From IMG/VR virus record IMGVR_UViG_3300045988_119927: a DNA stretch of 60,851 nucleotides; one strand, 5' to 3'. Both the position numbers and the translations under genes were made by a program. Each line of letters begins with the position of its first letter. Position 1 is the first letter of the stretch. Of the stretch, positions 1 through 60,851 are shown piece after piece. This DNA is from a virus. The notes under the pieces are model-generated. The model saw nothing but the letters and a program-made list of their open reading frames with translations. It did not search any database and was not told where the DNA came from.

Positions 1-55
1 CTGCTGGAAGAATTTACACACAGCGCTGTATCAAATAATTTTTGATGATACGCTG
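1..55. repeat. Terminal direct repeat, copy 1 (identical to 60797-60851)
   Basis: The 55-bp string ctgctggaagaatttacacacagcgctgtatcaaataatttttgatgatacgctg occurs at both window ends, which indicates a circular or circularly permuted genome, or an assembly overlap. Confidence 0.95.
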
Positions 56-109
56 GTTTTGAATGTGGTTAGATGCGGTTTGAAGTGCTTAGATGTACAC
101 AACTCGTAT

Positions 110-131
110 ATTATTCCTGCATTATTCCTGC
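110..131 (+). repeat. Tandem 11-bp repeat ATTATTCCTGC x2 next to the integrase 3' end (possible arm-type site)
   Basis: Direct reading: attattcctgc attattcctgc. TTAGATG also occurs twice nearby, at 69-75 and 89-95. Confidence 0.7.
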
Positions 132-184
132 ACCAAAAACCTACATGATGAATTTCTCGTACTCCCACATTCGGATTCATTTGA

Positions 185-1405
185 TTACTTGATCTTCTCG
201 ATTTCAGTTCGAAGCCAGTCCATATCGGGCTTGATGTAGTATTTCTCTGTGATGTCATCAATGTAATGGCCAAGTATTTTTTTCAAGGCATACTGATCGA
301 CCTCAGACTTCTTGGCCATGGTTGCGAACTGGACACGGCCATCATGTGGGCGATGATTTTTATTTAGCCCAAGAGCGTCGCGGGCTTCATTGAATCGAGC
401 ATAATAGCGGTCGTAGGTATAAGGCTTCCCGGGCTGGGTGTCGGACGGAAACATATATTTGCATCCGGACGAAACTGCTTCATTATAGTATCGCTCTATG
501 AAATGAAAAATTTTCGAGTGGATCGGAACGACTCGGTTTTTACCGGAAATCGTTTTGGAGCCTCCATGAAATGTTTTATTATCCAGGTCGATGTCTGTAA
601 CTCGCATACTTAGCAGTTCATTAGGCCGCCATCCGGAGTAGAACTGTATCAGCGTGATGTCTAGATATGGATATTTCTCCAACGACTTCCAAATGAGAGC
701 GACCTCTGCATCTGTATAAGGGATGTGACTTTTATCAACACGAGAGGTCTCTTCCTGGTCGATTCTGGAAAGCGAGAATGCTCGGGCATAGTTCTGATTG
801 ACCAGCTCATTTTGAACTGCGTAGTCATACATGAGATTGAGCAGACTCTTTATCCGGCCTTTCGCAGAGCGGGGAAGTTCGATTTCATCTCCGCTCTTGT
901 ATGTTGTGGCTTCATCAATGGCAAGCTTTAACTGAGGCACCCGCATCTGCTGAAGTTTTAGGTTGTGGATCTTGCGAAGGTACCTCCAGCAGCATTCGGT
1001 TTTCTCAACCATCTTATCGCCGACATGAGTTTTATAGTCGGCAAGCCACATCTGATAAAGCTTATCCATTGTGATGTCGCTGTCAAGACTATATGGATTT
1101 TTGTTGTATTCCACAAGCGCAAGATAGGCTTCATTGTAGGTTTCAAAATAAGACTGCGGCTGAAGCGGCTTGCAGATAGGACGGCCCTCCGAAGTCTTGT
1201 CTACGGTGACAAGGACTCTGAAGGGCTTTCTTAGATTACGCCCCTTTATCTCAGAAATCTGTCCAAATCCATTGGGCAGTCTACGGCGTTTATTTGCTTT
1301 TCTAGGATAGACCCGCGCATCTTTTTTCAAGGGGAACCCACAGTGTGGACAGACGAGCGCTTTGCTTGATATTTGCAATTCACACTCTGGACAGGTGGTC
1401 AACAT
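185..1405 (-). CDS. int: Tyrosine recombinase / phage integrase with N-terminal zinc ribbon
   Basis: 406-aa ORF and the only long minus-strand gene. It has a CPEC..CPHC zinc ribbon at the N-terminus and a C-terminal HRPHDGR...LGH...Y pattern typical of tyrosine recombinases. Confidence 0.85.
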   Translation of the reverse strand: MLTTCPECELQISSKALVCPHCGFPLKKDARVYPRKANKRRRLPNGFGQISEIKGRNLRKPFRVLVTVDKTSEGRPICKPLQPQSYFETYNEAYLALVEYNKNPYSLDSDITMDKLYQMWLADYKTHVGDKMVEKTECCWRYLRKIHNLKLQQMRVPQLKLAIDEATTYKSGDEIELPRSAKGRIKSLLNLMYDYAVQNELVNQNYARAFSLSRIDQEETSRVDKSHIPYTDAEVALIWKSLEKYPYLDITLIQFYSGWRPNELLSMRVTDIDLDNKTFHGGSKTISGKNRVVPIHSKIFHFIERYYNEAVSSGCKYMFPSDTQPGKPYTYDRYYARFNEARDALGLNKNHRPHDGRVQFATMAKKSEVDQYALKKILGHYIDDITEKYYIKPDMDWLRTEIEKIK

Positions 1406-1585
1406 AAGAAAAATACCTCCTTTTTGGCTCTGAATTCTATTCTAGATTAAACGATTCTATGTCATTTGTCAACTCTCCTATGTGAAGAAAAATAAAAACA
1501 GTACGCACTGCCCCGTTCTTTCCCTAAAATATGCTAATAGGACGTGATACGCTGTCCTTAGATATTTTTGAAGGGAGAACACAGT

Positions 1586-1843
1586 ATGAATGAATTGATA
1601 TTTCCGACCGGGTCAGTGCCTGTCTCCATCGCTGCCAGGGTATACGGAAGGGACCCCTCATGGGTGAGGGCGGGAATCATTGCGGGGTGGCTGCCCATTG
1701 GAAAAGCTACCCGAAACGGAAAACTTGTGACCGATGTGAAAGAGATGAACGCTAAACTCGGGCGTATCAACTTTTATATTTCGCCCAAGGCACTCTATGA
1801 GCAAACTGGATTTTTGTGGAGGGGTAAGCATGGCACACGTTGA
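1586..1843 (+). CDS. Small putative DNA-binding protein (Xis/HTH-like)
   Basis: ATG lies 7 nt after GGGAGAA. It is divergent from int. The segment VSIAARVYGRDPSWVRAGIIAG resembles an HTH. Confidence 0.35.
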   Translation: MNELIFPTGSVPVSIAARVYGRDPSWVRAGIIAGWLPIGKATRNGKLVTDVKEMNAKLGRINFYISPKALYEQTGFLWRGKHGTR

Positions 1844-2240
1844 ACTTTCTGAGCGGAATCCCTACTATATCTCAAAGCATCGCTACTACGAGCTCAAGCA
1901 CTTCTGCCTCCAATATCCCGAGTGGGAAGAAGCAATGGCACTCCTGAACGGATGGAAGTCGAGGCCGGAAGAACTGCAGACCGTCACGATGAGAGGAAGC
2001 CGCGTCTCGAATCCGACGGAGCAGGTGGGCATTGCGCGGGCCTTCTTTGCGAAGCGTATTGACCTCGTGAAGCACTGTCTCGATGAGGTAGAGCCGGCCG
2101 TAGCGCCCTTCGTTCTAAAAGGGGCTACAGAATGCGTACCTTATGATATTCTGCGCATTCAGGGCTGCCCCTGCTGCCGCGAAAGCTACTACGAGCAGTA
2201 TCGGAAGTTCTTCTGGGTATTGAGTATCGAACGCGGGTAA
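1830..2240 (+). CDS. Putative phage transcriptional regulator (RinA/ArpU/DUF1492-like)
   Basis: RBS GGAGGGG precedes the ATG. The N-terminus NPYYISKHRYYELKHFCLQYPEW resembles small sigma-like phage activators. The assignment is tentative. Confidence 0.3.
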   Translation: MAHVELSERNPYYISKHRYYELKHFCLQYPEWEEAMALLNGWKSRPEELQTVTMRGSRVSNPTEQVGIARAFFAKRIDLVKHCLDEVEPAVAPFVLKGATECVPYDILRIQGCPCCRESYYEQYRKFFWVLSIERG

Positions 2241-2269
2241 CGCGAAAATTTCAGGCTCCTTTATGGAGG
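2241..2269 (+). promoter_or_regulatory. Class-C promoter-like element
   Basis: Sequence CGCGAAAATTTCAGGCTCCTTTATGGAGG, directly after a stop codon and 9 nt before start 2278. Confidence 0.5.
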
Positions 2270-2277
2270 TGATTTAC

Positions 2278-2451
2278 ATGAGTAATGATATGGATCGTGT
2301 ATGGCAAGCAATGATAGAGGCTGCTTTGGAAGTGCAAAATGCTGTTATGAAATACTTAATGCGAAGGGCAGCAGCAGAGGCAGTCAAAATTCCTGAAGAA
2401 TGCTACGACGAACAGATAACAAAGAAAGCTCATGATGTGACTGATAATTAA
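2278..2451 (+). CDS. Hypothetical small protein
   Basis: ORF-track frame 2263-2451. ATG 2278 has GGAGG 8 nt upstream. A terminator follows. Confidence 0.4.
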   Translation: MSNDMDRVWQAMIEAALEVQNAVMKYLMRRAAAEAVKIPEECYDEQITKKAHDVTDN

Positions 2452-2458
2452 ATTGAAA

Positions 2459-2492
2459 GAGCCGTGGAGAAATCTGCGGCTCTTTCTTTTTT
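2459..2492 (+). terminator. Conserved-family rho-independent terminator (T1)
   Basis: GAGCCGTGG-AGAAAT-CTGCGGCTC followed by TTTCTTTTTT. Confidence 0.75.
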
Positions 2493-2499
2493 GTGCAGG

Positions 2500-2527
2500 C
2501 GCGAAAAAATCATGATATATTATGGAG
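2500..2527 (+). promoter_or_regulatory. Class-C promoter-like element abutting the tRNA-like gene
   Basis: Sequence CGCGAAAAAATCATGATATATTATGGAG. Its 3' end overlaps the 5' end of the tRNA-like sequence. Confidence 0.45.
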
Positions 2528-2595
2528 AAGATAGCTCAGCATGGTAGAGCGCCGCTTAACTGCGGAGGTCATGGGTCCAAATCCCATTCTTTTCT
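2525..2595 (+). tRNA. tRNA-like gene with aberrant anticodon arm (isotype unresolved)
   Basis: Acceptor GAGAAGA/TCTTTTC, D arm GCTC..GAGC and T arm ATGGG-TCCAAAT-CCCAT fold as a cloverleaf. The anticodon arm is only CCGC-TTAACT-GCGG (4 bp plus a 6-nt loop), and the T-loop reads TCC instead of TTC. Confidence 0.45.
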
Positions 2596-2617
2596 TTTTT
2601 TCCTATTCTAAGTTAGA

Positions 2618-2646
2618 CGCGAAAAACTCTGCTTCTTTTATGGAAG
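2618..2646 (+). promoter_or_regulatory. Class-C promoter-like element
   Basis: Sequence CGCGAAAAACTCTGCTTCTTTTATGGAAG, upstream of ORF 2650. Confidence 0.5.
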
Positions 2647-2649
2647 AAG

Positions 2650-2919
2650 ATGTCTTCCGAAGAACGAAAGGAGATTTTTACGATGCATTACAAGAGAGTA
2701 AAGGCTACTTACGACAGAGGTTATGTGAACGCAATGGACAAGATCCGTGTGTTTATCGAGAGCAACCAGAAAGTTATGTACATTGGTACAGGCGAGTATG
2801 CGAATGCCTCGACAGCACAGGTATCTTACACGAACGCGATAAACTTGATCCGGGCAAGTGGCCTGGTGCGAGCGGCTTGTAACAGAGGAGAATTATTTTT
2901 GATTCGCAACGACATCTGA
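2650..2919 (+). CDS. Hypothetical protein
   Basis: 89-aa ORF. An alternative in-frame start at 2683 has a better RBS (AAGGAG). Terminator T2 follows. Confidence 0.5.
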   Translation: MSSEERKEIFTMHYKRVKATYDRGYVNAMDKIRVFIESNQKVMYIGTGEYANASTAQVSYTNAINLIRASGLVRAACNRGELFLIRNDI

Positions 2920-2927
2920 GCCGTAAA

Positions 2928-2960
2928 GGGCTGTGGAGAAATCTACAGCTCTTTATTTTT
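2928..2960 (+). terminator. Conserved-family terminator (T2)
   Basis: GGGCTGTGG-AGAAAT-CTACAGCTC followed by TTTATTTTT. Confidence 0.75.
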
Positions 2961-3009
2961 CATCACGCACTGGACCGCCCGCAATGATATTTTGATAAAG
3001 GAGAAACGT

Positions 3010-3258
3010 ATGGACACCTATTTCGTCTATCTTATTTTCGCAATGGTAATCGGCTTTGCACTCGGCATGATGTTCTGCCGTCACATAGGAGATGTCAATC
3101 ATTCGGTCGGGGAGCTTATCATCGGTGAACCGGACGATCCCGACTGGCCGTATCTCTCGCTGAGTCTCGACGAGGAGGTGACAGATTTCGAGGGCGAGGA
3201 GTACGTTGTTCTGCGGGTAAATAAACTTGATCTCGCGCGAAAAAATCAGGGTGCTTAA
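3010..3258 (+). CDS. Hypothetical membrane protein
   Basis: RBS AAAGGAG lies 6 nt upstream. The N-terminal hydrophobic helix is YFVYLIFAMVIGFALGMMF. Confidence 0.45.
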   Translation: MDTYFVYLIFAMVIGFALGMMFCRHIGDVNHSVGELIIGEPDDPDWPYLSLSLDEEVTDFEGEEYVVLRVNKLDLARKNQGA

Positions 3259-3263
3259 TGGAG
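3236..3263 (+). promoter_or_regulatory. Class-C promoter-like element (overlaps the 3' end of ORF 3010-3258)
   Basis: Sequence CGCGAAAAAATCAGGGTGCTTAATGGAG. Confidence 0.45.
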
Positions 3264-3298
3264 AAAACTCCGAATTTACTTTGTAAAGGAGAATCAAA

Positions 3299-3703
3299 AT
3301 GGAAAACTACGAAAACAAAGAATTGCTGAAAGACGCGGCGAAAAAATCGCTGGAAAGTCTCAAAGACATGAAGCCGGGTACGGACGAGTACGACAAAGCA
3401 GCAAACATGGCGTTGAAGCTGTACGACATGCAGCTCAAGGATGAGGCGCAGGAAACCGAAAAGCAGCTGAAAGAGGACGAGTTCGTGCGGAAGGAACACG
3501 AAATCGAACTCGATCAGGCGAAAACGGCGAAATCGCGCAAGCTTGAGTGGGCAAAGATCGGCATGAAAGCTGTGGGCGGCGTGTTTACGGTTGGCTTGAC
3601 TGTATACTGGTCGATCTGCGAGGCTGGCGGTGTGACGCAGCTGTCGAGAGCAATCGGTGAAGGAGTCCGTGAGATGAGAAAAGGCTTTATAGAAAAAGAG
3701 TAA
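3299..3703 (+). CDS. Hypothetical protein (coiled-coil N-terminus, C-terminal TM)
   Basis: 134-aa ORF. The start ATG is embedded in GGAGAATCAAAATGG. Confidence 0.55.
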   Translation: MENYENKELLKDAAKKSLESLKDMKPGTDEYDKAANMALKLYDMQLKDEAQETEKQLKEDEFVRKEHEIELDQAKTAKSRKLEWAKIGMKAVGGVFTVGLTVYWSICEAGGVTQLSRAIGEGVREMRKGFIEKE

Positions 3704-3727
3704 AGGAGGAACCGAGGAGGGTCTGTG

Positions 3728-4120
3728 ATGAAAATTGCAGACTCTCTTTATTTTTTTATGAGGTATCACAACGATGTTCCAAAGGAATGGACGAACTACT
3801 ACGGAAGTGTATACCGATGCAACCATCCGGTCTATCGTGTGAGCACTTTATATTTTGAGCATGGGAAGGGGCTCTGCGTCATCCAGCAACGGTTTAATGA
3901 AAAAAGTAAAACTACATATTGGGGGCCGATAGACCCGTGGCTAGCAGATAAGATATACCTCCATGAAGGATTCAAGGAGTATTTTGACCACCATGCCAAG
4001 AGAAGAAATCAAAATGGCGAGTATCCAACGGTCACGGTCCGGCAGATCATGTGGGCGCTGCGGATGAAGCCTTTGCGCAAAGAACGCTGGGAGACCGTGT
4101 TTGACCGAAGCTTGATTTGA
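3728..4120 (+). CDS. Hypothetical protein
   Basis: ORF-track frame 3725-4120. ATG 3728 follows GAGGAGGG. Confidence 0.55.
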   Translation: MKIADSLYFFMRYHNDVPKEWTNYYGSVYRCNHPVYRVSTLYFEHGKGLCVIQQRFNEKSKTTYWGPIDPWLADKIYLHEGFKEYFDHHAKRRNQNGEYPTVTVRQIMWALRMKPLRKERWETVFDRSLI

Positions 4121-4135
4121 GAAAGGACGGTTTGT

Positions 4136-4570
4136 ATGTGCAAGTATTGTGATGCAGGTGCCATGCTCAGAAGCAGCGGCGTGGAGCTTCCGGGAGGACT
4201 GAAAGCTGCGATGGCACTTTGGATAACATGGAGGAAAGAGGGAACTCCTATTATTCGGGCTAAAATTGACTATGGCACCAAGGATAAAAATTTTAGGGGT
4301 TGTGCTGCCAGCCGTATTCCTGCTTGCAGCGTGGAGATCAAATACTGTCCGTTCTGCGGAAAAAAATTATTAAAAGACCCTATTTTTCCGCAAATGGCAG
4401 AAGAAAGTGCAATAGAAATCGCAAAAGACCCCGAACATGGCCCAGCAATCTTATACTGGTTCAAATCGGAATCCGGGTATTGGGCGGTAGACAACAGAAA
4501 CCATAGTGCATTTTCGATGTGCTTTTTGTCAAAAGAAGAGTGCCTCGCATATCTCGCTGCGAACGCCTGA
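4136..4570 (+). CDS. Hypothetical Cys-containing protein
   Basis: 144-aa ORF with MCKYC and a CPFCGKK zinc-ribbon-like pair. Confidence 0.55.
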   Translation: MCKYCDAGAMLRSSGVELPGGLKAAMALWITWRKEGTPIIRAKIDYGTKDKNFRGCAASRIPACSVEIKYCPFCGKKLLKDPIFPQMAEESAIEIAKDPEHGPAILYWFKSESGYWAVDNRNHSAFSMCFLSKEECLAYLAANA

Positions 4571-4598
4571 CGCGAAAAATTCTCCTTATATTATGGGA
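4571..4598 (+). promoter_or_regulatory. Class-C promoter-like element
   Basis: Sequence CGCGAAAAATTCTCCTTATATTATGGGA, immediately after the TGA stop. Confidence 0.45.
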
Positions 4599-4623
4599 TA
4601 AAGCCCGAAACAAAGGAGAACAT

Positions 4624-4764
4624 ATGATGAACGAATCTATTGGCAAGAAAATTTGGAACTATACGATTTCGGTCGGGCAGGTCATTACGACATTCCTGAT
4701 CGGGTGCGCTGTGGCACTCGTGATGTGGCTGTTCGTACAGATTTTCCGGCCGTCGAAAGACTGA
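4624..4764 (+). CDS. Small membrane protein
   Basis: RBS AAGGAG lies 6 nt upstream. It has one TM helix, VITTFLIGCAVALVMWLFV. Confidence 0.4.
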   Translation: MMNESIGKKIWNYTISVGQVITTFLIGCAVALVMWLFVQIFRPSKD

Positions 4765-4813
4765 TATTTTACGATAGACCGGCAAACGACAAGAAACTGG
4801 CTTTATCCGAAGA

Positions 4814-4850
4814 GAGCTTATGGAAACATGGGCTCTTTCTTTTATATTTT
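4814..4850 (+). terminator. Conserved-family terminator variant (T8)
   Basis: GAGCTTAT-GGAAAC-ATGGGCTC followed by TTTCTTTTATATTTTT. Confidence 0.6.
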
Positions 4851-4862
4851 TGGAGGTGCTTT

Positions 4863-5069
4863 ATGAAATACTTTACGAACAACGAGATGAAGGAAATTGC
4901 TGTCAAATTTATGAAAGAGCGTGTGTTGTATTATAAGTGGAACACCATGCTCTCTCTGCATGAAAAGTTTAAAAGCAAGAGCAAAAAGCCCTACGAGCCG
5001 TTCGAGAAATGCTTGTCGGATTGGCTTCGGGCACGAGAGGAGTTTATGAAAGCAATTAACCATCAGTAA
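4863..5069 (+). CDS. Hypothetical protein
   Basis: ATG follows TTTTTGGAGGTGCTTT. 68 aa. Confidence 0.45.
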   Translation: MKYFTNNEMKEIAVKFMKERVLYYKWNTMLSLHEKFKSKSKKPYEPFEKCLSDWLRAREEFMKAINHQ

Positions 5070-5087
5070 GTGCCACAGTAGTTTCAA

Positions 5088-5116
5088 CGCGAAAATTTCA
5101 GTTTGCTTTATGGAGG
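5088..5116 (+). promoter_or_regulatory. Class-C promoter-like element
   Basis: Sequence CGCGAAAATTTCAGTTTGCTTTATGGAGG. Confidence 0.5.
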
Positions 5117-5147
5117 TAAGAGGGCTTACATTGAAAGGAGAAAACCT

Positions 5148-5312
5148 ATGATGAAAGCTATTAAGAACTTTATGAACGACTGGTTTAAGACACTGGGTTA
5201 TGCATGTACGTGTACTGCCGTTATTTACGGAAGCATGTATGCATGGAATAAGTGGAAGGAAAAACGAGCACTCAAGAAGATGAAAGAGAGCAATCTGGAG
5301 GATAATATCTGA
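5148..5312 (+). CDS. Small membrane protein
   Basis: RBS AAAGGAG lies 7 nt upstream. It has a TM segment, LGYACTCTAVIYGSMYAW. Confidence 0.4.
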   Translation: MMKAIKNFMNDWFKTLGYACTCTAVIYGSMYAWNKWKEKRALKKMKESNLEDNI

Positions 5313-5362
5313 TAGATACACGCCCTCTTATCTTTTTTCATTTTATTTTTGGAGGTTGAACA

Positions 5363-5587
5363 ATGGAGGACATTATGATCATCCGCTCGGGCTTTATGCG
5401 CCGTATCATCTCGCAGATCATCAACAAGGCGCTGAAAAAGCAGATGCCTGGCATTGAGGTGGAGCTGAAGGACATTCAGGCAAACTGGCTGGACAAGGAA
5501 CAGAAGGTACATGTCCATCTGGAATTGGACGCCGACGTAACGAAGGCTCAGCTCAACACCATTTTGAAGAATGCCGGGGTGCTGTGA
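5363..5587 (+). CDS. Hypothetical protein
   Basis: 74 aa. It has the conserved leader TTTTTGGAGGTTGAACAATG. Confidence 0.45.
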   Translation: MEDIMIIRSGFMRRIISQIINKALKKQMPGIEVELKDIQANWLDKEQKVHVHLELDADVTKAQLNTILKNAGVL

Positions 5588-5614
5588 CGCGAAATTTTCA
5601 GTGCGCTTTATGAG
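5588..5614 (+). promoter_or_regulatory. Class-C promoter-like element
   Basis: Sequence CGCGAAATTTTCAGTGCGCTTTATGAG, immediately after the TGA stop. Confidence 0.45.
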
Positions 5615-5654
5615 ATGGTTAGTCTCAGAATTATATTTTGGAGGTTGAACAATT

Positions 5655-5876
5655 ATGAAGAAAGCATTGAAAATTGGTATTATGGGAATAATTGGATTTA
5701 TGCTGTTTGTATATGGAGGACTGAACGGATACTGCATGGCATGGAGTAGACTCTATGATAGAGGAAACTACATTGGTGCAGACGGACTTTCTTATATTAC
5801 AAGGCATACTTTCAAACCCGTATTTGCCAAGTACGTGGACTTCTTTATAGCAAGTTATGCCAAATTGAAGAACTGA
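5655..5876 (+). CDS. Hypothetical membrane protein
   Basis: 73 aa. It has the leader TTTTGGAGGTTGAACAATTATG and an N-terminal TM. Confidence 0.45.
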   Translation: MKKALKIGIMGIIGFMLFVYGGLNGYCMAWSRLYDRGNYIGADGLSYITRHTFKPVFAKYVDFFIASYAKLKN

Positions 5877-5882
5877 CTATGA

Positions 5883-5916
5883 GAGCTTACGAGAAATCGT
5901 AGGCTCTTTTATTTTT
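5883..5916 (+). terminator. Conserved-family terminator (T3)
   Basis: GAGCTTACG-AGAAAT-CGTAGGCTC followed by TTTTATTTTT. Confidence 0.75.
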
Positions 5917-5936
5917 CAAAATGGAGGTTGATAGAA

Positions 5937-6233
5937 ATGACTGTGGCCGAACGAGAAGAAAAACGGCGACTTACAAAAATTAAGGAATTAACGTATTTCA
6001 CAGAGGCTCGAAATCACTTCTTTGATCGTCTGCGTTCCTACACGGGGAAGCAATCGATACTGTGTTCGGAGAACCCCGGATGGGATACGATTCGCAAGTG
6101 CGTGATGTGGACGTATGGTGAGTGCCTTGTGACCCATATGCCCGATGATAAAAAGGAAGAGGCCAATAAATTTGCAATTCAACTGATTGATCAGATGTAC
6201 GACAAACTCGAAGAACAGGAGGTTGAACAATGA
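5937..6233 (+). CDS. Hypothetical protein
   Basis: ATG lies 9 nt after GGAGG. Same frame as ORF-track 5928-6233. Confidence 0.5.
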   Translation: MTVAEREEKRRLTKIKELTYFTEARNHFFDRLRSYTGKQSILCSENPGWDTIRKCVMWTYGECLVTHMPDDKKEEANKFAIQLIDQMYDKLEEQEVEQ

Positions 6234-7009
6234 AATTGACGAAAACATGCGCGAAATTCCTGCGCAAGCACGGCGGAACCATCCTGGCAGTGGCGGCATC
6301 CGTAGGTGTTGGGCTGACTGCTTATGAGACCCACAAGGCGGCTGTGAAGGCGACCACGCTCGTGGTCATGAACAAGGATGAGCCTATGACGAAGAAAGAG
6401 GTCGTGCAGGAGTGCTGGAAGTTTTATATTCCTGCGGCGGTCCTTGGCGGCGGCACCATCGCCTGCATCCTTGGCTCCAACACGCTGAACAAAAAGCAGA
6501 TCGCAAGCCTGAGCGCGGCTTACATGGCGCTGGGCAAGAGCTACCAGCAGTACCGCAGGCAGGTGGCAGAGCGCATTGGTGCGGAGGAAGAGGAAAAGCT
6601 GCGGATGGAGGCTGCAAAGGAGACGAAAGCCGAAGATGTCCAGCGAGACAAGGACGGCGATGTCATCCGGCTGTTCTATGAGCCCGCCTCAAAAAGATAT
6701 TTTCATGCCCCGATGTCCCGGGTCATTGAGGCATCTTATTACTTTAACCGGGAGCTGGCCACGAACGGCTGCATCTCGGTAAACGAGTGGTGCAATTATC
6801 TCTGCGCCGACGAACTGACCATAACACCCGAAGGCGACCAGATGGGGTGGTGCCTTGACCAGCTGATCTATGACTTGGACGCCTACTGGATGGATTTTGA
6901 GTACGACAAGCAGATGACCGACGACGGGTTGGAGTGCTATTATCTGGCACCGGCGCTTGACCCGGTAGAAAACTATCTTGATTATACGGAGGATACCTAT
7001 CATGCATAA
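6230..7009 (+). CDS. Membrane-anchored paralog family protein, copy 1 (DUF6353-like architecture)
   Basis: 259 aa. It has two TM helices followed by NKKQIASLSAAYMALGKSY. It aligns with ORFs 7537 and 9457. Confidence 0.65.
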   Translation: MKLTKTCAKFLRKHGGTILAVAASVGVGLTAYETHKAAVKATTLVVMNKDEPMTKKEVVQECWKFYIPAAVLGGGTIACILGSNTLNKKQIASLSAAYMALGKSYQQYRRQVAERIGAEEEEKLRMEAAKETKAEDVQRDKDGDVIRLFYEPASKRYFHAPMSRVIEASYYFNRELATNGCISVNEWCNYLCADELTITPEGDQMGWCLDQLIYDLDAYWMDFEYDKQMTDDGLECYYLAPALDPVENYLDYTEDTYHA

Positions 7010-7172
7010 AATCAACTGGTGGAAAGTGGCAAGCATCGCACTGCTGGCAGGAAGCGCACTGCTGGGCTTTGGGCATGACCTGATCGAGGACCAGAAGAGC
7101 GAGGACGAACTGCGCGACATGGTGCAGGAAGAAGTGCAGCGTCAGCTGGCTGAAAAGAACAGCACGAACTGA
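7002..7172 (+). CDS. Small membrane protein
   Basis: Its ATG overlaps the upstream stop codon. TM segment WWKVASIALLAGSALLGF. Confidence 0.4.
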   Translation: MHKINWWKVASIALLAGSALLGFGHDLIEDQKSEDELRDMVQEEVQRQLAEKNSTN

Positions 7173-7201
7173 CGCGAAAAATTCAGTCTGCTTTATGGAA
7201 G
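7173..7201 (+). promoter_or_regulatory. Class-C promoter-like element
   Basis: Sequence CGCGAAAAATTCAGTCTGCTTTATGGAAG, immediately after the TGA stop. Confidence 0.5.
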
Positions 7202-7237
7202 AAGATCCAAACTGAACAAATAAAGGAGATTTGAATT

Positions 7238-7462
7238 ATGTATAATCGCAACTATTACGCTCAGGTGGATGATGCTATGATGAAGTTATGGAAGGACTTC
7301 GGCAGGAGACTGCTGCGCGTGCTGGATGGCACGATGCGGTATGTGCTGACCCTGCCGATTCGGCTGTACGAATACATCTACGACACCATCTCCGGAGAAC
7401 TGGAAAGTCAGCGTGGAAGCAGGATTCGGTTTCAGAACTTGAAACGGGATGGACACATCTGA
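7238..7462 (+). CDS. Hypothetical protein
   Basis: 74 aa. RBS AAAGGAG is present and T4 follows. Confidence 0.4.
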   Translation: MYNRNYYAQVDDAMMKLWKDFGRRLLRVLDGTMRYVLTLPIRLYEYIYDTISGELESQRGSRIRFQNLKRDGHI

Positions 7463-7471
7463 AAAAGGCGG

Positions 7472-7504
7472 GAGCTGTAGAGAAATCTACGGCTCTTTCT
7501 TTTT
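7472..7504 (+). terminator. Conserved-family terminator (T4)
   Basis: GAGCTGTAG-AGAAAT-CTACGGCTC followed by TTTCTTTTT. Confidence 0.8.
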
Positions 7505-7536
7505 ATAAACCCATTGATATTTTTGGAGGTACGAAC

Positions 7537-8325
7537 ATGAACTTGAAAGCACTGACCAAAACAGCGAGGAAGACCCTCAGCCGGAACAGCTCGAAGATCT
7601 TACTGGGCTTAGGCATCGCAGGCGCGTTTACGGCGGTCGGCTTTGCCATCTCGGCAACGCCCAAGGCCATGATCCTTCTGGAGGAAAAAAAGCAGGAGCT
7701 GGGAGTCGAGAAGCTGGACGCCAAGACCATCATCAAGACGGCAGCGCCGGTGTACATCCCCACAGCCATCTCTATGGGCATCTCGACCGGCTGCATCATC
7801 GCAGCGAGCAGCGTCAACGACCGGAGAAACGCTGCGCTGGCGGCAGCTTACACCATGTCGGAGACGGCTCTGCGGAGCTTTCAGGACAAGGTCGTCGAGA
7901 CGGTCGGGCCGGAGAAGGCGAAGGAGATCAAGGAAGCTGTCGCGCTGGACAATATGGCGAAATGCCCGGAGCCGAAGAATCCTCCTGTGGCAACGCCCCA
8001 GAAGCCCGGCGTCGGCAACGACTTTTATAACGAACCGGTCAAATGCTGGGAGAGCCTTTCCGGGACATACTTTTTCACGTCCAGAAACATGCTGGAAAAA
8101 GCCGTCAACGGCGTGAACAAGCAGCTGCTCAGCGATTTCCGGGTCACCGAAAACGACCTGTTCGACTATCTGGGCATCGACCACAACAGGAACGGCGACC
8201 TTCTGGGCTGGGACACGGAAACGACTCTGGAAATCAGCACCTTCTATACATCGAAACTGGATGAGGATGGAACGCCCTGTCTTGTGCTGGATTACAGCAC
8301 TCCTCCCAAGTGGCTGGGGTATTGA
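7537..8325 (+). CDS. Membrane-anchored paralog family protein, copy 2
   Basis: ATG follows GGAGGTACGAAC. Two TM helices are followed by NDRRNAALAAAYTMSETAL. The long upstream extension in the ORF track (from 7288) is unlikely to be translated. Confidence 0.65.
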   Translation: MNLKALTKTARKTLSRNSSKILLGLGIAGAFTAVGFAISATPKAMILLEEKKQELGVEKLDAKTIIKTAAPVYIPTAISMGISTGCIIAASSVNDRRNAALAAAYTMSETALRSFQDKVVETVGPEKAKEIKEAVALDNMAKCPEPKNPPVATPQKPGVGNDFYNEPVKCWESLSGTYFFTSRNMLEKAVNGVNKQLLSDFRVTENDLFDYLGIDHNRNGDLLGWDTETTLEISTFYTSKLDEDGTPCLVLDYSTPPKWLGY

Positions 8326-8341
8326 TATTTTGAGACCCCGG

Positions 8342-8370
8342 CGCGAAAAATTCAGCTTGCTTTATGGAGG
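8342..8370 (+). promoter_or_regulatory. Class-C promoter-like element
   Basis: Sequence CGCGAAAAATTCAGCTTGCTTTATGGAGG. Confidence 0.5.
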
Positions 8371-8417
8371 TAATACTCCGACATTATAAACTTATTTATA
8401 AGAAAGAGGTAACAAAA

Positions 8418-8753
8418 ATGGACGAAATGAACAACGTGACTATGGAGAACGAGACTTCTATGATGGAGAACGCTCCTGTTGAGAACTTGGTTCCCGTTGA
8501 GGCGGAGAACTATACTTCGGACTGCGACTGTGAGAGCAATGCAAACCTCGATCTTGGCAAGATCGTCAAGATCGGCGTTGGTGCTGCGCTGCTCATCGGC
8601 GCTGGTGTGAAGTATGGCATCCCTGCTGCAAAGAAGGGTTTCAAGCACATCAAGGAGAAGATGGCCAGCAAGAAGGCGAAGAAGGACGAGGTCATCGACG
8701 TGGAGTCGACGGATGTGACTTCTGACGAGGAAACTTGTGAAGAGGAGAACTAA
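8418..8753 (+). CDS. Hypothetical acidic protein with central TM
   Basis: RBS AAGAGG is present. TM segment IVKIGVGAALLIGAGV. Confidence 0.5.
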   Translation: MDEMNNVTMENETSMMENAPVENLVPVEAENYTSDCDCESNANLDLGKIVKIGVGAALLIGAGVKYGIPAAKKGFKHIKEKMASKKAKKDEVIDVESTDVTSDEETCEEEN

Positions 8754-8768
8754 TGTCAGATAAAGCGA

Positions 8769-8807
8769 GAGCTGTAGAGAAATCTGCAGCTCTTACTTTT
8801 TTATTTT
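8769..8807 (+). terminator. Conserved-family terminator (T5)
   Basis: GAGCTGTAG-AGAAAT-CTGCAGCTC followed by TTACTTTTTTATTTT. Confidence 0.75.
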
Positions 8808-8823
8808 GAAAAGGAGAAGCATA

Positions 8824-9435
8824 ATGGCACAGGTGGATATGCCCAAGAATGATTTCAATACGGCCCAGGGCGAACCCAAGAAGAAGTTCGACAAGGTCGT
8901 AAGGGGAAAGGTCACGCTCAAGGAGCAGAACGACATCCAGAAGATCGCCAATGATTTTCTTGCAGAGGACCTCAAGACCGTCAAAGACCGCATCATCGCG
9001 GAGTATCTAATCCCGATGCTGAAGAACGGGCTTTGCAGCATCTTTAATTCCGCCATCAACATCGCTCTCTGGGGCGATGACCGCAGCCGCAGCTCGTCTA
9101 CGAATTACAGCATCTCCAGCCGGCAGCGTAACAGCTACGATCGCTACTATCAAGACGGGCAGAGCAGCCGCCCTGGAACATCCGGACGCCCGGCAAGAAC
9201 GCTTCAGAATCTGGATTTCGAAGTGCGCTACGACGCAGACGGCACACTGAACGAGATGTACGATGCCCTGCGCAAGTACAAGCAGGTGTCTGTAGGCGAC
9301 CTGTGGGACATGATGGGTGTCTCGAACGAGTCCACCGACTACAATTACGGCTGGTACAACCTCGATGGAGCGTACATCAAGGGCATCCCGGGCGGGTACC
9401 GCCTTGTTCTGCCCCGTCCGATTCCCCTCAGCTGA
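8824..9435 (+). CDS. Hypothetical protein
   Basis: RBS AAAGGAGAAG is present. 203 aa in the ORF-track frame 8806-9435. Confidence 0.55.
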   Translation: MAQVDMPKNDFNTAQGEPKKKFDKVVRGKVTLKEQNDIQKIANDFLAEDLKTVKDRIIAEYLIPMLKNGLCSIFNSAINIALWGDDRSRSSSTNYSISSRQRNSYDRYYQDGQSSRPGTSGRPARTLQNLDFEVRYDADGTLNEMYDALRKYKQVSVGDLWDMMGVSNESTDYNYGWYNLDGAYIKGIPGGYRLVLPRPIPLS

Positions 9436-9456
9436 GATAGAAAGGATTGATATTTT

Positions 9457-10443
9457 ATGAAAATTCTGAACAGCATCAAGAAAGATGAAATCGTCAACGC
9501 TGTGACTCGCACGGCGTCCAAGTACGGCTACAGGCTCAAGAAGGCCAGCCCGACCATTATGATCATCAGTGCGGCAGTCTGCGGTGTTACGGCTACTGTT
9601 ATGGCCTGCAAGGCGACCATCAAGGCACAGGACATCATCGAAGAGCATAAGGCCGACGTCGCAACGATCCATAAGGCAAAGGAGCAGATCGAGAACGGCC
9701 AGATCATCCTGAACAAGGATGAGACATATACCGAAGAGGATGTCAAGAAGGACATCACGGCCGTCTACATCCAGACCGGCGTGAAGCTCGCCAAGGCATA
9801 TGCTCCCGCTGTGAGTCTCGGCGCGATCGCACTCGGCTGCATGTTCGGCTCTCACACTATCATGAGCAAGCGGAATGCAACCCTCACGGCTGCCTACATC
9901 GCTCTGGACAAGACCTTCAACGAGTACAAGTCCCGCGTTACCGAGCGCTTCGGCGACCGTATCCAGCATGAGCTCGAGCACAATATCAAAGCAGTTGAAG
10001 TCGAGTCCACTGCGAAGAAGGATGATGGCACCGAGGAGGTCATCAAAGAGTACAAAGACATTGCCTCCAAGCATGAGAGCCCTTACAGTCTCCTGTTCGA
10101 CGAGAGCGTCGATACATGGCAGCCCGATGCAGACCTGAACCGAAACTACCTGCTCATGGTCGAGAGCGCTGCCAACAAGCGGCTCAAGACGCAGGGGCAT
10201 CTTTTCCTGAACGAAGTGCTTTCCATGATCGGCACCTATGGCGGCGTCACTATGCGGAGACCCGAAGGTCAGCTCGTGGGTTGGCTTTACGACCCGAACG
10301 ACCCGACAAAGCAGAACTGCGTTGACTTTCATGTCACCAACTATGCTCTCGGAAAAGAACAGCTCAACAACTTCATCGATGGCTGGGAGCGTTCTGTCAT
10401 GATCGTGTTCAACTGCGACGGCGTCATCATAGACAAGATCTGA
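9457..10443 (+). CDS. Membrane-anchored paralog family protein, copy 3
   Basis: 328 aa. Two TM helices are followed by SKRNATLTAAYIALDKTF. Confidence 0.65.
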   Translation: MKILNSIKKDEIVNAVTRTASKYGYRLKKASPTIMIISAAVCGVTATVMACKATIKAQDIIEEHKADVATIHKAKEQIENGQIILNKDETYTEEDVKKDITAVYIQTGVKLAKAYAPAVSLGAIALGCMFGSHTIMSKRNATLTAAYIALDKTFNEYKSRVTERFGDRIQHELEHNIKAVEVESTAKKDDGTEEVIKEYKDIASKHESPYSLLFDESVDTWQPDADLNRNYLLMVESAANKRLKTQGHLFLNEVLSMIGTYGGVTMRRPEGQLVGWLYDPNDPTKQNCVDFHVTNYALGKEQLNNFIDGWERSVMIVFNCDGVIIDKI

Positions 10444-10570
10444 GATTGATATTTCGGAGGGATAGCTATGACCAGAATTGTAAAGAGACTCTCTTATGTG
10501 TTCGCAGTCATGGCCGGGGTGTGCTTTGCTTCCGGTCTGGCTGTTCTCGCGGAGTGAAAGGGACGTTGCT

Positions 10571-10738
10571 ATGGACAGTTTGGAAAACGTATTCCTGTTT
10601 CTGGACTATCTGACCGACACGAAACGTAAGCGGCATGTCGTGGGAGGCGTTCTTATGAGCGTCTCCCTTTTCTTTGGCGGACTGGCGTTTACCTTTATGA
10701 GCATAAAAGGAGAAGACAATGAACAGAACGATTCGTGA
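10571..10738 (+). CDS. Small membrane protein
   Basis: In-frame ATG within ORF-track 10496-10738. TM segment VGGVLMSVSLFFGGLAFTFM. Confidence 0.35.
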   Translation: MDSLENVFLFLDYLTDTKRKRHVVGGVLMSVSLFFGGLAFTFMSIKGEDNEQNDS

Positions 10739-11252
10739 TATTTTGTTCTTCGGAGCGGGCGTCAGCACCGGCGTGTGTATCATGCATACCCTGTTCCAGA
10801 AGAAGTATCGGGATTACTATGACGAGCGGTATGAGACTGATCGCCGCCATCTCCAGGAGAGGGAAGCCGATATGGAAAAGGAAATCGAAGAGAAAGCCAC
10901 CCAGAAGAGCTTCGAGCAGCTGGCCGGGAAGTATCGGACGGAGTCTGACCCGGAGGTGAACGAGGACCACGAGTCGATCGAGATCATTCAGCCGGACGAT
11001 TTCGGCGGGGATGATGAATACGAGACCTGTTTCCTCTCGTACTACAGCGACGGAAAGCTCGTCATCGACGGCGAGGACACTCCCCTTGACGAGGACTCTG
11101 TCGCGGATATGATCGGCACGGAGGCGCTGAAGAACTTCGGGGTGTATATGCCGAGCACAGTACATGTCCGGAACCACAAGTATATGAAGGACTACGAGAT
11201 CCTTCAGGTCCGGCAGAACTTCTGCGACGTATATCAGAATGAGGAGGACTAA
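10719..11252 (+). CDS. Hypothetical acidic protein
   Basis: 177-aa ORF. RBS AAAGGAGAAG is present. Confidence 0.55.
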   Translation: MNRTIRDILFFGAGVSTGVCIMHTLFQKKYRDYYDERYETDRRHLQEREADMEKEIEEKATQKSFEQLAGKYRTESDPEVNEDHESIEIIQPDDFGGDDEYETCFLSYYSDGKLVIDGEDTPLDEDSVADMIGTEALKNFGVYMPSTVHVRNHKYMKDYEILQVRQNFCDVYQNEED

Positions 11253-11803
11253 TGATATTTTCGAGTCTGGCGGAGCAGTATTATGACTGGCTCTACAAAA
11301 GTGTGTGCGGTGAATGGGAGCCCCGGAACCTCTCATTTCACCGGCTCCTGATGTTTCTTTATAACAGAAACTATGTTCCGGCCTGTGAGATGGATATTTC
11401 CAGAGCAGCAGACGGCACGAATCTCCGGTATCGTTTCGCAACGGAGAATGATATTTCTTACGCAAGGATCGATTCGGCGTTTACGGGCATCCCGTGCAGC
11501 ATGCTCGAGATGATGGTTGGGCTTTCCATCCGGATCGAGGAGCATATCCTGGAGGACTCTTCGGCCGGGAAGAGAACAGGGCAGTGGTTCTGGAACATGG
11601 TCGTCAGCCTCGGTCTGGCTGCTATGGATGACCAGCGCTTCGACGAAGAGCGGGCAGAATCCGTCATTGAGCGATTCAGCAGAAGAGACTATAAGCCGAA
11701 TGGTGCCGGCGGGCTCTTCACGCTTTCCAGGCCCACCGAAGACATGCGCACTATTGATATTTGGTATCAGCTCATGGGCTGGCTGGCGGAAAATGAAGCC
11801 TGA
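11252..11803 (+). CDS. Hypothetical protein
   Basis: 183-aa ORF. Its start overlaps the upstream stop (TAATG). Confidence 0.55.
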   Translation: MIFSSLAEQYYDWLYKSVCGEWEPRNLSFHRLLMFLYNRNYVPACEMDISRAADGTNLRYRFATENDISYARIDSAFTGIPCSMLEMMVGLSIRIEEHILEDSSAGKRTGQWFWNMVVSLGLAAMDDQRFDEERAESVIERFSRRDYKPNGAGGLFTLSRPTEDMRTIDIWYQLMGWLAENEA

Positions 11804-11958
11804 TATTTATGTATCGAAAATCTGCATCACGATGGAAGGAGTCATTGAACAATTTATCGATGATGAAAGAGTTTTGATGCGGATCACATCGTGCCGAAAC
11901 ACAGAACACATTGGTCGGCTGATATTTACCGACCTGAATTACTGGAGGAAAATGAACA

Positions 11959-12294
11959 ATGGAAATGATGAATGTCATGTACGAACTGGCGACCACCAAG
12001 TCGGCTCTTGAGATTGCGGAGACGACCATCCGGAAGCAGCGCGGCAAGCTGCTGCAGAAGAATATCCTCATCGCGGGGCTTCTCTGGTTTGGCTTTACCG
12101 CCTGCAGGATGCTGGGCGAGGTCGATAAGAAGCTCCGGGACGCGGAGACTCACGTGCGCGAAACGGAGGCGGAGCTTGCGATGATGCATCACAACTACGA
12201 CCTGCATGGCGAGGAGCAGAAAGACGCACCGGCTGCTCCCGAAAAAGATACCTGCTGTGACGGCTGCGCCACGATCACGAAAAAAGACGTATAA
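11959..12294 (+). CDS. Hypothetical TM/coiled-coil protein
   Basis: RBS GGAGGA lies 9 nt upstream. 111 aa. Confidence 0.45.
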   Translation: MEMMNVMYELATTKSALEIAETTIRKQRGKLLQKNILIAGLLWFGFTACRMLGEVDKKLRDAETHVRETEAELAMMHHNYDLHGEEQKDAPAAPEKDTCCDGCATITKKDV

Positions 12295-12324
12295 GCATCG
12301 CAGAAAGGAGGAAATCAAGTCATT

Positions 12325-15300
12325 ATGATAGATTTCCTTATGATCGCAACGCGGACCGGAAAGCGCGGTGTGATCGAGATATATCCGAAATTCATCATTA
12401 AACGGTCGAAAGACCTTATGATCCGAGGCTCGGATTTCTATGCGATCTGGTTGGAAGAACGTGGATTGTGGAGCACGGACGAGCAGGATGCGCTGCAGCT
12501 CATCGACCGGGAGCTTGATATTTACGCAAATGAGCACAAAGAGCTGTTTGACGGCGGCTCTAGAGTGCTTCATATGTGGGATGCCGAGTCCGGAATGATC
12601 GACAACTGGCACAAATATTGCCAGAGGCAGATGCGAGACAATTATCATACGCTTGACGAGACATTGATATTTGCAAACACCCCTGTCAAAAAAGAGAGCT
12701 ATGCATCCAAACGGCTGCCGTATCCACTGGAAGCAGGAAGTATCAGTGCCTATGAAGAACTCATGAGCACTTTATATTCTCCCGGAGAACGTGAGAAGAT
12801 AGAATGGGCCATTGGCGCGATCGTCGATGGCGATTCGAAGAAGATTCAAAAGTTCCTCGTGCTCTACGGCCCGCCCGGAAGCGGTAAATCCACTATTCTG
12901 AACATCGTGCAGAAACTTTTCGAAGGATATTGGTCGGTTTTCGACTCTAAAGTGCTAGGCTCATCCTCGAACGCTTTCGCACTGGAGGCATTCAAGACGA
13001 ACCCGCTTGTTGCAATCCAGCACGACGGCGATCTGTCGAGGATCGAAGACAACACAAGACTGAACTCGCTGGTCTCTCACGAGACGATGCTGGTGAACGA
13101 GAAGTTCAGGAGCCAGTATGCGAGTCAGTTCAAGTGCTTTATGTTCCTTGGCACGAACAAGCCGGTCCGGATCACAGATGCCAAGTCGGGCCTGATCCGA
13201 AGACTTATCGATGTCGAGCCGAGCGGCGAAAAGATTCCGGCCAAAAAGTATCGGGACCTTGTTAGTAAAGTTGACTTCGAGCTTGGTGGGATCGCCTGGC
13301 ACTGCAAGGAGATCTACGAGGAAAACAAGCACCTCTACGACGAGTATGTTCCCACAAGGATGCTCGGAGCATCGAACGATTTCTACAACTTCATGTTGGA
13401 TTCCTACTATGAGTTCAAGAGGTCGGATGGCGTATCGCTCAAGCGGGCCTGGGCAATGTACAACACCTACAATGAGGAGGCAAAGGTATCGTATCCGTAC
13501 TCCCGGCGCGCTTTCCGTGAGGAGTTGATGAACTACTTTACGGATTACAAAGAGCGTTCAGAAGATATGAACGGGGAGAGAGTCCGCAGTTACTACAGCG
13601 GATTCCGAGCCGACAAGTTCAAGGAGTTTCTTGAGCAGCCGAAGGAGGAACGGCCGCCGGAAGAAGCGCATATTTCGTGGATCGAGTTCAAAGAGCAGCA
13701 TTCTCTCTTCAATGATATTTGCAGGGACTGTCCGGCACAGTACGCGACTGAAGAAGGCACTCCTATGCAAAAATGGGAGAATGTCAGAAGTAAGTTGTCA
13801 GAGCTGGACACTTCGAGACTTCACTATGTGAAGGTTCCAGAGAATCACATTGTCATCGACTTTGATATTAAAGGACCTGATGGCAAGAAAAGCTTCGAGT
13901 TGAATCTGGAGGCTGCATCAAAGTGGCCGAAAACGTACGCGGAACTCAGTAAATCTGGTGCGGGCATCCACCTGCATTATATTTACAGCGGGGACGCAAC
14001 GAAGCTCAGCAGAGTCTACGATGAAAACATCGAGATAAAGGTGTTCACTGGAAATTCTTCTCTTAGAAGAAAGTTATCGAAGTGCAATGATATTTCCGTA
14101 GCGTCTATCAGTAGTGGCTTGCCATTGAAGGGAGAAAAAATGGTTGACACGAAGCAGATCCAGAATGAGAAGCATCTTCGCATTCTGATTAAGAAAGCAC
14201 TGGCCAAAGAGATCAGTCCCTACACAAAACCGAGTGTAGACTTCATCGCTCACATTATGGATGAGGCGTACGAGGGAAATGTCCCGTACGATGTCGATGA
14301 CATGCGCAATTCGATTCTGGCTTTCGCTGCAAACAGCACGAATCAGGCTGAAGCATGTTTGAAAGCAGTATCGAAGATGCATTTCAAATCGAAGGAAGAG
14401 GTGAAAGACTCTCGGGCCGGCGAGAATGAGACCCCTATCGTATTCTTCGACTGTGAGGTGTTCCCGAACCTTTTCCTCGTGAACTGGAAGTTTGCCAAAA
14501 ATGACCTCATTCACAGGATGATCAATCCCAGCCCGGAAGAAATTGAAGCCCTTACGAAATATCGGCTTATTGGTTTCAACAACCGGAAGTACGATAACCA
14601 CATTCTCTGGGGGAGGATGATCGGCATGTCGAATGAGCAGCTCTATGCGCTTTCGAACCGCATCATCAACGAACATACCGGTTTCTTCGGCGAGGCGTAC
14701 AATCTGTCCTACACTGATATTTACGACTTCTCGTCCAAAAAGCAGAGTCTGAAGAAGTTCGAGATCGAGCTGGGTATTCATCATCAGGAACTTGGCTTAC
14801 CGTGGGACCAGCCGGTGCCGGAAAGCCTCTGGGATAAGGTCGCTGAGTATTGTGACAATGATGTCATTGCCACGGAAGCCGTCTTCTATTCCAAGAAGCG
14901 GCAGGCAGACTTCGTTGCTCGTGAGATTCTGGCAGACCTTGCCGGGATGACGGTCAATGACACGACCAACACGTTGACTACTCGCGTCATCTTTGGAAAA
15001 GAGAAGCACCCGAAGCTTGTCTATACTGACCTTGCAACGGGCGAACAGGACACTTTGACTGAGGTTGAGCCTGATATTCTGGTCGGGAAGAACATCATCA
15101 ATGCTTTCCCGGGTTACGAGTGGGTCAAGGGCGAGGATGGTCGGATGCACAATATGTTCCGTGGCACGGATTTGGGCATGGGCGGCTATGTCTATGCAGA
15201 GCCGAACATGTACTATAATGTGGCGCTTCTGGACGTGGCGTCGCTGCACCCGCATTCCGCCGTTGCAATGAACTACTTTGGCGAATACACCAAGCATTTC

Positions 15301-16326
15301 AATGACCTGATGGAGGTTCGAATCCATGTTAAGCATGGCGAGTACGATAAGGCCAAGGAACTCTTTGGCGGAAAGCTGTCCAAGTATCTGGACGACCCTG
15401 CGCAGGCGAAAGCTTTGGCGCAGGCACTGAAAATCGCCATTAACTCTGTCTACGGCCTGACCAGCGCGACCTTCGACAATCCTTTCCGGAACCCCAAGAA
15501 CGCCAACAACATTGTGGCGCTTCGAGGGGCTTTATTTATGCGTACTTTGCAGGATGAGGTACAGCAGCGTGGGTTCACGGTCGCCCACATCAAGACCGAT
15601 TCCATCAAGATCCCCGGTGCAACGCCGGAGATTATTGACTTCTGCATGAAGTTTGCGGAGAAGTATGGATATACCTTTGAGCATGAGGCTACTTACGAGA
15701 AGATGTGCCTCGTGAACAATGCGGTTTATATCGCAAAGTACATGGATGCGACGGACTGCAAGGCGCAATATGGATACGTTCCTGAGGATAACGAGAAGGA
15801 AGGCGGTAAGTGGACGGCAACCGGAACCCAGTTCCAGATCCCGTATGTCTTTAAGACATTGTTTTCCAAAGACCCGATCCAGTTCGAGGACCTTTGCGAG
15901 ACGAAGAGTGTCTCCAAAGGTGCCATCTACCTCGATAAAAATGAGGGACTGGCGGAAGGTGAGCACAATTATATTTTCGTTGGCCGCGTCGGTCAGTTCT
16001 GTCCCATCGTCAAAGGAGCTGGCGGCGCGCTGCTTCTGCGGGAATCGGGCGTTGACGATGCAGGCAATCGGAAATATGCATCTGTGACGGGCGCAAAAGA
16101 TTACCGGTGGCTCGAAAGCGAGATGGTTTATCAGCTTCATATGGAGGAGTCCATTGACAAGGAATACTTCAATAAGGAAGTTGATGATGCCGTCAAGGAA
16201 ATCGCCAAATATGGTGATTTTGAGTGGTTTGTTGCGGATGATTCGGGTGAACCGCCTTGGCAGAAGCCTGATATTCCGTGGGACGATGTGCAGGACGAAG
16301 CTGCACAGAATTTTAATGTAAGATAA
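12325..16326 (+). CDS. Fused replicative protein: SF3/D5-like NTPase + AEP primase + family-B DNA polymerase
   Basis: 1333-aa ORF. It has Walker A GPPGSGKST. AEP-like motifs are IDFDIK and GIHLHY. Exo motifs are FFDCEVF, NNRKYDNHIL and YCDNDVIAT. PolB motifs are DVASLHPHS, KIAINSVYG and IKTDSIKI. Confidence 0.85.
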   Translation: MIDFLMIATRTGKRGVIEIYPKFIIKRSKDLMIRGSDFYAIWLEERGLWSTDEQDALQLIDRELDIYANEHKELFDGGSRVLHMWDAESGMIDNWHKYCQRQMRDNYHTLDETLIFANTPVKKESYASKRLPYPLEAGSISAYEELMSTLYSPGEREKIEWAIGAIVDGDSKKIQKFLVLYGPPGSGKSTILNIVQKLFEGYWSVFDSKVLGSSSNAFALEAFKTNPLVAIQHDGDLSRIEDNTRLNSLVSHETMLVNEKFRSQYASQFKCFMFLGTNKPVRITDAKSGLIRRLIDVEPSGEKIPAKKYRDLVSKVDFELGGIAWHCKEIYEENKHLYDEYVPTRMLGASNDFYNFMLDSYYEFKRSDGVSLKRAWAMYNTYNEEAKVSYPYSRRAFREELMNYFTDYKERSEDMNGERVRSYYSGFRADKFKEFLEQPKEERPPEEAHISWIEFKEQHSLFNDICRDCPAQYATEEGTPMQKWENVRSKLSELDTSRLHYVKVPENHIVIDFDIKGPDGKKSFELNLEAASKWPKTYAELSKSGAGIHLHYIYSGDATKLSRVYDENIEIKVFTGNSSLRRKLSKCNDISVASISSGLPLKGEKMVDTKQIQNEKHLRILIKKALAKEISPYTKPSVDFIAHIMDEAYEGNVPYDVDDMRNSILAFAANSTNQAEACLKAVSKMHFKSKEEVKDSRAGENETPIVFFDCEVFPNLFLVNWKFAKNDLIHRMINPSPEEIEALTKYRLIGFNNRKYDNHILWGRMIGMSNEQLYALSNRIINEHTGFFGEAYNLSYTDIYDFSSKKQSLKKFEIELGIHHQELGLPWDQPVPESLWDKVAEYCDNDVIATEAVFYSKKRQADFVAREILADLAGMTVNDTTNTLTTRVIFGKEKHPKLVYTDLATGEQDTLTEVEPDILVGKNIINAFPGYEWVKGEDGRMHNMFRGTDLGMGGYVYAEPNMYYNVALLDVASLHPHSAVAMNYFGEYTKHFNDLMEVRIHVKHGEYDKAKELFGGKLSKYLDDPAQAKALAQALKIAINSVYGLTSATFDNPFRNPKNANNIVALRGALFMRTLQDEVQQRGFTVAHIKTDSIKIPGATPEIIDFCMKFAEKYGYTFEHEATYEKMCLVNNAVYIAKYMDATDCKAQYGYVPEDNEKEGGKWTATGTQFQIPYVFKTLFSKDPIQFEDLCETKSVSKGAIYLDKNEGLAEGEHNYIFVGRVGQFCPIVKGAGGALLLRESGVDDAGNRKYASVTGAKDYRWLESEMVYQLHMEESIDKEYFNKEVDDAVKEIAKYGDFEWFVADDSGEPPWQKPDIPWDDVQDEAAQNFNVR

Positions 16327-16341
16327 GGAGATTGATATTTT

Positions 16342-16959
16342 ATGGCAAACAAGCTGTATGATTCCAAAGGACAACTGATTGGCTATATCGCAACCGTCAC
16401 CTTCGATAAGAATCTGTCCGACGGCCTGACGAGGGTGGTTCTTCATACTGGCCACGAACTCACATTTCGCCCGGGCGATCTGATCGCTGATCGGGGCGGT
16501 AATTGGCGTATTCGCTATGGAGGGCTCAATTCGGGTAAGAAGAGCACTTCTGCTACGAACACCGCTGCTATCAAGGATGCTATCTTTGCTCCTCCGGCCA
16601 CGATCGTTTACTGGTCGGATGGTTCCAAGACCGTTGTGAAGTGCAGCGAGAAGGATGTTTTCGACCCGGAGAAGGGGCTGGCCATGGCAGTTGCAAAGCG
16701 TTGCGGCGGCAACAATGGCAGCTATTACAAGGAGATCCGGAATTGGGTAGAGAAGAGCGGGAAGAAGTATCCCGGGAAGCCCTATACGGAAAGCTCTTCT
16801 GTCGAGAATGATGCGCTCAAGAAGTACATCGCTCAGGCAAAGAAGAGCTACGAAGCAGCTTTGGAGGCGGCAGCAAAGGGCAATCCTGCGAATTTTCTGT
16901 CTACGATGGGCCAAGTGTCGGCCGCGCTTTCCATGCTGGAACTCGAAATCAACAAGTAA
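16342..16959 (+). CDS. Hypothetical protein
   Basis: 205-aa ORF with RBS GGAG. The conserved-looking core is TIVYWSDGSKTVVKCSEKDVFDPEKGLAMAVAKR. Confidence 0.55.
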   Translation: MANKLYDSKGQLIGYIATVTFDKNLSDGLTRVVLHTGHELTFRPGDLIADRGGNWRIRYGGLNSGKKSTSATNTAAIKDAIFAPPATIVYWSDGSKTVVKCSEKDVFDPEKGLAMAVAKRCGGNNGSYYKEIRNWVEKSGKKYPGKPYTESSSVENDALKKYIAQAKKSYEAALEAAAKGNPANFLSTMGQVSAALSMLELEINK

Positions 16960-16975
16960 AAGGAGACTGATATTT

Positions 16976-17506
16976 ATGTACACCAAGCGCCAGAAAGTCA
17001 ATATTGACGACACCCGTTTCATCTTTACCACCAACTTCTCCGGCGACCCGAGCCGTGACCGCTTTGGCTCCAGCACTCGGCGTGTCAACGTGGTGATCCC
17101 GACTCAGGAACTGGCTGACCAGCTTTCCGCTATGGGCGTCAATGTCAAGCAGACTCACCCGAACCCTGAGCGCACCTACGATGAGCCCTATGTGCCCACC
17201 CTGTACGTGCCGGTCAATGTCAACATGGATTCCAAGTGGCCGCCTCGGGTTTACTGGGTCACAACTGCTGGCAAGCGGCTGCTCTGCAATGCGGATACTG
17301 TTGGCCAGCTCGACTTCATCCGGGTCAAGAACGTCTGTGTGCAGGCAAACCTGGTGGAGAAGCGTAATTTCCCCGGTGAGTACAGCCTTTATGCGGATGT
17401 CATGTACGTCGAACAGGACGCCGATGCTGATCCGTATGCCGAGCGTTACGCTAAGTATGATATGCCCGCTGTCGAGCCCACCGAAGGGCCTGACCTGCCG
17501 TTCTAA
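16976..17506 (+). CDS. Putative ssDNA-binding protein (T7 gp2.5-like / DUF2815-like)
   Basis: The ATG follows GGAG. It sits next to the polymerase. The acidic C-terminal tail ends in an aromatic residue (EGPDLPF), as in gp2.5-type SSBs. Confidence 0.5.
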   Translation: MYTKRQKVNIDDTRFIFTTNFSGDPSRDRFGSSTRRVNVVIPTQELADQLSAMGVNVKQTHPNPERTYDEPYVPTLYVPVNVNMDSKWPPRVYWVTTAGKRLLCNADTVGQLDFIRVKNVCVQANLVEKRNFPGEYSLYADVMYVEQDADADPYAERYAKYDMPAVEPTEGPDLPF

Positions 17507-17520
17507 GAAGGAGGAATGAA

Positions 17521-17901
17521 ATGAAAAAGCTGTTTATCAGCTGCCCGATGAAAGACCGTACCGAAGCCCAGATCCGTGGGACCATGATGCAGATGCACAA
17601 CATTGCCGAGGCTGTCTTCGGCGAAGAGCTGGAAGTTATCCAGACCTATATTCCTGATCCTCCGAGTGGCATGAACCAGGCACTCTGGTGTCTCGGCGAA
17701 AGCATTAAGATGTTGTCTGAGGCAGATTACTTCATCGGCGTGTACGATGAAGAGAAGGCATACCGTGGCTGTGCGATCGAGAACCAGGTCGCAAAGGCTT
17801 ATGGCATTCCCAGTTACACCATCAACCTGAGTTACGTGGCCCATGACGTCGTCGAAGTACGGGCAAAAGAGGCTCGTAAGTATAGCTGCTTCGGCTACTG
17901 A
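17521..17901 (+). CDS. DUF4406 / nucleoside 2-deoxyribosyltransferase-like protein
   Basis: 126 aa. Pattern: MKKLFISCPM...ADYFIGVYD...RGCAIENQVAKAYGIP. Confidence 0.4.
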   Translation: MKKLFISCPMKDRTEAQIRGTMMQMHNIAEAVFGEELEVIQTYIPDPPSGMNQALWCLGESIKMLSEADYFIGVYDEEKAYRGCAIENQVAKAYGIPSYTINLSYVAHDVVEVRAKEARKYSCFGY

Positions 17902-18033
17902 TCTGTGATATTTCGAGTGCCGGGGTCGGTCTCTGGTTGAATGCACCAGTCCTATGAGTGCCCACGTCGCAAATGGCGTTCTCAGCAGGGGACAGCTCGA
18001 TTGATATTTATGAATGATTTGGAGGTTGACGTC

Positions 18034-18447
18034 ATGAAACGAATCAAAGTGCTCCGTATCAAAGCGCATTGCTATCCTGAAATCGTCCGGATTCCGCTCG
18101 GTCTGGACTCCTTGCAGAAGGAAGTTGGAGGACCGATTCAGGCGGTATATCCGTGGGATGATCCCGTGGCACTGATCTGCAATGAAGAAGGTAAACTGGA
18201 TAGTGATGCCGTGGAGCATTATAACCGGGTTCTCGCAACTGAGATTGGTGTGCCTTATGACATCGTTGTAGGGACGTTCCTGATCGTTGGGCTTACGGAA
18301 GATGATTTCGGATCACTGAGTCCGGAGCTTCTTGAGAAGTATGAGAAACTGTTCCATGACCCGGAAGAATTTTCCGTTCGGACGGATGCACATGGAAAGA
18401 TATATCTGGATGTTCATCCTTGCAAACCGGAGGACGGCGCGAAATAA
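18034..18447 (+). CDS. DUF3846-like protein
   Basis: The ATG follows GGAGGTTGACGTC. Pattern: LDSLQKEVGGPIQAVY...CNEEGKL...GTFLIVG. Confidence 0.5.
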   Translation: MKRIKVLRIKAHCYPEIVRIPLGLDSLQKEVGGPIQAVYPWDDPVALICNEEGKLDSDAVEHYNRVLATEIGVPYDIVVGTFLIVGLTEDDFGSLSPELLEKYEKLFHDPEEFSVRTDAHGKIYLDVHPCKPEDGAK

Positions 18448-18461
18448 TCAGCCTGCATGAA

Positions 18462-18494
18462 GAGCCGTTGAGAAATCTGCGGCTCTTTTCTTTT
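18462..18494 (+). terminator. Conserved-family terminator (T6), abutting the tRNA
   Basis: GAGCCGTTG-AGAAAT-CTGCGGCTC followed by TTTTCTTTT. Confidence 0.75.
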
Positions 18495-18573
18495 GGGATA
18501 GTAGCTTAGTCAGGTTCAAAGCAGCCAGCTCATAACTGGTTCATCGCGGGTTCGAATCCTGCCTGTCCCACCA
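18495..18573 (+). tRNA. tRNA with CAT anticodon (Met, or Ile2 if lysidinylated), encoded CCA
   Basis: Canonical cloverleaf: acceptor GGGATAG/CTGTCCC, anticodon arm GCCAG-CTCATAA-CTGGT, T arm GCGGG-TTCGAAT-CCTGC, and 3' ACCA. Confidence 0.85.
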
Positions 18574-18618
18574 GCGGCAAACACCTATATAAATACATGA
18601 AAGGAGGATGAAAAGATA

Positions 18619-18909
18619 ATGGTCACCGTAACCGACAAAGTCTGCATAGCATGCGGCAAGGAATTAAAAAATGTCCCGGTAGCGACTGTCTTTTGCCCGG
18701 AATGCAGGAAAAAGCGCAGAAGAGAGCTTATGGATGAGAAAATCGCGCATGAACGGGCCAAGCGTGCTTCTGAAAAAGCAGAGATGGATGCGTTCAAGCC
18801 GAAAGCAAAAAAGAAGTATGAAGGGCCTAGTCTTCAGGAAATCATGCATGAGGCAACGAAGGAGGGACTTCAGTATGTCGCTTATTGCAAAAAGCACGGG
18901 CTCCACTAA
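18619..18909 (+). CDS. Zinc-ribbon protein
   Basis: 96 aa. It has the CIACG...CPEC motif pair and a basic region. Confidence 0.45.
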   Translation: MVTVTDKVCIACGKELKNVPVATVFCPECRKKRRRELMDEKIAHERAKRASEKAEMDAFKPKAKKKYEGPSLQEIMHEATKEGLQYVAYCKKHGLH

Positions 18910-19072
18910 AAAGAAAGAACTCTGGAAAGTTTTCCGTAAAAATCGGAAGGAACTCTTTGCTTATACTGTCCGAGGTGAAGGAGAAGACGAAGAAGAAGCA
19001 ACGATTTCGCTTCTGGCGTATGAGAACCATTGCCGGAAAAAAGACATCCATGTGATGCTGGAAATGAGGTGA
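18875..19072 (+). CDS. Hypothetical small protein
   Basis: The ATG lies 7 nt after GGAGGGA. It overlaps the end of ORF 18619. Confidence 0.35.
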   Translation: MSLIAKSTGSTKKKELWKVFRKNRKELFAYTVRGEGEDEEEATISLLAYENHCRKKDIHVMLEMR

Positions 19073-19080
19073 TCAGGCTG

Positions 19081-20298
19081 ATGGCAGGAGTTACGCTCTA
19101 TGACTACCAGTTGGATGCAGTAGACCGAATGAAAATCGGATGCATCTTGTGTGGCGGCGTTGGGAGCGGAAAATCAAGGACGAGTTTGGCGTTTTACTAC
19201 AGACTCTATGGTGGACAAATAAACACAAAAGAATATGCAAGGATGACAGAACCACCGGATCTTTATATCATCACCACGGCTCGAAAACGAGATACTGGCG
19301 AATGGGACGAGGAATTGGCTCATTTCTACATGGGGACGGACCCGAAACTTGATATTTACGAGCATACGGTCGTCGTAGACTCGTGGAACAATATTGGGAA
19401 GTATGTTGGTGTGAAGAATGCGTTCTTCATATTTGACGAGCAGCGTGTTGTTGGACGTGGAAGCTGGGTCAAAGCGTTTCTAAAGATCACAAAGGAAAAC
19501 GAATGGATCTTGCTTAGCGCCACCCCCGGAGACTGCTGGACAGATTATATTCCGGTCTTCGTTGCCAACGGATTCTTTAGGAATCGGACGGAATTCAACA
19601 ACCAGCATGTAGTATATAGCCAATACTGCACGAAATATCCTAAAATTGAGCGGTATCTGAACACGCAGCGACTGGTACGGCTGCGGGAACGGATTCTGGT
19701 TGACATGGACTTTGAGCGGTCCACAGTATCCCATCATGAGAATATTTTCATAGACTACGATAAAGCGCAATATCTGCACATTTGTAGGACCCGCTGGAAT
19801 CCATGGGAGGACAAACCCATCGAAACGGCCAGCGAGTTTTGCTATATGTTGAGGAAGCTTGTCAATTCCGATGAAAGCCGGCAGCAGGAAGTCCTTGATA
19901 TTTGCATGAGCCGACCAAGGGTGATCGTGTTCTACAACTTCGACTATGAGCTTGATATTTTGCTCGGGTTGAAGTATGGAGAGGGCGTCGAAGTTGCGCA
20001 ATGGAATGGCCATAAGCACCAGCCTATCCCTGATGGCGATAGATGGGTTTATCTCGTGCAGTATAACGCCGGGGCAGAAGGCTGGAACTGTATCAAAACC
20101 GATACCATTATATTCTACTCGCAGAATTACTCCTACAAAATTATGGAGCAGGCTGCGGGGCGAATCGACCGGCTGAATACGCCCTACAAGAACCTGTACT
20201 ACTACCATTTGAAGAGCAGAGCAGGCATTGACTTGGCTATTAGTCGAGCTCTGAATTCGAAGAAAGCGTTTAACGAAAGGAAATTTTATGGAGAATGA
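19081..20298 (+). CDS. SF2 (SNF2/DEAD-like) helicase
   Basis: Motif I CGGVGSGKS, motif II FIFDEQ, motif III LLSATP and motif VI QAAGRIDR. Confidence 0.8.
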   Translation: MAGVTLYDYQLDAVDRMKIGCILCGGVGSGKSRTSLAFYYRLYGGQINTKEYARMTEPPDLYIITTARKRDTGEWDEELAHFYMGTDPKLDIYEHTVVVDSWNNIGKYVGVKNAFFIFDEQRVVGRGSWVKAFLKITKENEWILLSATPGDCWTDYIPVFVANGFFRNRTEFNNQHVVYSQYCTKYPKIERYLNTQRLVRLRERILVDMDFERSTVSHHENIFIDYDKAQYLHICRTRWNPWEDKPIETASEFCYMLRKLVNSDESRQQEVLDICMSRPRVIVFYNFDYELDILLGLKYGEGVEVAQWNGHKHQPIPDGDRWVYLVQYNAGAEGWNCIKTDTIIFYSQNYSYKIMEQAAGRIDRLNTPYKNLYYYHLKSRAGIDLAISRALNSKKAFNERKFYGE

Positions 20299-20542
20299 TA
20301 TTTGTGATTTTTTGAGGCTTGCTGCGACGATCTCTGAGAAACTTGCAGATGTCATAAACGCGATTTCGGAATGCAGCGAGAAAGTGACGGCTTGTTTTAT
20401 GGACTTGTTTGAAGAAATCAAGGGGCAGCCATTGAAGATGATTCTACAGAAGCTGCGTCCTGACTACAAGGACAAGTGTGAAATCCGGTGGCTGAATATT
20501 CCCAACAAGGTTATGCAGGGAAGAATCAGGAGGTTCTGCTAA
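20288..20542 (+). CDS. Hypothetical protein
   Basis: 84-aa ORF overlapping the helicase stop. Confidence 0.4.
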   Translation: MENDICDFLRLAATISEKLADVINAISECSEKVTACFMDLFEEIKGQPLKMILQKLRPDYKDKCEIRWLNIPNKVMQGRIRRFC

Positions 20543-21021
20543 TGGGAAACATATCGAAAAAGACTCGGAAAAAGATTAACAAGATTCTTTTAAGTAACCA
20601 CTTTAAGAAAAAGTTGGGAGTTACGCAGGATACATTAGTGTATACTCCGAATCCTGAAAGTCCATTATCTGCGATTTGGCATCACATCGAGATTCGGTAT
20701 GATGGTACAATCTTTGGATATTTGCTGGATGATAAGGTTAAATATGCGGTCATAGGATCGGTGAACCGCAGAAAGGCTCGACAAACAATAAGAAGTCCTG
20801 AACAGTTCTTCCATCCAAGATGTCATTTCGCAAGGCAGAGCAAGCAAATTGCTTTCAGACTCAAGAAAATGGGAGAAGATAAACTTGCACGTATTTTCGA
20901 TGATGATGCCGCATTGCTTCTAATCATCAACATGTGGAATTTAGAAATAGAAGATGACGATTTTTCGTTTGTAACACAAGACATGATTAGTCCAATACTG
21001 GAGGGCAAAACAAATGATTAA
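20542..21021 (+). CDS. Hypothetical protein (low-GC)
   Basis: The ATG lies 8 nt after CAGGAGG. 159 aa. Confidence 0.45.
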   Translation: MGNISKKTRKKINKILLSNHFKKKLGVTQDTLVYTPNPESPLSAIWHHIEIRYDGTIFGYLLDDKVKYAVIGSVNRRKARQTIRSPEQFFHPRCHFARQSKQIAFRLKKMGEDKLARIFDDDAALLLIINMWNLEIEDDDFSFVTQDMISPILEGKTND

Positions 21022-21712
21022 AGATTCTGGCGACCGCACCGAATTTGAAACCGGTGCCAAGCGTGATATGCACGCAGGGAAAGGGCGGATGGATCTTCTG
21101 CCTTGGTATGGCATCATGGAAGTCAGCAAGCACTGCGAGGAGGGCGCATTGAAGTACGGCGAGCACAACGTGGATAAGGGTATCCCGCTGCATTCGTTGC
21201 TGGACAGTGCTTCTCGGCATCTGGCAAAGTACATGGTCGGTATGGACGATGAGGACCACCTGCGCGCTGCCTGCTGGAATCTACTTTGGGCTTTGAACCA
21301 GCGCGTGACGCATCCTGAGTTGGATGATAGGTTCTCCGTTGAGCAGAAGAAGACCGAGAAAAAACGTCCTTGGATTTCGGTCGAGTGTACGAATTGCATG
21401 AAACGTCATCCGGTTGCTCCTGAGGTGTGGCTGTACGACATGGATGAAGTTCCTGCGAGCAGTAGAATTTTGAAATGCCCGTTTTGTAATGGGCACTGGG
21501 TGCAGAAATACATCGGCGACCTTGATGGATATGCAAACCCTGACGATAAGCTAGTTGCCGTCAAATGCGGTGGCTGTAATGCTCATTTTGGGATTCCTAC
21601 ATCAAATTGGAACAGTATGAAGGAAAGTACAATCCACAACGGCGAGGTTCTGGCGCGTTGCCCTCGCTGCGGAATGGACACTTTTATTTCGGAGGTGAAA
21701 CCTGATGAATAA
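21014..21712 (+). CDS. All-alpha NTP pyrophosphohydrolase-like (dATP/dGTP diphosphohydrolase N-domain-like) with C-terminal zinc ribbons
   Basis: The N-terminus is DSGDRTEFETGAKRDMHAGKGRMDLLP...GALKYGEHNVDKGIP...DEDHLRAACWNLL. The C-terminus has four CxxC pairs. Confidence 0.5.
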   Translation: MIKDSGDRTEFETGAKRDMHAGKGRMDLLPWYGIMEVSKHCEEGALKYGEHNVDKGIPLHSLLDSASRHLAKYMVGMDDEDHLRAACWNLLWALNQRVTHPELDDRFSVEQKKTEKKRPWISVECTNCMKRHPVAPEVWLYDMDEVPASSRILKCPFCNGHWVQKYIGDLDGYANPDDKLVAVKCGGCNAHFGIPTSNWNSMKESTIHNGEVLARCPRCGMDTFISEVKPDE

Positions 21713-21872
21713 CTGGATGCGCGAAGTGGACTATGCGACCTACTGCCCGAAGTGCAAAAACTTCAATGTGCTGGAGACGGACGAGCCCTGCAATGAGTGC
21801 ATGACGGAGTGTGCGCGGGAGGGGACGGTTAAGCCGGTGAAATTCGAGGAAGCAAAGGTGAAAGTCAAATGA
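21705..21872 (+). CDS. Small zinc-ribbon protein
   Basis: 55-aa ORF, below the ORF-track cutoff: MNNWMREVDYATYCPKCKNF...CNEC. Confidence 0.35.
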   Translation: MNNWMREVDYATYCPKCKNFNVLETDEPCNECMTECAREGTVKPVKFEEAKVKVK

Positions 21873-22407
21873 TTCTCGGGATTGCACAGGCAGACCGAAC
21901 GATCCAAGGAGACGAACGGTATACGCCCGACTATGCGGTATACCCATTGCTCGAATTTTTAGGAGACAAAAAAAGCAGCTTGTCTGGTGTCCATTTGATA
22001 AAGCGGATTCTGCGTATGTAAAGGTGCTCTCTGAAGCTGGATACAGAGTGATTCCATCCCATATCGATGACGGTATGGATTATTTTACATATGAACCTGA
22101 AAATTGGACTGTGATGGTATCGAACCCTCCATTCAGTAAGAAGGATGAGGTACTTGAACGGGCCTATTCGCTAGGAAAACCTTTTGCGCTGCTACTTCCT
22201 ATCAATGCAATTCAAGGGAAAAGGCGATTTGATATTTACCAAAACCGATTGCAGCTATTATGTTTCGACCAGCCGATAGGGTATATATCGCCATCTATGA
22301 TATGTCCGAGCGAGGCAACACCGTTTGCTAGTGCCTATTTTTGCAATGACTTCTTACCAAGTAAACTTGAACTTAGACGATTGTATAAGGAGAAGACGCG
22401 AAAATAA
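21869..22407 (+). CDS. N6-adenine DNA methyltransferase interrupted by a -1 frameshift at an A7 run
   Basis: The N-terminal part (GDERYTPDYAVYPLLEFL) is in frame 2 up to the A7 run at 21968-21974. It continues in frame 1 as KKQLVWCPFDKADSAYVKVL...VSNPPFS (motif IV NPPF). Confidence 0.6.
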
Positions 22408-22424
22408 CAAGTTCCTTTATGGAG
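22397..22424 (+). promoter_or_regulatory. Class-C promoter-like element
   Basis: Sequence CGCGAAAATAACAAGTTCCTTTATGGAG, overlapping the methyltransferase stop. Confidence 0.45.
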
Positions 22425-22458
22425 AAATCCAAATACTGACTATAAAGGAGAAATATTT

Positions 22459-22821
22459 ATGGCAAAGGTTTACACTATGGAAGAACTCGAAAGAGCACGA
22501 AAGAAAGCTCAAATTCGGGAGTGGTTCCAGGACAAAAAGGTAAAAGCACAGACTTGGTGTTATGAGCACAAAGAGCAGATTATTACTTATGGTCCGGTTG
22601 TTGTAGGCGGAATTGCAGCAGGAGTAAAAATGCTGTCGAAGCACGCGGCACTGGCCAAGGAGCAGGATCTGAAGGATTTGTACTGCTATGACAGAAGTTT
22701 GGGACATTACTGGAAATTGCGTCGGGAACTGACGAACGAAGAATGGCTGGAAATCGATAAGAGAAAGAAAAATGGTGAAAGACTGAGTGATATTCTCGAT
22801 GATATGAGGGTATTGGACTGA
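22459..22821 (+). CDS. Hypothetical protein with one TM
   Basis: 120 aa. RBS AAAGGAG is present and T7 follows. Confidence 0.5.
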   Translation: MAKVYTMEELERARKKAQIREWFQDKKVKAQTWCYEHKEQIITYGPVVVGGIAAGVKMLSKHAALAKEQDLKDLYCYDRSLGHYWKLRRELTNEEWLEIDKRKKNGERLSDILDDMRVLD

Positions 22822-22831
22822 CTTCATTATG

Positions 22832-22865
22832 GAGCCGTAGAGAAATCTGCGGCTCTTTATTTTTT
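22832..22865 (+). terminator. Conserved-family terminator (T7)
   Basis: GAGCCGTAG-AGAAAT-CTGCGGCTC followed by TTTATTTTTT. Confidence 0.8.
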
Positions 22866-22884
22866 CACGAAAGGAATAAGAAAT

Positions 22885-23124
22885 ATGATTCAGAAAATTA
22901 TCGCTTTTGTCATCAACTTCCTGACGCTCAGCTCGCCCTGCGGTTGGATGATGGACATTCTCAATGATACCCGCAAGTATAAATTCTATAACCCTCTGCG
23001 GGAGCTGGAAATCGCTGAGAATCACTTCAACTTCTGTGAGCAGGAGTATATGTCGGCGGCTATTTTCGAACTGTGCGTGGCTGAAAGTAGGGTTAAAACA
23101 TTGATGGGAGGCGCACTTCTGTGA
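22885..23124 (+). CDS. Hypothetical protein
   Basis: 79-aa ORF after RBS AAAGGAA. Confidence 0.4.
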   Translation: MIQKIIAFVINFLTLSSPCGWMMDILNDTRKYKFYNPLRELEIAENHFNFCEQEYMSAAIFELCVAESRVKTLMGGALL

Positions 23125-23363
23125 CGTATTATCATCAGATTTATCGTTGCCGCAAATGTGGGAATGAGTTCTGCCCGGTGACGGTACATGCCGAGACTGT
23201 CATGTATATTGAGCTGAACAATTTTCTGAACAGGGTCAATGGCGAACTCGAGTGGGATCACAAAGAGATGCCTTTAGCACCGAGGCTGTATAGGGCGCAT
23301 ACATGCCCGAACGGTGATATTGGCGTTGGGGATTTCATCGGGTACCAGAAGGAGGAGCAATGA
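23121..23363 (+). CDS. Zinc-ribbon protein
   Basis: GTG start. It has CRKCGNEFCP and HTCPNGD. Confidence 0.4.
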   Translation: MTYYHQIYRCRKCGNEFCPVTVHAETVMYIELNNFLNRVNGELEWDHKEMPLAPRLYRAHTCPNGDIGVGDFIGYQKEEQ

Positions 23364-23494
23364 GTATGTATGAAAAGATCGGCAAGTTTATTGGCGGCGT
23401 TCTGGCGGTTACTATCACGGCCTGCGCGTGGCTGATAATCATTGCGTTTACCCTGAAATGCCTGTGGTTTATTATCTTCAGGTTCTTGGGGTGA
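23360..23494 (+). CDS. Small membrane protein
   Basis: 44-aa ORF after GGAGGAGCA. It has two hydrophobic segments. Confidence 0.35.
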   Translation: MSMYEKIGKFIGGVLAVTITACAWLIIIAFTLKCLWFIIFRFLG

Positions 23495-23499
23495 GGTGA

Positions 23500-23964
23500 A
23501 TGATGGATAGTGATATTCGTTGGATAGCCGACCTGGTAGATGCAGGAAAAATCACAGTTGACCAGGCAAGAGAGATAATAAACGCCGAAACGATTGATAT
23601 TTTATATGCAAATAATGAGCCGTGCATCATTCTGATTCGCAATGCCGGCGAACCAACGAAGGAGATCGGGCTATATTCTGAGGATTCCGAAACTCATAAG
23701 CTGGAAATGGTAAAAGTCAACGCTACGCTGCAAGATGTAGTTGAACAATGCATTCGCAATGAAATCAGCTACCAAGATGCTCAGCTATGGTGTTTGGCGA
23801 ATAATATTTCATTTCGCAAATTTGACCGATGGCTGTACTATACACTGCGGGGTAAAAAAAGAGATATTCCGTCAGAGCCTGTGTATTGGCTGCACCGACT
23901 CGCTTTATTTTTTAAGCGGTGTTTTGATTGGTTGCTCAATTTGATTCTGGAGGTTTTTACATGA
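23500..23964 (+). CDS. Hypothetical protein
   Basis: 154-aa ORF. Confidence 0.5.
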   Translation: MMDSDIRWIADLVDAGKITVDQAREIINAETIDILYANNEPCIILIRNAGEPTKEIGLYSEDSETHKLEMVKVNATLQDVVEQCIRNEISYQDAQLWCLANNISFRKFDRWLYYTLRGKKRDIPSEPVYWLHRLALFFKRCFDWLLNLILEVFT

Positions 23965-24185
23965 ATGAGTCATTTGGAACTTGTACTCAGTTAGCTAGAA
24001 GGTGCGCTGTTTGTCCTAAAGTCTCTACCTGTGATCATAAAAGAATGGAGCATCTTGGATATATTATTCCAATCCCAGATCTTAATGTCAGTATTGTTGT
24101 CACAAGAGCCAATGGAAAGAGCCTCGGTCAGCTCGAAATGGTTGATTCACTGATGAAAAGGAGATTTAATTATGAAAATCATTGA
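23961..24185 (+). CDS. Hypothetical Cys-containing protein
   Basis: The ATG follows GGAGGTTTTTAC. 74 aa. Confidence 0.4.
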   Translation: MNESFGTCTQLARRCAVCPKVSTCDHKRMEHLGYIIPIPDLNVSIVVTRANGKSLGQLEMVDSLMKRRFNYENH

Positions 24186-24915
24186 ACCAAAATACGAAAT
24201 CCTCACTGATATTTCTGATGGCGGCATCAAAGAGCTTCAGCAGATCGAGCGTGTGGCGCGGGTCTGCTACAAGAGCGAGGATAAGATCACGCCGGAGGGT
24301 GAGTCGGCAAAGAAACTGGTGGGCTTTCTGGTGAAGCAGGGGCATGAGGCTATGCTGGAGCATTCGCAGCTGTCCGTGCTGTTTACCTGTGACCGGGCCA
24401 TTGCCAATGAGCTGGTGCGGCACCGCATCGCGAGCTTTGCACAGGAGAGCACCCGGTACTGCAATTATGCAGGAGAGAAGTTTGGCGGGGAACTGAGCTT
24501 TATTCGGCCGTTTTATATTCCTAACGAGCCTAATGAAAATGCAATCAACGCAGCTTCTTCGACAGAAGAATTTATAAAGCTCGAAACGGACTATCAAATC
24601 CACCATGCGTGGTACTGGGCTTGTGATGATGCTGAAAAAAGCTACAAAACTCTCATCGCCAATGGTCTCCGTCCCGAACAGGCCCGTTGTGTGTTGCCGT
24701 TGTGCCTGAAGACCGAGATCGTGGTGACTGCCAACTACCGTGAGTGGCGCAATATCTTCAAGCTGCGTACTCCTGTGGCGGCTCATCCTCAGATGCGTGA
24801 GCTGATGTGCCCGCTGCTGAAAGAGCTTCAGAGCAAGATCCCGGTGGTGTTCGATGATATTTACACGTTCTGGCCGGCGGATGACCAGACGCGGAAGGGG
24901 AGTATGGTGAAGTAA
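24172..24915 (+). CDS. thyX: Flavin-dependent thymidylate synthase
   Basis: The ThyX signature RHRIASFAQESTRY (RHRxxSxxxxSxR) is present in a 247-aa ORF. Confidence 0.9.
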   Translation: MKIIEPKYEILTDISDGGIKELQQIERVARVCYKSEDKITPEGESAKKLVGFLVKQGHEAMLEHSQLSVLFTCDRAIANELVRHRIASFAQESTRYCNYAGEKFGGELSFIRPFYIPNEPNENAINAASSTEEFIKLETDYQIHHAWYWACDDAEKSYKTLIANGLRPEQARCVLPLCLKTEIVVTANYREWRNIFKLRTPVAAHPQMRELMCPLLKELQSKIPVVFDDIYTFWPADDQTRKGSMVK

Positions 24916-24917
24916 CT

Positions 24918-25172
24918 ATGAAAAAGCATATTATTTGTTTTGTTGCATGTCTGATGATGCTTGTTGGCTGTGTGGTTCTGTGTAGCTGCGGCAACTATAA
25001 GGTGCTAAATAAGACGTTCACTTATACATGGGCGCAGATCAAGCTACCCGACGGAGCAATCATTGAGGGTAAGGTAGATAGCTGGACTGATTATGGAGAT
25101 GAACTGTTGCAAATCACGATTGATGGTACCACATATCTGGTTCATGCAGCGGATGCCGTTATGAAAACCTGA
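24918..25172 (+). CDS. Putative lipoprotein
   Basis: Signal-like N-terminus MKKHIICFVACLMMLVGCVVLCSCG. Confidence 0.5.
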   Translation: MKKHIICFVACLMMLVGCVVLCSCGNYKVLNKTFTYTWAQIKLPDGAIIEGKVDSWTDYGDELLQITIDGTTYLVHAADAVMKT

Positions 25173-25198
25173 GAGGGAAAGGATATGGTGAAGTAAGC

Positions 25199-25531
25199 AT
25201 GAAGAAAATTGACGAACGATATATTGAGGTATTAGATCAATTCGGATTCGGCTTATACACAACTACAGCTGGATGTAATCTCTATCATGATAGTTCATGG
25301 GGATCATATATTGTAAACTTTAATGGAGACGACTTTGTCGAGATGTTCATTGGTTATGCTGAAACCTTCGATCCGAATGAGTATGTAAGTTTACATATCA
25401 AGAGTCACAGGGTGATTAAAGATATTGGCGAGATGCTTAAAAGTGCAAAAGAAATTCAGATTTTGCTGTTAAAAGTAGCCATAGAATTTGTGAAAATCAG
25501 CAAAGAAAGTATGGTGAAAGCTGATGTATAA
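25199..25531 (+). CDS. Hypothetical protein (low-GC)
   Basis: 110-aa ORF. Confidence 0.5.
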   Translation: MKKIDERYIEVLDQFGFGLYTTTAGCNLYHDSSWGSYIVNFNGDDFVEMFIGYAETFDPNEYVSLHIKSHRVIKDIGEMLKSAKEIQILLLKVAIEFVKISKESMVKADV

Positions 25532-25670
25532 GGTCTTATTCACTATTGGGTTCGCTTGTCAAATCTTCTATTTCGGGAGTCGTTACGGGGTAAAACTTGA
25601 GAAAGATATTACTGAAGTCATATACTGCGTAGGTGTTGTATTGGCGCTAGCATCTTTTGCTCTGTTTTGA
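25524..25670 (+). CDS. Small membrane protein
   Basis: 48-aa ORF with two hydrophobic helices, below the ORF-track cutoff. Confidence 0.3.
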   Translation: MYKVLFTIGFACQIFYFGSRYGVKLEKDITEVIYCVGVVLALASFALF

Positions 25671-25685
25671 AAGAAGGTGATTACG

Positions 25686-26024
25686 ATGCAGAAAAGAACG
25701 TATGATTTTCTTGTAAAGATGCGGATTCCGATGGTGGGCGATGCAGTTGAAATGATGGGCGATGCAGTTGAAATGACTATTGATTTGCTCAATTCGCATC
25801 GGTCTGTTCCGATGATTGATATTTGCGCTGCGATTGCAGAGAAGTATCACACGAATGTGAAAAGCGTCACGGCTCGCCTTGTGAGAGTTGTGGATGCGAT
25901 GGAGTATCGGAGTGGGGTGTATCCTAATCCTGAAATGGAAGAGCTCCGTATTGCATTCAGACTGGATAAATGGACGCTTAAACGATTCCTGTATGCTGCG
26001 GCGAGGAGGCTTATGGGCCAATGA
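25686..26024 (+). CDS. Spo0A C-terminal (DNA-binding) domain-like protein
   Basis: [27 protein letters not shown] parallels Spo0A [28 protein letters not shown]. There is no receiver domain. Confidence 0.5.
   Translation: [112 protein letters not shown]
25731..25772 (+). repeat. 21-bp tandem duplication inside the Spo0A_C-like gene
   Basis: ATGGTGGGCGATGCAGTTGAA / ATGATGGGCGATGCAGTTGAA, encoding [14 protein letters not shown]. Confidence 0.9.
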
Positions 26025-26087
26025 AGAGCCGTTATATTTGCTTTGCGATGCATTTGGCTGTGTAGCTGTATCCTGAACTAACAAGCA

Positions 26088-26120
26088 AGAGGCGCGGATT
26101 TTTCTGCGCCTCTTATTTTT
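26088..26120 (+). terminator. Rho-independent terminator
   Basis: AGAGGCGC ... GCGCCTCT followed by TATTTTT. Confidence 0.7.
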
Positions 26121-26143
26121 ATCCGAGGAGGTGGTACTTTTGC

Positions 26144-26172
26144 TTGACGATTCGACTCCTACATGATATTCT
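26144..26172 (+). promoter_or_regulatory. Canonical sigma-A type promoter with extended -10
   Basis: TTGACG, a 17-nt spacer ending in TGA, then TATTCT. Confidence 0.6.
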
Positions 26173-26197
26173 TGTACTAGTATAAGGAGGTGCTCTT

Positions 26198-26527
26198 ATG
26201 GCACGAACGGTAAAATGTCCTAGTTGTGGCGCTGAGCTTACGGTGAAAGAAGGCAATCGAGACTTCATGTTCTGCGAATATTGTGGGACGAAAGTACGGC
26301 TTGATGACTATCAGGAGACGCACAGGTTTGTAGATGAAGCAAAAGTCAAGCGGGTTGAAGCTTTCAAAGACTTAGCGATGAAGAAGATGGAAATGGATGA
26401 ACAAAAGCGTAAAGACGAAAAAGATAATGAAGCAGAACGCAGAAAAATGGAGCCTGTGTATTTGAGCTTACTCATAGCGCTTCCTATAATCTTTTTTATT
26501 CTCGCTAAATTATTTGGCGCTGAATAA
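26198..26527 (+). CDS. Zinc-ribbon protein with C-terminal TM
   Basis: CPSCG...CEYCG, a charged helix, then LSLLIALPIIFFILAKLF. Confidence 0.5.
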   Translation: MARTVKCPSCGAELTVKEGNRDFMFCEYCGTKVRLDDYQETHRFVDEAKVKRVEAFKDLAMKKMEMDEQKRKDEKDNEAERRKMEPVYLSLLIALPIIFFILAKLFGAE

Positions 26528-26534
26528 CATAGAA

Positions 26535-26570
26535 AGGTCTCGATATAAAATTCGGGGCCTTTTCTTTTTT
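26535..26570 (+). terminator. Rho-independent terminator
   Basis: AGGTCTCG ... CGGGGCCT followed by TTTCTTTTTT. Confidence 0.65.
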
Positions 26571-26573
26571 ATC

Positions 26574-26600
26574 TGGCAGTAGACTCTGCCAATTTTTATT
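26574..26600 (+). terminator. Second hairpin / terminator
   Basis: TGGCAG-tagact-CTGCCA followed by ATTTTTATT. Confidence 0.5.
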
Positions 26601-26650
26601 TGCCGCTTTTTGTTAATTTTGTGATAATAATTGAAAAAGCATCAATTTTC

Positions 26651-26668
26651 TGGCCAAAAACCCATTTT
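26651..26668 (+). repeat. Iteron R1 TGGCCAAAAACCCATTTT
   Basis: Direct reading. Half-sites GTGGCCAG and CGGCCAC follow. Confidence 0.7.
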
Positions 26669-26732
26669 GTGGCCAGAAATTTTAGAAAAACGGCCACATA
26701 TTTTTACGTAGATACGTTATAAATATGCGCTT

Positions 26733-26750
26733 TGGCCAAAAACCCACTTT
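26733..26750 (+). repeat. Iteron R2 TGGCCAAAAACCCACTTT
   Basis: 17 of 18 positions are identical to R1. Confidence 0.7.
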
Positions 26751-26803
26751 TTTCTTTAAGTTAATTAAAAAATGAAAAAAATAATATATATAATAGAACA
26801 GAA

Positions 26804-26821
26804 AAAATGGGCTTTTGGCCA
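26804..26821 (-). repeat. Iteron R3 (inverted) TGGCCAAAAGCCCATTTT
   Basis: The reverse complement of AAAATGGGCTTTTGGCCA. 17 of 18 positions match R1. Confidence 0.7.
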
Positions 26822-26869
26822 CAACTTGTTTTTCATGCATTGCCCCCATATCCTCTGTCGATATTAACC

Positions 26870-26898
26870 TTGTAAAATAACGTCGGATAGTGTATTAT
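26870..26898 (+). promoter_or_regulatory. Canonical sigma-A type promoter
   Basis: TTGTAA, a 17-nt spacer, then TATTAT, about 50 nt upstream of ATG 26949. Confidence 0.55.
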
Positions 26899-26948
26899 AA
26901 AAAGCAGCACATTAGTGGCTGACTTCTTGTGAGTATGAGGTAAAGCGT

Positions 26949-27395
26949 ATGGAATACATCGAGGAACTTGCTAAAAATTGGAAACAGTATGGTTACTCAT
27001 TTGATGCGAGAGAAATTCTTCCGAACGGTGATGAAGCATGGGTGTATTCAACCCTGGAGTTAGGACTACCAGTTCTTTGGTTGAAACATCCAGATGGAAG
27101 TTTCGAACATTATGTCATACATACGGATGGATATGACAAACCAACTGGCGAGCATTGGTGTTTTTGGTGCCATTGTCAAATGGAGCGATACGAAAATATT
27201 TGGAAAGTTCCTATCTGGCGATGCCCAAAGTGTGAAGAAGAGCACTACGAAGAAGACGTGGATTTATGTAGTGCTCCGACCGAAGAAGCAAGTTATGCCG
27301 ATGATGAACTCGAACCTGAAGAAGAATGGCTCGATACATACTATAGAGAAAATCCCTATATACCTCACGACGAATACGATTTTGACGGGTTTTAA
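26949..27395 (+). CDS. Hypothetical Cys-cluster protein with strongly acidic C-terminus
   Basis: 148 aa. It has CFWCHC...CPKCEEEH and an acidic tail, DDELEPEEEWLD...DEYDFDGF. Confidence 0.5.
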   Translation: MEYIEELAKNWKQYGYSFDAREILPNGDEAWVYSTLELGLPVLWLKHPDGSFEHYVIHTDGYDKPTGEHWCFWCHCQMERYENIWKVPIWRCPKCEEEHYEEDVDLCSAPTEEASYADDELEPEEEWLDTYYRENPYIPHDEYDFDGF

Positions 27396-27415
27396 TTTAA
27401 TAGTCTTTTAAGATT

Positions 27416-27449
27416 GCCTCTGCGCGAAAAACGCAGAGGCTTTTCTTTT
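27416..27449 (+). terminator. Rho-independent terminator
   Basis: GCCTCTGCG-CGAAAAA-CGCAGAGGC followed by TTTTCTTTT. Confidence 0.8.
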
Positions 27450-27490
27450 GCCCTTTTTTACAAAAATTAACACTTTTTCACAAAAATTAC

Positions 27491-27520
27491 CGCGAAAAAA
27501 ACAGCCTCTTTTATGAGGAG
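27491..27520 (+). promoter_or_regulatory. Class-C promoter-like element heading the nuclease-RNAP operon
   Basis: Sequence CGCGAAAAAAACAGCCTCTTTTATGAGGAG. Confidence 0.45.
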
Positions 27521-27569
27521 AATAGAACGTGTCTTAAACATACTATTCTTTTTATTTTTGGAGGTTGAC

Positions 27570-27890
27570 ATGCTCGAAAACAAATTTAAGACCGGATTGG
27601 TGAAAGAACTGAAAAAGCGCTTTCCCGGTTGTACGGTGGTTCATTTGGACCCGAACGAAGTTCAGGGACATCCTGACCTTTTAGTTTTGTATGGTCCTAC
27701 TTGGGCTGCGCTTGAGGGAAAGAAGTCGGCAAATGCTCCTCATCGCCCTAATCAGGACTACTATGTCCAGAAGATGAACGAAATGAGCTTTGCCGCTTTT
27801 ATTTATCCGGAAAACAAGGAGGAGATACTTGATGCAATGGAACGATCATTCGAGGCTCACGGGGCAACATGCATTTCTGGGAGCAAGTAA
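27570..27890 (+). CDS. VRR-NUC / PD-(D/E)XK-type nuclease
   Basis: GHPDLLVLYGPTWAALEGKK fits the D...ExK core. It has the leader TTTTTGGAGGTTGACATG. Confidence 0.5.
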   Translation: MLENKFKTGLVKELKKRFPGCTVVHLDPNEVQGHPDLLVLYGPTWAALEGKKSANAPHRPNQDYYVQKMNEMSFAAFIYPENKEEILDAMERSFEAHGATCISGSK

Positions 27891-28392
27891 GTATCACTGG
27901 CTCAACTATGACCGAGATCGCTTGGTTGATGCCTACCTGAGTAATCAGGCAAAAGAGCGAGGCACGAGACTCCATGCATTTGCAGCAGAATGCATCGAGC
28001 TTAAGCAAAAGCTTCCCAAGAGCAAGAAAACGCTGAATGCCTATGTCAATGATGCCATCGGCTTCCGCATGACACCTGAAGTTGTGCTTTATTACAGCCC
28101 GAATTGTTTCGGGACAGCGGACGCTATCATGTTCGATGATGGCGTCCTTCGCATCCATGATCTGAAGACTGGAACCGTTCCTGCTCATATGGAGCAGCTT
28201 TATATTTACGATGCCTTGTTCTGTTTGGAATACGGTATCGATCCTGTAACTATTCGGTTCGAAAATCGAATTTATCAGAGCGATGATATTTGGGTGGAAA
28301 ATCCCGAAGCAGAAGACATTCTTCCGATCATTGCAAAGATCAAGGAATTCGATAAAATCATCAACGAAGTAAAGCTTGGAGCTGCAGCATGA
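27832..28392 (+). CDS. PD-(D/E)XK (RecB/Cas4-like) nuclease
   Basis: RBS AAGGAGGAG is present. GTADAIMFDDGVLRIHDLKTG fits the D...DxK pattern. Confidence 0.5.
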   Translation: MQWNDHSRLTGQHAFLGASKYHWLNYDRDRLVDAYLSNQAKERGTRLHAFAAECIELKQKLPKSKKTLNAYVNDAIGFRMTPEVVLYYSPNCFGTADAIMFDDGVLRIHDLKTGTVPAHMEQLYIYDALFCLEYGIDPVTIRFENRIYQSDDIWVENPEAEDILPIIAKIKEFDKIINEVKLGAAA

Positions 28393-31157
28393 ATCCTATC
28401 GAAAAAGATATTCGCTCTTATTATGGAGTTGAATCACAGAACGGGGTGCTTGAACACTACGGCACCAAAAAACATTCTGGTCGGTATCCATGGGGTTCTG
28501 GGGAGAATCCTTATCAGCATTCGGGAGATTTTCTTTCACGAATTGAACTTTTGAAAAATAAAGGACTTTCAGAAAAAGATATTCTGAACTCTATCAACGA
28601 TACACTTCCGAAGGAATATCAGATGAGTCTTTCGGAGTTTCGTGTTGCTAAAAGCAAAGCTATAAATTTGCGCAAAACGTCAGAATATGAGCAAATTAAA
28701 GACCTTAGAGATAATAAAGGCCTTGGGTGGACAGACATCGCAAAACAGCTCAACATGAGCGAGTCAAGCGTCCGGTCTAAATACTCTGGTAATATCGACA
28801 AAAAAGCAAAACGTGCAGAGAGTATCGCCGAAACTTTGAAAAAAGAAGTAGAGAAAAAGGGCATGGTTGACATTTCTGAAGGTGCGAACCAAGTGCTTGG
28901 AATATCTGAAACCGAGCTTATCGATGCCGCATACACACTTGAAGCAGAATATGGTTTCAAACGGTATGGTGTTGGCATTCGCCAGCCGACTAACATTCGT
29001 CAACAGACAAACATTACTGTTTTGGCCAAGCCTGAGTTTGACCAGAAATATGCCTACCAGCACCAAGACCAGATTGATTCGCTGGGTGATTACCATTCTG
29101 ATGATGGTGGCGAAACTTTTCAGAAGCTTCAACGTCCATCAAGTTTGGATTCAAGCCGTGTGGCAATTATGTATGGCGATGAAGGTGGTCTGGCAAAGGA
29201 TGGCGTCATTGAGATTCGCCGTGGTGTCCCGGATCTTGATCTTGGCAAAAGCCATTATGCACAGGTGCGTATTCTTGTCGATGGCGACCACTATCTGAAA
29301 GGCATGGCTGTTTATTCCGACGATCTTCCGGATGGCGTTGATGTTAGGTTCAACACCAATAAACCTTCCGGCACCCCCAAGATGAAAGTTCTGAAAGAAG
29401 CGAAAGCTGATCCAGACAATCCTTTTGGTGCAGCCATCAAAGCAAATGGTCAGAGCATGTACATCGGAGCTGATGGAAAGGAGCACCTGTCTCCTATCAA
29501 TAAACTGAAAGAAGAAGGCGACTGGGATACAATGTCCCGAAATGTCTCTTCTCAATTTCTTTCCAAGCAGCCCAAAAAGTTGATTGAGAATCAGCTGAAA
29601 CTGACTGTCGCGGACTATAAAGCACAGTATGATGAAATCATGCAGTACAACAACCCGACGATTAAGAAGAAACTGCTCACTGACTTCGCTGACACATGCG
29701 AAGGTACATCGATGACCCTCAAAGCATCTGCTTTTCCCGGACAGTCTACGAAAGTCATCCTTCCGATCAATCAGATCAAAGAGACGGAAGCATACTGCCC
29801 GACATATGAAAATGGCACGAAGCTTGCATTGATACGCTTTCCGCATGCAGGCACTTTTGAGATTCCTATTGTCACAGTCAACAATAAGAATGTTCACGGC
29901 AAGCGGAATCTTGGAGCAATTCAGGATGCAATCGGCATCAACGCAAAGGTGGCAGAACGCCTTTCGGGCGCTGATTTTGATGGCGATACTGTCATGGCGA
30001 TTCCTATTACGGACAAAGTCAGCATTAAGTCTACTCCTGCACTGAAGGATTTGAAAGATTTCGATCCTAAAACTGAATACGCAGTACCACCAGGTAATCC
30101 TAATCACGTCCGTCTCATGAAAAAAGAGGAGAAGCAACGTGAAATGGGCGTCATTTCTAATTTGATTACGGATATGACTCTTCGTGGCGCGGATGAGAAA
30201 GAACTGGCTCGTGCTGTTAAGCATTCAATGGTCGTTATTGATGCAGAAAAGCATGGCCTCGACTACAAGCGCTCTGAAAGGGAAAATGGTATCGCAGAAC
30301 TTAAGCAGAAGTGGCAGATTCGTGTTGATGAGGAAGGAAATGTCAAGTACGGTGGAGCATCCACACTTCTGTCTCGTCGTAAGCAAACGATACGAGTTCC
30401 TGAACGTCGTGGAAGTGTTCATGTTGACAAAGATACTGGTGAACTAGTTTATAAAGAGAGCGGACGTACCTTTATCGATCCCAAAACCGGAAAGGAACGC
30501 ATGGCCGAAGACACGGTCAGCTTGATTTCTGAAACCAAAGACGCAAGAACACTGTCCTCTGGCACCATTCAGGAAAACCTCTACGCCGATTTCTCGAACC
30601 AGCTTAAGGCCATGGCCAGACAGGCTCGTAAAGAGGCTGAGAATATGCCCGGTTTGAAGTACAGTCCGGCAGCAGCGAAGCAATATGCATCCGAAGTTAG
30701 GTCTTTGAACGATAAGTATAACACCATGCTCATGAATAAGCCAAAAGAACGCAAGGCAATGCTCATTGCTAATGCAAGCATTAAAGCGAAAATTCAGGAG
30801 CAAGGTCTTAATCCTGCAATCGATAAGAAAGAAATTAGAAAAATCTCTTCTGTCGAGATGCAGCGCGCACGCGATTCTGTTGGTGCAAGCGGACGCAAAT
30901 CTAAGGTCGTTTTTACAGATAAAGAATGGGAAGCGATTCAAGCAGGAGCGATTTCTGACAGCAAACTCATGAAGATTCTTAATTCTTCTGATTCTGACGA
31001 AATTGTGAAGCGCGCAATGCCGAAAGCGACGACTGTTATGAGTTCTGCAAAAATGTCGAAAGCCAAAGCAATGCTTCGCAGTGGTTATACGTATGAGGAG
31101 ATTGCAAAAGCTTGCGGTGTGCCGGAGTCAACGGTCTACAGTGCATTGAACAAGTGA
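28389..31157 (+). CDS. Single-chain two-barrel (DPBB) RNA polymerase candidate, YonO-like, with N- and C-terminal HTH-like segments
   Basis: 922 aa. The beta-prime-like segment is RFPHAGTFEIPIVTV...SGADFDGDTVMAIP (DFDGD at nt 29973-29987). The beta-like segment is KGMAVYSDDLPDGVDVRFNTNKPSGTP. HTH-like segments are GWTDIAKQLNMSESSVRSKY and GYTYEEIAKACGVPESTVYSAL. Confidence 0.7.
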   Translation: MNPIEKDIRSYYGVESQNGVLEHYGTKKHSGRYPWGSGENPYQHSGDFLSRIELLKNKGLSEKDILNSINDTLPKEYQMSLSEFRVAKSKAINLRKTSEYEQIKDLRDNKGLGWTDIAKQLNMSESSVRSKYSGNIDKKAKRAESIAETLKKEVEKKGMVDISEGANQVLGISETELIDAAYTLEAEYGFKRYGVGIRQPTNIRQQTNITVLAKPEFDQKYAYQHQDQIDSLGDYHSDDGGETFQKLQRPSSLDSSRVAIMYGDEGGLAKDGVIEIRRGVPDLDLGKSHYAQVRILVDGDHYLKGMAVYSDDLPDGVDVRFNTNKPSGTPKMKVLKEAKADPDNPFGAAIKANGQSMYIGADGKEHLSPINKLKEEGDWDTMSRNVSSQFLSKQPKKLIENQLKLTVADYKAQYDEIMQYNNPTIKKKLLTDFADTCEGTSMTLKASAFPGQSTKVILPINQIKETEAYCPTYENGTKLALIRFPHAGTFEIPIVTVNNKNVHGKRNLGAIQDAIGINAKVAERLSGADFDGDTVMAIPITDKVSIKSTPALKDLKDFDPKTEYAVPPGNPNHVRLMKKEEKQREMGVISNLITDMTLRGADEKELARAVKHSMVVIDAEKHGLDYKRSERENGIAELKQKWQIRVDEEGNVKYGGASTLLSRRKQTIRVPERRGSVHVDKDTGELVYKESGRTFIDPKTGKERMAEDTVSLISETKDARTLSSGTIQENLYADFSNQLKAMARQARKEAENMPGLKYSPAAAKQYASEVRSLNDKYNTMLMNKPKERKAMLIANASIKAKIQEQGLNPAIDKKEIRKISSVEMQRARDSVGASGRKSKVVFTDKEWEAIQAGAISDSKLMKILNSSDSDEIVKRAMPKATTVMSSAKMSKAKAMLRSGYTYEEIAKACGVPESTVYSALNK

Positions 31158-31182
31158 TTTCACATGAAAGGAGCACGGATAT

Positions 31183-31452
31183 ATGGTTCGTTGCTTTCTT
31201 ACCACTTTCGATAACCCGTATTCGCCTTACGAGCAGTTCGAAGAATGGTATCAATATGACACGGATCATGGCTATAACTCATCTGGTCTTCTCATGAGGC
31301 TTGCCGAGACGTCTTCTCAGTTCACAGACAATGAGAATGCCTATGAAATCGAGAAGGCTATCGACAGAATTGTAGCTGCTGATCCGCAAAACATCTACGA
31401 GAAGCTCAAGATCGAAGTAAAAGACGAAGACACACTGGATAAAAGTGCTTAA
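31183..31452 (+). CDS. Hypothetical conserved phage protein
   Basis: RBS AAAGGAG lies 9 nt upstream. 89 aa. Confidence 0.5.
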   Translation: MVRCFLTTFDNPYSPYEQFEEWYQYDTDHGYNSSGLLMRLAETSSQFTDNENAYEIEKAIDRIVAADPQNIYEKLKIEVKDEDTLDKSA

Positions 31453-31591
31453 GCATAGGGGAGGGGTCTCAAAAATGGCACCCCCTCTCAAATCGCGCCG
31501 GTCTTTGATATTTCCCCGGAGGGAAAATTGATATTTGGGCTTTAAGATGAAATTGCCGAGGCCACGGGGAGTAGACCGCAGCTTCGGCAGT

Positions 31592-31716
31592 TTTTGCAAG
31601 GGCTTATGGGAGAAACGCCTCCTATGAAATTCGGGTTCATGATGTTCAACCTCCATTGACATTTTTCTTCTCCTTTCAGATGCCATGACAAGCCACGCCC
31701 ATGAGCCCTTGCAAAA
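31592..31716 (+). other. Long-range 19-nt inverted repeat (large stem-loop) upstream of the packaging module
   Basis: TTTTGCAAGGGCTTATGGG (31592-31610) pairs with CCCATGAGCCCTTGCAAAA (31698-31716). There is one G-U pair and an 87-nt loop. Confidence 0.6.
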
Positions 31717-31749
31717 GCGAAATAAAACCATAAGAAAAGAGGAAAAGTT

Positions 31750-32097
31750 ATGAAGCCGAAAAGAAGCGCTCCGGGAGAGACGGCTGCGGCTTCGGCCCGG
31801 CCTGCCTCCAGCCCGGAAGCACAGGAACAGTACATGATAAATCTGGCCATGACTCTGGTGGAAAGACGGCTTCGGGAAGGAACGGCCTCTAGTGCAGAGA
31901 CCACTCATTTTCTGAAGCTGGCCACCATGAAGTCAGACCTTGAGAAGAAGAAGCTGGAGGAAGAGAACAAGCTTCTGCGGGCAAAGACCGAGACGCTTGA
32001 GGCTGCCAAGGACTCCAAGGAGATGTACGACAAGGTGCTGAAAGCTATGGCAAAATACAACGGCGTTGGAGAGGATGACGAGTATGACTTTAATTGA
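31750..32097 (+). CDS. Putative small terminase / packaging accessory protein
   Basis: This is the first ORF of the late arm. 115 aa, with a helical basic N-half and a coiled coil. The assignment is by position only. Confidence 0.3.
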   Translation: MKPKRSAPGETAAASARPASSPEAQEQYMINLAMTLVERRLREGTASSAETTHFLKLATMKSDLEKKKLEEENKLLRAKTETLEAAKDSKEMYDKVLKAMAKYNGVGEDDEYDFN

Positions 32098-32284
32098 ATT
32101 GGCGTTTGCTATGTGCTGGCTTGTAGTAATCGTTTTTGCCTCGATGTTCTTTGCACAGTGGGTAGAGAAACACACGCAGAGTTATGCAATGGAACTCTTT
32201 GCGCAGTTCGGGATTCCTGCGCTGTTATGGTGTGGAATGCTGCTTTTGTATGCGGCATTGCAGCAGAAGGGTCTGCTGAGGTGA
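32084..32284 (+). CDS. Small membrane protein
   Basis: Two TM helices. Alternative starts at 32066 and 32075. Confidence 0.35.
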   Translation: MTLIELAFAMCWLVVIVFASMFFAQWVEKHTQSYAMELFAQFGIPALLWCGMLLLYAALQQKGLLR

Positions 32285-32289
32285 GTAGA

Positions 32290-32928
32290 ATGACTACGAT
32301 CGCGGTAAACGTACGACTCTTTTTGGCAATACTGTGTTCTTTGGCCCTTATCTGTACGTTTTTGCTGATCGCGACAGACACAACGGATGAGAAGCGTGAT
32401 TTCGTGCACTATGTAATGTATATTCTTGTGTTTTTACTTGAGATCGGAATGGAAGTGACGATCATGCTCTTTGTTGGGGGGAGTATGAAAAGCTATACGG
32501 AATTATGCACTCTGCCGACCTACGAGGAGCGGCTGGAGTATTTACAGCTGCATGGGGAAGTTGGGAGAGACACCTTTGGGTTTGACCGATGGCTGAACCA
32601 GGATTTTTACCAATCGAGAGAGTGGCGGCAGTTCCGGGACAGGATCATTGCGAGAGACATGGGGTGTGATCTGGGGTGCCCGGACCATCCCATTACGGAT
32701 TGGGTGCTGCGGGATGGCAGACCGGTGAGACCGCGCATCAGCATCCACCATTTGAATCCGATCACGAAAGAAGATGTGATCCGGCACAGCGAAAAGCTGC
32801 TGGACCCGGAAAATGCCATCTGCGTTTCGGCTGCGACACACAAGGCTATCCATTACGGCACCGGGGACGGGCCGAAGATACCGGATGGCAATAGAACAGC
32901 AGGGGATACCTGCCCTTGGAGGAAATAG
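32290..32928 (+). CDS. HNH endonuclease (possible N-terminal 2-TM extension; alternative start 32485)
   Basis: The C-terminus CPDHPI...ISIHHLNPITKED...AATHKAIHYG is an HNH motif. It lies close to the terminase, as in cos-type HK97-like phages. Confidence 0.75.
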   Translation: MTTIAVNVRLFLAILCSLALICTFLLIATDTTDEKRDFVHYVMYILVFLLEIGMEVTIMLFVGGSMKSYTELCTLPTYEERLEYLQLHGEVGRDTFGFDRWLNQDFYQSREWRQFRDRIIARDMGCDLGCPDHPITDWVLRDGRPVRPRISIHHLNPITKEDVIRHSEKLLDPENAICVSAATHKAIHYGTGDGPKIPDGNRTAGDTCPWRK

Positions 32929-32929
32929 G

Positions 32930-33139
32930 ATGAACTGGACGACAGCTTGGCTTACCATGAAGCAGGGACACAAAGTGAAACGGCGGGGCTGGAAGGACGC
33001 CTACTGGCATATTTCCGGCACGGAGCTTCTGATCCACAAGGAAAACGGCGAAGAGGTCAACTTCCGTAAGGTCAAAGACATTGGCATGATGCTGAACGTG
33101 ACCTGCTGCGACGACTGGGAACAGGTTATGGAGGGATAA
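32930..33139 (+). CDS. DUF2829-like small protein (Tad2-family fold candidate)
   Basis: MNWTTAWLTMKQGHKVKRRGW...CCDDWEQV matches the DUF2829 pattern of MxFxxAxxxxKxGxKVxRxGW ... DW. Confidence 0.55.
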   Translation: MNWTTAWLTMKQGHKVKRRGWKDAYWHISGTELLIHKENGEEVNFRKVKDIGMMLNVTCCDDWEQVMEG

Positions 33140-33140
33140 G

Positions 33141-33521
33141 ATGTACGCGATAAAAAAGTTTGATGAAGGGGAAGCGGAATACAGTGTCCTTCTGCGGCGG
33201 AAGCTGGAAGAGGCAGAGGCGATGCTTCTGAAGCTGAACCCGAGCCGGGAAAGAAGCCTTGCACTGACGAAGCTGGACGAGGCATTGCTATGGGCGAACG
33301 CCGCGATCGCGGCTGCCGGCGTCAGCACGGACCGAGAGAGCAGCGCAGCATCGGAAACGGCCGAACAGTCGTGGGCGATGATGTCTGCCCCGGTCATGAA
33401 AAAAGAAATCGCCATCGATATTCCGAAAGAGATTCGTCTGGGAGAGCCCATTTGCGATATATCCACGATGATCTGCAATTCGATGAACAACAAGACTCAA
33501 GCGATTGGCTCCAAACGATGA
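33141..33521 (+). CDS. Hypothetical protein
   Basis: 126-aa ORF. Confidence 0.5.
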   Translation: MYAIKKFDEGEAEYSVLLRRKLEEAEAMLLKLNPSRERSLALTKLDEALLWANAAIAAAGVSTDRESSAASETAEQSWAMMSAPVMKKEIAIDIPKEIRLGEPICDISTMICNSMNNKTQAIGSKR

Positions 33522-33563
33522 TGGGCCGCCCTGCCGGGCAACGAAAACAGAGGAGAAATCAAA

Positions 33564-33842
33564 ATGGAACAGAGAGATTTTATGACCCGCGCAAAGCAGC
33601 TGGTGGTGGACTACTTCAACAGTCATGTGGACGTGACCGACGGCAAGAAGCTGACGATGGAGGATGTGTTCATCGTATGGTTCTCGAAGACTTTGCAGAA
33701 CTGGAAGGCGCTTGTGAGCACCACTGTATCCGACGGCATGTACTATGAGATCACCCACAATGGCGACAAGAAGGAGACCTACCTTGACGTGTATAAGAAG
33801 TGGGAGAACCAGTGCATTGCGGACGGGGACACTGCACGTTAA
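33564..33842 (+). CDS. Hypothetical protein
   Basis: 92 aa. RBS GGAG is present. Confidence 0.5.
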   Translation: MEQRDFMTRAKQLVVDYFNSHVDVTDGKKLTMEDVFIVWFSKTLQNWKALVSTTVSDGMYYEITHNGDKKETYLDVYKKWENQCIADGDTAR

Positions 33843-33854
33843 CGGAGGAGTGGC

Positions 33855-34205
33855 ATGGACAGCATCCTGACAAGCGTAAAAAAGCTGCTGGGGATCGCCG
33901 AGGAATGCGAGGACTTTGATGCAGACATTGTAATGTATCTGAACAGCGTATTCATGGTGCTGACCCAGATGGGGGTAGGGCCGAAAGAAGGCTTTGCCAT
34001 TACTGGAAAAGAGGAACGTTGGAGCCAGTTTATTGCCGACCCGGTGAAGGCGGCAGCCGTGAAAGCATATGCCGCCATGAAGGTGCGGCTGATGGGCTTT
34101 GATGTGCCCCAAAGCAGCTCTACCCTGGACGCACTGAAAAATGCCGCTGCTGAAATGGAGTGGCGGCTGAACGTGGAGCACGACGACACATGGCCAGCAG
34201 TGTAA
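33855..34205 (+). CDS. gp6-like head-tail connector domain protein
   Basis: LTSVKKLLGIAEECEDFDADIVMYLNSVF resembles the N-terminus of Phage_connect_1. Confidence 0.4.
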   Translation: MDSILTSVKKLLGIAEECEDFDADIVMYLNSVFMVLTQMGVGPKEGFAITGKEERWSQFIADPVKAAAVKAYAAMKVRLMGFDVPQSSSTLDALKNAAAEMEWRLNVEHDDTWPAV

Positions 34206-34372
34206 CAAAGCGGTGGATCGAGCGACTGACTGAAACACCTGTAAAAAAGCAATGGCTTGATGCGGTGATGAAGGATTTTTGCACAGACTGCGCACGGTGT
34301 GGGACCTGCGAATGCCCTGAAATGGAAGCGTGTTTCTATACCCTTGACAAGACCTTTTACCGCCCAAAGTAA
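34190..34372 (+). CDS. Small Cys-rich protein
   Basis: 60 aa. It contains CTDCARCGTCECPEMEAC. Confidence 0.35.
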   Translation: MASSVTKRWIERLTETPVKKQWLDAVMKDFCTDCARCGTCECPEMEACFYTLDKTFYRPK

Positions 34373-34407
34373 GGGCTCCTACCTTATTATAATAGGAGGT
34401 TAGAAAT

Positions 34408-36150
34408 ATGGCGCTCTCGAACACGGCCACGCCGATCTACTACGGCCGTTTTCGGGAGGCCGTAATGCGTGGCGAGATCCCCGTATGTCGGGAGATCAGC
34501 ATGGAGATGAACCGGATCGACGACCTGATCGCAAACCCGGGGATTTACTACGATGATAAAGCCGTAAACGGTTTTATTGCTTTTTGTGAGGATGAGCTGA
34601 CTCTGACCGATGGCGGAGACGTGAAGCTTCTGGACAGCTTTAAGTTATGGGCCGAAGAGATCTTTGGCTGGTACTACTTTGTGGAACGAAGCGTGTATGT
34701 GCCTCATGAGCACGGCGGAGGCCACTACGAGACCCGCAGGATCAAGAAGCGTCTGGTGCAAAAGCAGTATCTGATCATCACCCGTGCAGCGGCGAAGACC
34801 ATGTATCTGGAGTTTCTTCAGGCGTACTTTCTGGTGGCGTATACCACCACGACCCGACAGGTGACCACTGCCCCCACCATGAACCAGGCAGAGGAAGTGC
34901 TGGCTCCGCTGCGGACTGCTCTGGCCCGGGCCAAGGGGCCTGTGCTGAAGTTTATGACCGAAGGGAGCCTGCAGAATACCACTGGGTCGAAGGTGGATCG
35001 GGTGAAGCTGGCCAGCACAAAGAAGGGCATCGAGAACTTTGTCTCCAACAGCCTGTTGGAGGTGCGGCCTATGACCATTGAGAAGCTCCAAGGCCGTCGA
35101 GACATGGTGGCCACAGTGGACGAATGGCTGAGTTGCGACATCCGGGAAGACCCAATCGGTGCCATCGAGCAGGGTGCAGCCAAGAACGAGAACTATCTCA
35201 TTGTGGCGGCCAGCTCTGAGGGTACGGTACGAAATGGATGCGGTGACGACATCAAAATGGAATTGATGCAGATCCTGAAGGGAGAATACATCAATCCCCA
35301 CGTCTCCATCTGGTACTACAAACTGGACTCTATTGACGAAGTCGGCAAACCGGAGATGTGGCTGAAGGCGAACCCGAACCTCGGAAAGACCGTGACCTAC
35401 GAGACCTACCAGCTGGACGTGGAGCGCGCAGAGAAATCGCCCAGCTCCCGGAATGATATTCTGGCAAAGCGCTTCAACCTGCCCATGGAGGGATATACCT
35501 ATTTCTTCTCGTACGAGGAGACGCTGTGTCATCGGCACCGTGATTTCTGGCAGATGCCATGCGCTATGGGAGCTGACCTGAGCCGGGGCGACGACTTCTG
35601 CGCCTTTACGTTCCTATTTCCGCTTTCCAACGGATATTTCGGGGTGAAGACGCGGGACTACATTACCAGCTACACCCTAAGTCAGCTGCCCATCTCCAGG
35701 CGGCAACAGTATGAGGAGTTCATGCAGGAGGGGACGCTGTTCGTCTTTGACGGAACCATCCTCGACATGATGCAGGTATACGACGACCTTGACGCCTTTA
35801 TCCAGCAGAACGAATACGACATCCGGGCCTTCGGGTATGACCCATACAACGCAAAGGATTTCGTGGAGAGGTGGGCGACCGAGAACGGCAACTTCGGCAT
35901 CACCAAGGTCATTCAGGGCGCGCGGACGGAAAGCGTGCCGCTTGGCGACTTAAAGAAGCTAAGCGAGCAGCGAAAGCTCATCTTCGACGAAAAGCTGATG
36001 CAGTTTGCCATGGGGAACTGCGTGGCACTGGTGGACACGAATGGAAACCGGAAGCTCTACAAACAGAGGCAGGACCAGAAAATCGACGCCGTGGCCGCCA
36101 TGATGGACGCCTATGTAGCGTGGAAACAGAACCGGGATGCATTTGAGTGA
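34408..36150 (+). CDS. terL: Terminase large subunit
   Basis: 580 aa. It lies upstream of the portal. It has the Terminase_1-like layout of an ATPase N-half and a nuclease C-half. Confidence 0.85.
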   Translation: MALSNTATPIYYGRFREAVMRGEIPVCREISMEMNRIDDLIANPGIYYDDKAVNGFIAFCEDELTLTDGGDVKLLDSFKLWAEEIFGWYYFVERSVYVPHEHGGGHYETRRIKKRLVQKQYLIITRAAAKTMYLEFLQAYFLVAYTTTTRQVTTAPTMNQAEEVLAPLRTALARAKGPVLKFMTEGSLQNTTGSKVDRVKLASTKKGIENFVSNSLLEVRPMTIEKLQGRRDMVATVDEWLSCDIREDPIGAIEQGAAKNENYLIVAASSEGTVRNGCGDDIKMELMQILKGEYINPHVSIWYYKLDSIDEVGKPEMWLKANPNLGKTVTYETYQLDVERAEKSPSSRNDILAKRFNLPMEGYTYFFSYEETLCHRHRDFWQMPCAMGADLSRGDDFCAFTFLFPLSNGYFGVKTRDYITSYTLSQLPISRRQQYEEFMQEGTLFVFDGTILDMMQVYDDLDAFIQQNEYDIRAFGYDPYNAKDFVERWATENGNFGITKVIQGARTESVPLGDLKKLSEQRKLIFDEKLMQFAMGNCVALVDTNGNRKLYKQRQDQKIDAVAAMMDAYVAWKQNRDAFE

Positions 36151-36153
36151 GAA

Positions 36154-36450
36154 TTATGCCACCTGAATAATCGTGATTACGAGACAGACGGAAAGAAGTG
36201 TGCCCCATATATCTTCAATGATGCCCTGTGCTAGAAAAAGAGCAGCATGAGGTTCATGCAGGCTATCAAGATATTTTCCGAGCAAGACCAACACAAGAGA
36301 TCTGGCATCAAGAAAAGGCACAAGTGCATCATGCTTTATTGCTTCCGTCAGAAGCTCATCCAGAGATAGTCCATCTTTCTTGATTTTACTCAACAAAAAG
36401 TTCCCGAAGATCTTTTGGAAAAGCACCAAGAAGATATTGACCAGGAACAT
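36154..36450 (-). CDS. Questionable antisense ORF in a low-GC island
   Basis: It is the only ORF of 60 aa or more in 36151-36560. It has no Shine-Dalgarno sequence. A TAAAAT box 4 nt upstream would give a leaderless mRNA. Confidence 0.25.
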   Translation of the reverse strand: MFLVNIFLVLFQKIFGNFLLSKIKKDGLSLDELLTEAIKHDALVPFLDARSLVLVLLGKYLDSLHEPHAALFLAQGIIEDIWGTLLSVCLVITIIQVA

Positions 36451-36506
36451 TCGGATTTTAGAAAAGAGATCTCAGGGAATAAAAAATCTGAATGATAGAA
36501 CACCGC

Positions 36507-36545
36507 AAAACGCATCGACTTAATGGCCGGTGCGTTTTTTGTTTG
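36507..36545 (+). terminator. Hairpin / terminator between terL and the next gene
   Basis: AAAACGCA ... TGCGTTTT followed by TTGTTTG. Confidence 0.5.
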
Positions 36546-36560
36546 CAAAGGAGGTAAAGT

Positions 36561-37181
36561 GTGACTGTTTATAATGATGAACTGTACCATTGGGGTATCA
36601 AAGGCATGAAGTGGGGTGTGCGGCGATACCAGAACCCGGATGGTACTTTGACATCTGCCGGGAAAAAACGATACTCTTCAGATGACTATAAAAACGGCAT
36701 CAAGAAAGCCGGAAATGTTGCCAAACAGCTTTTGAAGGATACTGCTCATCCGATGGACAAGAATGGCTGGACAAATCGTCCGAAGTCTGATCCTAACCCT
36801 TGGTATGGAAGCCAAAGAAAAGTTGCAGAAAAGCTTGAACGCCATTCGACGAAGGCTCGTTCCAACAATCCCAAAAAGATGACCGATGAAGAGCTGAATC
36901 AGCGAATCGCCCGGATGCAGAAAGAAAAGCAGTATATGGAGCTGAAGAAGAGCACGTCACCTGGTAAGGCTTATGTGACTGATCTGCTGAAAACTGCTGG
37001 CAATAAAATCGTTGGTGGTGCAGCCGGTGCAATCGGTGGCGTGGCTGGCAAGGCGGCTGTAGATGCAGTGCTGAATCACTATGGCGATATCGCTGTGGCT
37101 GCCGTAAATGCGACTGGGAGCGATGCTTTGAAAAAAGCCGTTGTAACGGCCGCAATGGCTTCGGCTGTAAAGAAGTCCTGA
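36561..37181 (+). CDS. Hypothetical head-module protein with HWGIKGMKWG N-terminal motif
   Basis: GTG start after AAAGGAGG. 206 aa with a Gly/Ala-rich C-terminus. Confidence 0.5.
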   Translation: MTVYNDELYHWGIKGMKWGVRRYQNPDGTLTSAGKKRYSSDDYKNGIKKAGNVAKQLLKDTAHPMDKNGWTNRPKSDPNPWYGSQRKVAEKLERHSTKARSNNPKKMTDEELNQRIARMQKEKQYMELKKSTSPGKAYVTDLLKTAGNKIVGGAAGAIGGVAGKAAVDAVLNHYGDIAVAAVNATGSDALKKAVVTAAMASAVKKS

Positions 37182-37197
37182 TCTGGAGGAAATCAAA

Positions 37198-38454
37198 ATG
37201 GCATCACAAACCTTTGGCTCCAGACTGAGACACGCCTGGAATGCGTTTTTGAACCGGGACCCTCCAGGGAAGATATACTACGGCGGCGGATACAGCTACC
37301 GCCCCGACCGGGTGCGGATGAACCGGACAAGCGACCGCACCATCATTTCGGCCATAGACACCCGCATCGCTATGGATGCAGCAGCCATTACCATCAATCA
37401 CGTAAGGCTCGACGAAAACGGACGCTACAGCGAAACCATTTCGTCGGGCCTTGATTCTTGTCTGAACCTTTCTGCCAACATTGACCAGACCGGACGGGGC
37501 ATGCGGTTCGATATGTTCCTGTCCATGCTGGATGAGGGCGTCATCGCCGTGGTGCCGGTGGACGTGGAGCTGAACGAAGCGACCGGCGAAATGGACATCC
37601 AGTCCATGCGGGTGGGCAAGGTGAAGGAGTGGTACCCTGCCGACGTGCGGGTAGAGCTCTACAACGAGAAGACCGGCCAGAAGGAAGAGGTGACCCTGCC
37701 GAAGGACCGGGTAGCCCTGATCGAGAACCCCTTCTACGCCGTGATGAACGAGCCCAACGGAACCATCCAGCAGCTGACCCGGAAGCTCCACCTCATGGAC
37801 GTCATCGACGAGCAGGTGGGAGCCGGGAAGCTCGATCTTATCATCCAGCTGCCCTACGTCGTGAAGAGCGAGGCCCGCAAGAAGCAGGCCTTGGAGCGGC
37901 GGCAGGAGATCGAGGACCAGCTGGCAGGCTCGAAGTACGGTGTGGCTTACACGGACGGCACGGAACACATCACCCAGCTGAACCGCAGTCTGGAAAACAA
38001 TGTTCTGAAGAGTGTGGAATACCTGACCAACATGGCATACAGCCAGTTGGGTATCACACCGGAGATCATGAACGGCACTGCGGACGACAAGGTGATGACT
38101 AACTACGAGAACAGGACCATCGAGCCCATCGTAGCGGCCGCCGTGGATGAGTTCAAACGGAAGTTCCTGACGAAAGAGCAGCGAGATGAAAAGAGTGAGA
38201 GCGTGCTGTTCTTCCGCGACCCGTTCAAGCTGACGCCGGTGTCGGCTGTGGCAGAGATCGCAGACAAGTTTACCCGCAACGAGATCATGACCTCGAACGA
38301 GATGCGGCAGGCCATCGGCATGAAGCCCTCGAAGGACCCGAAGGCGGATGAGCTGCGGAATGCGAACATCAGTCGGTCGAACGAGGAAGCTGTAGGACAG
38401 CAGCAGATCGTTGCGGACGGGAAAGATGCAGATGCAAGAATGCTTGGATATTAG
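37198..38454 (+). CDS. Portal protein
   Basis: 418 aa. It lies between terL and the protease-capsid gene. Confidence 0.6.
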   Translation: MASQTFGSRLRHAWNAFLNRDPPGKIYYGGGYSYRPDRVRMNRTSDRTIISAIDTRIAMDAAAITINHVRLDENGRYSETISSGLDSCLNLSANIDQTGRGMRFDMFLSMLDEGVIAVVPVDVELNEATGEMDIQSMRVGKVKEWYPADVRVELYNEKTGQKEEVTLPKDRVALIENPFYAVMNEPNGTIQQLTRKLHLMDVIDEQVGAGKLDLIIQLPYVVKSEARKKQALERRQEIEDQLAGSKYGVAYTDGTEHITQLNRSLENNVLKSVEYLTNMAYSQLGITPEIMNGTADDKVMTNYENRTIEPIVAAAVDEFKRKFLTKEQRDEKSESVLFFRDPFKLTPVSAVAEIADKFTRNEIMTSNEMRQAIGMKPSKDPKADELRNANISRSNEEAVGQQQIVADGKDADARMLGY

Positions 38455-38476
38455 AAAGGGGATGCTGAATTTCAAA

Positions 38477-40255
38477 ATGGCTATCGATTATGATTGCAGT
38501 GGATGGGCTACGAAGGCCAACACCCGCTGTTACGACGGACTGACCATCGCGCCGGACGCCTTTAAGGAGTGCGACGGCAAGACCGTGCCGATGGTGTACA
38601 ACCACGACCACTCGAGCGTGGACAATGTCATCGGCCACTGTCTGCTGAAAAACCGGCCCCAGGGCGTATACTGCTACGCCAAGTTCAACGATACGGACAC
38701 CGGCCGGACGGCCAAGGCCTGCGTGGAGAACGGCGACCTGAACGCCTTTTCCATCTATGCCAACGGTCTGCAGAAGGTGGGGAAGACCGTGAAACACGGC
38801 TTTATCCGGGAAGTAAGCCTCGTACTGGCAGGCTGCAACCCGGGTGCGCTCATCGACGAGGTAGTGAAGCACAGCGCCGATGAAGATTACGATGAGGGCG
38901 AGGCCTTTATCTACAACGACGAGGGCCTGAGCCTGACCCATGGGCTGAACCCGGAGGGCAACCCGCTTGAGGAGCTGACCCACAGCGCCGACGACGGAAA
39001 CGACACGAAACAGGAGGATGCCGGAATGGCGGACGAAGAGAAAAACGGTAAGACACTCAAGGAAGTGTACAACAGCATGACCGACGAGCAGAAAGAATGC
39101 TGTCATGCGCTTGTTGGCCTTGTAATGGAAGCGGCAGACAGCGAGGACGGCGAAGACGACGGTGAGGAGGATACGACCGTGAAGCAGAATGTATTTGACC
39201 GTGACACCACTGAGACCGTGCTGAAGCACAGCATCGGCGACATCAACGCTGTTATCAAGGGTGCCAAGAGCAGCGGCACCATGAAGGCGGCTTTCGAGAA
39301 CTCGGACATCACCGGTGAGGAGCTGGCCTACCTGAGCCACGGCATCGACAACGTGGAGTGGCTGTTCCCCGACGACAAGGTGCTGGACAACCCGCCCCGC
39401 ATCATCGACAAGGACCAGACCTGGGTCGGCAAGGTGATGAGCGCTGTGCATCACATCCCCTTCAGCCGCTTCAAGAGCATGTTCGCTGACCTGACCGAGG
39501 AGGATGCACGTGCCAAGGGCTACATCAAGGGTAACTTCAAGAAGGAACAGGTCTTTGGCCTGCTGCGCCGCTCCACCAGCCCCACCACCGTCTACAAGAA
39601 GCAGAAGATGGACCGCGACGACGTCATCGACATCACCAGCTTCGACGTCATTGCATGGCTGAAGAGCGAGATGCGCCTGAAGCTGAACGAGGAGATCGCC
39701 CGTGCCATCCTGATCGGTGACGGCCGCCCCGCTGCCAGCGAGGACAAGGTGGACGAGAACTGCATCCGCCCGGTGTTCAACGACGCAGACCTGTTTACCA
39801 TCAAGGTGCAGGTGTCCACTACCGGTCTGACTGCCGTGGAGGACAAGTACAAGGCCGCCATCAAGAGCATCCTGCGCTCCCGCAAGGAGTACAAGGGTGC
39901 CGGCACCCCCACCCTGTTCACCACAGAGGATGCCCTGACCGAGATGCTCCTGCTGGAGGACACCATCGGCCACGCTCTGTATGCCGACGAGGCTGCGCTG
40001 GCCCGCAAGCTGCGTGTCTCCAACATCGTGACTGTGCCTCAGATGGAAGGCATGAAGGGTGCCAAGGGCGGCGACCTGTTCGGCATCATCGTCAACCTCT
40101 CTGATTACACGGTTGGCGCAGACAAGGGCGGCGCTGTCTCCATGTTCGACGACTTCGACATCGACTTCAACGCCATGAAGTACCTGATCGAGACCCGCTG
40201 CTCCGGCGCACTGACCACCCCGTACAGCGCCATTGCTGTTGAGTGGGCTGCTTAA
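38477..40255 (+). CDS. Prohead protease (HK97/S78-like) fused to major capsid protein
   Basis: The N-domain is VYNHDHSSVDNVIGH...IREVSLVLAGCNPGA. An acidic linker follows, then a capsid-like domain of about 340 aa. Upstream in-frame starts exist back to 38411. Confidence 0.75.
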   Translation: MAIDYDCSGWATKANTRCYDGLTIAPDAFKECDGKTVPMVYNHDHSSVDNVIGHCLLKNRPQGVYCYAKFNDTDTGRTAKACVENGDLNAFSIYANGLQKVGKTVKHGFIREVSLVLAGCNPGALIDEVVKHSADEDYDEGEAFIYNDEGLSLTHGLNPEGNPLEELTHSADDGNDTKQEDAGMADEEKNGKTLKEVYNSMTDEQKECCHALVGLVMEAADSEDGEDDGEEDTTVKQNVFDRDTTETVLKHSIGDINAVIKGAKSSGTMKAAFENSDITGEELAYLSHGIDNVEWLFPDDKVLDNPPRIIDKDQTWVGKVMSAVHHIPFSRFKSMFADLTEEDARAKGYIKGNFKKEQVFGLLRRSTSPTTVYKKQKMDRDDVIDITSFDVIAWLKSEMRLKLNEEIARAILIGDGRPAASEDKVDENCIRPVFNDADLFTIKVQVSTTGLTAVEDKYKAAIKSILRSRKEYKGAGTPTLFTTEDALTEMLLLEDTIGHALYADEAALARKLRVSNIVTVPQMEGMKGAKGGDLFGIIVNLSDYTVGADKGGAVSMFDDFDIDFNAMKYLIETRCSGALTTPYSAIAVEWAA

Positions 40256-40335
40256 GCTTCCTATAAGACGAGAGAGGTTTTGTATTACATGAAATGCCGA
40301 GCCCTGCGACAAAGGGCAGGCGGAAAGGAACTATA

Positions 40336-40596
40336 ATGCTGAAACCCTACTACGAGACTGGCCACGACCTGCATGTGGCAAACTACGTTGCCTACCTGCA
40401 CACCGACAAGAAGCTGTACGAGGACGAGGCGCACAAGACCCAGGCGAATAAGGATGACGTGGAGAAGGCCTTTAAGCTGGGCCGCCTGATGATCGTGGAC
40501 GGCGCCAAGACCTACCTGCCTATCGCTCTGCTGGCTGCCGGTGTGGTGGTGTATGACGGCACTACCGCTACGACCTGCACCGTGGCAGCGGAGTAA
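40336..40596 (+). CDS. Hypothetical head protein
   Basis: 86-aa ORF after the capsid gene. Confidence 0.45.
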   Translation: MLKPYYETGHDLHVANYVAYLHTDKKLYEDEAHKTQANKDDVEKAFKLGRLMIVDGAKTYLPIALLAAGVVVYDGTTATTCTVAAE

Positions 40597-40779
40597 AAGC
40601 AGGTCATCGAGTTAGTAATGGCAAACTTACCTGCCGGACAAAATTCAAAATGGTGACGAACTGAGCGCTGCCAGTGGCGGAAACAGCGAAATGAGGAACT
40701 GGCCGGGGTCAGCGAGACGCGAGCGACAGTGAAGCGGCTGCTGGGCACCCCAACTCGGGTTCCTTAGGGAGGATCTACT

Positions 40780-41112
40780 ATGAAATGGAGCGGGAAGATC
40801 GGGTTTGCGCAGGATACGGAAGAATCAGCGCCAAGCGTATTCGTAGAACGGATCGTAGAGCGGAGCTATTACGGCGACGTGCTGGAGTTTGGGCGGCTGA
40901 TGCAGGGGAGCGACAAGATCAATGAGGACGTTACAGTAGGAAACCAACTGAGCGTTGTAGCCGACCCATTTGCACAAAACAACCTTTACGCCATGCGATA
41001 TGCCACGTTTTGCGGGCAGCACTGGAAGATCACGAACGTGAAAGTGCAGTACCCAAGACTGGTGCTGACCTTAGGAGGGATCTGGAATGGAAGCACGCCC
41101 GAAGAAGCTTGA
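40780..41112 (+). CDS. Head-tail joining protein (candidate)
   Basis: 110 aa. Assigned by position. Confidence 0.45.
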   Translation: MKWSGKIGFAQDTEESAPSVFVERIVERSYYGDVLEFGRLMQGSDKINEDVTVGNQLSVVADPFAQNNLYAMRYATFCGQHWKITNVKVQYPRLVLTLGGIWNGSTPEEA

Positions 41113-41407
41113 CGCTTTGCTACGGAAGGTACTGCGGGAGGCGACTGGGAAAGAGAACCTCTACTTTCAGCCGCCTGCCGGATACAAGCTGAAATACCCC
41201 TGTATCGTGTACAGCGAAAGCCGTATCCGGAATGAGCACGCAAATGACGGAGTTTATATCCAGCGCACCCATTATACGGTGACGGTGATGGATAACGACC
41301 CCGACTCGAAACTGAAAGCGGCCGTAAGCGTATTGCCGAAATGCGCCTACGACCGCTGTTTTGTTTCGGAAAACTTATATCACACTGTGTTTACGACCTA
41401 TGTTTAA
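41087..41407 (+). CDS. Tail completion / head-tail joining protein (candidate)
   Basis: 106 aa. RBS GGAGGGA is present. Confidence 0.45.
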   Translation: MEARPKKLDALLRKVLREATGKENLYFQPPAGYKLKYPCIVYSESRIRNEHANDGVYIQRTHYTVTVMDNDPDSKLKAAVSVLPKCAYDRCFVSENLYHTVFTTYV

Positions 41408-41422
41408 GAAGGAGGAATGACT

Positions 41423-42109
41423 ATGGCAAGACTGATTTGGGACGCCGTTGGTGAGAAATTTTACGAAATGGGCACCAAGATGGGCGTTCTGTACCCCATG
41501 ACCGCTGAGGGCACCTACGAGAAGGGCTCCGCCTGGAACGGCCTGACCGCTGTGACCGAGAGCCCCTCTGGTGCAGAGGAGACTAAGCTCTACGCCGATG
41601 ACATCAAGTACGCAAGCCTGCGCAGCGCCGAGGATTATGGCTACACCATCGAGGCTTATACCTACCCTGCGGAGTGGGAGGCCTGCGATGGCTCTGCCCA
41701 GGTGGCTCCCGGCGTGACCATCGGCCAGCAGAAGCGCAAGGCATTTGGCTTCAGCTGGGTGACCACCAAGGGCAATGACATCACTGACGAGGCCGGCCAG
41801 AAGATCCACGTGGCATGGAATAGCACTGCTTCGCCCAGCGAGAAGAGCTACTCCAGCACCAACGACAACCCCGATGCCATCATTTTCAGCTGGGAATGCA
41901 GTGCCTCTCCGGTGAATGTCAAGGGTCATCGCCCCACCTGCCATATGGAGATCGACTGCTCCAAGCTGAAGGAGAATACCGTGCTGGCGATCCAGAACAA
42001 GCTCTGGGGCTCTGACGGCGGTTCCGGTGTTGAGGCTGCCAGCGAGGCCACCCTGCCCAGCCCGGATGAGCTGATCAAGTTGATCACCGACACCGAGGCT
42101 GCCGCCTAA
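41423..42109 (+). CDS. Major tail protein
   Basis: GVLYPMTAEGTYEKGSAWNGLTAVTESPSGAEETKLYADD resembles siphovirus tube proteins. It lies upstream of the chaperones and the TMP. Confidence 0.65.
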   Translation: MARLIWDAVGEKFYEMGTKMGVLYPMTAEGTYEKGSAWNGLTAVTESPSGAEETKLYADDIKYASLRSAEDYGYTIEAYTYPAEWEACDGSAQVAPGVTIGQQKRKAFGFSWVTTKGNDITDEAGQKIHVAWNSTASPSEKSYSSTNDNPDAIIFSWECSASPVNVKGHRPTCHMEIDCSKLKENTVLAIQNKLWGSDGGSGVEAASEATLPSPDELIKLITDTEAAA

Positions 42110-42132
42110 TAACGGGACAAAGGAGAAGAAAA

Positions 42133-42555
42133 ATGCTTAAGAAGACGATGACCACCGTGGATTTCGGTGGTACCGAGAGAACGGAAGACTACTACTTCAA
42201 CCTGACCAAGGCGGAGATCATGGAGATGCAGCTTTGCACCGACGGCGGCTTTGTGGAGACGGTGAAGAAGATCGTGGAGGCAAAGAATCAGCTTGAGCTG
42301 ACCCACCTGTTCAAGAAGATCATCTGCGCCAGCTATGGTGTGCTGAGCCCCGACGGCAGGAAGTTCGTGAAGAACCAGCAGGTTCTGGACGACTTTATGG
42401 CTACCCAGGCCTACAGTGACCTGTACATCGAGCTGCTGAGCGGCGACGGCAAGGCTGCCGAGGACTTTGTGAACGGCATTCTGCCCAAAGACCTGACCAA
42501 TGAGGCCGCTAAGGCCCCTGTTTCTCAGCCCGGCCTTGCTGTGCTGAACCCGTAA
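42133..42555 (+). CDS. Tail assembly chaperone
   Basis: 140 aa. Assigned by position and the acidic C-terminus. Confidence 0.5.
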   Translation: MLKKTMTTVDFGGTERTEDYYFNLTKAEIMEMQLCTDGGFVETVKKIVEAKNQLELTHLFKKIICASYGVLSPDGRKFVKNQQVLDDFMATQAYSDLYIELLSGDGKAAEDFVNGILPKDLTNEAAKAPVSQPGLAVLNP

Positions 42556-42630
42556 CCTGATGATACCGAACCGTGCTTTGCGTACTGCATAGCACGCTGC
42601 CCACACATTTGATGCCAGGAGGAGCAGACG

Positions 42631-43221
42631 ATGCTGACCATCAAAATAGCCGGAACACAGAGCTGGGACCCACAGAAGGCCGAGTTCCGGTACGGTGAGC
42701 CCGTTGAGCTGAGGTTAGAGCACAGTCTGCTCTCCCTGGCTAACTGGGAAAGCAAATGGCATATTCCGTTTTTGTCGAACGTCGGAAACCTGACGGCTCA
42801 ACAGCAGATGGACTATATCCGCTGTATGACCGTGACGAAGGGGGTTGACCCCGAGGTATACCGGCGGCTGACGAGAGAACAGATGAATGCCATTAACATA
42901 TATATGGACGACCCCATGACCGCTACCTGGTTTCGGGGCGAGCCAAAGCCGAACGAGCCCAGGAACGGGAAGACTGTAAAGCAGAAGCCCCGCCCCAGGC
43001 GAGGAGGCACAGAGACCACTGCGGAGGTGCTGTATTACCAGATGTTCCAGCTTGGGATCCCCAAGGAATGTGAGAAATGGCACCTGAACCGGCTGCTGAC
43101 GCTGCTGCGGGTTGGCCAGGAAGCCAACAACCCGCCCCGGAAAATGAGCAAAGCCGAGGCAATGGCTCAGCAGAGGATGCTGAATGAGCAGCGGAAAGCA
43201 AAGCTGCACACGAGGGGGTAA
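42631..43221 (+). CDS. Gp15-like tail assembly protein
   Basis: LEHSLLSLANWESKWHIPFL resembles Phage_Gp15. Confidence 0.45.
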   Translation: MLTIKIAGTQSWDPQKAEFRYGEPVELRLEHSLLSLANWESKWHIPFLSNVGNLTAQQQMDYIRCMTVTKGVDPEVYRRLTREQMNAINIYMDDPMTATWFRGEPKPNEPRNGKTVKQKPRPRRGGTETTAEVLYYQMFQLGIPKECEKWHLNRLLTLLRVGQEANNPPRKMSKAEAMAQQRMLNEQRKAKLHTRG

Positions 43222-43224
43222 GAA

Positions 43225-43611
43225 ATGCCAAAGGTGATCGTGTGCCGACAGAAAGGCGACTGGAAGAAAACAAAGGGATTTTTGAAGCGGTGCTCGGCGC
43301 TGAAGCTGGACGATATTCTGGCTCAGTATGGCCGGGAGGGGGTAGAGGCGCTGTCGAGGGCCACCCCCAAGGACACCGGGAAGACCGCCGCAAGCTGGAG
43401 CTATGCCGTACACCGGGACGAGAACAGCATCACCATTACATGGTCCAACTCCAACATCGTGGATGGAGTGCCCATTGCGGTGATCCTGCAATACGGACAC
43501 GGCACCCGGAATGGCGGGTATGTAGAGGGAGTGGATTACATAAACCCGGCAATGCGGCCTATTTTTGAGAGGATCGCAGAACGGGCATGGGGTGAGGTGA
43601 GAACAGAATGA
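43225..43611 (+). CDS. HK97 gp10-like protein
   Basis: It has ATPKDTGKTAASWSY and VILQYGHG. Confidence 0.5.
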   Translation: MPKVIVCRQKGDWKKTKGFLKRCSALKLDDILAQYGREGVEALSRATPKDTGKTAASWSYAVHRDENSITITWSNSNIVDGVPIAVILQYGHGTRNGGYVEGVDYINPAMRPIFERIAERAWGEVRTE

Positions 43612-46600
43612 GCCGTGAAGTAGACCAGCGTGTTGTAGAACTGCAGTTCAACAATGCGAACTTTGAGAAAAACACAAAGAAGTCCATGGACTCCATCGAC
43701 CGGATGATGGAGAAACTGCAGTTCAAAGGGGCCGAAAAGGGCTTTGAGAAGCTGGATGCGGCTGCGGAAAAAGTGGATTTTGCCACCATGAACCGCTCGC
43801 TGGACACCTTGCAGCAGAAGTTTTCGGCTCTGGATATTATGGCCGCTACGGTATTGGTGAACATTACCAACAAGGCCATCAATGCCGGTGAGAAGCTTGT
43901 GAAGAGTTTGTCGCTGGATCAGATCACCAGCGGATGGAATAAGTACGCAGAGAAGACCTCGAACGTGCAGACCATCATGAACGCCACCGGCAAGAGCATC
44001 GATCAGGTGAACGGCTACCTGAACAAGCTGATGTGGTATTCGGACGAGACCAGTTACAGTTTCAGCGAGATGACCAGCGCGCTTTCGCAGATGACGGCGG
44101 CGGGCGGCAATATCGATAAGATGATCCCTATGATCATGGGTATTGCAAACGCCACGGCAGATGCGGGTAAGACTGGCTTTGCGTTCCAGAGCACCATCCG
44201 GAACCTGACCCAGAGCTACAGCGCAGGACACTTACAGTTACAGGACTGGAAGAGCCTGAACCTGATGGGTACGGCGACGAAAGCCCTGAAACAGGAGCTT
44301 ATCGACACTGCGGAGGAGCTGGGGGTCATCAAGAAGGGTGAAGTGACCATCGCCAGCTTTGAGTCGAGCTTGCAGAAGAAATGGGCCAACACGGAGGTCA
44401 TGGAAAAGACCTTCGGGAAGTATGCTTCCATGATGGAGGCGGCCTATGAGCTGACCCAGAAGAACAAAGGTATGACCAGCTCGGAGGCGCTGGAACAGCT
44501 GAAAGGGCAGTACGGAGAGCTGGCAGAACGCGCCGCCCTCGCTGCCCAGCAGGCCACCAGCTTCGCGCAGGCCATCGACTCCACAAAAGACGCCGTCAGT
44601 TCAAAATGGATGGCCGTCTTCGAGACTCTCTTTGGCAACAAGGAAGAGGCAACCGACACCTGGACGGAGCTGGCGAACCGGCTGTATGACATCTTCGTGC
44701 CGTCCATCGACGCCCTGAACGACCGGATGAAAGCGGGCCTCGACACCGGCTGGCAGCAGATGCTCTCGAACGAGCTGGGTGACCAGGGCAACGCCTACAC
44801 CTATGCACTGGAGCAGGTAGCACTGGCTACTGGCGCTCTGACGGAAAAGCAGATCGAGGAGGCAGGGAGCTTCGGCGCGGCCCTGCAGGAAAATGGCGTG
44901 AGCGCCGATACGCTGCGGCAGGCGCTGGACGAAGCCCGCACCAGCACCGAGAAACTGCTGGCCCTGAGCGATAAGGAGCTGGACGCGCAGGGGTACGACA
45001 AGGACGCCATACAGAAGGCCCACGACAAGTTCGTAGAGCTGAACGAGGCTGTTCAAAATGGAACGCTGGATCTCGAGGGATATGCTGAGGCCATCGGAAG
45101 GGTATCGGGCCGGGCTCACCTGATACAGGGGCTTTGGAACATCATGGACGCCATCGGGAAGCTGGTGACGCCCATCAAGGAGGCCTTTAACGAGATCTTC
45201 CCGCCTGCGGACGGCGACCGCATCTACACCATTGCCGAACGGTTTGACCTGCTGACGAAAAAGCTCATCATCTCGGATGAGACGGCGGCGAACATCAAGA
45301 AGACGTTTGAGGGTGTATTTTCAGTCATCCATGTTGGCGTGAACATGCTGAAAACCGTCGTACAGACAGCGGCAAATGTTCTTAGTGCGGCAGTCCCTCT
45401 TAGCGATGTCCTGCTTGGAATGACTGCCAGCATCGGAGGATTTGTATCCTCGGTAGATGAAAGCCTTGACCCGCTGGAAGCACTTGGCTCGATGATCACT
45501 GGTTTTGTCCAGACCATTGCACCGGTGCTTTATTCTTTTGGAAAAGAGGCTGACGTAGTATTTTCTAATTTTGCAAATGGAGCAAAAGATGCTTTCAACA
45601 GCTTCGATCCGGAACGAATGAAAGACTTTATCACCGGAGGGTTGAGCGTCGGTATTCTGGCCTCTGTGAAGAGCTTCCTCGATGGAATCAAGTCTGTCGG
45701 GGAAAGTGCAAAAGGTATTATCGGAGGCATTAAAGATACCATCGATTCACTCGGTGAAGCAATCGAAGCATGGAAAGAAGCGAAAAAATCGGAAACACTG
45801 ATCACGATCGCGAAATCTATCGGTATCATTGCAGCTTCGCTTGCTGTTGTATCAATGATAAAACCGGAACGACTGAGTGCTTCGATGGAGGCAATGACCG
45901 GAGTTTTTCTGGGGCTGCTCGGTGTGATGAAAGCACTTGCACTCATTTCGAAAGAAGTAAGCTCTTTGAAACTAATGGCTGTAAGCACGGGAATGATGGC
46001 AGTTTCGTCTGCAGTCCTTGTGCTGTCCGGTGCACTGAAAGTCATTTCTACCATTGACAAAAGTAATCTTCTTGCAAGTGTTGTCGCGCTTGGCGGAGTA
46101 ATGGCCGAGCTTACTGTCGTAGGCGCTATACTCTCCAAAGATGAAGCAAGATTTCTGAAGGGGGCGACCGGACTTATCGCTTTTGCAGGGGCTGTCGGCA
46201 TTCTCACCACAGCACTCAAAGCACTTAGCGGTCTAAAACTGGAAGAAATGGCGAAAGGGCTTGGAGGTATATCCGGAATCGCAGCAGTTCTTGTTTTAGC
46301 AGCAAAGCTTATGAATGGCGTAAAATTCGGCATCGGAAACGGTGCTGCGTTTTTAATGATGGCGGACAGCATGAACCTGTTGGTATCGGCCTTCAAGAGC
46401 TTTGGCGAGATGAACTGGACTGAGATCGGGAAGGCACTTACAACAGCAGGTGCCAGTATCGGCGTTTTTGTGCTTGCATTGAATCTCGCGAAAGGAACTC
46501 TCGGAGCGGCCATGGCGCTGACAACGATGGCCGCAGCTGTGAACCTGCTTGTACCGGCGATAAAAGAACTTGGCTCGCTGAGCCTAACCGAAATGGGCAT

Positions 46601-49600
46601 GGCGATTCTTGCCGTTGCTGGCGCATTCACCGCCCTTGGTGTTGCTGCAGCGATCCTTGCTCCTCTGACACCGGTCATCGTTGCATTGTCACTATCTATC
46701 AGCGCTCTTGCGCTGAGCATCGGTGCGCTGCTGGCGCTCAATTCGGCAGCCATGTTTATTGGGAATCTGGCATCCAGTCTTACTCTGCTCCAGAATCTTA
46801 ATTTCCAGGTCTTTATCGAAGCCTTGAAATCGGCGGCATGGCTGGTTGTTGAATTTATTACAGGAATCATCAAGGGGCTGGCAGAAGTTGCTTCGACGCT
46901 GGCAACTTCCATTGCCAAGATCATAGAGGCAGTATGCTCTGCTATAGTTCTTTCTGCACCTGCCATCGGAGAAGCACTTTATGTGGCAGGCACCACGCTG
47001 ATCGATGTTATCATCAAACTTCTCGATTATATTTGGTTGAAATGTGAGCCTGCTCTCAATGACCTCTGGGACAAGTTTACCGGATTGGTCAAGAAAAAGG
47101 CTGAGAATTTCAGTCTGCTCGACCTGCTGGGGCTGAAGTGGGAAAACCCATTTGCGCCTTTCCTCGACGAACTGGAGCATGGCGACAGCTTTATGGCGGG
47201 GCTCTACCAGCAGATGACCGGCACGGGCAAGTATGCGACCGAAGGATTTGCTAATGGTGAGACTGACAAAGACGCCCTCGCACAGGTGAAGCAGGCCAGT
47301 TCGAATGTTGCGAATACCGCTGTAGAGACCATGAAATATGACCTCGACCAGCATTCTCCATCCAAGGTCATGGCCGAAATTGGCCGGTTCGTAACGCTGG
47401 GACTGGCGGAAGGCATCGGCGACCAGAACGCGCTGGCGAAGGCAAAGGCGGCCATGCTGAACGTAGCCACCGGCATCCGTACCGTCTTTACGAACTTCTG
47501 GGGCATCCACTCGCCAAGTGACCTCGCCATGAGCGATGCGGAGAACATCCTCGAGGGCGCGGTGCTGGGAATGTGCGACCCGGAAGCACGGCAGAAGCTC
47601 TACGACGAAAGCTACAACGCTGCCTCCGAAGTGAAGGGCGGCGTGGGAAAGGCGCTGGACGAGGCGGCCACGCTGGTGCAGGACAAGATGCAGGGCATCT
47701 ACGCCGCATTCAAAATGGACCCTCTGGGGAGCGGCTCGAATCCCCTGAGAAATGGCGTTGAGACTGCAAGGAAGCAGTTTGAGACGGCCATTCAGGACTC
47801 GACGCTCATCCCGGGCAAGAAGGGTATCCAGACGGCGAATACGGATACAACATTGGGCGTGAATGACATTGCTGCGGCCGCTAAGAGCAGGCTTGCAGGC
47901 TACTTCGGCGCATTCGGAGACTACTACAAGAAAGCGGTCGACGACATTACGCCGGGCACGACCGACCCGACTACCAAGACGAAGGCTTCCAAGACCGGAA
48001 AGACCCTTGCAGAGACCCTTGCAGAGGAGTACAGCAAGAAGCTGAAGGCCAACAAGTACCTGCAGGATGCGCTGAGCAAGGAGACCACCCTGTGGGAGCT
48101 GCAGAGCGAGCACAGCGTGACCAACGAGGAGCTTCTGGCAAAGCGGACCGAGGTGGTGACCAAGCAGATCGAGCTGCAGGCAGACCGAGTGGCCATTGCA
48201 CAGCAGCAGTACGATACCCTGCTGGCCCGGGTAGGTGCCGGGAACGACAAGACCAAGGACGCCTACAACACCCTGCTGGATGAGAAGGCCAATCTGGAGA
48301 AGCTGAGGCAGAGCCGCCACAGCGACATCTGGGGTGATGTGCTGAGCCGGTATGAGAACGACGCCAAGACCGCCGAGGACGAGTACGACCTGTGGGTATC
48401 CATGTACGAGGACACCGCCACGGTAGCAGAGCGCTCGAACCGGCAGATGATGCAGATCAACAAAAAGATCGATGCACAGGCCAAGGTGGTAACGGCTGCC
48501 GAGGAGGAATATACCAAGCTCAAGGAAGAGTTTGGGGAGCAGAGCCAGCAGACCCAGGTGGCATACCGGAAGTATCTGGAAGAGCAGAAGGAGCAGCAGG
48601 AGCTGATCAACGAGCTTGAGAAGGCCCAGCTTACCCAGTTTGCCAACCAGATCACCCGATACGAGAAGGAAGCCAAGATCGTATCGAACCGACAGAAGAT
48701 GCTGGAAAAGCTGTACGATGACGGCAGCCTCTCGGAGCGGGAAAGCGCTTACGAACAGGCGGTAGAGAAGTACGGCGAAGGCTCCAAGGAAGCCCGTCGT
48801 GCTGCCATGCAGGGAACCATGAGCTCTCTGATGGGCGTGGGCGCTGCCATGCGCAACATGAGCACCTCGCTGAAAAAGCTGACGGAATACCAGAAGACCT
48901 ATGACTTCTACGTAGCCCAGGGCAAGAAGGACAGCGAGGAGGCTCTGGACGCACTGGCAGAGCTGCAGGACGAGCAGTACAACTTTGTGGGATTTGCGGA
49001 GAGTCTGGCCTCGGCGTTTGACATGAGCGAAAACGGCAAGCAGGCCATGATGCAGCTCGGGTATACCATCTCGAAGAACTGGAAACCCATCTACAACGGG
49101 TTCAACCAGGTATGGAAGAAGGTAAACCCGGCCTTTGCAGAGAACCTGACCAACCTGATCGGCTTGTACTCACGAGAGGGTGCCAGCGAGACCATGGCCG
49201 CCACCATGAACGCTGTGGTAAGTGCCATGCGTGGAGACTGGGCCAGTGCGGTGGCCAGCGGGCTTACGGCTGTGCTGGACATCGTAGGCACGGACTTTGG
49301 CCGGACTCTGAGCGAGGCCATTGGAAATGCACTGCGGAGCGCCTTTAGCGGCAACGGCCTGTTTGCCCAGCTTCTCTCGAAGCTCTTGGGAGGAATGAAC
49401 CCGGGAGGCTCCGGCGGCGGAGGATTCTTCTCCAAGGCTTTGGATTTTATCAAGAGACTTCTGGGCCGGAAGAGCACCGGCGTTGCCGGCGGAGGAAGCG
49501 GGATCTCAAAATGGCTCAGCGCCGGGAAGAGTGCTCTGGGCCTTGGGAAAGCCGCAAAGGCCGCCACAGACCTGGTGCCGGTACTGAGCAGCGTGGGGAC

Positions 49601-50567
49601 TGCCACCGCCAATGTGGCCTCCGGTGTGACCACCGTTGCCAAGGCTGCGGGAGCCGCCAAGGTTGCTGCCACCGCTGCCGGAGCTGCCACCTCGGGAACT
49701 CTGGCCAAGGTGGGCATGGGCGTTGCCAAGGTGGCCGCCAGCCTCGGCCCTCACGGACTGCTGGTGGGTGCCTGTGTTGCAGGTGCGGCCCTGGTAGGCA
49801 CTGCCGTGGTGAAGAACTGGGACAAGGTGAAGGCCGGTATCGGCAAAGCCTGGGACTGGATCAAGGAGAAGGCTTCGGGACTCTGGGACGGCATGAAGCG
49901 CATCGGCTCGAACCTCGTGAGCGGCCTCGGAAAAGGCGTGAAAGCAGGTGCAAAGACCTTTGGCAGCTTTATCATCTCGCCATTTGCAGGCATCATCAGC
50001 GGTGTGAAGAAGCTGTTTGGCGTCCACTCGCCCTCGACGGTATTTGCCGGGATCGGTGGCTACCTGATGGAAGGTCTGGCGAACGGCATCACGAACACCG
50101 CTGATGGCGTGGACCGGAGCCTTGAGGCCGTGGCAGATGGCGCTTTGGACATTGCCCAGAGCAGCGCCATGAGACTGCTGGACGTGCTGAACGACGAAAG
50201 CGACCCCAGCATCCAGCCGGTGGTAGACCTGACCAATGCAGAGAACGCTCTGGACTGGATGGACTCCCGCCTGGCAGGAGACCGGGCCGTGACCCTGAGC
50301 GCAACCCGCTCGGCAAACCTTGCCGGGACGGTGAACCAGAACGCCAATCGTCAAAATGGAAAAGCAGACCCCAACGACCCGGAGGCCCTGTCGGCCAGCG
50401 GGAACCGTGATGTGGTGGATGCGATCCAGAGCATGGGCGAGCGGATCGACGGTGTGGCAAGGGCTGTGGCCAACATGAAGGTCGTGATGAACAGCCGGAA
50501 GCTGGTAGGCGAGATCAAGAGCGACATGAACACCGCCCTTGGCGAGCTGGCGGAGAGAGGACGGTAA
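43608..50567 (+). CDS. Tail tape measure protein
   Basis: 2319 aa with coiled coils, a central multi-TM Gly/Ala-rich block and three HSPS motifs. Confidence 0.9.
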   Translation: MSREVDQRVVELQFNNANFEKNTKKSMDSIDRMMEKLQFKGAEKGFEKLDAAAEKVDFATMNRSLDTLQQKFSALDIMAATVLVNITNKAINAGEKLVKSLSLDQITSGWNKYAEKTSNVQTIMNATGKSIDQVNGYLNKLMWYSDETSYSFSEMTSALSQMTAAGGNIDKMIPMIMGIANATADAGKTGFAFQSTIRNLTQSYSAGHLQLQDWKSLNLMGTATKALKQELIDTAEELGVIKKGEVTIASFESSLQKKWANTEVMEKTFGKYASMMEAAYELTQKNKGMTSSEALEQLKGQYGELAERAALAAQQATSFAQAIDSTKDAVSSKWMAVFETLFGNKEEATDTWTELANRLYDIFVPSIDALNDRMKAGLDTGWQQMLSNELGDQGNAYTYALEQVALATGALTEKQIEEAGSFGAALQENGVSADTLRQALDEARTSTEKLLALSDKELDAQGYDKDAIQKAHDKFVELNEAVQNGTLDLEGYAEAIGRVSGRAHLIQGLWNIMDAIGKLVTPIKEAFNEIFPPADGDRIYTIAERFDLLTKKLIISDETAANIKKTFEGVFSVIHVGVNMLKTVVQTAANVLSAAVPLSDVLLGMTASIGGFVSSVDESLDPLEALGSMITGFVQTIAPVLYSFGKEADVVFSNFANGAKDAFNSFDPERMKDFITGGLSVGILASVKSFLDGIKSVGESAKGIIGGIKDTIDSLGEAIEAWKEAKKSETLITIAKSIGIIAASLAVVSMIKPERLSASMEAMTGVFLGLLGVMKALALISKEVSSLKLMAVSTGMMAVSSAVLVLSGALKVISTIDKSNLLASVVALGGVMAELTVVGAILSKDEARFLKGATGLIAFAGAVGILTTALKALSGLKLEEMAKGLGGISGIAAVLVLAAKLMNGVKFGIGNGAAFLMMADSMNLLVSAFKSFGEMNWTEIGKALTTAGASIGVFVLALNLAKGTLGAAMALTTMAAAVNLLVPAIKELGSLSLTEMGMAILAVAGAFTALGVAAAILAPLTPVIVALSLSISALALSIGALLALNSAAMFIGNLASSLTLLQNLNFQVFIEALKSAAWLVVEFITGIIKGLAEVASTLATSIAKIIEAVCSAIVLSAPAIGEALYVAGTTLIDVIIKLLDYIWLKCEPALNDLWDKFTGLVKKKAENFSLLDLLGLKWENPFAPFLDELEHGDSFMAGLYQQMTGTGKYATEGFANGETDKDALAQVKQASSNVANTAVETMKYDLDQHSPSKVMAEIGRFVTLGLAEGIGDQNALAKAKAAMLNVATGIRTVFTNFWGIHSPSDLAMSDAENILEGAVLGMCDPEARQKLYDESYNAASEVKGGVGKALDEAATLVQDKMQGIYAAFKMDPLGSGSNPLRNGVETARKQFETAIQDSTLIPGKKGIQTANTDTTLGVNDIAAAAKSRLAGYFGAFGDYYKKAVDDITPGTTDPTTKTKASKTGKTLAETLAEEYSKKLKANKYLQDALSKETTLWELQSEHSVTNEELLAKRTEVVTKQIELQADRVAIAQQQYDTLLARVGAGNDKTKDAYNTLLDEKANLEKLRQSRHSDIWGDVLSRYENDAKTAEDEYDLWVSMYEDTATVAERSNRQMMQINKKIDAQAKVVTAAEEEYTKLKEEFGEQSQQTQVAYRKYLEEQKEQQELINELEKAQLTQFANQITRYEKEAKIVSNRQKMLEKLYDDGSLSERESAYEQAVEKYGEGSKEARRAAMQGTMSSLMGVGAAMRNMSTSLKKLTEYQKTYDFYVAQGKKDSEEALDALAELQDEQYNFVGFAESLASAFDMSENGKQAMMQLGYTISKNWKPIYNGFNQVWKKVNPAFAENLTNLIGLYSREGASETMAATMNAVVSAMRGDWASAVASGLTAVLDIVGTDFGRTLSEAIGNALRSAFSGNGLFAQLLSKLLGGMNPGGSGGGGFFSKALDFIKRLLGRKSTGVAGGGSGISKWLSAGKSALGLGKAAKAATDLVPVLSSVGTATANVASGVTTVAKAAGAAKVAATAAGAATSGTLAKVGMGVAKVAASLGPHGLLVGACVAGAALVGTAVVKNWDKVKAGIGKAWDWIKEKASGLWDGMKRIGSNLVSGLGKGVKAGAKTFGSFIISPFAGIISGVKKLFGVHSPSTVFAGIGGYLMEGLANGITNTADGVDRSLEAVADGALDIAQSSAMRLLDVLNDESDPSIQPVVDLTNAENALDWMDSRLAGDRAVTLSATRSANLAGTVNQNANRQNGKADPNDPEALSASGNRDVVDAIQSMGERIDGVARAVANMKVVMNSRKLVGEIKSDMNTALGELAERGR

Positions 50568-50569
50568 GG

Positions 50570-51100
50570 ATGGGTATTGGCAGAGACGTGACCCCGGAAG
50601 GGGCAGAGCTGTACACCCGGCTGACCTTCCATATCCCCGCCGAAGCTCCGGTGAAGAGCTTTAGCACCGACGAGCTGATGCTGATCCCGGCAGACCCGCT
50701 GACGGTGGCTCCCTTTGAGGAGCAGATCCGCACCCTGGAAGCAGCCCCCTGGCACGGCACCATTGAATATGCCCCGCTGGAGAAGCGGGTGTTCAAGAAT
50801 GCTGAGGGGAGCTGGACATTTTACTATGAACCGGACGGCAAGAGCCACACCTTCTGGGACTGTTACGGAGACATCCACCGGGAAGAATCCGATGGATGGA
50901 TGGTGACAGACAGCACATGGCTTGCCACTTACCACGCCCTGCTGTACTATCTGCAGGGTCGGAGAGTGCTGGTGGACGTGCCGGACGGAAAAGGAAACAT
51001 TACGAGCTACCGGGGGAGATGCTGGGTAAGCAGCTATGCCTCCGACTCTGACGGCAGGATCAAGGCCGTGATCAGCTACAGCCTTGCACCGCCCGAATGA
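50570..51100 (+). CDS. Hypothetical tail protein
   Basis: 176 aa, directly after the TMP. Confidence 0.45.
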   Translation: MGIGRDVTPEGAELYTRLTFHIPAEAPVKSFSTDELMLIPADPLTVAPFEEQIRTLEAAPWHGTIEYAPLEKRVFKNAEGSWTFYYEPDGKSHTFWDCYGDIHREESDGWMVTDSTWLATYHALLYYLQGRRVLVDVPDGKGNITSYRGRCWVSSYASDSDGRIKAVISYSLAPPE

Positions 51101-51118
51101 CCGAGAAAGGGGGACCAG

Positions 51119-52405
51119 ATGAAGACGATACCACATGGGATCACCATTGGTGACACACATACCTGGAGGGATCTTTATCTGATCCCTGTTTGTCGGCCGA
51201 TCGTGCAGCCGCCTACGGAAAAGACCATGACCCTTGAAGTGGAGGGCATGAGCGGCGTGGCTGACCTGAGCCACGGACTGACAGGGTACCCGGTGTTCAG
51301 TGACCGGGAAGGAAACTGGCAATTCTACGTAGACACCGACCGGTGGAGAGAGAAAAACAACTTCTGGGGGCCGGTGGGAAACCTGGCGTACCAGGATATT
51401 ATGGCCCGGCTGAAGGAAAAGATGGCCCGGCCGTTCCAGACGCGGATCGTTCTGGACGACGACCCGCTTTTTTACTGGGTGGGACGCATCTGGGTGAGCG
51501 AGGCTCCCAGCCAACAGTACAACCACACCAAGATCACCCTGCAATACCGGCTGTACCCCTACAAGTACCTGCTGGCAGAGGACGGAGACGACTGGCTGTG
51601 GGACCCCTTTTGCTTTGAGACCGACCTGGCCACCGTGAAGATGCACGGCGTGACCCTGCCGGCCGGGACGAGAGAGACGTTTCCGCTGGTATTTACGGAC
51701 AAGCCCAGCGCCGTGTTTGTGACCAGCAGTGGAGCGGCGACCTCGAACATGCAGAATCAAAATGGAGTGGACTACACCCTGCTGAGCCAGGAGTCCATGC
51801 CCACGGCCCGCTTTGACTACCTGAAGACCTACAGCTCCGGGGGTACGAGCTATGAATGCCGGCTGCAGACCCTTGTGATGCCTCTGGTGACAAAGCAGTA
51901 CGACATAGCCGTTATGGGGCTGAACTTTACCGTGAGTCCTGTAAGTACCGGGACAGCTACGGTATCCATCCGGAAGAAGGGGACCAGTGTGCTGATGGCC
52001 AGTGCTACGGTGCCTATTACCAGCACAGTGAATGTTCTGTCTCAGCCGCATATCGAGCTGACGGCAGATCTGAGCGCTGAGCTTGCCAAGAACACCGCCT
52101 ACGAGATCGTGGTGGAGGCCACCGGCAAGATATACGCCCCCAACATCCCCAAGGATGCCCTGACAGAGAACGACTACTTCGACTTTGGCACAGGGGCTGC
52201 GGCGCTGGCACCGGACTGCGGCGGCTTTGAGCTGTTCTGTGGGTTCGTCCGGTTTTACGCCGGTGAGGGCGCTGTGCTGAAGCCGGACGTGAAGACCAAC
52301 ATTGGCATCGTGGGTACTGCGCTGAACACAAACGGCCGTGTGGTGGTGGTGCAGGCGCAGGAGGACACCACGGTGAGCATCGACTACCGGCCGGCGTACC
52401 TGTAA
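51119..52405 (+). CDS. Distal tail protein (Dit-like)
   Basis: ITIGDTHTWRDLYLIP...LEVEGMSGVADLS matches the Sipho_tail-like N-terminus. Confidence 0.55.
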   Translation: MKTIPHGITIGDTHTWRDLYLIPVCRPIVQPPTEKTMTLEVEGMSGVADLSHGLTGYPVFSDREGNWQFYVDTDRWREKNNFWGPVGNLAYQDIMARLKEKMARPFQTRIVLDDDPLFYWVGRIWVSEAPSQQYNHTKITLQYRLYPYKYLLAEDGDDWLWDPFCFETDLATVKMHGVTLPAGTRETFPLVFTDKPSAVFVTSSGAATSNMQNQNGVDYTLLSQESMPTARFDYLKTYSSGGTSYECRLQTLVMPLVTKQYDIAVMGLNFTVSPVSTGTATVSIRKKGTSVLMASATVPITSTVNVLSQPHIELTADLSAELAKNTAYEIVVEATGKIYAPNIPKDALTENDYFDFGTGAAALAPDCGGFELFCGFVRFYAGEGAVLKPDVKTNIGIVGTALNTNGRVVVVQAQEDTTVSIDYRPAYL

Positions 52406-52420
52406 AGGAGATATTTCAAA

Positions 52421-53707
52421 ATGAGATATAAGGTATACGCCGGTCAGGTATCGGTGAAGTTTACCAACAGCAGCACGGCCCGGTTCAACTGGACGAAAAA
52501 GGTGCTGGTGTACGACTCTTACGGCGACTCGGTGGAGGGCGAAGAGACCCAGGGAATCGTGGCAGACCCCAGCGTGGAGCTGGAGAACAAATCGGCAGGA
52601 AGTTTTTCGTGCCGGGTGCCGTACCAGGCCGAGACCCGCTTTGGCCGGGTGAAGAACCCTTACTACGACGACTTTGTGATGGGCAGCACCTGGATCATGG
52701 TGGAGGAGGACAGCGAGTGCATCTTCTTTGGCCGTGTGACGGAGTGCGAGCTGGAGTTCAATCTGGACAAGACGGTGACAGCGGACGGCATCCTGAACGA
52801 GCTGGGGCAGATCAACACCCGACTCTCGGCCAGCTCCTACAACAGCTGCTCGGAATCCAGTCTGCTTTCCATCGTAATGAATGCCGACAAGAGCCGGAAG
52901 GGGGAGAACCCTGCCAACTGCATGATGCGGGGCAAGGTGACGGTGGTCAACCGTTCGGTGGACACCAGTGATAGCGGTGACCAGTTTGGCAGCCTGTGGA
53001 GCATCCTGAGCACCTATCTGTTGGACAAGGACGAGGGATATTTGCGGCTTCGGCTGGCTAATGACCCGGGCACCGAGGACTACTTTTTTTACTACGATTA
53101 TCTGAAATCTGAGGATGTGCCCAGCACCACACAGAGCATCGAATACGGCGTGAACATGCTGGACTTCGTGCTGAATGAGAAGTGCAGTTCGGATCTTGTA
53201 AACAGCGTAACGGCCCACGGCATCACCACGGTGAAGAAGGGCTGGTGGATCTTTAAGAAGATCAGTTACAACGCCATCTCCAGCACATCGGAGAATGCGT
53301 TGTCGATCCAGCGGTACGGCCTGCGCTCCCGGCATATTTATGTGGATGGCAAGGCCTCCAGCTACAGTACCCTGAGTTCTGCCGCCAGTGAGGAGCTGGC
53401 CAAGTACAAGCAGGAGGCAGAACCCACCCTGACCGTCCGGGCCTTTGACCGGAAGGATATGGGGGAAAAGGTGGACAAGCTGGGGTATCTGCTGCGGACC
53501 CACATCCTGAGCAACCCCCACAGCTTTGATATGTGGATGGTATGCACCAAGGTGCGCCTGCCTCTGGACGCCCCGGACAACAAGGACTTTACCTTTGGGC
53601 TGACCAGCGCCTCGCTTTCCCGGCGTCAATGGACCGTCGGAAACCTGGCGTCGGTGCTGAAAGACAAGGTCGTGGGCGCTATCAGCTACCTGAACAGTGT
53701 AGGGTAA
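52421..53707 (+). CDS. Tail-associated protein (Tal / minor structural protein)
   Basis: 428 aa. Assigned by position after Dit. Confidence 0.5.
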   Translation: MRYKVYAGQVSVKFTNSSTARFNWTKKVLVYDSYGDSVEGEETQGIVADPSVELENKSAGSFSCRVPYQAETRFGRVKNPYYDDFVMGSTWIMVEEDSECIFFGRVTECELEFNLDKTVTADGILNELGQINTRLSASSYNSCSESSLLSIVMNADKSRKGENPANCMMRGKVTVVNRSVDTSDSGDQFGSLWSILSTYLLDKDEGYLRLRLANDPGTEDYFFYYDYLKSEDVPSTTQSIEYGVNMLDFVLNEKCSSDLVNSVTAHGITTVKKGWWIFKKISYNAISSTSENALSIQRYGLRSRHIYVDGKASSYSTLSSAASEELAKYKQEAEPTLTVRAFDRKDMGEKVDKLGYLLRTHILSNPHSFDMWMVCTKVRLPLDAPDNKDFTFGLTSASLSRRQWTVGNLASVLKDKVVGAISYLNSVG

Positions 53708-53749
53708 AAATTCAAAATGGACCTTCTGAAGGAGTAAGGTGATTATCGG

Positions 53750-54316
53750 ATGAATTTTGACGAGATCATAAAGAAGATGAAGGCCGCCGTAGAAGGAGTG
53801 CGGAAGGCGATCTACGGCGTGGAGGTGCGAGAATACATTGCCCAGGGCCTGGAGAATGTGCTGGCGGTAGGGCAAGTAACGGTGGACTCGGCCAAAGCCG
53901 CCAAGGCAAGCGAAGATGCCGCCAAGGCAAGCGAAGATGCCGCAAAGACCAGCGAGACCAACGCCAAGGGAAGCGAAACGGCAGCGGCTGCCAGCAGGGA
54001 CGAAGCCGAACTCATCAAGGGGGACGCAGAGAACAGTGCCCATGAGGCGGCAAACAGTCAGGCCGAGGCCAAAAAGAGCGAAGAGGCCGCAAAGAAATAC
54101 GCCGGCGATGCGGCGGCTATTGCCAACACCGACAAGACCCTCACAGTGGCAAATGCTGCGGCGGACGCTGCGGCTACCGGCGTGCGCATCAAACTGTTGG
54201 AGATGGTGCATGGCACAGATGTAAACGGTATCAGTTTCGTCTCGGCATTTGATACGATGGATGGTATAGAGCTGACAGGCGTGTGGAATAAGGCGGCGTC
54301 GAGGGTGGAGTTTTAA
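53750..54316 (+). CDS. Tail fibre-associated repeat protein
   Basis: AKAAKASEDAAKASEDAAKTSETNAKGSE repeats, including a perfect 21-bp x2 DNA repeat at 53900-53941. Confidence 0.45.
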   Translation: MNFDEIIKKMKAAVEGVRKAIYGVEVREYIAQGLENVLAVGQVTVDSAKAAKASEDAAKASEDAAKTSETNAKGSETAAAASRDEAELIKGDAENSAHEAANSQAEAKKSEEAAKKYAGDAAAIANTDKTLTVANAAADAAATGVRIKLLEMVHGTDVNGISFVSAFDTMDGIELTGVWNKAASRVEF

Positions 54317-54332
54317 GGGAAGGAGGATTTGA

Positions 54333-55646
54333 ATGCAGATCAAAGACTTAGCCATCGGTGACGGATACGTCTACCTGATGGAAGACGGCGTCAAAGTCAA
54401 GTTTTACGCGCTGTGCCACAACTACGAGTCGGGGCTGAACGGCAAAGGACGGACGCTGTTTTGCAGAGAGAGTCCGGCGACGAGTGGAACACATACTACG
54501 TCTAAACGCGATGACTACAGAGTCGATAGCAATAATGAAGACACCTGGTACAAAAATACCTATGTGACGAAGTTTTTCGACGAAGTAAAGGACTTGATTG
54601 GCACTACAAAATATGTCGGGATGTATTTCTATGCTTACCAATACTCAGCTTACGAATGGCGTACAACAAGTAGTAGTAAGACATACGAGTCAAGATTTTT
54701 CTCCATTTCGGCAACAGAAGTCGGGGCATTGCACTACGCCGATGGCTCTGCGCTTTCCTCAGCCGCAATCAGCAGAATCAGCAACATTCGAAACCACTAC
54801 GGAAGCGGTATCTGGACGAGAACTCCAACTGATACAACTACTTATAGTAATCATGAGCTCGGTAATCATATCGATAATTATGCCAACAGCGTCTACATAG
54901 CTTCCGCAAGCGATTCCAGTGTAACTACTGCCGAAGGAACTTACGGCAGTAGTTACGGCTATCTGCCCTGCTTCACCCTGCCGGAGACGCTGTACATCGA
55001 CAAAGATGGCTTCGCCTCGGCAAACCAGCCTCCGGAAATCACTTCCGATGTGGGCGAGAGCGGCGTGGCACTTGGCAAGAAGAACGAGCCCTTTACTCTG
55101 TCCTACACCGTGACCGACGGCGACGGAGACCCCATGACCGTAACCGAAAAGGTGAACGGCGTGGTGCTGGCCGTCCGCGAGAACGTGGCCTCCGGCACCG
55201 AACTCACGGTACAGTGTCTGAGCGAAAAAGCCCTGTTCCAGCAGATACTCAACGGAGAAAACACCCTGACATTGGAAGTGGACGACGGCAAGACCTCGAC
55301 AGAGTGGACGGCGACCTTTACTAAAAATGTGACCCGTGCGCAGGTGAGCCTAACCGCCCCCCTGACGGCGGACGACACCATCACCGTGACTGCGCTGACA
55401 CTGGAGGGCAGTTTCCCGGCAGATATGAGCCTGACCGTGGAGATGACCAATAACGCCTTAGACGACAGCCCCGTGTGGGAGAACTGCACCGACATCCAGC
55501 GCGGCGAGAGCCGGGCCTTTGTACACCACGCCTTTACCAACAAGACTGCCGCCCGGGGCTTTGCATTCAACTACAAGGTGACGATTACCCGGGGTGAAAG
55601 CGGCACCGGGGGGACGCTGACCATGATCGGAGGTGTGATCGGATGA
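54333..55646 (+). CDS. Putative receptor-binding / tail fibre protein
   Basis: 437 aa. It has a GIWTRTP segment (DUF6273-like) and an Ig-like C-terminal region. Confidence 0.45.
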   Translation: MQIKDLAIGDGYVYLMEDGVKVKFYALCHNYESGLNGKGRTLFCRESPATSGTHTTSKRDDYRVDSNNEDTWYKNTYVTKFFDEVKDLIGTTKYVGMYFYAYQYSAYEWRTTSSSKTYESRFFSISATEVGALHYADGSALSSAAISRISNIRNHYGSGIWTRTPTDTTTYSNHELGNHIDNYANSVYIASASDSSVTTAEGTYGSSYGYLPCFTLPETLYIDKDGFASANQPPEITSDVGESGVALGKKNEPFTLSYTVTDGDGDPMTVTEKVNGVVLAVRENVASGTELTVQCLSEKALFQQILNGENTLTLEVDDGKTSTEWTATFTKNVTRAQVSLTAPLTADDTITVTALTLEGSFPADMSLTVEMTNNALDDSPVWENCTDIQRGESRAFVHHAFTNKTAARGFAFNYKVTITRGESGTGGTLTMIGGVIG

Positions 55647-55840
55647 GTCTTTGGAAGATGGATAAGAGCCTGAAAGAACTCCACAAAAAGCTGGAAGAGG
55701 AGCGGATGCTTAGAGAGCTGCCCGGCCTCGTGGCGGGGATCGAGGACGCCATGTGCGAGCAGGACATGGCATCGGAAGAGCGGCTGGCGACTATCGAGGA
55801 CTCGCTGTGCGAGCTGGATGCCGCTATTAACAACAAGTAA
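55643..55840 (+). CDS. Hypothetical coiled-coil protein
   Basis: 65-aa ORF. Confidence 0.4.
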   Translation: MSLWKMDKSLKELHKKLEEERMLRELPGLVAGIEDAMCEQDMASEERLATIEDSLCELDAAINNK

Positions 55841-55853
55841 GGAGGATTTCAAA

Positions 55854-56024
55854 ATGGACAAGATCTGGGCAAACAGGTTGGTCGCCGGGACTAAGACCTG
55901 GGCAGAGATGCCCGCAAGCCGCCGCCCCGGAGTCAAAGCCGAGCTGGCGAGGCGGGTGACCGACGGCGAGATCAGTGAAGAGGATTATAAGCGCATCACC
56001 GGGGAGGACTACTACAATGGATAA
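55854..56024 (+). CDS. XkdX-like small protein
   Basis: VTDGEISEEDYKRITGEDY matches the XkdX-type C-terminus. Confidence 0.45.
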   Translation: MDKIWANRLVAGTKTWAEMPASRRPGVKAELARRVTDGEISEEDYKRITGEDYYNG

Positions 56025-56805
56025 ACTGCTGGAGCTGCTGGAAAAGCTTGTGCGGGCCATCTTTGGTCCGGGGGACAAGCAGGATGCCGAAGAGGCAAAG
56101 CCCGCACCGGAACCTCCCGAACCCCCCGGGGCAGAGGCTGTGACCGGCTGGGAGGGAGACCTTCCTTACCGGTTCATCGACGTGAGCCGGTGGCAGGGAA
56201 TCATCAAAATGGAGGGTTGGGCGCAGGTAAAAGCGGCAGGCTATAAAGGCGCGATGCTGCGGGCCGTAGGGAACCGCAACGGTGTCCCCTACATCGACCC
56301 CACCTTCGAGGACAACTATACCAATGCAAAAGCGGCAGGGCTGGATATTGGCGTCTACTACTACACCGACGCCATCACTGAGAAGCTGGCTGACGAAGAG
56401 CTGGCTGCACTGCGGCAGGCGCTGCAGGGCAAGGAACTGACCATGCCGGTGGCGGTGGACATGGAAAATGAAACGCTTGCCGTGCTGAAGCCGAACGACC
56501 TTACCAACCTCGCGGCCTACCACCTCGAGCAGATCGAGAAGATGGGGTTCTTCGCCCAGCTCTACACCTACACGAGCTATGCCAACGTCCATCTGGACAT
56601 GGCAAGGCTGGCCGGGCGGTGGGACATCTGGCTGGCGGACTACACGGGCAAGACCCCGAAGGTGCAGTTCAAGTACAGCGCTCACCAGCACAGCAGTGAG
56701 GGCCGCGTGCCGGGCATCAACGGGCCGGTGGACCTCGACGTCACGACGGTGAACTACCCGAAGATCATCAAGGCAAAGGGGCTGACCCGGCTCCGGGAGG
56801 CATAA
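56017..56805 (+). CDS. Endolysin, GH25 muramidase
   Basis: It has FIDVSRWQG...GAMLRAVG...DPTFEDNYTNAKAAGLDIGVYYY, with a Pro-rich N-terminal extension. Confidence 0.8.
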   Translation: MDKLLELLEKLVRAIFGPGDKQDAEEAKPAPEPPEPPGAEAVTGWEGDLPYRFIDVSRWQGIIKMEGWAQVKAAGYKGAMLRAVGNRNGVPYIDPTFEDNYTNAKAAGLDIGVYYYTDAITEKLADEELAALRQALQGKELTMPVAVDMENETLAVLKPNDLTNLAAYHLEQIEKMGFFAQLYTYTSYANVHLDMARLAGRWDIWLADYTGKTPKVQFKYSAHQHSSEGRVPGINGPVDLDVTTVNYPKIIKAKGLTRLREA

Positions 56806-57197
56806 TGGAGCTGTATGAGTCGTTGAAAGTCGTCGGTGCAGCGATGATCGGCCTCTTCGGGTTTGTGGCATCGCTGGACAAGATGGTTGATCTCTGGAAA
56901 AAGTACAAGGGTCTGGCCGAGGCTCCCGACAAGGCCCAGAACGAGGAGATAAAAAACCTGAAGGATGACGTGGAGCTGCTGAAGGCCAGGATGATGAGCG
57001 TGCAGGATGCACTGGGCAGGGATATGCGGCGATTCAATAATCTCGATGACCTTGTCCTGCTGATCCTGGACGGCGTGCAGAACCTGTTAGAAGCACAGCT
57101 CTCGGGAAACAACCACGATGGCATGGAAGCGTGTCATCAGAACATTCTTAAGTACCTCATGAAAGGAGCGACCAAACATGGAGACAGCAGTGAGTAA
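56805..57197 (+). CDS. Holin-like (BhlA/UviB-type architecture) protein
   Basis: N-terminal TM VVGAAMIGLFGFVASL followed by a coiled coil. Confidence 0.35.
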   Translation: MELYESLKVVGAAMIGLFGFVASLDKMVDLWKKYKGLAEAPDKAQNEEIKNLKDDVELLKARMMSVQDALGRDMRRFNNLDDLVLLILDGVQNLLEAQLSGNNHDGMEACHQNILKYLMKGATKHGDSSE

Positions 57198-57516
57198 ACT
57201 TCTGAGCATCCTGCCCACCCCGGTGGCGGCAGTGCTGATGCTGGGCGGCGTCATCTTCTACGTCTTGGGCTGCGTCAGGTTGGGCTACGGTGCCGCCGTA
57301 AGGCCTCTCGTCCTCGACTTAATAGTCCGGGCCGAGCAGGAAATTCAGGGCACAAAGCGTGGCGCAGAGCGAAAGGCCTGGGTGACGAAGGTGCTGAGAG
57401 CGGCCCTGAATAACAGCAAGTATGGCAGATTCATCTCGTGGATCATTACCGATGAGACCATCGGGCGGGTGATCCAGTTTTTCTTTGACCAGATGCGAAA
57501 GGCACTGGAAAACTGA
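57178..57516 (+). CDS. Holin (LL-H-like)
   Basis: N-terminal TM followed by AEQEIQGTKRGAERKAWV. Confidence 0.45.
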   Translation: METAVSKLLSILPTPVAAVLMLGGVIFYVLGCVRLGYGAAVRPLVLDLIVRAEQEIQGTKRGAERKAWVTKVLRAALNNSKYGRFISWIITDETIGRVIQFFFDQMRKALEN

Positions 57517-57548
57517 AAATAACCGCTTATGAACCAAAGGAGGACACT

Positions 57549-58007
57549 ATGAACCCTTATTACGGTGCATATCCTCCGCAGGGCCTTCCTCAAGGAGTGA
57601 ACGGTCTGGGAGGATGGCAAAACAGTCAGCCCATGGGGTACCCCGGGCTGGGAAATCAAAATGGATACCAGCAGGCTTCTGTCCCGGCACTGCCCGGGCG
57701 GGTCATCCGTGATATTGCGGAAGTCCGTCCCAACGAGGTGCCGAACAACGGAAGCCCGGCCATCTTTCTGAAGGATGACATGAGCTGTATCTATGTGAAA
57801 TACCTCTCGAACGTAGGAAAAATCGAAACGATGGTCTTTGCCCCGACGACGCCGGAAACCGAAGCCGCTCCTGCAAACGCGGAGCTGGAGGATATTCGGC
57901 AGAAGCTGGACGAGCTCCTCAAACGGACGCCAAAACGCACAAAACCTTATCACAAGCCGTACCGAGGAGATAAGAAGGGAGAAGACCATGAACCAGAACC
58001 GAAATAA
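57549..58007 (+). CDS. Hypothetical Gly/Gln/Pro-rich cargo protein
   Basis: 152 aa with a low-complexity N-terminus. Confidence 0.45.
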   Translation: MNPYYGAYPPQGLPQGVNGLGGWQNSQPMGYPGLGNQNGYQQASVPALPGRVIRDIAEVRPNEVPNNGSPAIFLKDDMSCIYVKYLSNVGKIETMVFAPTTPETEAAPANAELEDIRQKLDELLKRTPKRTKPYHKPYRGDKKGEDHEPEPK

Positions 58008-58209
58008 TCCCATTGCCGGAATGCTGGGCCAGCTGCTCCGGCAGAACCCTCAGATGCAGTCGAACCCGCTGGCTCAGAACATGATCTCCGTCATTCAAAA
58101 TGGAGACGATGCGAAGGGCGAACAGATCGCACGGAACCTCTGCGAGAGCTACGGCGTGACCCCGGAAGAGGCCTACGCAAGGGCGATGCAGTTTTTCCAG
58201 AGACGTTGA
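57988..58209 (+). CDS. Hypothetical small protein
   Basis: The ATG follows GGGAGAAGACC. Confidence 0.4.
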   Translation: MNQNRNNPIAGMLGQLLRQNPQMQSNPLAQNMISVIQNGDDAKGEQIARNLCESYGVTPEEAYARAMQFFQRR

Positions 58210-58340
58210 ACTGAAAAGGACGTTAAACATATCTCTTTGATGTGAATTGGGCTTTTGCTCAGGATACGCGCGGCCTGAAAGAAGGTCCAGTGAACATATC
58301 CGAACATCCATTCACTGATATTTCCGAAGGAGGAAATGAT

Positions 58341-59162
58341 ATGTTTAACACTGGTATGAACATTCCGAGTCTTGCTGACATCGCTGCTGTGACAGGGAAC
58401 CGGAACGGAAATGGCTGGGGCGACTGCGGAGGCGCATGGTGGATCATCGTCATCCTCTTTGCACTGTGGGGTGGCTTTGGCTGCGATGGCAACGGCTATG
58501 GCGGTTTCGGCGGCAGGGGCAATGGTACCCGTACTGCCAGTCAGGCAGATGTCCAGCGTGGTTTCGACAACCAGGGCGTGATGAACAAGCTGAATGGCCT
58601 CGAGAATGGCCTGTGCGACGGTTTCTACGCCGTGAACACCAGCCTGCTGAACGGCTTCAACAACACTAACACCGCGATGCTTCAGGGCTTTAACGGCGTG
58701 AACACCGCCCTCATGCAGGGCAATTTCGGCATTCAGCAGGCCATCAACGCCGACACCGTGGCCAACATGCAGAACACCAACGCTCTGCAGGCCCAGCTGT
58801 CGAATTGCTGCTGCGAGAACCGTCAGGGTCAGGCACAGATCCAGTACGATATGGCCACCAACACCTGTGCCATCACGACCGCCATCGCCAACCAGACCCA
58901 GCAGATCATGCAGAACGACAACGCCAACTACCGGGCCCTGCATGACGAGATGGTGGCAAACCGGATGGCAGACAAGGACGAGACCATCGCCCAGCTCCGT
59001 ACTCAGCTCAGCCAGATGTCCCTGGCGGCCAGCCAGCAGGCACAGAACAACTATCTGGTGAGCCAGCTCCGGCCCGCACCCAACCCGGCATACATCGTGC
59101 AGAACCCCAATGCCGCTGTTGGCTGCAATGGCCTGACCGGCTGCTGCAACATGGCAAGCTAA
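58341..59162 (+). CDS. Gly/Asn/Gln-rich protein with TM and Cys clusters
   Basis: RBS GAAGGAGG is present. It has GNGWGDCGGAWWIIVILFALWGG, NCCCENR and a C-terminal GCCNMAS. Confidence 0.5.
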   Translation: MFNTGMNIPSLADIAAVTGNRNGNGWGDCGGAWWIIVILFALWGGFGCDGNGYGGFGGRGNGTRTASQADVQRGFDNQGVMNKLNGLENGLCDGFYAVNTSLLNGFNNTNTAMLQGFNGVNTALMQGNFGIQQAINADTVANMQNTNALQAQLSNCCCENRQGQAQIQYDMATNTCAITTAIANQTQQIMQNDNANYRALHDEMVANRMADKDETIAQLRTQLSQMSLAASQQAQNNYLVSQLRPAPNPAYIVQNPNAAVGCNGLTGCCNMAS

Positions 59163-59233
59163 ATTCAAAATGGAGGGCGCTGGGCAAGGAGCCTGGCGCT
59201 CTTTCTTTTTGATATTCAGAAGGAGGAACGAAC

Positions 59234-59638
59234 ATGATCGAGATTTCCAATTCGACCGCCCAGACTCTGACCCCGGGGCAGGCTATTGCGTTTGACGTGA
59301 CCAACCTGAAGACGCGCTGCACTGCTGAGTGCCACAAGACCGGCATGACGGATGTGCGGCTGCGGCTGAACGGGATCTACGAGATCGTCTTTTCGGGCAA
59401 CATTGGTGGCGTGGCAGCAGGTGCCGTGCAGCTTAGCATTTCCGCAGGGAATGCAGTGCTCCCGGGCTCTGCCATGATCTCCACCACCGCTGCGGCCGGT
59501 GACCTGAACAACGTAGCCAAGACCATGCTGGTAGGCAACGGCTGCAGAATGTATGATATTATCCGTATCGTGAACACCGGCACGACCAACCTGACCGTTG
59601 GGCCTGGTGCAAATCTTGTGGTCAGACGGATCGCATAA
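59234..59638 (+). CDS. BclA C-terminal (C1q/TNF-like) domain-like protein
   Basis: 134 aa. Its pattern ...GIYEIVFSGNI...LSISAGNAVLPGS...IVNTGTTNLTV...ANLVVRRIA parallels the BclA C-terminal domain. Confidence 0.4.
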   Translation: MIEISNSTAQTLTPGQAIAFDVTNLKTRCTAECHKTGMTDVRLRLNGIYEIVFSGNIGGVAAGAVQLSISAGNAVLPGSAMISTTAAAGDLNNVAKTMLVGNGCRMYDIIRIVNTGTTNLTVGPGANLVVRRIA

Positions 59639-59651
59639 GGAGGGCTGAAAC

Positions 59652-60230
59652 ATGGAGGATCGTTGCATGATGAGCCTGCGCTCGATGATGGACACTCTGG
59701 TGGATGCCCAGAAAGTCGAGCTGGCGAAGGGCGTGGACTCTGCAGACACTGAAGAGTCCGGGAAAGTGATCGACATGATCAAAGACCTGGCTCAGGCCCA
59801 GAAGTATTGCTGGGAAGCCTGCTACTACAAGACCCTGATCAAGGCCATGGAGGATGCGGACTACCAGCGGATGGGGTACACCCAGACGCCCAAACAGCAG
59901 GCCTTTATGAAGGACTGGCTGCGGGACCCGGAGGAGTTCGAGAACCGGATGCGGGACAAGGGCCACGGCGAATGGCCTTTGAGCCGCAGAGGGGAGTTCC
60001 GGCATGAGGAAGGCCAGTACGGTCGGCCTTACGGGGAGTATCTGGAAGCTCGGAAGCACTACACGGAAAGCCACTCTGCCATGGACAAGGCGGATATGGA
60101 CAAGTACGCTGGGGAGCATCTGATGAGCGCCATGACCGCTATCCGTACCATCTACGGCGATGCCGACCCTGAGCTGCGGAAGAAGATCAAGGCGGACTTC
60201 TCCAAGCTCGTGGCGGACATGCCGACGTAA
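59652..60230 (+). CDS. Hypothetical protein
   Basis: 192-aa ORF. Confidence 0.45.
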   Translation: MEDRCMMSLRSMMDTLVDAQKVELAKGVDSADTEESGKVIDMIKDLAQAQKYCWEACYYKTLIKAMEDADYQRMGYTQTPKQQAFMKDWLRDPEEFENRMRDKGHGEWPLSRRGEFRHEEGQYGRPYGEYLEARKHYTESHSAMDKADMDKYAGEHLMSAMTAIRTIYGDADPELRKKIKADFSKLVADMPT

Positions 60231-60237
60231 TTTCAAA

Positions 60238-60621
60238 ATGGATCGGTTTATGATGAACGGGATATTCTGGCGAGTGCTGTACACAGACCAGGATGATCCT
60301 GTACTCATAGACCGCACCGGCAGAAGGACTCTTGCCGTGACAGATCCCAGAACGCATTGCATCTGGCTTGCTAAGGGACTACACGGCAGGAGTCTGGAGC
60401 GGGTGCTGTTGCACGAGCTGGGACATGCTACCATGGTAAGCTACGGGATGCTGCCAGAGCTGCACCGCATGGTGAGACCGGCCTATTGGATTGAAGCTGA
60501 AGAGTGGATCTGCAACCTGTTAGCAGACTATGGCGCAATGATATTTTGGAAAGCGTCTGACCAACTCGGCTATGATATTTTGGAATGGCAACCGCCCTAT
60601 GCAAGGGATGGCATAGCATAA
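60238..60621 (+). CDS. Zn metallopeptidase (HExxH; ImmA/IrrE- or SprT-like)
   Basis: It has LLHELGHATM preceded by TDPRTHCIWLAKGL. In the circular map it lies next to int. Confidence 0.55.
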   Translation: MDRFMMNGIFWRVLYTDQDDPVLIDRTGRRTLAVTDPRTHCIWLAKGLHGRSLERVLLHELGHATMVSYGMLPELHRMVRPAYWIEAEEWICNLLADYGAMIFWKASDQLGYDILEWQPPYARDGIA

Positions 60622-60698
60622 AAAAAAAGGCCCTGGAGATACACTACGCTGGTTGCGGCGCGGAATTTTCAGGGCCTTTTATTTTTTTTTTTTTTTTG
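60621..60698. terminator. Bidirectional terminator-like hairpin flanked by A9 and T16 runs
   Basis: AGGCCCTG (60628-35) pairs with CAGGGCCT (60670-77). A T16 run lies at 60683-60698. Confidence 0.55.
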
Positions 60699-60796
60699 CG
60701 TGGGGAGATGTGGATGACGGCGGAAGGGTGCTGGTTATTCGTAGAGTAATCCTATATTTTGGGGAGAAAATGACGATGATACGATGGGGTAAAAGA

Positions 60797-60851
60797 CTGC
60801 TGGAAGAATTTACACACAGCGCTGTATCAAATAATTTTTGATGATACGCTG
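60797..60851. repeat. Terminal direct repeat, copy 2
   Basis: Exact copy of bases 1-55. Confidence 0.95.

Follow-up and report, generated by a model that had tools for sequence, protein, structure and literature searches.

A strand-polar repeated element in a relative of Faecalibacterium phage FP_oengus as a probable promoter of the phage's own two-barrel RNA polymerase

In a relative of Faecalibacterium phage FP_oengus, a phage of a gut bacterium, one short element of 30 bases is repeated many times on a single strand, and the question is what the element does and which RNA polymerase, that of the host or that of the phage, would read it. The stretch analysed (the window, 60,851 nucleotides, IMG/VR record IMGVR_UViG_3300045988_119927) carries, as an earlier note had claimed, eleven good copies, all of them on the + strand: 2241..2268 (47.6 bits with the weight matrix), 2500..2527, 2618..2645, 3236..3263, 4571..4598, 5088..5115, 5588..5615, 7173..7200, 8342..8369 (an exact match to the consensus), 22397..22424 and 27491..27518. 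The weight matrix derived from the copies separates them cleanly, as they score 34–50 bits, while the next + strand site in the window reaches 11.7 bits (20377) and the − strand maximum equals −6.9 bits. Searched for literally, with at most 3 mismatches allowed, the consensus gave 5 copies in the window and 0 in 100 shuffles. The scan of related genomes that had been proposed gave 848 copies on the + strand and 0 on the − strand in FP_oengus and 80 IMG/VR relatives.

With the C of CGCG counted as position 0, the element consensus is RA-CGCGAAAAA-TT-CA-g-nn-T-S-C-t-TTATG-RRR-purines, conserved from −2 to about +31. The length of 28 nt given in the earlier note is too short, since the element begins two bases earlier, with the R-A at which TGA and TAA stop codons overlap it, and its purine-only run continues to about position 31. 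The description of two blocks separated by four arbitrary nucleotides holds for the spacing, which is fixed (gaps are absent from all copies of the window and from the 848 in relatives), but not for the spacer itself, where T16 and C18 are preferred.

The copies are placed as an expression signal would be. Fewer of them than had been thought lie directly behind a stop codon, namely 4 of the 11 (2241, and 4571, 5588 and 7173, which overlap a TGA); those at 2500 and 2618 lie directly behind terminators, the one before 2500 ending 14 nt upstream. The placement ahead of genes was described correctly, and where 10–60 nt to the next RBS had been stated, the distance measured here, between the ATG core and the start codon, amounts to 13–55 nt in the window copies. 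Cassettes headed by the element are closed by a family of + strand terminators with a conserved GAGAAATC loop (2455..2486, 2923-2956, 5881-5908, 7470-7497, 8767-8794, 22831-22856 and ~18460-18489), and in the relatives such terminators number 476 on the + strand and 8 on the − strand. The copy at 8342 stands at the head of a long operon that reaches the primase-polymerase gene (12325-16326), and two further placements were recognised rightly from the start: the copy at 2500 adjoins a tRNA-like gene that starts at 2525, and the copy at 27491 heads the endonuclease-exonuclease-RNAP operon.

Two degenerate copies had also been reported, and both are present on the + strand, at 18438..18465 (7.7 bits, upstream block CGCGAAATAATCAG) and at 60659..60686 (2.8 bits, upstream block CGCGGAATTTTCAG), each without the 3' block and each leading straight into a hairpin and T-run. 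The first overlaps the stop of the ORF 17941-18447 and enters a GAGAAATC-loop terminator before tRNA-Met (18495-18570), with a matching half-copy at 18490 in FP_oengus; in the second, CGCGGAATTTTCAG forms part of the hairpin, followed by a run of 19 T and the right end of the window. That these half-copies retain the upstream block only would suit asymmetric protein-binding sites without a transcription start, either stoperator-like repressor sites, which are likewise numerous, in one orientation, and intergenic or overlapping gene ends (PMC13313380), or recombination "boundary sequences". In a preprint that deals with Giantsbane (bioRxiv 10.1101/2020.01.10.891226), 32-bp repeats of Arthrobacter cluster AU phages were read as such recombination-promoting sequences and tied to a rearranging gene cassette; these repeats are the homologous element (CGC-rich block, TTACA, TATAATGA, same register), and the preprint, unlike the present reading, drew no link between them and the polymerase gene. 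We consider binding sites of this kind very improbable. A lysogeny repressor site is unlikely because the element is present in the strictly lytic, integrase-less relatives Giantsbane, Bilo, Gravy and P162, recombination has no need of a downstream purine run or of constant spacing to RBSs, hairpins and the 5' ends of tRNAs, and a position directly behind terminators suits a restart of transcription, not a block.

Three independent constraints bear on where the RNA begins. The first is the tRNA-like gene (2525..2595, + strand, Rfam tRNA 50.2 bits, ARAGORN "tRNA-???"), with a 4-bp anticodon stem and a 6-nt loop, whose first base is element position 25; the same arrangement recurs in FP_oengus, D_HF5_2C and P162, where the gene begins at positions 26, 27 and 31, respectively, and in prophages L102 and L179 the gene begins at position 27. 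The second is the Shine-Dalgarno sequence, beginning at positions 25–27 in several families. The third is a hairpin that begins at positions 22–24 in 63% of 409 unique copies and must be selected as a structure, because its complements covary with the cognate only (TGAG with CTCA in 64%, GAGA with TCTC in 69%, off-diagonal combinations near 0). In the window the hairpin follows the copies at 2618 (GGAAGA/TCTTCC), 3236 (GGAG/CTCC), 4571 (GGG/CCC), 5588 (TGAGA/TCTCA), 7173 (TGGA/TCCA) and 22397 (TGGA/TCCA, for which the FP_oengus counterpart is ATGAG/CTCAT), while the leader of the copy at 27491, conserved in both FP_oengus and the Arthrobacter phage Giantsbane, has a 13-bp hairpin from exactly position 22 and then a U-run. 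Taken together, these positions mean that the RNA 5' end must lie at or before position 25, and we infer that it lies inside the invariant ATG (positions 22–24). With such a start the element would span about −24 to +8, a layout that resembles the promoters of single-polypeptide phage polymerases and not −35/−10.

The covarying hairpin behind the core would also suit an RNA-level signal, i.e., a processing or stability site where an endonuclease cuts at ATG/GGAG and the hairpin protects long transcripts made from few promoters. GGAG is reminiscent of the cleavage site of T4 RegB, and the tRNA-like RNAs require 5' processing anyway. To us this is extremely improbable as an account of the element, since 22 upstream bases are kept as sequence, with neither pairing nor covariation, since copies stand immediately behind strong terminators, where little read-through RNA is expected, and since the relatives retain the TTACA...TATAAT register in front of completely different downstream RNA.

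If the element is a promoter, the host RNA polymerase could be its reader: the sigma-A holoenzyme would use TTTATG or TATAAT as the −10 box, possibly with a phage activator at CGCGAAAA, around −30, as in T4 middle promoters (MotA box plus −10), and the phage polymerase would then serve late genes only, which is what YonO of SPbeta does (PMC5467207). Actinobacterial and lactococcal relatives do have a perfect TATAAT within the core, at positions 18–23, which a host sigma-A holoenzyme could use, and a −10 box there would centre CGCGAAAA near −30; the P162 tRNA-like start at position 31 fits a sigma-A start, and the cassettes end in hairpin plus U-run terminators of the intrinsic type, typical for bacterial RNAP. 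We nevertheless hold host reading to be unlikely. A −10 box at 18–23 would set +1 at 29–31, and a start 6–8 nt past the box would cut into tRNA-like RNAs whose first base is at 25–27 and leave out the Shine-Dalgarno sequences that begin there as well; in the window and the 80 relatives the box reads TTTATG, with T in place of the essential A-11 and G in place of T-7, ~95–99% conserved; the TTACA hexamer is just 5 nt from the box; and C18, G24 and the purine run, which sigma-A does not read, are conserved across phyla. Since the 5' end is constrained to the ATG region, sigma-A geometry does not fit, and the element, though promoter-like, is unlike sigma-A promoters, as had been proposed. A search of 20 other early-half proteins found no sigma factor and no activator candidate besides the polymerase's own HTH. 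Sigma-A-type promoters had been located elsewhere, and those candidates were found again at 26144..26172 (+ strand, TTGACG-17-TATTCT with TG) and 26870-26898 (TTGTAA-17-TATTAT), each with only 9/12 consensus matches; they are possible entry points for host RNAP upstream of the RNAP operon.

The RNAP candidate to which the element had been tied is a credible two-barrel polymerase. The gene (28389..31157, + strand) encodes a single chain of 922 aa (bioRxiv 10.1101/842583), assigned to PHROG 4291, with SGADFDGD (the DFDGD loop) at residues 526–533, an N-terminal HTH and, at the C terminus, a sigma-region-4-like HTH (Sigma70_r4_2, 39.5 bits, residues 899–920). By sequence, no similarity to solved protein structures was detectable; the AlphaFold model (pLDDT 79.9) gave Foldseek matches to QDE-1 (E 3e-9) and P74-26 gp62 (8f5m, E 4.5e-5).

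The polymerase is present in 251 phage records, and in every polymerase-encoding relative examined the element was in the same register, i.e., in seven genomes from six host genera (7/7) it was found on the + strand only, with CA at 11–12 and ATG at 22–24. As TTaCA-N5-TATAATGA it occurs in phages of Arthrobacter, Streptomyces, Gordonia and Lactococcus and in an oral phage, so that polymerase and element together span two phyla, Bacillota and Actinomycetota. It reads tCGCrrrwwTTaCA-N5-TATAATGAgaag in Giantsbane, where one copy likewise stands ahead of the nuclease-RNAP operon, and TTTTACAyrCCCTATAATGAaAGG in P162, it ends in TATAATGAGACCCCTA in Gravy, and Bilo and D_HF5_2C carry it with the same CA and ATG positions. 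Replicase and polymerase are found together in one set of ~250 records, and since there is no relative without the polymerase, there is no negative control for this co-occurrence.

From co-occurrence and geometry, we think it probable, if far from certain, that the phage's own two-barrel RNA polymerase uses the element as a promoter. To hypothesize, the fused HTHs (the sigma-region-4-like C terminus and the N-terminal one) would bind both upstream blocks (CGCGAAAA and TTCAG/TTACA), the DNA would melt at the T-rich positions 19–21, and the purine-rich RNA start would in most copies fold immediately into a hairpin at the 5' terminus that probably acts as a stabiliser, with cassette transcription ending at the phage-specific GAGAAATC-loop terminator. 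Because one copy heads the polymerase operon, any polymerase already present would drive its own further synthesis, and the first molecules may come from host-RNAP read-through (the sigma-A-like sites at 26144 and 26870) or from a virion-borne protein. Without injection of the polymerase, the element would be a middle or auto-amplified signal, not an early one. Against reading by the phage polymerase stand the TATAAT of the relatives, the P162 start and the type of terminator mentioned above, the last also because YonO-type enzymes have no flap domain, which serves bacterial RNAP in hairpin-dependent pausing and termination (PMC5467207). Furthermore, several post-terminator genes (about 3011, 5928, 7539 and 8806) have no element, and the polymerase gene lies behind its own element and a strong terminator (27416-27440), an arrangement that does not account for the first polymerase molecules. 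The same kind of signal accompanies the enzyme across phages of very different bacteria, and if promoter use by the phage polymerase is true, the element is a testable promoter for a polymerase family otherwise without known promoters.

Promoters of the T7, T3 and SP6 type are contiguous, ~25–30 bp long and run from about −24 to +6, and the element has a similar span, is AT-rich just before the presumed +1, has a purine-rich initial transcript (TATA|ATGAGA or TTT|ATGGAG versus TATA|GGGAGA of the T7 type) and occurs in many co-oriented copies, one ahead of the polymerase region. The likeness is one of layout only, as the polymerase belongs to a family other than the T7 (Pol I-like) one and the sequences are unrelated. 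In early promoters of the N4 virion RNAP, recognition involves a hairpin upstream of +1; what the element would share with them, in the earlier note's analogy for an injected enzyme, is a phage-polymerase-specific signal with an associated hairpin, but here the hairpin begins no earlier than the presumed +1 and is variable in sequence. Each of the two-barrel polymerases of Thermus phage P23-45 has a separate promoter motif, AT-rich for the tape-measure-fused virion RNAP gp96 and GC-rich for the non-virion RNAP gp64 (PMC10770324). The present system shares with it a phage-encoded single-chain (DxDGD) polymerase, the model of which matches 8f5m, the gp64 homologue from P74-26 (E 4.5e-5), a phage-specific motif repeated on one strand upstream of early genes and common to the relatives encoding the enzyme, and dedicated conserved terminator motifs. 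It differs in that the motif sequences are unrelated, the element here being known from sequence alone, in that the window has one polymerase gene, with fused HTHs (one sigma-region-4-like) and no fusion to the tape measure, and in hosts found across Bacillota and Actinomycetota. YonO is also a single-polypeptide two-barrel RNAP of a temperate Bacillota siphovirus (Bacillus prophage SPbeta), with its gene just upstream of late genes; however, YonO has one mapped start site (P_yonO) for one late operon, with an undefined promoter sequence (PMC5467207), while most of the window's 11 copies lie in its early/replication half.

The late motif TCAAAATGGA, with which the element had been suggested to share an initiation core, is real and strand-polar (21 + and 1 −), but a common core is unproven: about 8 copies are RBS-spacer-ATG start contexts, and the remaining ones fall within ORFs in all three frames. 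As a separate observation, GGAGGTGA of the copy at 2241 doubles as the RBS for a 57-aa ORF from 2278.

All eleven copies of the element that the earlier note had placed on the + strand of the window (2241, 2500, 2618, 3236, 4571, 5088, 5588, 7173, 8342, 22397 and 27491) were found at these coordinates without gaps. With up to three mismatches to the literal consensus, five matches were obtained in the window and none in 100 shuffles, and the weight matrix gave the eleven copies 34–50 bits, with −6.9 for the best − strand site. The runners-up on the + strand were 20377 (11.7 bits), 18438 (7.7) and 60659 (2.8); the first of these (20377–20404; CGAGAAAGTGACGGCTTGTTTTATGGAC), where the helicase gene region has its 3' edge, is probably a chance match or a decayed copy. 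In Faecalibacterium phage FP_oengus, 13 strong copies and 2 weak ones occupy syntenic places. When 80 IMG/VR relatives, gathered via a neighbouring DUF6353 gene (52–99% protein identity), were added to FP_oengus, 848 copies were counted on the gene strand and 0 on the other. The logo of the 409 unique copies reads RA-CGCGAAAAA-TT-C-A-g-nn-T-S-C-t-TTATG-R-R-R, where the C of CGCG is position 0 and the ATG core occupies positions 22–24; downstream of this core, a run almost without C and T extends to position 31. As positions 28–31 are outside the weight matrix, the purine run there is an independent observation.

The first 20 kb of the window are 78% identical to FP_oengus, and apart from a tyrosine integrase (185–1405, − strand) practically all genes are on the + strand. 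The gene order is that of FP_oengus: small early genes, three DUF6353 genes, a 1333-aa primase-polymerase, ssDNA-binding protein, helicase and ThyX, followed by an endonuclease, an exonuclease and the 922-aa protein (28389–31157), and then by structural genes. The stop codon of the preceding gene (TGA/TAA) overlaps positions −3 to −1 at copies 2241, 4571, 5588 and 7173, copy 2500 is 14 nt past a terminator, and copy 2618 stands directly past the T-run of the tRNA-like gene; from the ATG core to the start codon there are 13–55 nt. The idea that a leaderless ORF begins with the invariant ATG was rejected, since only 3 of 10 copies have this ATG in the frame of the following gene, no more than chance would give. 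The terminators of the early region form one family, with a covarying stem of 9–13 bp, an invariant 8-nt loop GAGAAATC and a T-run, and seven of them were located (2455–2486, 2923–2956, 5881–5908, 7470–7497, 8767–8794, 18460–18489 and 22831–22856). Counted across the relatives, the loop word has 476 occurrences on the + strand and 8 on the − strand. Ordinary terminators do not usually keep their loop constant, which points to a signal dedicated to termination. Taken together, the element copies and the loop-family terminators around the genes make the early region a series of cassettes of element, gene or genes, and terminator. The occurrence of CGCGAAAAA in the loop of the terminator at 27416–27440 is not conserved in FP_oengus and is probably a coincidence. 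Arthrobacter phage Giantsbane has a terminator family of its own (CCCCACAAGGGCTC...).

Three independent kinds of evidence limit where the RNA can begin. The tRNA-like gene starts at element position 25 in the window (2525), 26 in FP_oengus (2936), 27 in oral phage D_HF5_2C and in the prophage loci L102 and L179, and 31 in Lactococcus phage P162. Shine-Dalgarno sequences start at positions 25–27 in a number of gene families, as well as in prophages that are more distant (e.g., TTTATGAAAGGAGTGATTTATATG, and copy 2241 of the window itself). Finally, the downstream sequence of 63% of the 409 unique copies folds, at minimum energy, into a stem whose first base is at 22, 23 or 24 and whose 3' arm lies at 34–38, with a mean energy of −5.5 kcal/mol versus −3.7 in shuffles. 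Since the loop lengths of these paralogous hairpins differ, which makes them unsuited to RNAalifold, covariation was scored by a table of complements: the cognate complement was found downstream of the stem word in 64% for TGAG (CTCA), 69% for GAGA (TCTC), 33% for GGAG (CTCC), 22% for GGAA (TTCC) and 39% for TGGG (CCCA), percentages that are not independent counts as the copies share descent, and all non-cognate combinations were at or near zero. At least ten different stems occupy the site. The stem of copy 22397 shows a compensatory change (TGGA/TCCA in the window versus ATGAG/CTCAT in FP_oengus), and copy 27491 has a 13-bp stem from A22 in both phages, with A-U swapped for G-C. The tRNA-like, Shine-Dalgarno and hairpin starts together place the RNA 5' end at or before position 25, and most simply the RNA would start at A22 or G24. 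That the copies are instead signals acting at the RNA level, to which the covarying hairpins might be thought to point, appears highly improbable to us.

The tRNA-like gene directly behind one copy is kept across the whole phage group (window 2525–2595; FP_oengus 2936–3005; locus L005 20080–20159; locus L003 18674–18740; also L102, L174 and L179). It has no encoded CCA, and its anticodon arm is non-standard, with a 4-bp stem and a 6-nt loop in the window and shorter or longer loops in relatives; its product might serve as a decoy or primer, or have a regulatory role. The polymerase operon's leader (window 27513–27560; FP_oengus 27706–27755; locus L002 45960–46020), kept from Faecalibacterium to Arthrobacter phages, consists of a long hairpin from the predicted +1, then UUUUAUUUUU and the RBS. 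It resembles an attenuator and could set the polymerase level.

A sigma-70/sigma-A promoter has a TTGACA −35 and a TATAAT −10 box 17 ± 1 bp apart, and transcription starts 6–8 nt past the −10. The sole −35-like hexamer of the element (TTCAG; TTACA in relatives) stops 5 nt short of the AT-rich box, and no conserved site is present 17 nt upstream of that box. In the FP_oengus group the box is TTTATG in 95–99% of the 409 unique copies, which is unlike a sigma-A −10, being without the two bases (A−11 and T−7) that sigma-A flips out. By indirect evidence the start distance does not fit either, as the tRNA-like ends, Shine-Dalgarno sequences and hairpins would need an RNA 5' end 0–2 nt past the box; a −10 at positions 18–23 would place +1 at about 29–31 and cut off the tRNA-like RNAs and the Shine-Dalgarno sequences. 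No −35/−10 register and no extended −10 within the element fits the window group. The contrast with sigma-A promoters drawn in the earlier note therefore holds, and behind each of the sigma-70-like sites at 26144 and 26870 stand one gene and a terminator. An alternative or phage-encoded sigma factor as the reader was rejected, since no sigma domain was found in 20 other early-half proteins and the polymerase alone has one. On the other side, the actinobacterial and lactococcal versions of the element contain a perfect TATAAT, with both A−11 and T−7, which speaks against a promoter of the phage polymerase, as do the several genes that stand behind terminators without an element, and the bacterial type of the terminators. 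Moreover, YonO-type enzymes are without the flap domain used by bacterial RNAP in hairpin-dependent termination (PMC5467207), although phage P23-45 shows that two-barrel enzymes can have terminators of their own (PMC10770324). On balance it seems unlikely that the element is a promoter of the host RNAP, possibly one dependent on an activator.

The 922-aa protein carries SGADFDGD at 526–533, in which DFDGD (529–533) is the metal loop of cellular RNAP beta-prime, a C-terminal Sigma70_r4_2 match that exceeds the Pfam cut-off, and an HTH at its N terminus. A sequence search of the PDB gave no relative, and matches were obtained by fold comparison alone: with the AlphaFold model (mean pLDDT 79.9), Foldseek returned QDE-1 (E = 3e-9), gp62 of phage P74-26 (E = 4.5e-5), plant RDR2, and then beta-prime/Rpb1 chains. 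In FP_oengus, the counterpart is annotated as "RNA-dependent RNA polymerase". The DxDGD motif and the terminal HTH domains of this protein were already reported in a preprint, where it marks a "supercluster" of actinobacteriophages, Lactococcus 1706-like phages and FP_oengus (10.1101/842583). Its residues 21–41 form an invariant, predicted-disordered N-terminal peptide (HYGTxxxSGRYPWGSGENP; pLDDT < 50), kept in 46 of 46 aligned polymerases from both phyla. This peptide could be a docking or targeting motif and bears on the question of packaging. The gene is located just upstream of the structural genes, yet neither this position nor the disordered peptide counts as evidence of packaging.

By tblastn the polymerase was found in 251 phage records (Arthrobacter 95, Gordonia 55, Streptomyces 54, Lactococcus 13, and others), and every genome opened has a repeated, intergenic element on the + strand only, whose ungapped alignment places CA at positions 11–12 and ATG at 22–24. 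These motifs, found by repeat search and a core regex (mismatch-tolerant clustering of 14-mers returned coding bias only), are present in 13 copies in Giantsbane (tCGCrrrwwTTaCA-N5-TATAATGAgaag), 4–5 in Bilo (tCGCAcGtTTTaCa...TATAATGAGACCCCTAC), 11 in Gravy (tCGCAGAAAtTACACGTCCTATAATGAGACCCCTA), 13 in P162 (TTTTAwGTTTTACAyrCCCTATAATGAaAGG) and 9 in D_HF5_2C (ttCGCAGaAATTACAnnnCCTATAATGAA). Intermediate forms, e.g., TATTATGAAA, occur in prophage clusters of other Clostridia and in a Pradoshia MAG. Among the matches listed for a 14-base degenerate pattern against the genome collection, most are single chance matches and about ten loci are true co-oriented clusters, in other Clostridia and Bacilli. 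Although sigma-A does not read them, C17/18, G24 and a purine or GAGACCCC run are kept across hosts of two phyla. Giantsbane also has one copy ahead of its operon of VRR-nuclease, Cas4 exonuclease and polymerase, and the hairpin and U-run of that operon's leader are conserved with the window. Relatives that encode the polymerase thus have in common a phage-specific motif upstream of, and co-oriented with, phage genes. The phage collection held no polymerase-less relatives to serve as a control, as replicase and polymerase occur in the same ~250 records. The Giantsbane repeats have been described as recombination "boundary sequences" (10.1101/2020.01.10.891226), and our literature search found no paper connecting these repeats with the polymerase.

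From these sequence comparisons we consider it probable that the element is a promoter of the phage's own 922-aa polymerase. Such a promoter would span about −24 to +8, and CGCGAAAA and TTCAG/TTACA would most naturally be recognised by the fused HTH domains; TTCAG/TTACA looks like a −35 hexamer shifted toward the start, an arrangement that would fit an enzyme of small size. Melting of the T-rich stretch would let transcription begin within the ATG core, the hairpin at the 5' end would shield the transcript, and hairpins with the GAGAAATC loop would terminate the units. Through copy 27491, synthesis of the polymerase would become self-reinforcing. The first molecules would have to have another origin, and may come by read-through from the sigma-A-like sites 26144/26870 across the terminator at 27416–27440, or from the virion; with two candidate sources, the label "early" that the earlier note gave the element is putative only. 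More tentatively, and with some doubt on our part, the enzyme may be self-sufficient and sigma-independent, its C-terminal sigma-region-4-like HTH reading the −35-like TTaCA moved to about −14, a second HTH reading CGCGAAAA at about −22, and the catalytic core starting at the invariant ATG. If so, over 250 sequenced phages with hosts in Actinomycetota and Bacillota would use the same promoter grammar, among them a phage that ranks with the most prevalent in the human gut, and promoter and GAGAAATC-loop terminators would make up a complete, portable, host-independent transcription system with positive feedback on the polymerase gene.

In its working the element would be like the promoters of single-polypeptide phage polymerases. 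The closest system in kind of enzyme is P23-45, whose two two-barrel polymerases each have a motif of their own, mapped by Cappable-seq and ChIP (PMC10770324). T7-type promoters are closest in layout, but their readers are Pol I-like enzymes of the T7 family, whereas the sole polymerase-like gene here is two-barrel. N4-type promoters for the virion RNAP have a recognition hairpin upstream of +1, whereas no inverted repeat is present in positions 0–21 of the element, and its hairpin begins at positions 22–24 with variable sequence. The element is thus outside the sigma-70, T7 and N4 promoter families, the defining features looked for in each being absent, and is best filed under promoters specific to phage RNAPs. 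That its copies are protein sites where nothing is initiated, in the manner of the stoperators of cluster A mycobacteriophages, we hold to be very improbable; stoperators occur only in temperate phages with a gene for the cognate repressor, and a homologous element is present in lytic relatives without annotated integrase or repressor.

We know of no promoters for almost all of the YonO/QDE-1-like single-chain two-barrel phage RNA polymerases. For YonO itself just a single start site has been mapped, and it is an open question if this enzyme finds promoters unaided (PMC5467207). The element is, as a sequence-derived candidate, the first consensus for the HTH-fused family of these polymerases. 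It supplies a candidate promoter that has sharp limits and a predicted +1, natural variants across two phyla, together with a candidate recognition module (the enzyme-fused HTH related to sigma region 4) and matching terminators, so that short DNA templates and a single purified protein would be enough for a direct test of the promoter question. Nor is this a marginal group of phages: the polymerase is present in 251 deposited phage genomes, and as many as 40% of human gut virome samples yielded FP_oengus-like phages (PMC5883640). A compact orthogonal set of polymerase, promoter and terminator working in Gram-positive hosts would also be a useful tool.

The late motif (T)CAAAATGG(A) of the earlier note is real and strand-polar, with 21 + and 1 − copies in the window and 13–15 + and 1 − in the late half of FP_oengus (L086). 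Its form wwTCAAAATGGa is confined to the late half, most window copies being in 33559–60233. An explanation as start-codon context is only partly right, as about 8 copies have the order RBS, spacer and ATG and the others are inside ORFs in all three frames. The string C-WWW-ATGGA is indeed common to this motif and element positions 18–26, so that the minimal shared core suggested in the earlier note is conceivable, but it received no support from anything tested.

An octamer, TGATATTT, occurs 38 times on the + strand of the window and 0 times on the other, with 35 of the 38 in 1367–31529 and the rest at 58316, 60539 and 60573; it is also present in FP_oengus, and the 80 relatives (1.3 Mb; loci L006–L085) have 1374 + and 8 − copies. 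It is sharply bounded, with conservation outside the 8 bases only of A at −2, and is found between genes and inside ORFs, there in the two frames that avoid the TGA stop. Often it stands just before an RBS downstream of an element-less terminator (2985, 7515), and twice around the hairpin past the polymerase gene (31506, 31529). A stoperator-like, Chi-like, pause or minimal-promoter signal is possible.

In every relative examined, the nuclease-polymerase operon is preceded by non-coding, AT-rich DNA that contains short iterons (window 26640–26830; FP_oengus 26900–27090; loci L002 45590–45930, L003 44890–45240 and L004 38890–39110) and may function as a replication origin or as an array of operators. 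Its 21-mer TTGGCCAAAAACCCACTTTTT is almost identical in the Faecalibacterium phage of the window and in Arthrobacter phage Giantsbane.

Follow-up and report, generated by a model that had tools for sequence, protein, structure and literature searches.

A single-chain two-barrel RNA polymerase homologue with helix-turn-helix modules at both ends in a Faecalibacterium phage, and its candidate promoter motif

A 922-amino-acid protein of a human-gut Faecalibacterium phage is very probably a one-chain RNA polymerase which, judged by sequence and predicted structure, has the ancient fold common to cellular RNA polymerases. Its gene lies in the window, by which we mean the whole stretch of 60,851 nucleotides analysed here (IMG/VR record IMGVR_UViG_3300045988_119927). 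We consider it probable that this protein is a single-chain two-barrel RNA polymerase that recognizes its promoters, of the form CGCGAAA-N13-TWATGG, through fused helix-turn-helix (HTH) domains, with copies possibly present in the virion. The RNA-polymerase reading as such is not new, being already published and annotated for phage FP_oengus. The FP_oengus orthologue was described as RdRP/YonO-like, with a DxDGD motif and an HTH at the N- and C-terminus (10.1101/842583), and a family with DxDGD and terminal HTHs is already present in PHROG 4291 and in the GenBank/RefSeq annotation of FP_oengus. A literature search found no enzymology or published assay for any member of the phrog_4291 family.

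Results

An earlier reading of this DNA, made from its letters alone (the sequence-only reading), had claimed a 922-aa open reading frame and had quoted four peptides from it. The ORF listing contains this frame with an ATG start, and all four peptides occur in its translation (Table 1). A PHROG profile search matched phrog_4291 over aa 15–921 of 922 (E=0, 1187 bits). There are 251 full-length homologues in phage records and 851 clusters (50% identity) of homologues with E≤1e-30; given this match and these counts, the ORF and the quoted peptides are, at the level of sequence, far beyond chance. The family ranges over the actinophage supercluster, Lactococcus 1706-like phages and Faecalibacterium phages. 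Most actinophage (SEA-PHAGES) homologues are annotated only as 'helix-turn-helix DNA-binding domain protein', and contig89 gp106 is labelled 'tail fiber protein'. Proteins 100% identical to the polymerase are already in public assemblies; the source phage is a common one of the human gut, near-identical to FP_oengus.

Both PD-(D/E)XK nucleases that had been proposed as operon partners of the polymerase gene do lie directly upstream of it. The first shows an HPD...EGK motif and is the orthologue of Mudcat gp92 ('VRR-Nuc domain protein'); its start was placed at M20 of the listed ORF on the basis of the ribosome-binding site (GGAGG, then ATG at 27570) and the PHROG match. The second, whose FP_oengus counterpart is named 'cas4 family nuclease', shares 4 nt with the polymerase gene, its stop and the polymerase start falling together in ATGA at 28389–28392. 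In FP_oengus, 1706, Duffington, Psst1, Mudcat and D_HF5_2C the next ORF after the polymerase gene has ~85 aa, and the order VRR-Nuc, Cas4-like exonuclease, polymerase, small ORF was found in seven genomes. A hairpin terminator divides the upstream genes from this operon.

Table 1. Features of the window discussed in the text; residue numbers refer to the 922-aa polymerase homologue.
Feature	Coordinates	Strand	Details
Nine clustered motif copies	2241..8373	+	starts 2241, 2500, 2618, 3236, 4571, 5088, 5588, 7173, 8342
tRNA	2525..2595	+	Rfam tRNA, 50 bits; ARAGORN
Further motif copies	22397; weak ones at 20377 and 18440		co-oriented with genes
Hairpin + T-run terminator	27416..27440	+	terminator scan; fold -18.6 kcal/mol, z=-4.0
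Promoter-like motif copy CGCGAAAAAAACAGCCTCTTTTATGAGG	27491..27522	+	PWM score 37.3; directly upstream of nuclease-nuclease-polymerase operon
VRR-Nuc-like small endonuclease, first gene of conserved block	27570..27890	+	phrog_93 E=8e-14, from residue 19
Cas4/DUF2800-type PD-(D/E)XK exonuclease	27832..28392	+	phrog_3953 E=1e-77; PF10926 DUF2800
Single-chain two-barrel RNA polymerase homologue, 922 aa	28389..31157	+	phrog_4291 family; orthologue of FP_oengus AUV56548.1
Conserved N-terminal peptide L.HYGT.R.SGRYPWGSG, aa 21-38	28449..28502	+	DUF7211 look-alike
N-terminal helical DNA-binding region, two tandem HTH units, aa ~48-157	28530..28859	+	
Peptide GWTDIAKQLNMSESSVRSKY	aa 112-131		
Beta-subunit-like double-psi beta-barrel, aa ~258-330	29160..29378	+	D271, R294, K304-G305
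Peptide KGMAVYSDDLPDGVDVRFNTNKPSGTP	aa 304-330		225 aa upstream of DFDGD
Beta-prime-like double-psi beta-barrel, aa ~453-540	29745..30008	+	R483-x-P485-H486 and metal-binding loop
Peptide LIRFPHAGTFEIPIVTV...INAKVAERLSGADFDGDTVMAIP	aa 481-539		spans D529/D531/D533, numbering as in the sequence-only reading
DFDGD catalytic aspartate triad D529, D531, D533	29973..29987	+	invariant in 127 diverse representatives
Pair of long conserved helices behind catalytic barrel, aa 579-598 and 603-622	30123..30254	+	AF2 model
C-terminal sigma-region-4-type HTH, aa ~886-921	31044..31151	+	Pfam Sigma70_r4_2
Peptide GYTYEEIAKACGVPESTVYSAL	aa 897-918		
Small conserved ORF, 89 aa, 3' of polymerase gene	31183..31452	+	phrog_4303 E=8e-32
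DUF7211 protein, N-terminal HWGIKGMKWGVRR	36561..37181	+	PF23847 E=4.7e-13

Does the protein resemble two-barrel polymerases in structure? The AlphaFold2 (AF2) model of the 922 residues has a pLDDT of 84.6 and a pTM of 0.74. A Foldseek search with this model gave 11 PDB matches at E≤1e-3, every one of them a two-barrel RNA polymerase, and the fold similarity expected from the letters alone was thereby recovered. Among these are QDE-1 (2j7n_A, 7e-8), maize RDR2 (1e-6) and P74-26 gp62 (8f5m_A, 1.9e-6), and beta'/Rpb1 chains come next in the ranking; the viral structure library BFVD adds a phage 'RdRP' (6e-8) and P23-45 gp64 (A7XX94, 3.5e-6). The global TM-score of the model against QDE-1 is low (~0.28), and given such low scores the structural match rests on the core and on the consistent identity of the matches.

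The model also bears out the proposed order of a beta-like followed by a beta-prime-like barrel in one chain. Strands of the first are predicted at 258–261, 273–277, 290–297, 301–310 and 319–322; R294, K304 and G305 are invariant, and D271 is at least 90% conserved, among 127 representatives 43–59% identical to the query. The same motif order is present in YonO (TDGCG...VRLPWVKG). The second barrel has strands at 453–459, 467–469, 478–482, 494–497, 514–517 and 534–539, and R483, P485, H486 and S526–D533 (including D529, D531, G532 and D533) are invariant in the same 127 representatives. DFDGD falls, as anticipated, in a barrel loop, between helix 519–524 and strand 534–539 of a beta-rich domain. 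Some 40 further core positions are likewise invariant across 80–127 relatives that are ~45% identical overall.

Eight active-site residues are universal in two-barrel polymerases according to a published list (PMC2919709), and D271, R294, K304, R483, P485, D529, D531 and D533 are their candidate equivalents. D271, R294 and K304, candidate counterparts of Rpb2 D837/K979/K987 and QDE-1 D709/R738/K743, occur in the right order and in beta-strands. The sequence and the predicted structure directly support an intact two-metal active site, probably formed by the two barrels of one chain. The two long helices behind the catalytic barrel, in which M586, G587, N591, L592, D595, M596, A609, D618, K621 and H622 are invariant, are candidates, by position only, for the bridge helix and the base of the trigger loop (compare PMC10770324).

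Sequence-level ties to characterised enzymes are weak. No PDB sequence matches were found beyond the HTHs. PF05183 gave no hmmscan match at E≤1 for the polymerase and is absent from the precomputed domains of 150 relatives, yet HHpred of an FP_oengus-family protein against PF05183 was reported at P=95.7% over 286 columns (10.1101/842583); the relation to PF05183 is therefore best read as remote homology without family membership.

HTH segments had been proposed at both termini, and Pfam, profile matches and the modelled helices agree on them. In hmmscan of the whole polymerase, curated Pfam thresholds are reached by HTHs only. Sigma70_r4_2 matches the C-terminus with E=4.3e-10 and 39.5 bits (cut-off 25.7), HTH_23 and HTH_7 match there as well, and the AF2 model has helices at 886–897, 902–909 and 913–921. 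The second of the N-terminal HTHs (aa 111–131, with a conserved ESSVR recognition helix) has modelled helices at 114–121 and 125–132, and its G111, E125 and R129 are invariant in homologue alignment A1. Pfam scores for aa 99–144 stay below threshold (Myb_DNA-bind_6, 21.6 vs 22.9; GerE, 16.3 vs 23.5); the profile matches are the tandem-HTH protein 2lvs_A (E=9e-4), the IS5376 transposase HTH and NarL.

The N-terminal region is made up of two HTHs in tandem and, in addition, a conserved disordered peptide that the sequence-only reading had passed over. The peptide lies within a segment predicted to be disordered (pLDDT<50 for aa 1–45 in the AF2 model), and its invariant columns are G25, S30, G31, R32, G36 and G38. 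A similar peptide is borne by the DUF7211 protein, whose gene sits between those for terminase (34408–36150) and portal (37198–38454). Alignment of the polymerase peptide with DUF7211 peptides of the same phages by hhalign gave a probability of 94% over 14 columns, a value that is biased by the regex selection of both sets; the polymerase N-terminus has no PF23847 (DUF7211) match at E≤0.1. In Lactococcus phage 1706, orf75 (the polymerase homologue) and orf7 (with a DUF7211-type peptide) are both labelled 'structural protein' in GenBank. Virion-packaged phage RNA polymerases form a functional class that includes N4 vRNAP, crAss gp66 and P23-45 gp96.

What might the HTHs read? A pattern search for the ~26-nt motif CGCGAAA-N13-TWATGG returned 12 sites, against 0.34 expected, on the + strand only; a position weight matrix (PWM) scored 32–47 at 11 sites and at most 12 elsewhere, with none on the - strand. 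The copies precede early/middle genes and the polymerase operon. A matching copy lies upstream of the FP_oengus polymerase operon, and related sequences occupy that place in Mudcat, Duffington and Psst1. Across Mudcat, Duffington and 1706 (related Arthrobacter, Gordonia and Lactococcus phages) the motif aligns in a single register, with CGCG/CGCA at positions 1–4, CA at 12–13 and CT(A/T)TA.T at 18–24, and in these phages, too, it stands ahead of the polymerase operon. The gap between its two conserved blocks, 13 nt, is at odds with sigma-70 spacing. The actinophages and 1706 have, as their downstream block, a good TAnnnT -10 hexamer (TATAAT, TATAGT), which could be usable by host sigma-A.

At one copy the last G of the motif (TTATGG, 2520–2525) is the first nucleotide of a tRNA, and a hairpin terminator (2458–2494) lies just upstream of this junction. 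FP_oengus keeps the register, with TTATGG at 2930–2935 and the tRNA from 2935. A second tRNA follows directly after a terminator, so that read-through contributes to tRNA expression. These observations strengthen the idea, raised by the sequence-only reading, that the polymerase reads genome-wide motifs, which we infer to be plausible. The assignment of motif to polymerase is purely correlative, and because these phages share ancestry they could have inherited a common motif irrespective of the protein that binds to it.

Discussion

How could such an enzyme work? The fused HTHs, two at the N-terminus and one of sigma-region-4 type at the C-terminus, would provide promoter recognition of its own and replace a sigma factor. 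The 11–12 copies of the ~26-nt CGCGAAA-N13-TWATGG element would be its promoters and would serve the early/middle transcription units as well as the nuclease-nuclease-polymerase operon; transcription would start at the motif-ending G and stop at conserved GNRA-hairpin/U-run terminators. We hold these steps with medium confidence. With low confidence, the disordered DUF7211-like N-terminal peptide might send some copies into the virion, and such copies could act from the start of infection. If the polymerase operon needs the polymerase's own promoter, its first expression after prophage induction is without explanation. Databases label the enzyme 'RNA-dependent', which is probably a misnomer given that YonO, crAss phi14:2 gp66 and P23-45 gp64/gp96 are DNA-templated and the genome is dsDNA.

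A bolder version, which we regard as speculative, makes this widespread family a fully self-sufficient, sigma-independent machine: its HTHs would read CGCG-N7-CA-N4-5-CT(A/T)TA.T-G, start at the motif-ending base, and the DUF7211-like peptide would serve capsid loading, injection and early transcription. On that reading the promoter is kept in register across phages of Firmicutes and Actinobacteria. If true, no earlier two-barrel RNA polymerase would have had domains for promoter recognition built covalently into its chain, and DUF7211 would gain a function.

Alternatively, the enzyme could be a YonO-like late polymerase, made in mid-phase from a host-RNAP promoter and transcribing the ~29-kb late block (31–60 kb) as one unit, the motifs then being host-RNAP promoters or operators of another phage factor. 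There is a precedent in SPbeta, whose late genes are transcribed by YonO as a single operon (PMC5467207). On the circular map the HNH/terminase/structural block follows directly on the polymerase gene, and the late region is without motif copies or conserved terminators; the phage is temperate (integrase; PMC5883640), an easier fit with a non-virion enzyme. The motif of Mudcat, Duffington and 1706 does hold a sigma-A-compatible TAnnnT hexamer, but the downstream block CTTTATGG of the window and FP_oengus has none, and a tRNA that begins on the final base of the motif cannot be reconciled with transcription starting 7 nt after a -10 box. The stretch between 31157 and 34408 yielded no distinct conserved late promoter. 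Read-through from the last motif copy (27491) could supply the late block, in which case the two models merge. We judge the late-polymerase account unlikely.

Could the protein instead be a true RNA-dependent RNA polymerase, producing dsRNA or antisense RNA from phage transcripts, or a replication primase that supplies primers or R-loops together with the adjacent nucleases? Among solved structures, RNAi polymerases come closest, and QDE-1 is reported to act both as an RdRP and as a DdRP (PMC9508822); synteny with the VRR-Nuc and Cas4-like nucleases is kept in every genome examined. However, every characterised phage enzyme in this branch of the superfamily is a DNA-dependent transcriptase (PMC5467207, PMC10770324), the genome already has a large primase/polymerase-helicase (12325–16326; 'helicase/polymerase' in FP_oengus), and the sigma-type and other HTH modules point to recognition of dsDNA sequence, which makes this alternative very improbable. 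Hardly any weight attaches to a DNA-binding or structural protein with a vestigial core, that is, a transcription factor or virion component that has lost RNA polymerisation: HTH-only annotations in most actinophage records, the 'structural protein' (1706 orf75) and 'tail fiber protein' (contig89 gp106) labels and the restriction of curated Pfam hits to HTHs would suit it, but the fold matches are active polymerases, and 80–127 relatives show little or no variation at the catalytic residues and ~40 core positions, which is unexpected for a decayed site.

Comparison with known systems

The closest relative, the 'putative RNA polymerase' of FP_oengus (AUV56548.1), is 84% identical over 922 aa, and its neighbours and place in the genome are the same. 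It has the domain order of the polymerase studied here, and likewise the DxDGD loop and an HTH at either end; nothing substantial differs, and the window is another Oengus-like genome.

The likeness to YonO of the Bacillus prophage SPbeta, claimed by the sequence-only reading as a shared architecture, holds at the level of fold and motifs and fails as a sequence family. Both proteins have ~840–920 aa, are encoded by temperate siphoviruses and share the short-motif order DG.G...VR...KG...R.PH...D.DGD. YonO is DNA-dependent, and its aspartate triad is essential (PMC5467207). It belongs to a different PHROG (8308 vs 4291) and has a Cys-rich C-terminus in place of HTH modules. Comparison of family alignment A3 with a 25-sequence YonO alignment by hhalign aligned the correct block (LRSPH...DNDGD) at a probability of 2.6% (E=0.018), and the profile comparison of alignment A1 with YonO gave no match. 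Membership in the YonO family (phrog_8308) was rejected on this probability and the different PHROG.

In structure, QDE-1 and plant RDR2 (PF05183) come closest (E 7e-8 to 1e-6, probability 1.0); they share the single chain, the beta-like then beta'-like barrel and a DbDGD loop. They differ in sequence (11–12% identity; TM ~0.28 over full length) and are without HTH modules, whereas the polymerase here comes from a dsDNA phage. P23-45 gp64 and P74-26 gp62 (non-virion) and P23-45 gp96 (a virion enzyme fused to the tape measure) are phage single-subunit two-barrel RNA polymerases too, but shorter (~600 aa) and without detectable sequence similarity to it. These enzymes need no sigma to recognize short promoter motifs of their own (PMC10770324), and the text searched on them mentions no fused HTH domains. 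With sigma-70 region 4/LuxR-type HTHs the polymerase shares its C-terminal 35 residues, which pass the Sigma70_r4_2 threshold; unlike a sigma factor, a dissociable subunit, this HTH is joined covalently to the chain that carries the active site, and sigma regions 2 and 3 are absent. Within the two-barrel superfamily the polymerase probably belongs to the branch that includes QDE-1 and RDR2, the RNAi polymerases of eukaryotes, together with various single-subunit enzymes of phages.

The 922-residue protein is a known prediction

Does the 922-residue ORF, proposed from its sequence to be an RNA polymerase with both barrels in one chain, deserve that name? Each peptide quoted in the sequence-only reading is found in the ORF at the spacing given, with the DFDGD aspartates as residues 529, 531 and 533, KGMAVYSDDLPDG beginning at K304, and helix-turn-helix (HTH)-like strings at 112–131 and 897–918. 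The interpretation is sound, and it was already known as a prediction in the literature and in databases. The protein is 84% identical to AUV56548.1 of the Faecalibacterium phage FP_oengus, which GenBank calls 'putative RNA polymerase' and RefSeq 'RNA-dependent RNA polymerase'. Its match to phrog_4291, likewise named 'RNA-dependent RNA polymerase', spans the whole length (E=0, 1187 bits). Full-length homologues are present in 251 phage records (tblastn), from Arthrobacter, Gordonia, Streptomyces, Lactococcus 1706-like, Curtobacterium, Microbacterium and Rhodococcus phages and from oral and gut siphoviruses; most of these records say merely 'helix-turn-helix DNA-binding domain protein'. The phage 1706 paper is cited by Ruprich-Robert and Thuriaux under YonO-like proteins of firmicute phages (PMC2919709).

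The family is very common. Two homologue searches yielded solely gut-sample relatives at least 85% identical; when 1.84 billion cluster representatives were searched exhaustively, the source of the more diverse relatives, 851 clusters at 50% identity were found (E≤1e-30), nearly all of 880–1040 aa. FP_oengus itself, a siphovirus, is temperate and encodes a tyrosine integrase; its phage type is present in up to 40% of human gut virome samples (PMC5883640). No biochemical study of any family member was found in the literature, and the family is absent from Supplementary Data 4 of PMC10770324, which covers viruses with two or more RNA polymerases only. As to polymerase identity, our central claim repeats published and database knowledge, and the window contributes one more family member, nearly identical to database sequences. 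Added here are an independent structural confirmation, a negative result for membership in the YonO family, a testable promoter hypothesis and a virion lead through a DUF7211-like peptide.

Predicted fold and active site

Sequence alone cannot place the core, since searches of PDB chains with the protein and two family profiles returned HTH proteins only. We therefore turn to an AlphaFold2 model, built on an alignment of 80 diverse representatives 43–58% identical to the query (mean pLDDT 84.6, pTM 0.74; disorder restricted to residues 1–45 and 237–249). All 11 Foldseek matches in the PDB at E≤1e-3 are two-barrel RNA polymerases, the fold expected from the sequence. They include QDE-1 of Neurospora and Thielavia (E 7e-8 to 2.5e-7), RDR2 of maize (1e-6) and Arabidopsis (4e-5), and gp62, the non-virion RNA polymerase of Thermus phage P74-26 (1.9e-6). 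The next tier holds the beta'/Rpb1 subunits of Pol II, Pol III, ASFV, mycobacterial and Thermus RNA polymerases (E 5e-3 to 6e-2), and also AR9 nvRNAP; among viral predicted structures the best matches are phage 'RdRP' proteins and P23-45 gp64. TM-scores over the full length are low (about 0.28), so the likeness is confined to the core. The identity of the structural matches is unanimous.

In the model, DFDGD occupies the loop between helix 519–524 and strand 534–539 of the second beta-rich domain, which agrees with its assignment to a barrel loop; the first such domain is predicted at about 258–330. Eight residues are common to all two-barrel RNA polymerases: three aspartates, an arginine and a proline in the beta'-like barrel, and an aspartate and two basic residues in the beta-like barrel (PMC2919709). 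Candidate counterparts here are D529, D531, D533, R483 and P485, and D271, R294 and K304; across 127 representatives seven of the eight are invariant and D271 is at least 90% conserved. Past the catalytic barrel the model has two long helices, 579–598 and 603–622, with further invariant residues (M586, G587, N591, L592, D595, M596, A609, D618, K621, H622). Their position makes them candidate counterparts of the bridge helix and the trigger-loop base, elements kept in all analysed two-barrel RNA polymerases (PMC10770324).

The genome and the nuclease-polymerase block

Positions 1–55 and 60797–60851 are identical, an exact 55-nt repeat. Such an end overlap is expected when a contig is assembled as a circle, and an entire Oengus-like phage genome of about 60.8 kb is therefore probably in hand. 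All annotated or assigned genes except the integrase lie on the plus strand, running from small early genes through replication genes (among them a 1333-aa ORF, a helicase and ThyX) and the nuclease/polymerase block to HNH, terminase, portal, fused protease-capsid, tail and lysis genes. A single 614-aa ORF (38411–40255, plus strand) has matches to PHROGs of two kinds, head maturation protease and major head protein; a protease-capsid fusion of this type is on record for Arthrobacter phages of clusters AM/AU (PMC5513430).

The pairing of the polymerase gene with two nuclease genes is borne out by its conservation. A four-gene block, encoding a VRR-Nuc-like endonuclease, a Cas4/DUF2800 exonuclease, the polymerase and an ORF of about 85 aa, recurs in FP_oengus, Duffington, Psst1, Mudcat and D_HF5_2C and is kept in part in 1706 and contig89. 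In the genomes compared, taken as circular maps, it always closes the replication module, immediately 5' of the late genes. The exonuclease stop codon and the polymerase start codon overlap as ATGA. The ATG listed for the endonuclease, at 27513, falls inside a copy of the promoter-like motif described below (TTTATGAGG); translation probably begins instead at the ATG of 27570, behind a GGAGG ribosome-binding site. Beyond the small ORF behind the polymerase gene lies a non-coding gap of about 300 nt (31452–31750) in which TTGATATTT elements recur and an inverted repeat rich in G/C is present; a comparable gap occupies the same place in FP_oengus and Psst1. The gap may be the site of cos or of late control.

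Features of the window and of related phages. Coordinates of phages other than the window refer to their own records.
Genome	Feature	Position	Strand	Remark
Window	Integrase	185–1405	minus	
Window	Conserved hairpins	2452, 2921, 5876, 7465, 8762, 18455, 22825 (40 nt each)	plus	GAGCYGTRGA-GAAA-TCTRCRGCTC plus U-run
Window	tRNA	2525–2595	plus	Rfam full tRNA, 50 bits
FP_oengus	tRNA	2935–3006		counterpart of the window tRNA at 2525–2595
Window	1333-aa ORF	12325–16326	plus	FP_oengus counterpart annotated helicase/polymerase
Window	tRNA-Met	18495–18570	plus	second tRNA of the window
Window	Polymerase ORF	28389–31157	plus	ATG start, 922 aa
Window	DUF7211 protein	36561–37181	plus	beside terminase/portal
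FP_oengus	DUF7211 protein	40135–40782		just 5' of portal gene
FP_oengus	Motif, 13 core-pattern copies (14 per repeat finder)			consensus equals window motif
Arthrobacter phage Mudcat	Motif, 6 copies	within 26670–32007		CGCGTAAATTACAYGGGCTATAATG
Gordonia phage Duffington	Motif, 7 copies	11655–18127 and 34041		TCGCA.AAATTACACGYCCTATAATGAGA
Lactococcus phage 1706	Motif, 10 copies	within 24030–42931		CACATGTTTTACATAYACTATAGTAGAAAG

Appended HTH modules and a candidate promoter

HTH segments had been proposed at both ends of the chain, and both stand up to profile searches. At the C-terminus, where the model has two three-helix bundles (844–876 and 886–921), the Sigma70_r4_2 score exceeds the Pfam threshold. 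The N-terminal region matches tandem-HTH proteins (2lvs_A, IS5376 transposase, NarL) and contains two HTH units, at about 58–90 and 111–131, the second with a conserved ESSVR recognition helix in which E125 and R129 are invariant in an eight-sequence alignment. If the fused HTHs give promoter recognition, the enzyme would show how a minimal two-barrel core can come to initiate at specific sequences with neither sigma nor general transcription factors.

What might such a polymerase read? The pattern CGCGAAA-N13-TWATGR occurs 12 times in the window against 0.34 copies expected by chance, each time on the coding strand. By position weight matrix, 11 sites score 32–47 and everything else at most 12, and the scan finds no copy in the late region. 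Copies lie 20–60 nt 5' of the ribosome-binding sites of early and middle units; one, at 27491, is directly 5' of the nuclease-polymerase operon and downstream of a hairpin terminator. The motif is a candidate promoter and, being conserved, would supply the template for a first assay of the polymerase.

Motif copies also stand 5' of small early genes in FP_oengus, Mudcat, Duffington and 1706. In Mudcat, Duffington and Psst1, sequences akin to the motif are found ahead of the nuclease-polymerase operon. When the motifs of five genomes are aligned on one anchor without gaps, positions 1–4 (CGCG/CGCA/CaCA), 12–13 (CA) and 18–24 (CT(A/T)TA.T) coincide. We found no mention of the 6–10-copy motifs of Mudcat, Duffington and 1706 in the literature examined. 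Mudcat has 45% G+C, its host 63% (PMC5513430). The distribution fits a phage-encoded reader kept across host phyla, for which the HTH-bearing polymerase is the obvious candidate, by correlation. Conservation of the motif could also stem from the shared ancestry of these phages, which they do have, or from use by host sigma-A, which the TATAAT/TATAGT of three of them could serve. In the window the conserved blocks are 13 nt apart, too close for sigma-70 -35 and -10 elements, and the downstream block CTTTATGG contains no TAnnnT hexamer. A sigma-70 consensus scan of 20–36 kb gave 25 sites against 22.5 in shuffled sequence; with no excess, it is of no help in placing host-type promoters. No separate conserved late promoter was found in 31157–34408.

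The motif-bearing region is interspersed with seven hairpins, each with a GNRA tetraloop and a U-run (-18 to -23 kcal/mol), that look like intrinsic terminators. Their stems vary with compensatory changes around a constant GAGAAATC loop region, and FP_oengus has eight copies. An Rfam scan reported two tRNAs and nothing else, so the hairpins are not a described RNA family. One terminator ends about 6 nt 5' of a motif copy whose last G (TTATGG, 2520–2525) is the first nucleotide of a tRNA. The register is the same in FP_oengus (TTATGG 2930–2935, tRNA from 2935), although the tRNA has diverged. Were the motif the promoter of this tRNA, transcription would have to begin at the motif end, as at T7-type promoters. 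A caveat comes from 18440–18573 (plus strand), where a conserved terminator hairpin stands right behind a degenerate motif (CGCGAAATAATCAGCC) and tRNA-Met adjoins the hairpin; with a terminator between motif and tRNA, read-through must also occur. The arrangement is attenuator-like and is also present in FP_oengus (18487–18636). ARAGORN gives the first tRNA no assignment ('tRNA-???', two-base anticodon). By eye its anticodon stem, which shows compensatory changes between the window and FP_oengus, seems to close a 6-nt loop, TTAACT in the former and TTGATT in the latter.

An N-terminal peptide and a possible virion link

Residues 21–38 (L.HYGT.R.SGRYPWGSG) are invariant in the family and modelled as disordered. 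They resemble DUF7211 (PF23847, HYGV.GMKWG.RR), found at the N-termini of small proteins encoded beside terminase and portal, on the common pattern D.L.HYG[TV].....[RM][YK].WG. All the related phages encode such proteins there; besides those in the table, carriers are Mudcat gp7 and gp9 and proteins of Psst1 and D_HF5_2C. We found no literature on DUF7211. Hhalign gives 94% over 14 columns for the two peptide sets, both chosen by regular expression, and the Pfam DUF7211 model returned no score on the polymerase N-terminus. The record of phage 1706 gives the label 'structural protein' to orf7, which has a DUF7211-type peptide (LQHRGVIGMRWGKGRK), and to the polymerase homologue orf75. A few further ORFs that lie outside the morphogenesis module bear it too, a pattern suggesting that the labels may have an empirical basis. 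A virion link of the polymerase is, from these likenesses, possible. A virion-borne enzyme would account for the firing of such promoters, including that of the polymerase operon itself, upon infection, but is hard to square with a temperate lifestyle.

Relation to other single-chain polymerases

Two-barrel RNA polymerases made of one chain are regarded as models for the enzyme from which all cellular RNA polymerases descend, and are candidates for compact, orthogonal transcription tools. How close is the present family to YonO, the single-chain DNA-dependent RNA polymerase of SPbeta? Hhalign was not significant against single YonO; when the family profile was compared with an alignment of 25 YonO-family sequences, it aligned the right 83 columns, at a probability of 2.6%. 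On these two non-significant results we reject YonO-family membership at the level of sequence. The two proteins fall into different PHROGs (phrog_8308 for YonO, phrog_4291 here), and whereas several YonO relatives match Pfam PF05183, hmmscan found no such match for the polymerase. The order of the active-site motifs is shared with YonO (TDGCG, VRLPWVKG, LRSPH, DNDGD). The polymerase family should be filed as a distinct family within the single-subunit branch of two-barrel RNA polymerases.

Follow-up and report, generated by a model that had tools for sequence, protein, structure and literature searches.

Why should the late arm of a phage genome carry one nine-nucleotide word again and again, nearly always on the same strand? 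The question is raised by the 60,851-nucleotide stretch of DNA analysed here, which we call the window (IMG/VR record IMGVR_UViG_3300045988_119927) and which comes from a temperate, Oengus-like gut siphophage whose host is Faecalibacterium. The word, TCAAAATGG, labelled the L motif below, is found in 21 exact copies on the + strand and one on the - strand. Eighteen of the + copies lie at 33559-60241, about 1.5 kb apart along the late-gene sense strand of the 27-kb late arm, and the other three are at 3294, 4009 and 5916. A recount found all 21 + strand coordinates of an earlier note on this DNA to be exact, but its claim that there is no reverse-complement copy was wrong: the sole - strand copy is at 5559..5567, within an unannotated - strand ORF (5225-5737) that has no match in Pfam or PHROG.

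Across 100 dinucleotide-preserving shuffles the two strands combined averaged 0.68 copies, no shuffle exceeded 4, and the second-order Markov expectation for the + strand is 0.38. When synonymous codons were shuffled gene by gene there were 1.73 +/- 1.16 intragenic copies with a maximum of 6 (n=500), against 13 observed, which indicates selection on the nucleic acid. The earlier note had made the same suggestion and proposed this control; its view is upheld by the codon shuffles, by the use of three reading frames and by conservation in relatives, and the objection that codon choice might reproduce the count is removed. A product of chance or coding, through codon usage or a repeated peptide, could draw on the terL copy, which falls within a conserved peptide; it is refuted by both kinds of shuffle and by the use of three frames and non-coding positions, and we give it practically no weight. 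The word is sharply defined, with 21 exact against seven one-mismatch copies on the + strand (six one-mismatch copies on the - strand). Comparison of the flanks of the window copies lengthens it to AAW-TCAAAATGG-A and reveals no conserved distal element. Among the near-copies reported earlier, the one-mismatch words TCAAAATAG (42641..42649, +, 10 nt inside ORF 42631-43221) and TCAAAATGA (52416..52424, +, whose ATG at 52421 starts ORF 52421-53707) are as placed, while the one given at 31468 is a variant with a one-base insertion, TCAAAAATGG, at 31469-31478.

The L motif is best explained as a cis-acting signal that is read from the late-gene sense strand, and its excess at gene 5' ends is well beyond chance. 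In the window about half of the copies are found there, approximately 11 of the 21 being gene starts or spacers, all on the + strand. The copy at 3294..3302 supplies the ATG (3299) of ORF 3299-3703, with the Shine-Dalgarno sequence (SD) GGAG 7 nt upstream, and its homologue in the phage FP_oengus, at 3724, supplies the annotated start at 3729. The first copy of the late arm (33559..33567) supplies the ATG at 33564 of ORF 33564-33842 (phrog_918), that at 37193..37201 the start codon (37198) of the portal gene (37198-38454), and that at 38472..38480 the probable start (38477) of a protease-capsid fusion gene ending at 40255; the capsid-start motif coincides with the annotated start in FP_oengus (42055), Avazak (13034), Scap1 (5699) and Circum (8036). 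Further along, the copy at 55849..55857 opens a 56-codon ORF that precedes the endolysin (ATG 55854, SD GGAGG upstream), and the last, at 60233..60241, lies 3 nt past a stop (60230) and opens a 127-codon ORF (ATG 60238) without an SD. In spacers, the copy at 5916..5924 lies 8 nt past a terminator-like hairpin (5881-5908) and its GG forms the first two bases of GGAGG, the SD of the gene that follows (ATG 5937), a layout identical to that at 6070 in FP_oengus. The copy at 40645..40653 lies between an ORF ending at 40596 and one starting at 40780, that at 53712..53720 is 5 nt past the stop of ORF 52421-53707 and 38 nt before an SD-led start (53750), that at 58095..58103 lies between ORFs, 93 nt past the stop at 58007, and that at 59165..59173 is 3 nt past the stop at 59162, without an upstream SD.

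The remaining 10 copies lie inside genes and between them place the ATG in frames 0, 1 and 2, which bears out the earlier observation that the word is read in all three frames. Five are within the tape measure gene (43608-50567), at 44601..44609 (frame 2), 45053..45061 (frame 1), 47710..47718 (frame 0), 49506..49514 (frame 2) and 50351..50359 (frame 1), all on the + strand. The others, also on the + strand, are at 4009..4017 within ORF 3725-4120 (ATG out of frame, +1), 35252..35260 within terL (34408-36150; codons ATC AAA ATG GAA), 51757..51765 within a tail ORF (51119-52405; frame 1), 56204..56212 within the GH25 endolysin ORF (55975-56805; in frame) and 57656..57664 within ORF 57549-58007 (frame 1).

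Conservation in related phages, which the earlier note had suggested checking, is found in FP_oengus and in both metagenomic and distant relatives. FP_oengus has 17 + and 1 - copies distributed as in the window, with a late arm that is only partly homologous. Eighty IMG/VR metagenomic relatives together have 183 + and 20 - copies, which always begin a few kb downstream of a gene for an RNA polymerase, and the site columns are more conserved in relatives than their flanks (0.95 vs 0.88); for the terL site the values are 100% and 80.5% (61 relatives). In distant relatives, whose polymerases are 34-45% identical, the 8-mer TCAAAATG occurs (+/-) 5/0 times in Avazak, 9/0 in ReqiPepy6, 3/0 in Scap1, 6/0 in Circum, 6/0 in BitterVaud1, 8/1 in D_HF5_2C and 11/0 in P162 (Poisson P 1e-5 to 2e-7), on the sense strand and nearly always in the late arms. 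The polymerase-bearing phages in which the word is enriched come from Gordonia, Rhodococcus, Streptomyces, Arthrobacter, Bifidobacterium and Lactococcus, and in the actinophages the motif is lengthened to TCAAAATGGGAGT. Among nine family genomes examined, window included, three sites in different coding contexts recur: the terL site (ATC AAA ATG GAA) in 6/9, the capsid gene start codon in 5/9 and a tail gene site (TCA AAA TGG GAG) in 5/9. Approximately 30% of copies in the family genomes supply annotated start codons, and others come right behind the previous stop codon, 18-50 nt ahead of a start (ReqiPepy6 4401, 6969, 10302 and 19378; Avazak 5534 and 10504).

The word is missing from FP_Epona, an unrelated phage with the same host, and occurs 0-1 times in 10 kb of host flank, indicating that the reader of the word is phage-encoded. 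These counts also bear on a Chi-like or KOPS/SRS-like polar motif directed at the host, which the phage would carry to handle a host helicase-nuclease or translocase. Such motifs are likewise exact, strand-polar and over-represented short words, and by the Chi rules the + orientation would suit a nuclease entering the right, last-packaged end. We consider this highly improbable given that near-absence, the confinement of the word to one genome module, and its sharing as one 9-mer by phages of Actinobacteria and Firmicutes, whose Chi sequences differ.

A candidate reader is encoded at 28389..31157 (+). This gene specifies a YonO-like two-barrel RNA polymerase, a single chain of 922 aa with the invariant catalytic loop SGADFDGD and two fused helix-turn-helix (HTH) domains, one N-terminal and one C-terminal and sigma-70 region-4-like (see Koert et al., bioRxiv 10.1101/842583). 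A predicted cos region follows at 31455..31540 (+), placed by aligning it to the genome ends known from sequencing in Scap1 and P162, and comprises a GC hairpin whose loop carries TCAAAAATGG and then the inferred left end ...GCGCCGGTCT|TTGATATTTCCCCGGAGGGAAAATTGATATTT. Here too is a tandem pair of a second motif, TGATATTT (core ATATT), present in essentially all relatives. This second motif has 38 + and no - copies in the window, 35 of them in a field at 1367..31536 (+), the early and replication region, with others at 58316, 60539 and 60573, so that its field is complementary to that of the L motif. The - strand copy, the family-wide conservation and TGATATTT were all absent from the earlier note, and the last two make TCAAAATGG more than a peculiarity of this genome's late arm.

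Because the motif tracks polymerase-bearing phages, the sense strand of the late arm and gene 5' ends, a promoter or restart role for the phage polymerase fits best of the four roles the earlier note had offered. The idea of a modification target is unsupported, since no methyltransferase was seen and the strand polarity would stay unexplained. As distant relatives across host phyla all carry both polymerase and word, the word is probably the polymerase's start signal, and we put the chance that TCAAAATGG serves the phage's own YonO-like polymerase as a late promoter of the initiator type at about one in two. The polymerase would recognise a 9-13 bp element, possibly through its fused HTH domains, and melt the A/T run, with initiation within or just past the run. 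The transcript could then have its SD at the extreme 5' end (TCAAAATGGGAG-N5-7-ATG) or begin with the start codon as a leaderless or near-leaderless mRNA. Copies every ~1.5 kb, also inside long genes, might keep re-loading the polymerase along the 27-kb late operon.

Viral promoters of several kinds resemble such an arrangement. The class II/III promoters of T7 are many copies of one conserved word on the coding strand, every 1-3 kb, some inside upstream genes; they too are read by a phage-encoded polymerase and have an A/T-rich melting segment before G-rich initial bases (here TCAAAAT|GGGAG). T7 promoters are ~23 bp long, lie upstream of leaders and serve a single-subunit Pol-I-like polymerase rather than a two-barrel one, whereas the word here is 9-13 bp, often lies over the start codon and has half of its copies deep in genes. 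The poxvirus late/intermediate initiator TAAAT(G), an A-run then ATG read by a virus-encoded two-barrel polymerase, often doubles as the start codon of the gene, as would the putative initiator here; poxviruses differ in their eukaryotic-type translation and in poly(A) leaders made by slippage, to which nothing here points. The late promoters of T4 (TATAAATA) and those of the phiKZ/AR9 non-virion polymerases are words of 4-8 bp without a -35 element, likewise short, numerous, partly intragenic and co-oriented with late genes. Their sequences and recognition machinery are different, with gp55 and the host core in T4 and multisubunit phage polymerases in phiKZ and AR9, in AR9 with template-strand uracils.

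Several observations count against a promoter. Half of the copies are deep in genes, and a promoter so placed cannot serve the gene that contains it. Where the ATG is in the motif, initiation past the A-run would delete the codon, so leaderless or near-leaderless mRNAs would be needed, yet most such genes retain a normal SD. One FP_oengus copy (2441) directly precedes a hairpin that resembles a terminator. The peptide encoded across the terL site, DTIKMEL, is itself conserved, and two genomes keep it without the word, so conservation of this site is partly at the protein level. The retained SDs, as if these genes were translated from longer transcripts, would suit an element acting as RNA: UCAAAAUGG in the late polycistronic mRNA could be the target of a phage endoribonuclease or RNA-binding protein that makes or marks 5' ends near SDs and starts for processing, stabilisation or translational control. 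Sense-strand polarity, location at gene 5' ends, overlap with start codons and a very sharp sequence without distal elements are all consistent with this. It is nevertheless unlikely, as none of the conserved genes could be recognised as coding for an RNase or RNA-binding protein, RNA structure at the site is absent, and evenly spread out-of-frame intragenic copies would cut or burden coding mRNA.

Along the late arm the word is spaced more regularly than random placement would give (CV 0.58, P = 0.007), and the mean interval of ~1.5 kb is of Okazaki-fragment size, which raises the possibility of a strand-specific DNA site, either a nick in virion DNA or a primase-polymerase start on the lagging-strand template. 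T5 and Pseudomonas phage tf have sequence-defined single-strand interruptions, similarly on one strand only. An exact word on one strand with many intragenic sites in all frames would fit, and a 1333-aa primase-polymerase (12325-16326) is common to the family, as are HNH endonucleases encoded next to cos, a type of enzyme that can act as a site-specific nickase. No reversed gene blocks were found among the genomes searched, so that transcription orientation is inseparable from replication or packaging orientation, a point that also counts against the promoter reading. We consider a nick or priming site quite unlikely because it has no reason to follow gene modules, whereas TCAAAATGG is confined to the late arm with a different word elsewhere; nor does it require an excess at start codons and ahead of SDs, and positional conservation across phyla suggests a link to particular genes. 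To our knowledge module confinement and gene-start bias are not reported features of T5 nicks.

The temperate lifestyle suggests comparison with the stoperators of L5 and Cluster A phages, which are copies of a repressor operator and serve lysogeny, and with the start-associated sequences of Cluster K, which precede starts by a constant distance and do not occur inside genes. Both are numerous short asymmetric sites in one orientation at gene junctions, overlapping starts or stops. An orientation-dependent site of this kind, bound by a phage DNA-binding protein, would block or modulate elongating RNA polymerase, timing or silencing the late genes, and it would explain many asymmetric sites in one orientation to transcription and frequent overlap with start and stop codons, a layout that matches L5 stoperators. 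We judge it decidedly improbable. The word also occurs, with sites shared in position between several genomes, in relatives without an annotated integrase (Scap1, P162, Avazak, Circum and ReqiPepy6, in the records or parts examined), where prophage silencing would be irrelevant, and neither a repressor gene nor a copy of the word in an operator-promoter could be identified; the Cluster K sequences differ in that TCAAAATGG is also intragenic.

The late-promoter reading has precedents among other two-barrel polymerases. Thermus phage P23-45 has AT-rich and GC-rich promoter classes, defined by motifs and each used by one of its two two-barrel polymerases, with 23 mapped TSSs upstream of genes (PMC10770324). 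The two motif classes partition the P23-45 genome, a parallel to the fields of TCAAAATGG and TGATATTT; the window shows a single polymerase gene, and its sites, 2-3 times more numerous, come from sequence rather than mapping. YonO, which transcribes the late genes of the Bacillus prophage SPbeta from a single promoter of unknown sequence (PMC5467207), is likewise a two-barrel polymerase made of one chain and encoded by a temperate phage, and it shares the catalytic-loop alignment R.PH...D.DGD. Sequence homology between the two is marginal (E = 0.097), fused HTH domains are missing from YonO, and TCAAAATGG was not found in the SPbeta yonN-yonK region or upstream of yonK; this and the single start site of the YonO late operon also count against a promoter.

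The nine-base word TCAAAATGG, called here the L motif, occurs 21 times on the plus strand of the window, and all 21 coordinates reported in the earlier note were correct. One minus strand copy exists (5559-5567), so its claim that there is no reverse-complement copy has to be amended. Shuffled sequences lead to an expectation of 0.68 copies for both strands together. It had also been proposed that selection acts on the nucleic acid, and this held when codons were shuffled synonymously within each gene, as 13 intragenic copies were observed against 1.73 ± 1.16 in the shuffles, with a maximum of 6 in 500. The excess is therefore not due to protein sequence or codon usage, and a coding artefact is effectively excluded. 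The motif is sharply defined, with 21 exact and 7 one-mismatch copies on the plus strand and 6 one-mismatch copies on the minus strand. Within the late arm (33559-60241) the minus strand contains neither exact nor one-mismatch copies, and the near-copies noted earlier at 42641 and 52416 are real one-mismatch sites of this arm, the second of which supplies a start codon. Beyond the word itself, information comes only from three bases before it (AAW) and one after it (A), and no -35-like element was found near it. Late-arm copies are on average 1.57 kb apart with a CV of 0.58, which is evener than random placement (P = 0.007).

Approximately 11 of the 21 copies lie at gene starts or in spacers, and the position relative to the start varies, with the motif overlapping the ATG, overlapping the Shine-Dalgarno sequence (SD) or lying 18-130 nt upstream. 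About half of the copies coincide with a start codon or precede one by 18-50 nt, while the rest are deep within genes. The start-associated sequences of Cluster K phages lie at a fixed short distance upstream and are not intragenic. The L motif of the window is unlike them in both respects, and this identity was rejected because 10 of the 21 lie inside genes, where all three frames (0, 1 and 2) are used by the ATG, and the distance to the start is variable.

The tyrosine integrase (185-1405) is encoded on the minus strand and nearly all other genes are on the plus strand. The early region contains three DUF6353 paralogues (6230-7009, 7288-8325 and 9457-10443), the same three being found in the close relative FP_oengus. 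Plus strand genes include a 1333-aa primase-polymerase (12325-16326), a helicase, terL (34408-36150), the portal gene (37198-38454) followed by a protease-capsid fusion, and a 2319-aa tape measure gene (43608-50567) followed by tail genes and a GH25 lysin; one or more HNH genes lie between the gene for the 922-aa polymerase and terL. An identical integrase was found both on contigs integrated beside host genes and on contigs of about 60 kb in which the late arm is joined to the integrase end, and the window is thus a complete temperate phage genome. A probable cos region (31455-31540) comprises a GC hairpin, GGAGGGGTCTC...CCCCCTC, and then GCGCCGGTCT abutting TTGATATTTCCCCGGAGGG, and the genome ends sequenced for Scap1 and P162 align to it. 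Judged from this alignment, the virion left end probably lies about 350 bp past the polymerase gene, which would probably be the last large gene at the virion right end. Two tRNA genes are present, one at 2524-2596 with the anticodon loop CTTAACT, to which ARAGORN could assign no anticodon, and a tRNA-Met (CAT) at 18495-18573.

The earlier note had made conservation in related phages a test of its proposal, and the L motif is kept in both close and distant relatives. The Faecalibacterium phage FP_oengus, which shares the gene order of the window and has a late arm of 79% DNA identity, carries 17 plus strand copies and 1 minus strand copy at 2.4-6.1 kb and 37-58 kb with none between, and some of these lie in tail genes lacking homology to the window's tail genes. 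Across 80 IMG/VR relatives with polymerases 84-100% identical, 183 plus and 20 minus strand copies were counted within 10 kb each side of the polymerase gene, and the motif always starts a few kb downstream of that gene. Minus strand copies in the relatives lie where minus strand ORFs are longer, these ORFs having no Pfam or PHROG support. At alignable sites in relatives of at most 97% identity, mean conservation was 0.95 for motif columns and 0.88 for flanks, and the terL site reached 1.00 against 0.81 in its flanks (61 relatives). The site at 33559 is lost in some relatives, so that the overall pattern is one of purifying selection plus some turnover.

The candidate reader of the motif is the 922-aa YonO-like two-barrel protein encoded at 28389-31157, which is present alongside the motif in the window genome, as would befit a promoter and its cognate phage polymerase. 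It has a C-terminal sigma-70 region-4-like HTH domain (E = 4e-10) and an N-terminal Myb-like HTH domain, and its SGADFDGD loop is invariant in an alignment with four distant homologues. In FP_oengus and relatives it is annotated as RdRP-like or as a putative RNA polymerase. Koert et al. assigned the protein by HHpred to a YonO/RdRP-like family (95.7% to RdRP) and described the polymerase as a signature of an actinophage group plus Lactococcus and Faecalibacterium phages, with a promoter unmentioned (bioRxiv 10.1101/842583). Profile comparisons with YonO (E = 0.097, R.PH...D.DGD aligned) and with AR9 beta' (E = 0.29) were both weak, so its identification as a polymerase depends on the catalytic motif and on published work.

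The relatives returned by a search with the polymerase protein were all 88-100% identical. Homologues at 34-45% identity were found in 251 sequenced phages and in human-associated contigs, the hosts being Arthrobacter, Gordonia, Streptomyces, Lactococcus, Curtobacterium, Microbacterium, Rhodococcus and Bifidobacterium. TerL is 55-72% identical within the polymerase-bearing set and at most 27% outside it. Between this Faecalibacterium phage and the phages of Actinobacteria and Lactococcus, TerL (55-72%) is better kept than the polymerase (34-45%), and the structural module is unusually well conserved across phyla. TerL and polymerase always co-occur, with no close relative that lacks the polymerase, and because the two are always together the phyletic pattern cannot single out the polymerase as the reader.

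Nine family genomes were compared, namely the window, FP_oengus and seven fetched distant relatives, with the host represented by one locus. Counts of the 8-mer TCAAAATG on the plus and minus strands of the distant relatives were 5/0 in Avazak (Gordonia), 9/0 in ReqiPepy6 (Rhodococcus), 3/0 in Scap1 (Streptomyces), 6/0 in Circum (Arthrobacter), 6/0 in BitterVaud1 (Bifidobacterium), 8/1 in the oral contig D_HF5_2C and 11/0 in P162 (Lactococcus). The 8-mer is thus enriched on the sense strand, with nearly all copies in the late arms (late-arm Poisson P of 1e-5 to 2e-7), and the actinophages show a longer consensus, TCAAAATGGGAGT. Overall the word is present in 9/9 polymerase-bearing genomes, while zero copies occur in FP_Epona, an unrelated phage that infects this host species and carries most of its genes on the plus strand. 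None was found in the segment of SPbeta examined, nor in the yonN-yonK interval, the enzymes being very distant.

Chi/KOPS-type words are over-represented and skewed in the host and are lineage-specific, which the L motif is not at the one host locus. That locus, a flank of about 10 kb located via an exact integrase look-up and seen in five copies, holds 0-1 L motifs per copy. With so few at this one host locus, none in FP_Epona and the word in two phyla, a Chi, KOPS or uptake motif of the host is effectively excluded. As the word is common to two host phyla and essentially absent from the host flank and from the other phage of this host, its reader must be phage-encoded.

Three places recur among the nine family genomes, in three different coding contexts. 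The first is inside terL, about 850 nt from its start, and reads ATC AAA ATG GAA in the window, FP_oengus, Avazak, ReqiPepy6, Scap1 and P162. The second, shared by the window, FP_oengus, Avazak, Scap1 and Circum, coincides with the start codon of the protease-capsid gene. The third reads TCA AAA TGG GAG and falls within the gene that follows the one for the major tail protein (Avazak, ReqiPepy6, Scap1, Circum and BitterVaud1). The terL site falls in a conserved peptide, DTIKMEL, which Circum and D_HF5_2C keep without the word, so that this site alone is moderate evidence only. Lysine is encoded by AAA at both of the recurrent sites that lie inside genes of the GC-rich Scap1, and by AAG at a conserved lysine nearby. 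Spacer copies directly past a stop and 18-50 nt before the next start comprise 4/9 in ReqiPepy6 and 2/5 in Avazak, at several of which GGGAG doubles as the SD, and approximately 30% of copies overall supply an annotated start codon.

Any explanation has to accommodate a signal that is polar, tied to a gene module and not to the whole replicon, strongly biased to gene 5' ends, and yet of fairly even density inside long genes. A promoter for the family polymerase directly accounts for a phage-encoded reader, the polarity, the tie to the module and the 5'-end bias. We therefore favor the L motif as a promoter or initiator for the phage family's own polymerase, with a probability of about one half. 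A transcript starting inside the motif would be SD-first or leaderless, which is consistent with every junction copy, and the succession of an A/T run and GG(G)AG is similar to that of the melting segment and the initial sequence in phage promoters. Such signals have precedents in that the T4 late promoter is 8 bp, the many T7 promoters lie on the same strand with some of them intragenic, and the TAAATG initiator of poxviruses doubles as a start codon. The weak points of the promoter reading are that half of the copies are deep in genes and that SDs persist where the ATG lies in the motif. A further weak point is that YonO uses a single promoter. As the enzyme that transcribes the SPbeta late genes, YonO is also a precedent for the promoter reading (PMC5467207), and so is P23-45, in which two two-barrel polymerases have two classes of promoter motif (PMC10770324).

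Co-orientation with genes and avoidance of the antisense strand (21 plus and 1 minus in the window, 48 plus and 1 minus in the distant genomes) agree with a promoter, and the same one-strand counts are those of the T5-like nick class. A strand-specific nick or priming site is a less probable rival. Reversed gene blocks are lacking in ReqiPepy6, Avazak, Scap1, P162 and BitterVaud1, and Circum has one short reversed gene; with no inverted-block genome found, orientation by transcription is inseparable from orientation by replication or packaging. Sites for processing or binding at the RNA level, and roadblock sites, likewise remain as alternatives to the promoter. Stoperators of the L5 type belong to temperate phages with a cognate repressor and have an operator copy at the early promoter, a restriction that the L motif does not share. 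Stoperator-like silencing of the prophage was attractive until the word was found in relatives without an annotated integrase in the records or parts examined, and no repressor was identified in the window.

A second sense-strand word, TGATATTT (the E motif), is skewed even more strongly than the L motif, with 38 plus and 0 minus strand copies against 1.4 expected from k-mer statistics. Its field (1367-31536, 35 copies) is the early/replication region, where the L motif is nearly absent, the other copies being at 58316, 60539 and 60573, and the two motifs interleave at 58-61 kb and 1.4-7.5 kb. Flanking bases extend it to SAW-TGATATTT. Counts of 36/2 in FP_oengus and 669/5 in the 80 relatives indicate depletion of the minus strand relative to Markov expectation, and 22 intragenic copies compare with 2.8 in codon shuffles. 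The E motif often holds the TGA stop of the upstream gene or sits between SD and ATG; five copies lie in the primase-polymerase gene. Tandem pairs occur, one (31506, 31529) at the predicted cos end and one (60539, 60573) where the late arm finishes. A consistent link to cos nicking was rejected, since ATATT adjoins the left end predicted within the window and the sequenced end of Scap1 but not the ends of Avazak, Circum and P162. A sigma-70 extended -10 box was also rejected, as the last T is unconserved, there is no -35 and most copies are intragenic.

The core ATATT(Y) is skewed in most of the family, with plus/minus counts for ATATT of 107/2 in Avazak, where copies are mostly intragenic and in all frames, 79/5 in ReqiPepy6, 24/0 in Scap1, 203/31 in BitterVaud1 and 255/125 in D_HF5_2C. 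Circum (96/107), P162 (242/221) and the control FP_Epona (18/21) have no skew. Plus strand enrichment of ATATT is regional and complementary to the L motif region, while minus strand depletion is genome-wide. An integrase-based scan of contigs found only Lachnospiraceae prophages at about 50% identity; beside these integrases, in 212 kb of Lachnospiraceae/Ruminococcus genome contigs, the E motif occurs 33 times on the phage-gene strand and 8 times on the opposite strand, and the second motif thus reaches phages of other Clostridia.

Small early genes of the window are separated by a family of near-identical terminator-like hairpins, GAGCTGTAGAGAAATCTACGGCTC with a T-run (2455-2486, 2923-2956, 4811-4838, 5881-5908, 7470-7497 and 8767-8794), the sequence of which is kept beyond what the stem requires. 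Most copies of a third plus strand repeat, CGCGAAAA-N12-(T)TTATGGAGG, come after terminator-like hairpins. It has 11 plus and 0 minus strand copies, at 2241, 2500, 2618, 3236, 4571, 5088, 7173, 8342, 22397, 27423 and 27491, and its ATGGAGG either makes up the SD of the following gene or lies directly against it. Analogous repeats in relatives are TATAATGAGACCCCTA (Avazak, Scap1) and CCCTATAATGAAAGGA (P162), where again a -10-like box directly adjoins the SD, so that an SD in this position would be of no use to a sigma-70-type start lying 7 nt downstream.

A broader reading can be put forward tentatively, in which the L motif would be the initiator-type promoter used throughout the family of YonO-like single-chain two-barrel polymerases that have HTH domains of their own. 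It would abut or overlap the translation start, and the word would have stayed unchanged since before these phages diverged between host phyla. Along with the ATATT-type word and the CGCGAAAA...TTTATGGAGG / TATAATGAG repeats, it would belong to a set of short "ATGR-ended" start signals, through which the polymerase would read the genome one way only and produce leaderless or SD-first mRNAs.

The YonO type of single-chain two-barrel polymerase is seen as a model for the ancestor of all cellular RNA polymerases, and to our knowledge no promoter has yet been defined for it. The literature contained nothing relevant on the L motif or on promoters of its polymerase family, and no TSS or transcriptome data. 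Whether an enzyme of this kind finds promoters unaided is a question that the original YonO paper does not settle (PMC5467207). This analysis offers a precise candidate in the form of a 9-13 bp word kept across host phyla and an enzyme with its own HTH domains, from a polymerase family found in over 250 phages sequenced from Actinobacteria and Firmicutes and in thousands of contigs from gut metagenomes, and the Lactococcus, Gordonia and Arthrobacter phages are tractable systems for it. If the sites are instead nicks or RNA processing sites, they would still be a new family-wide genome feature. If the candidate is true, it would define a compact orthogonal promoter-polymerase pair and explain late-gene expression in one of the most prevalent Faecalibacterium prophages of the human gut.
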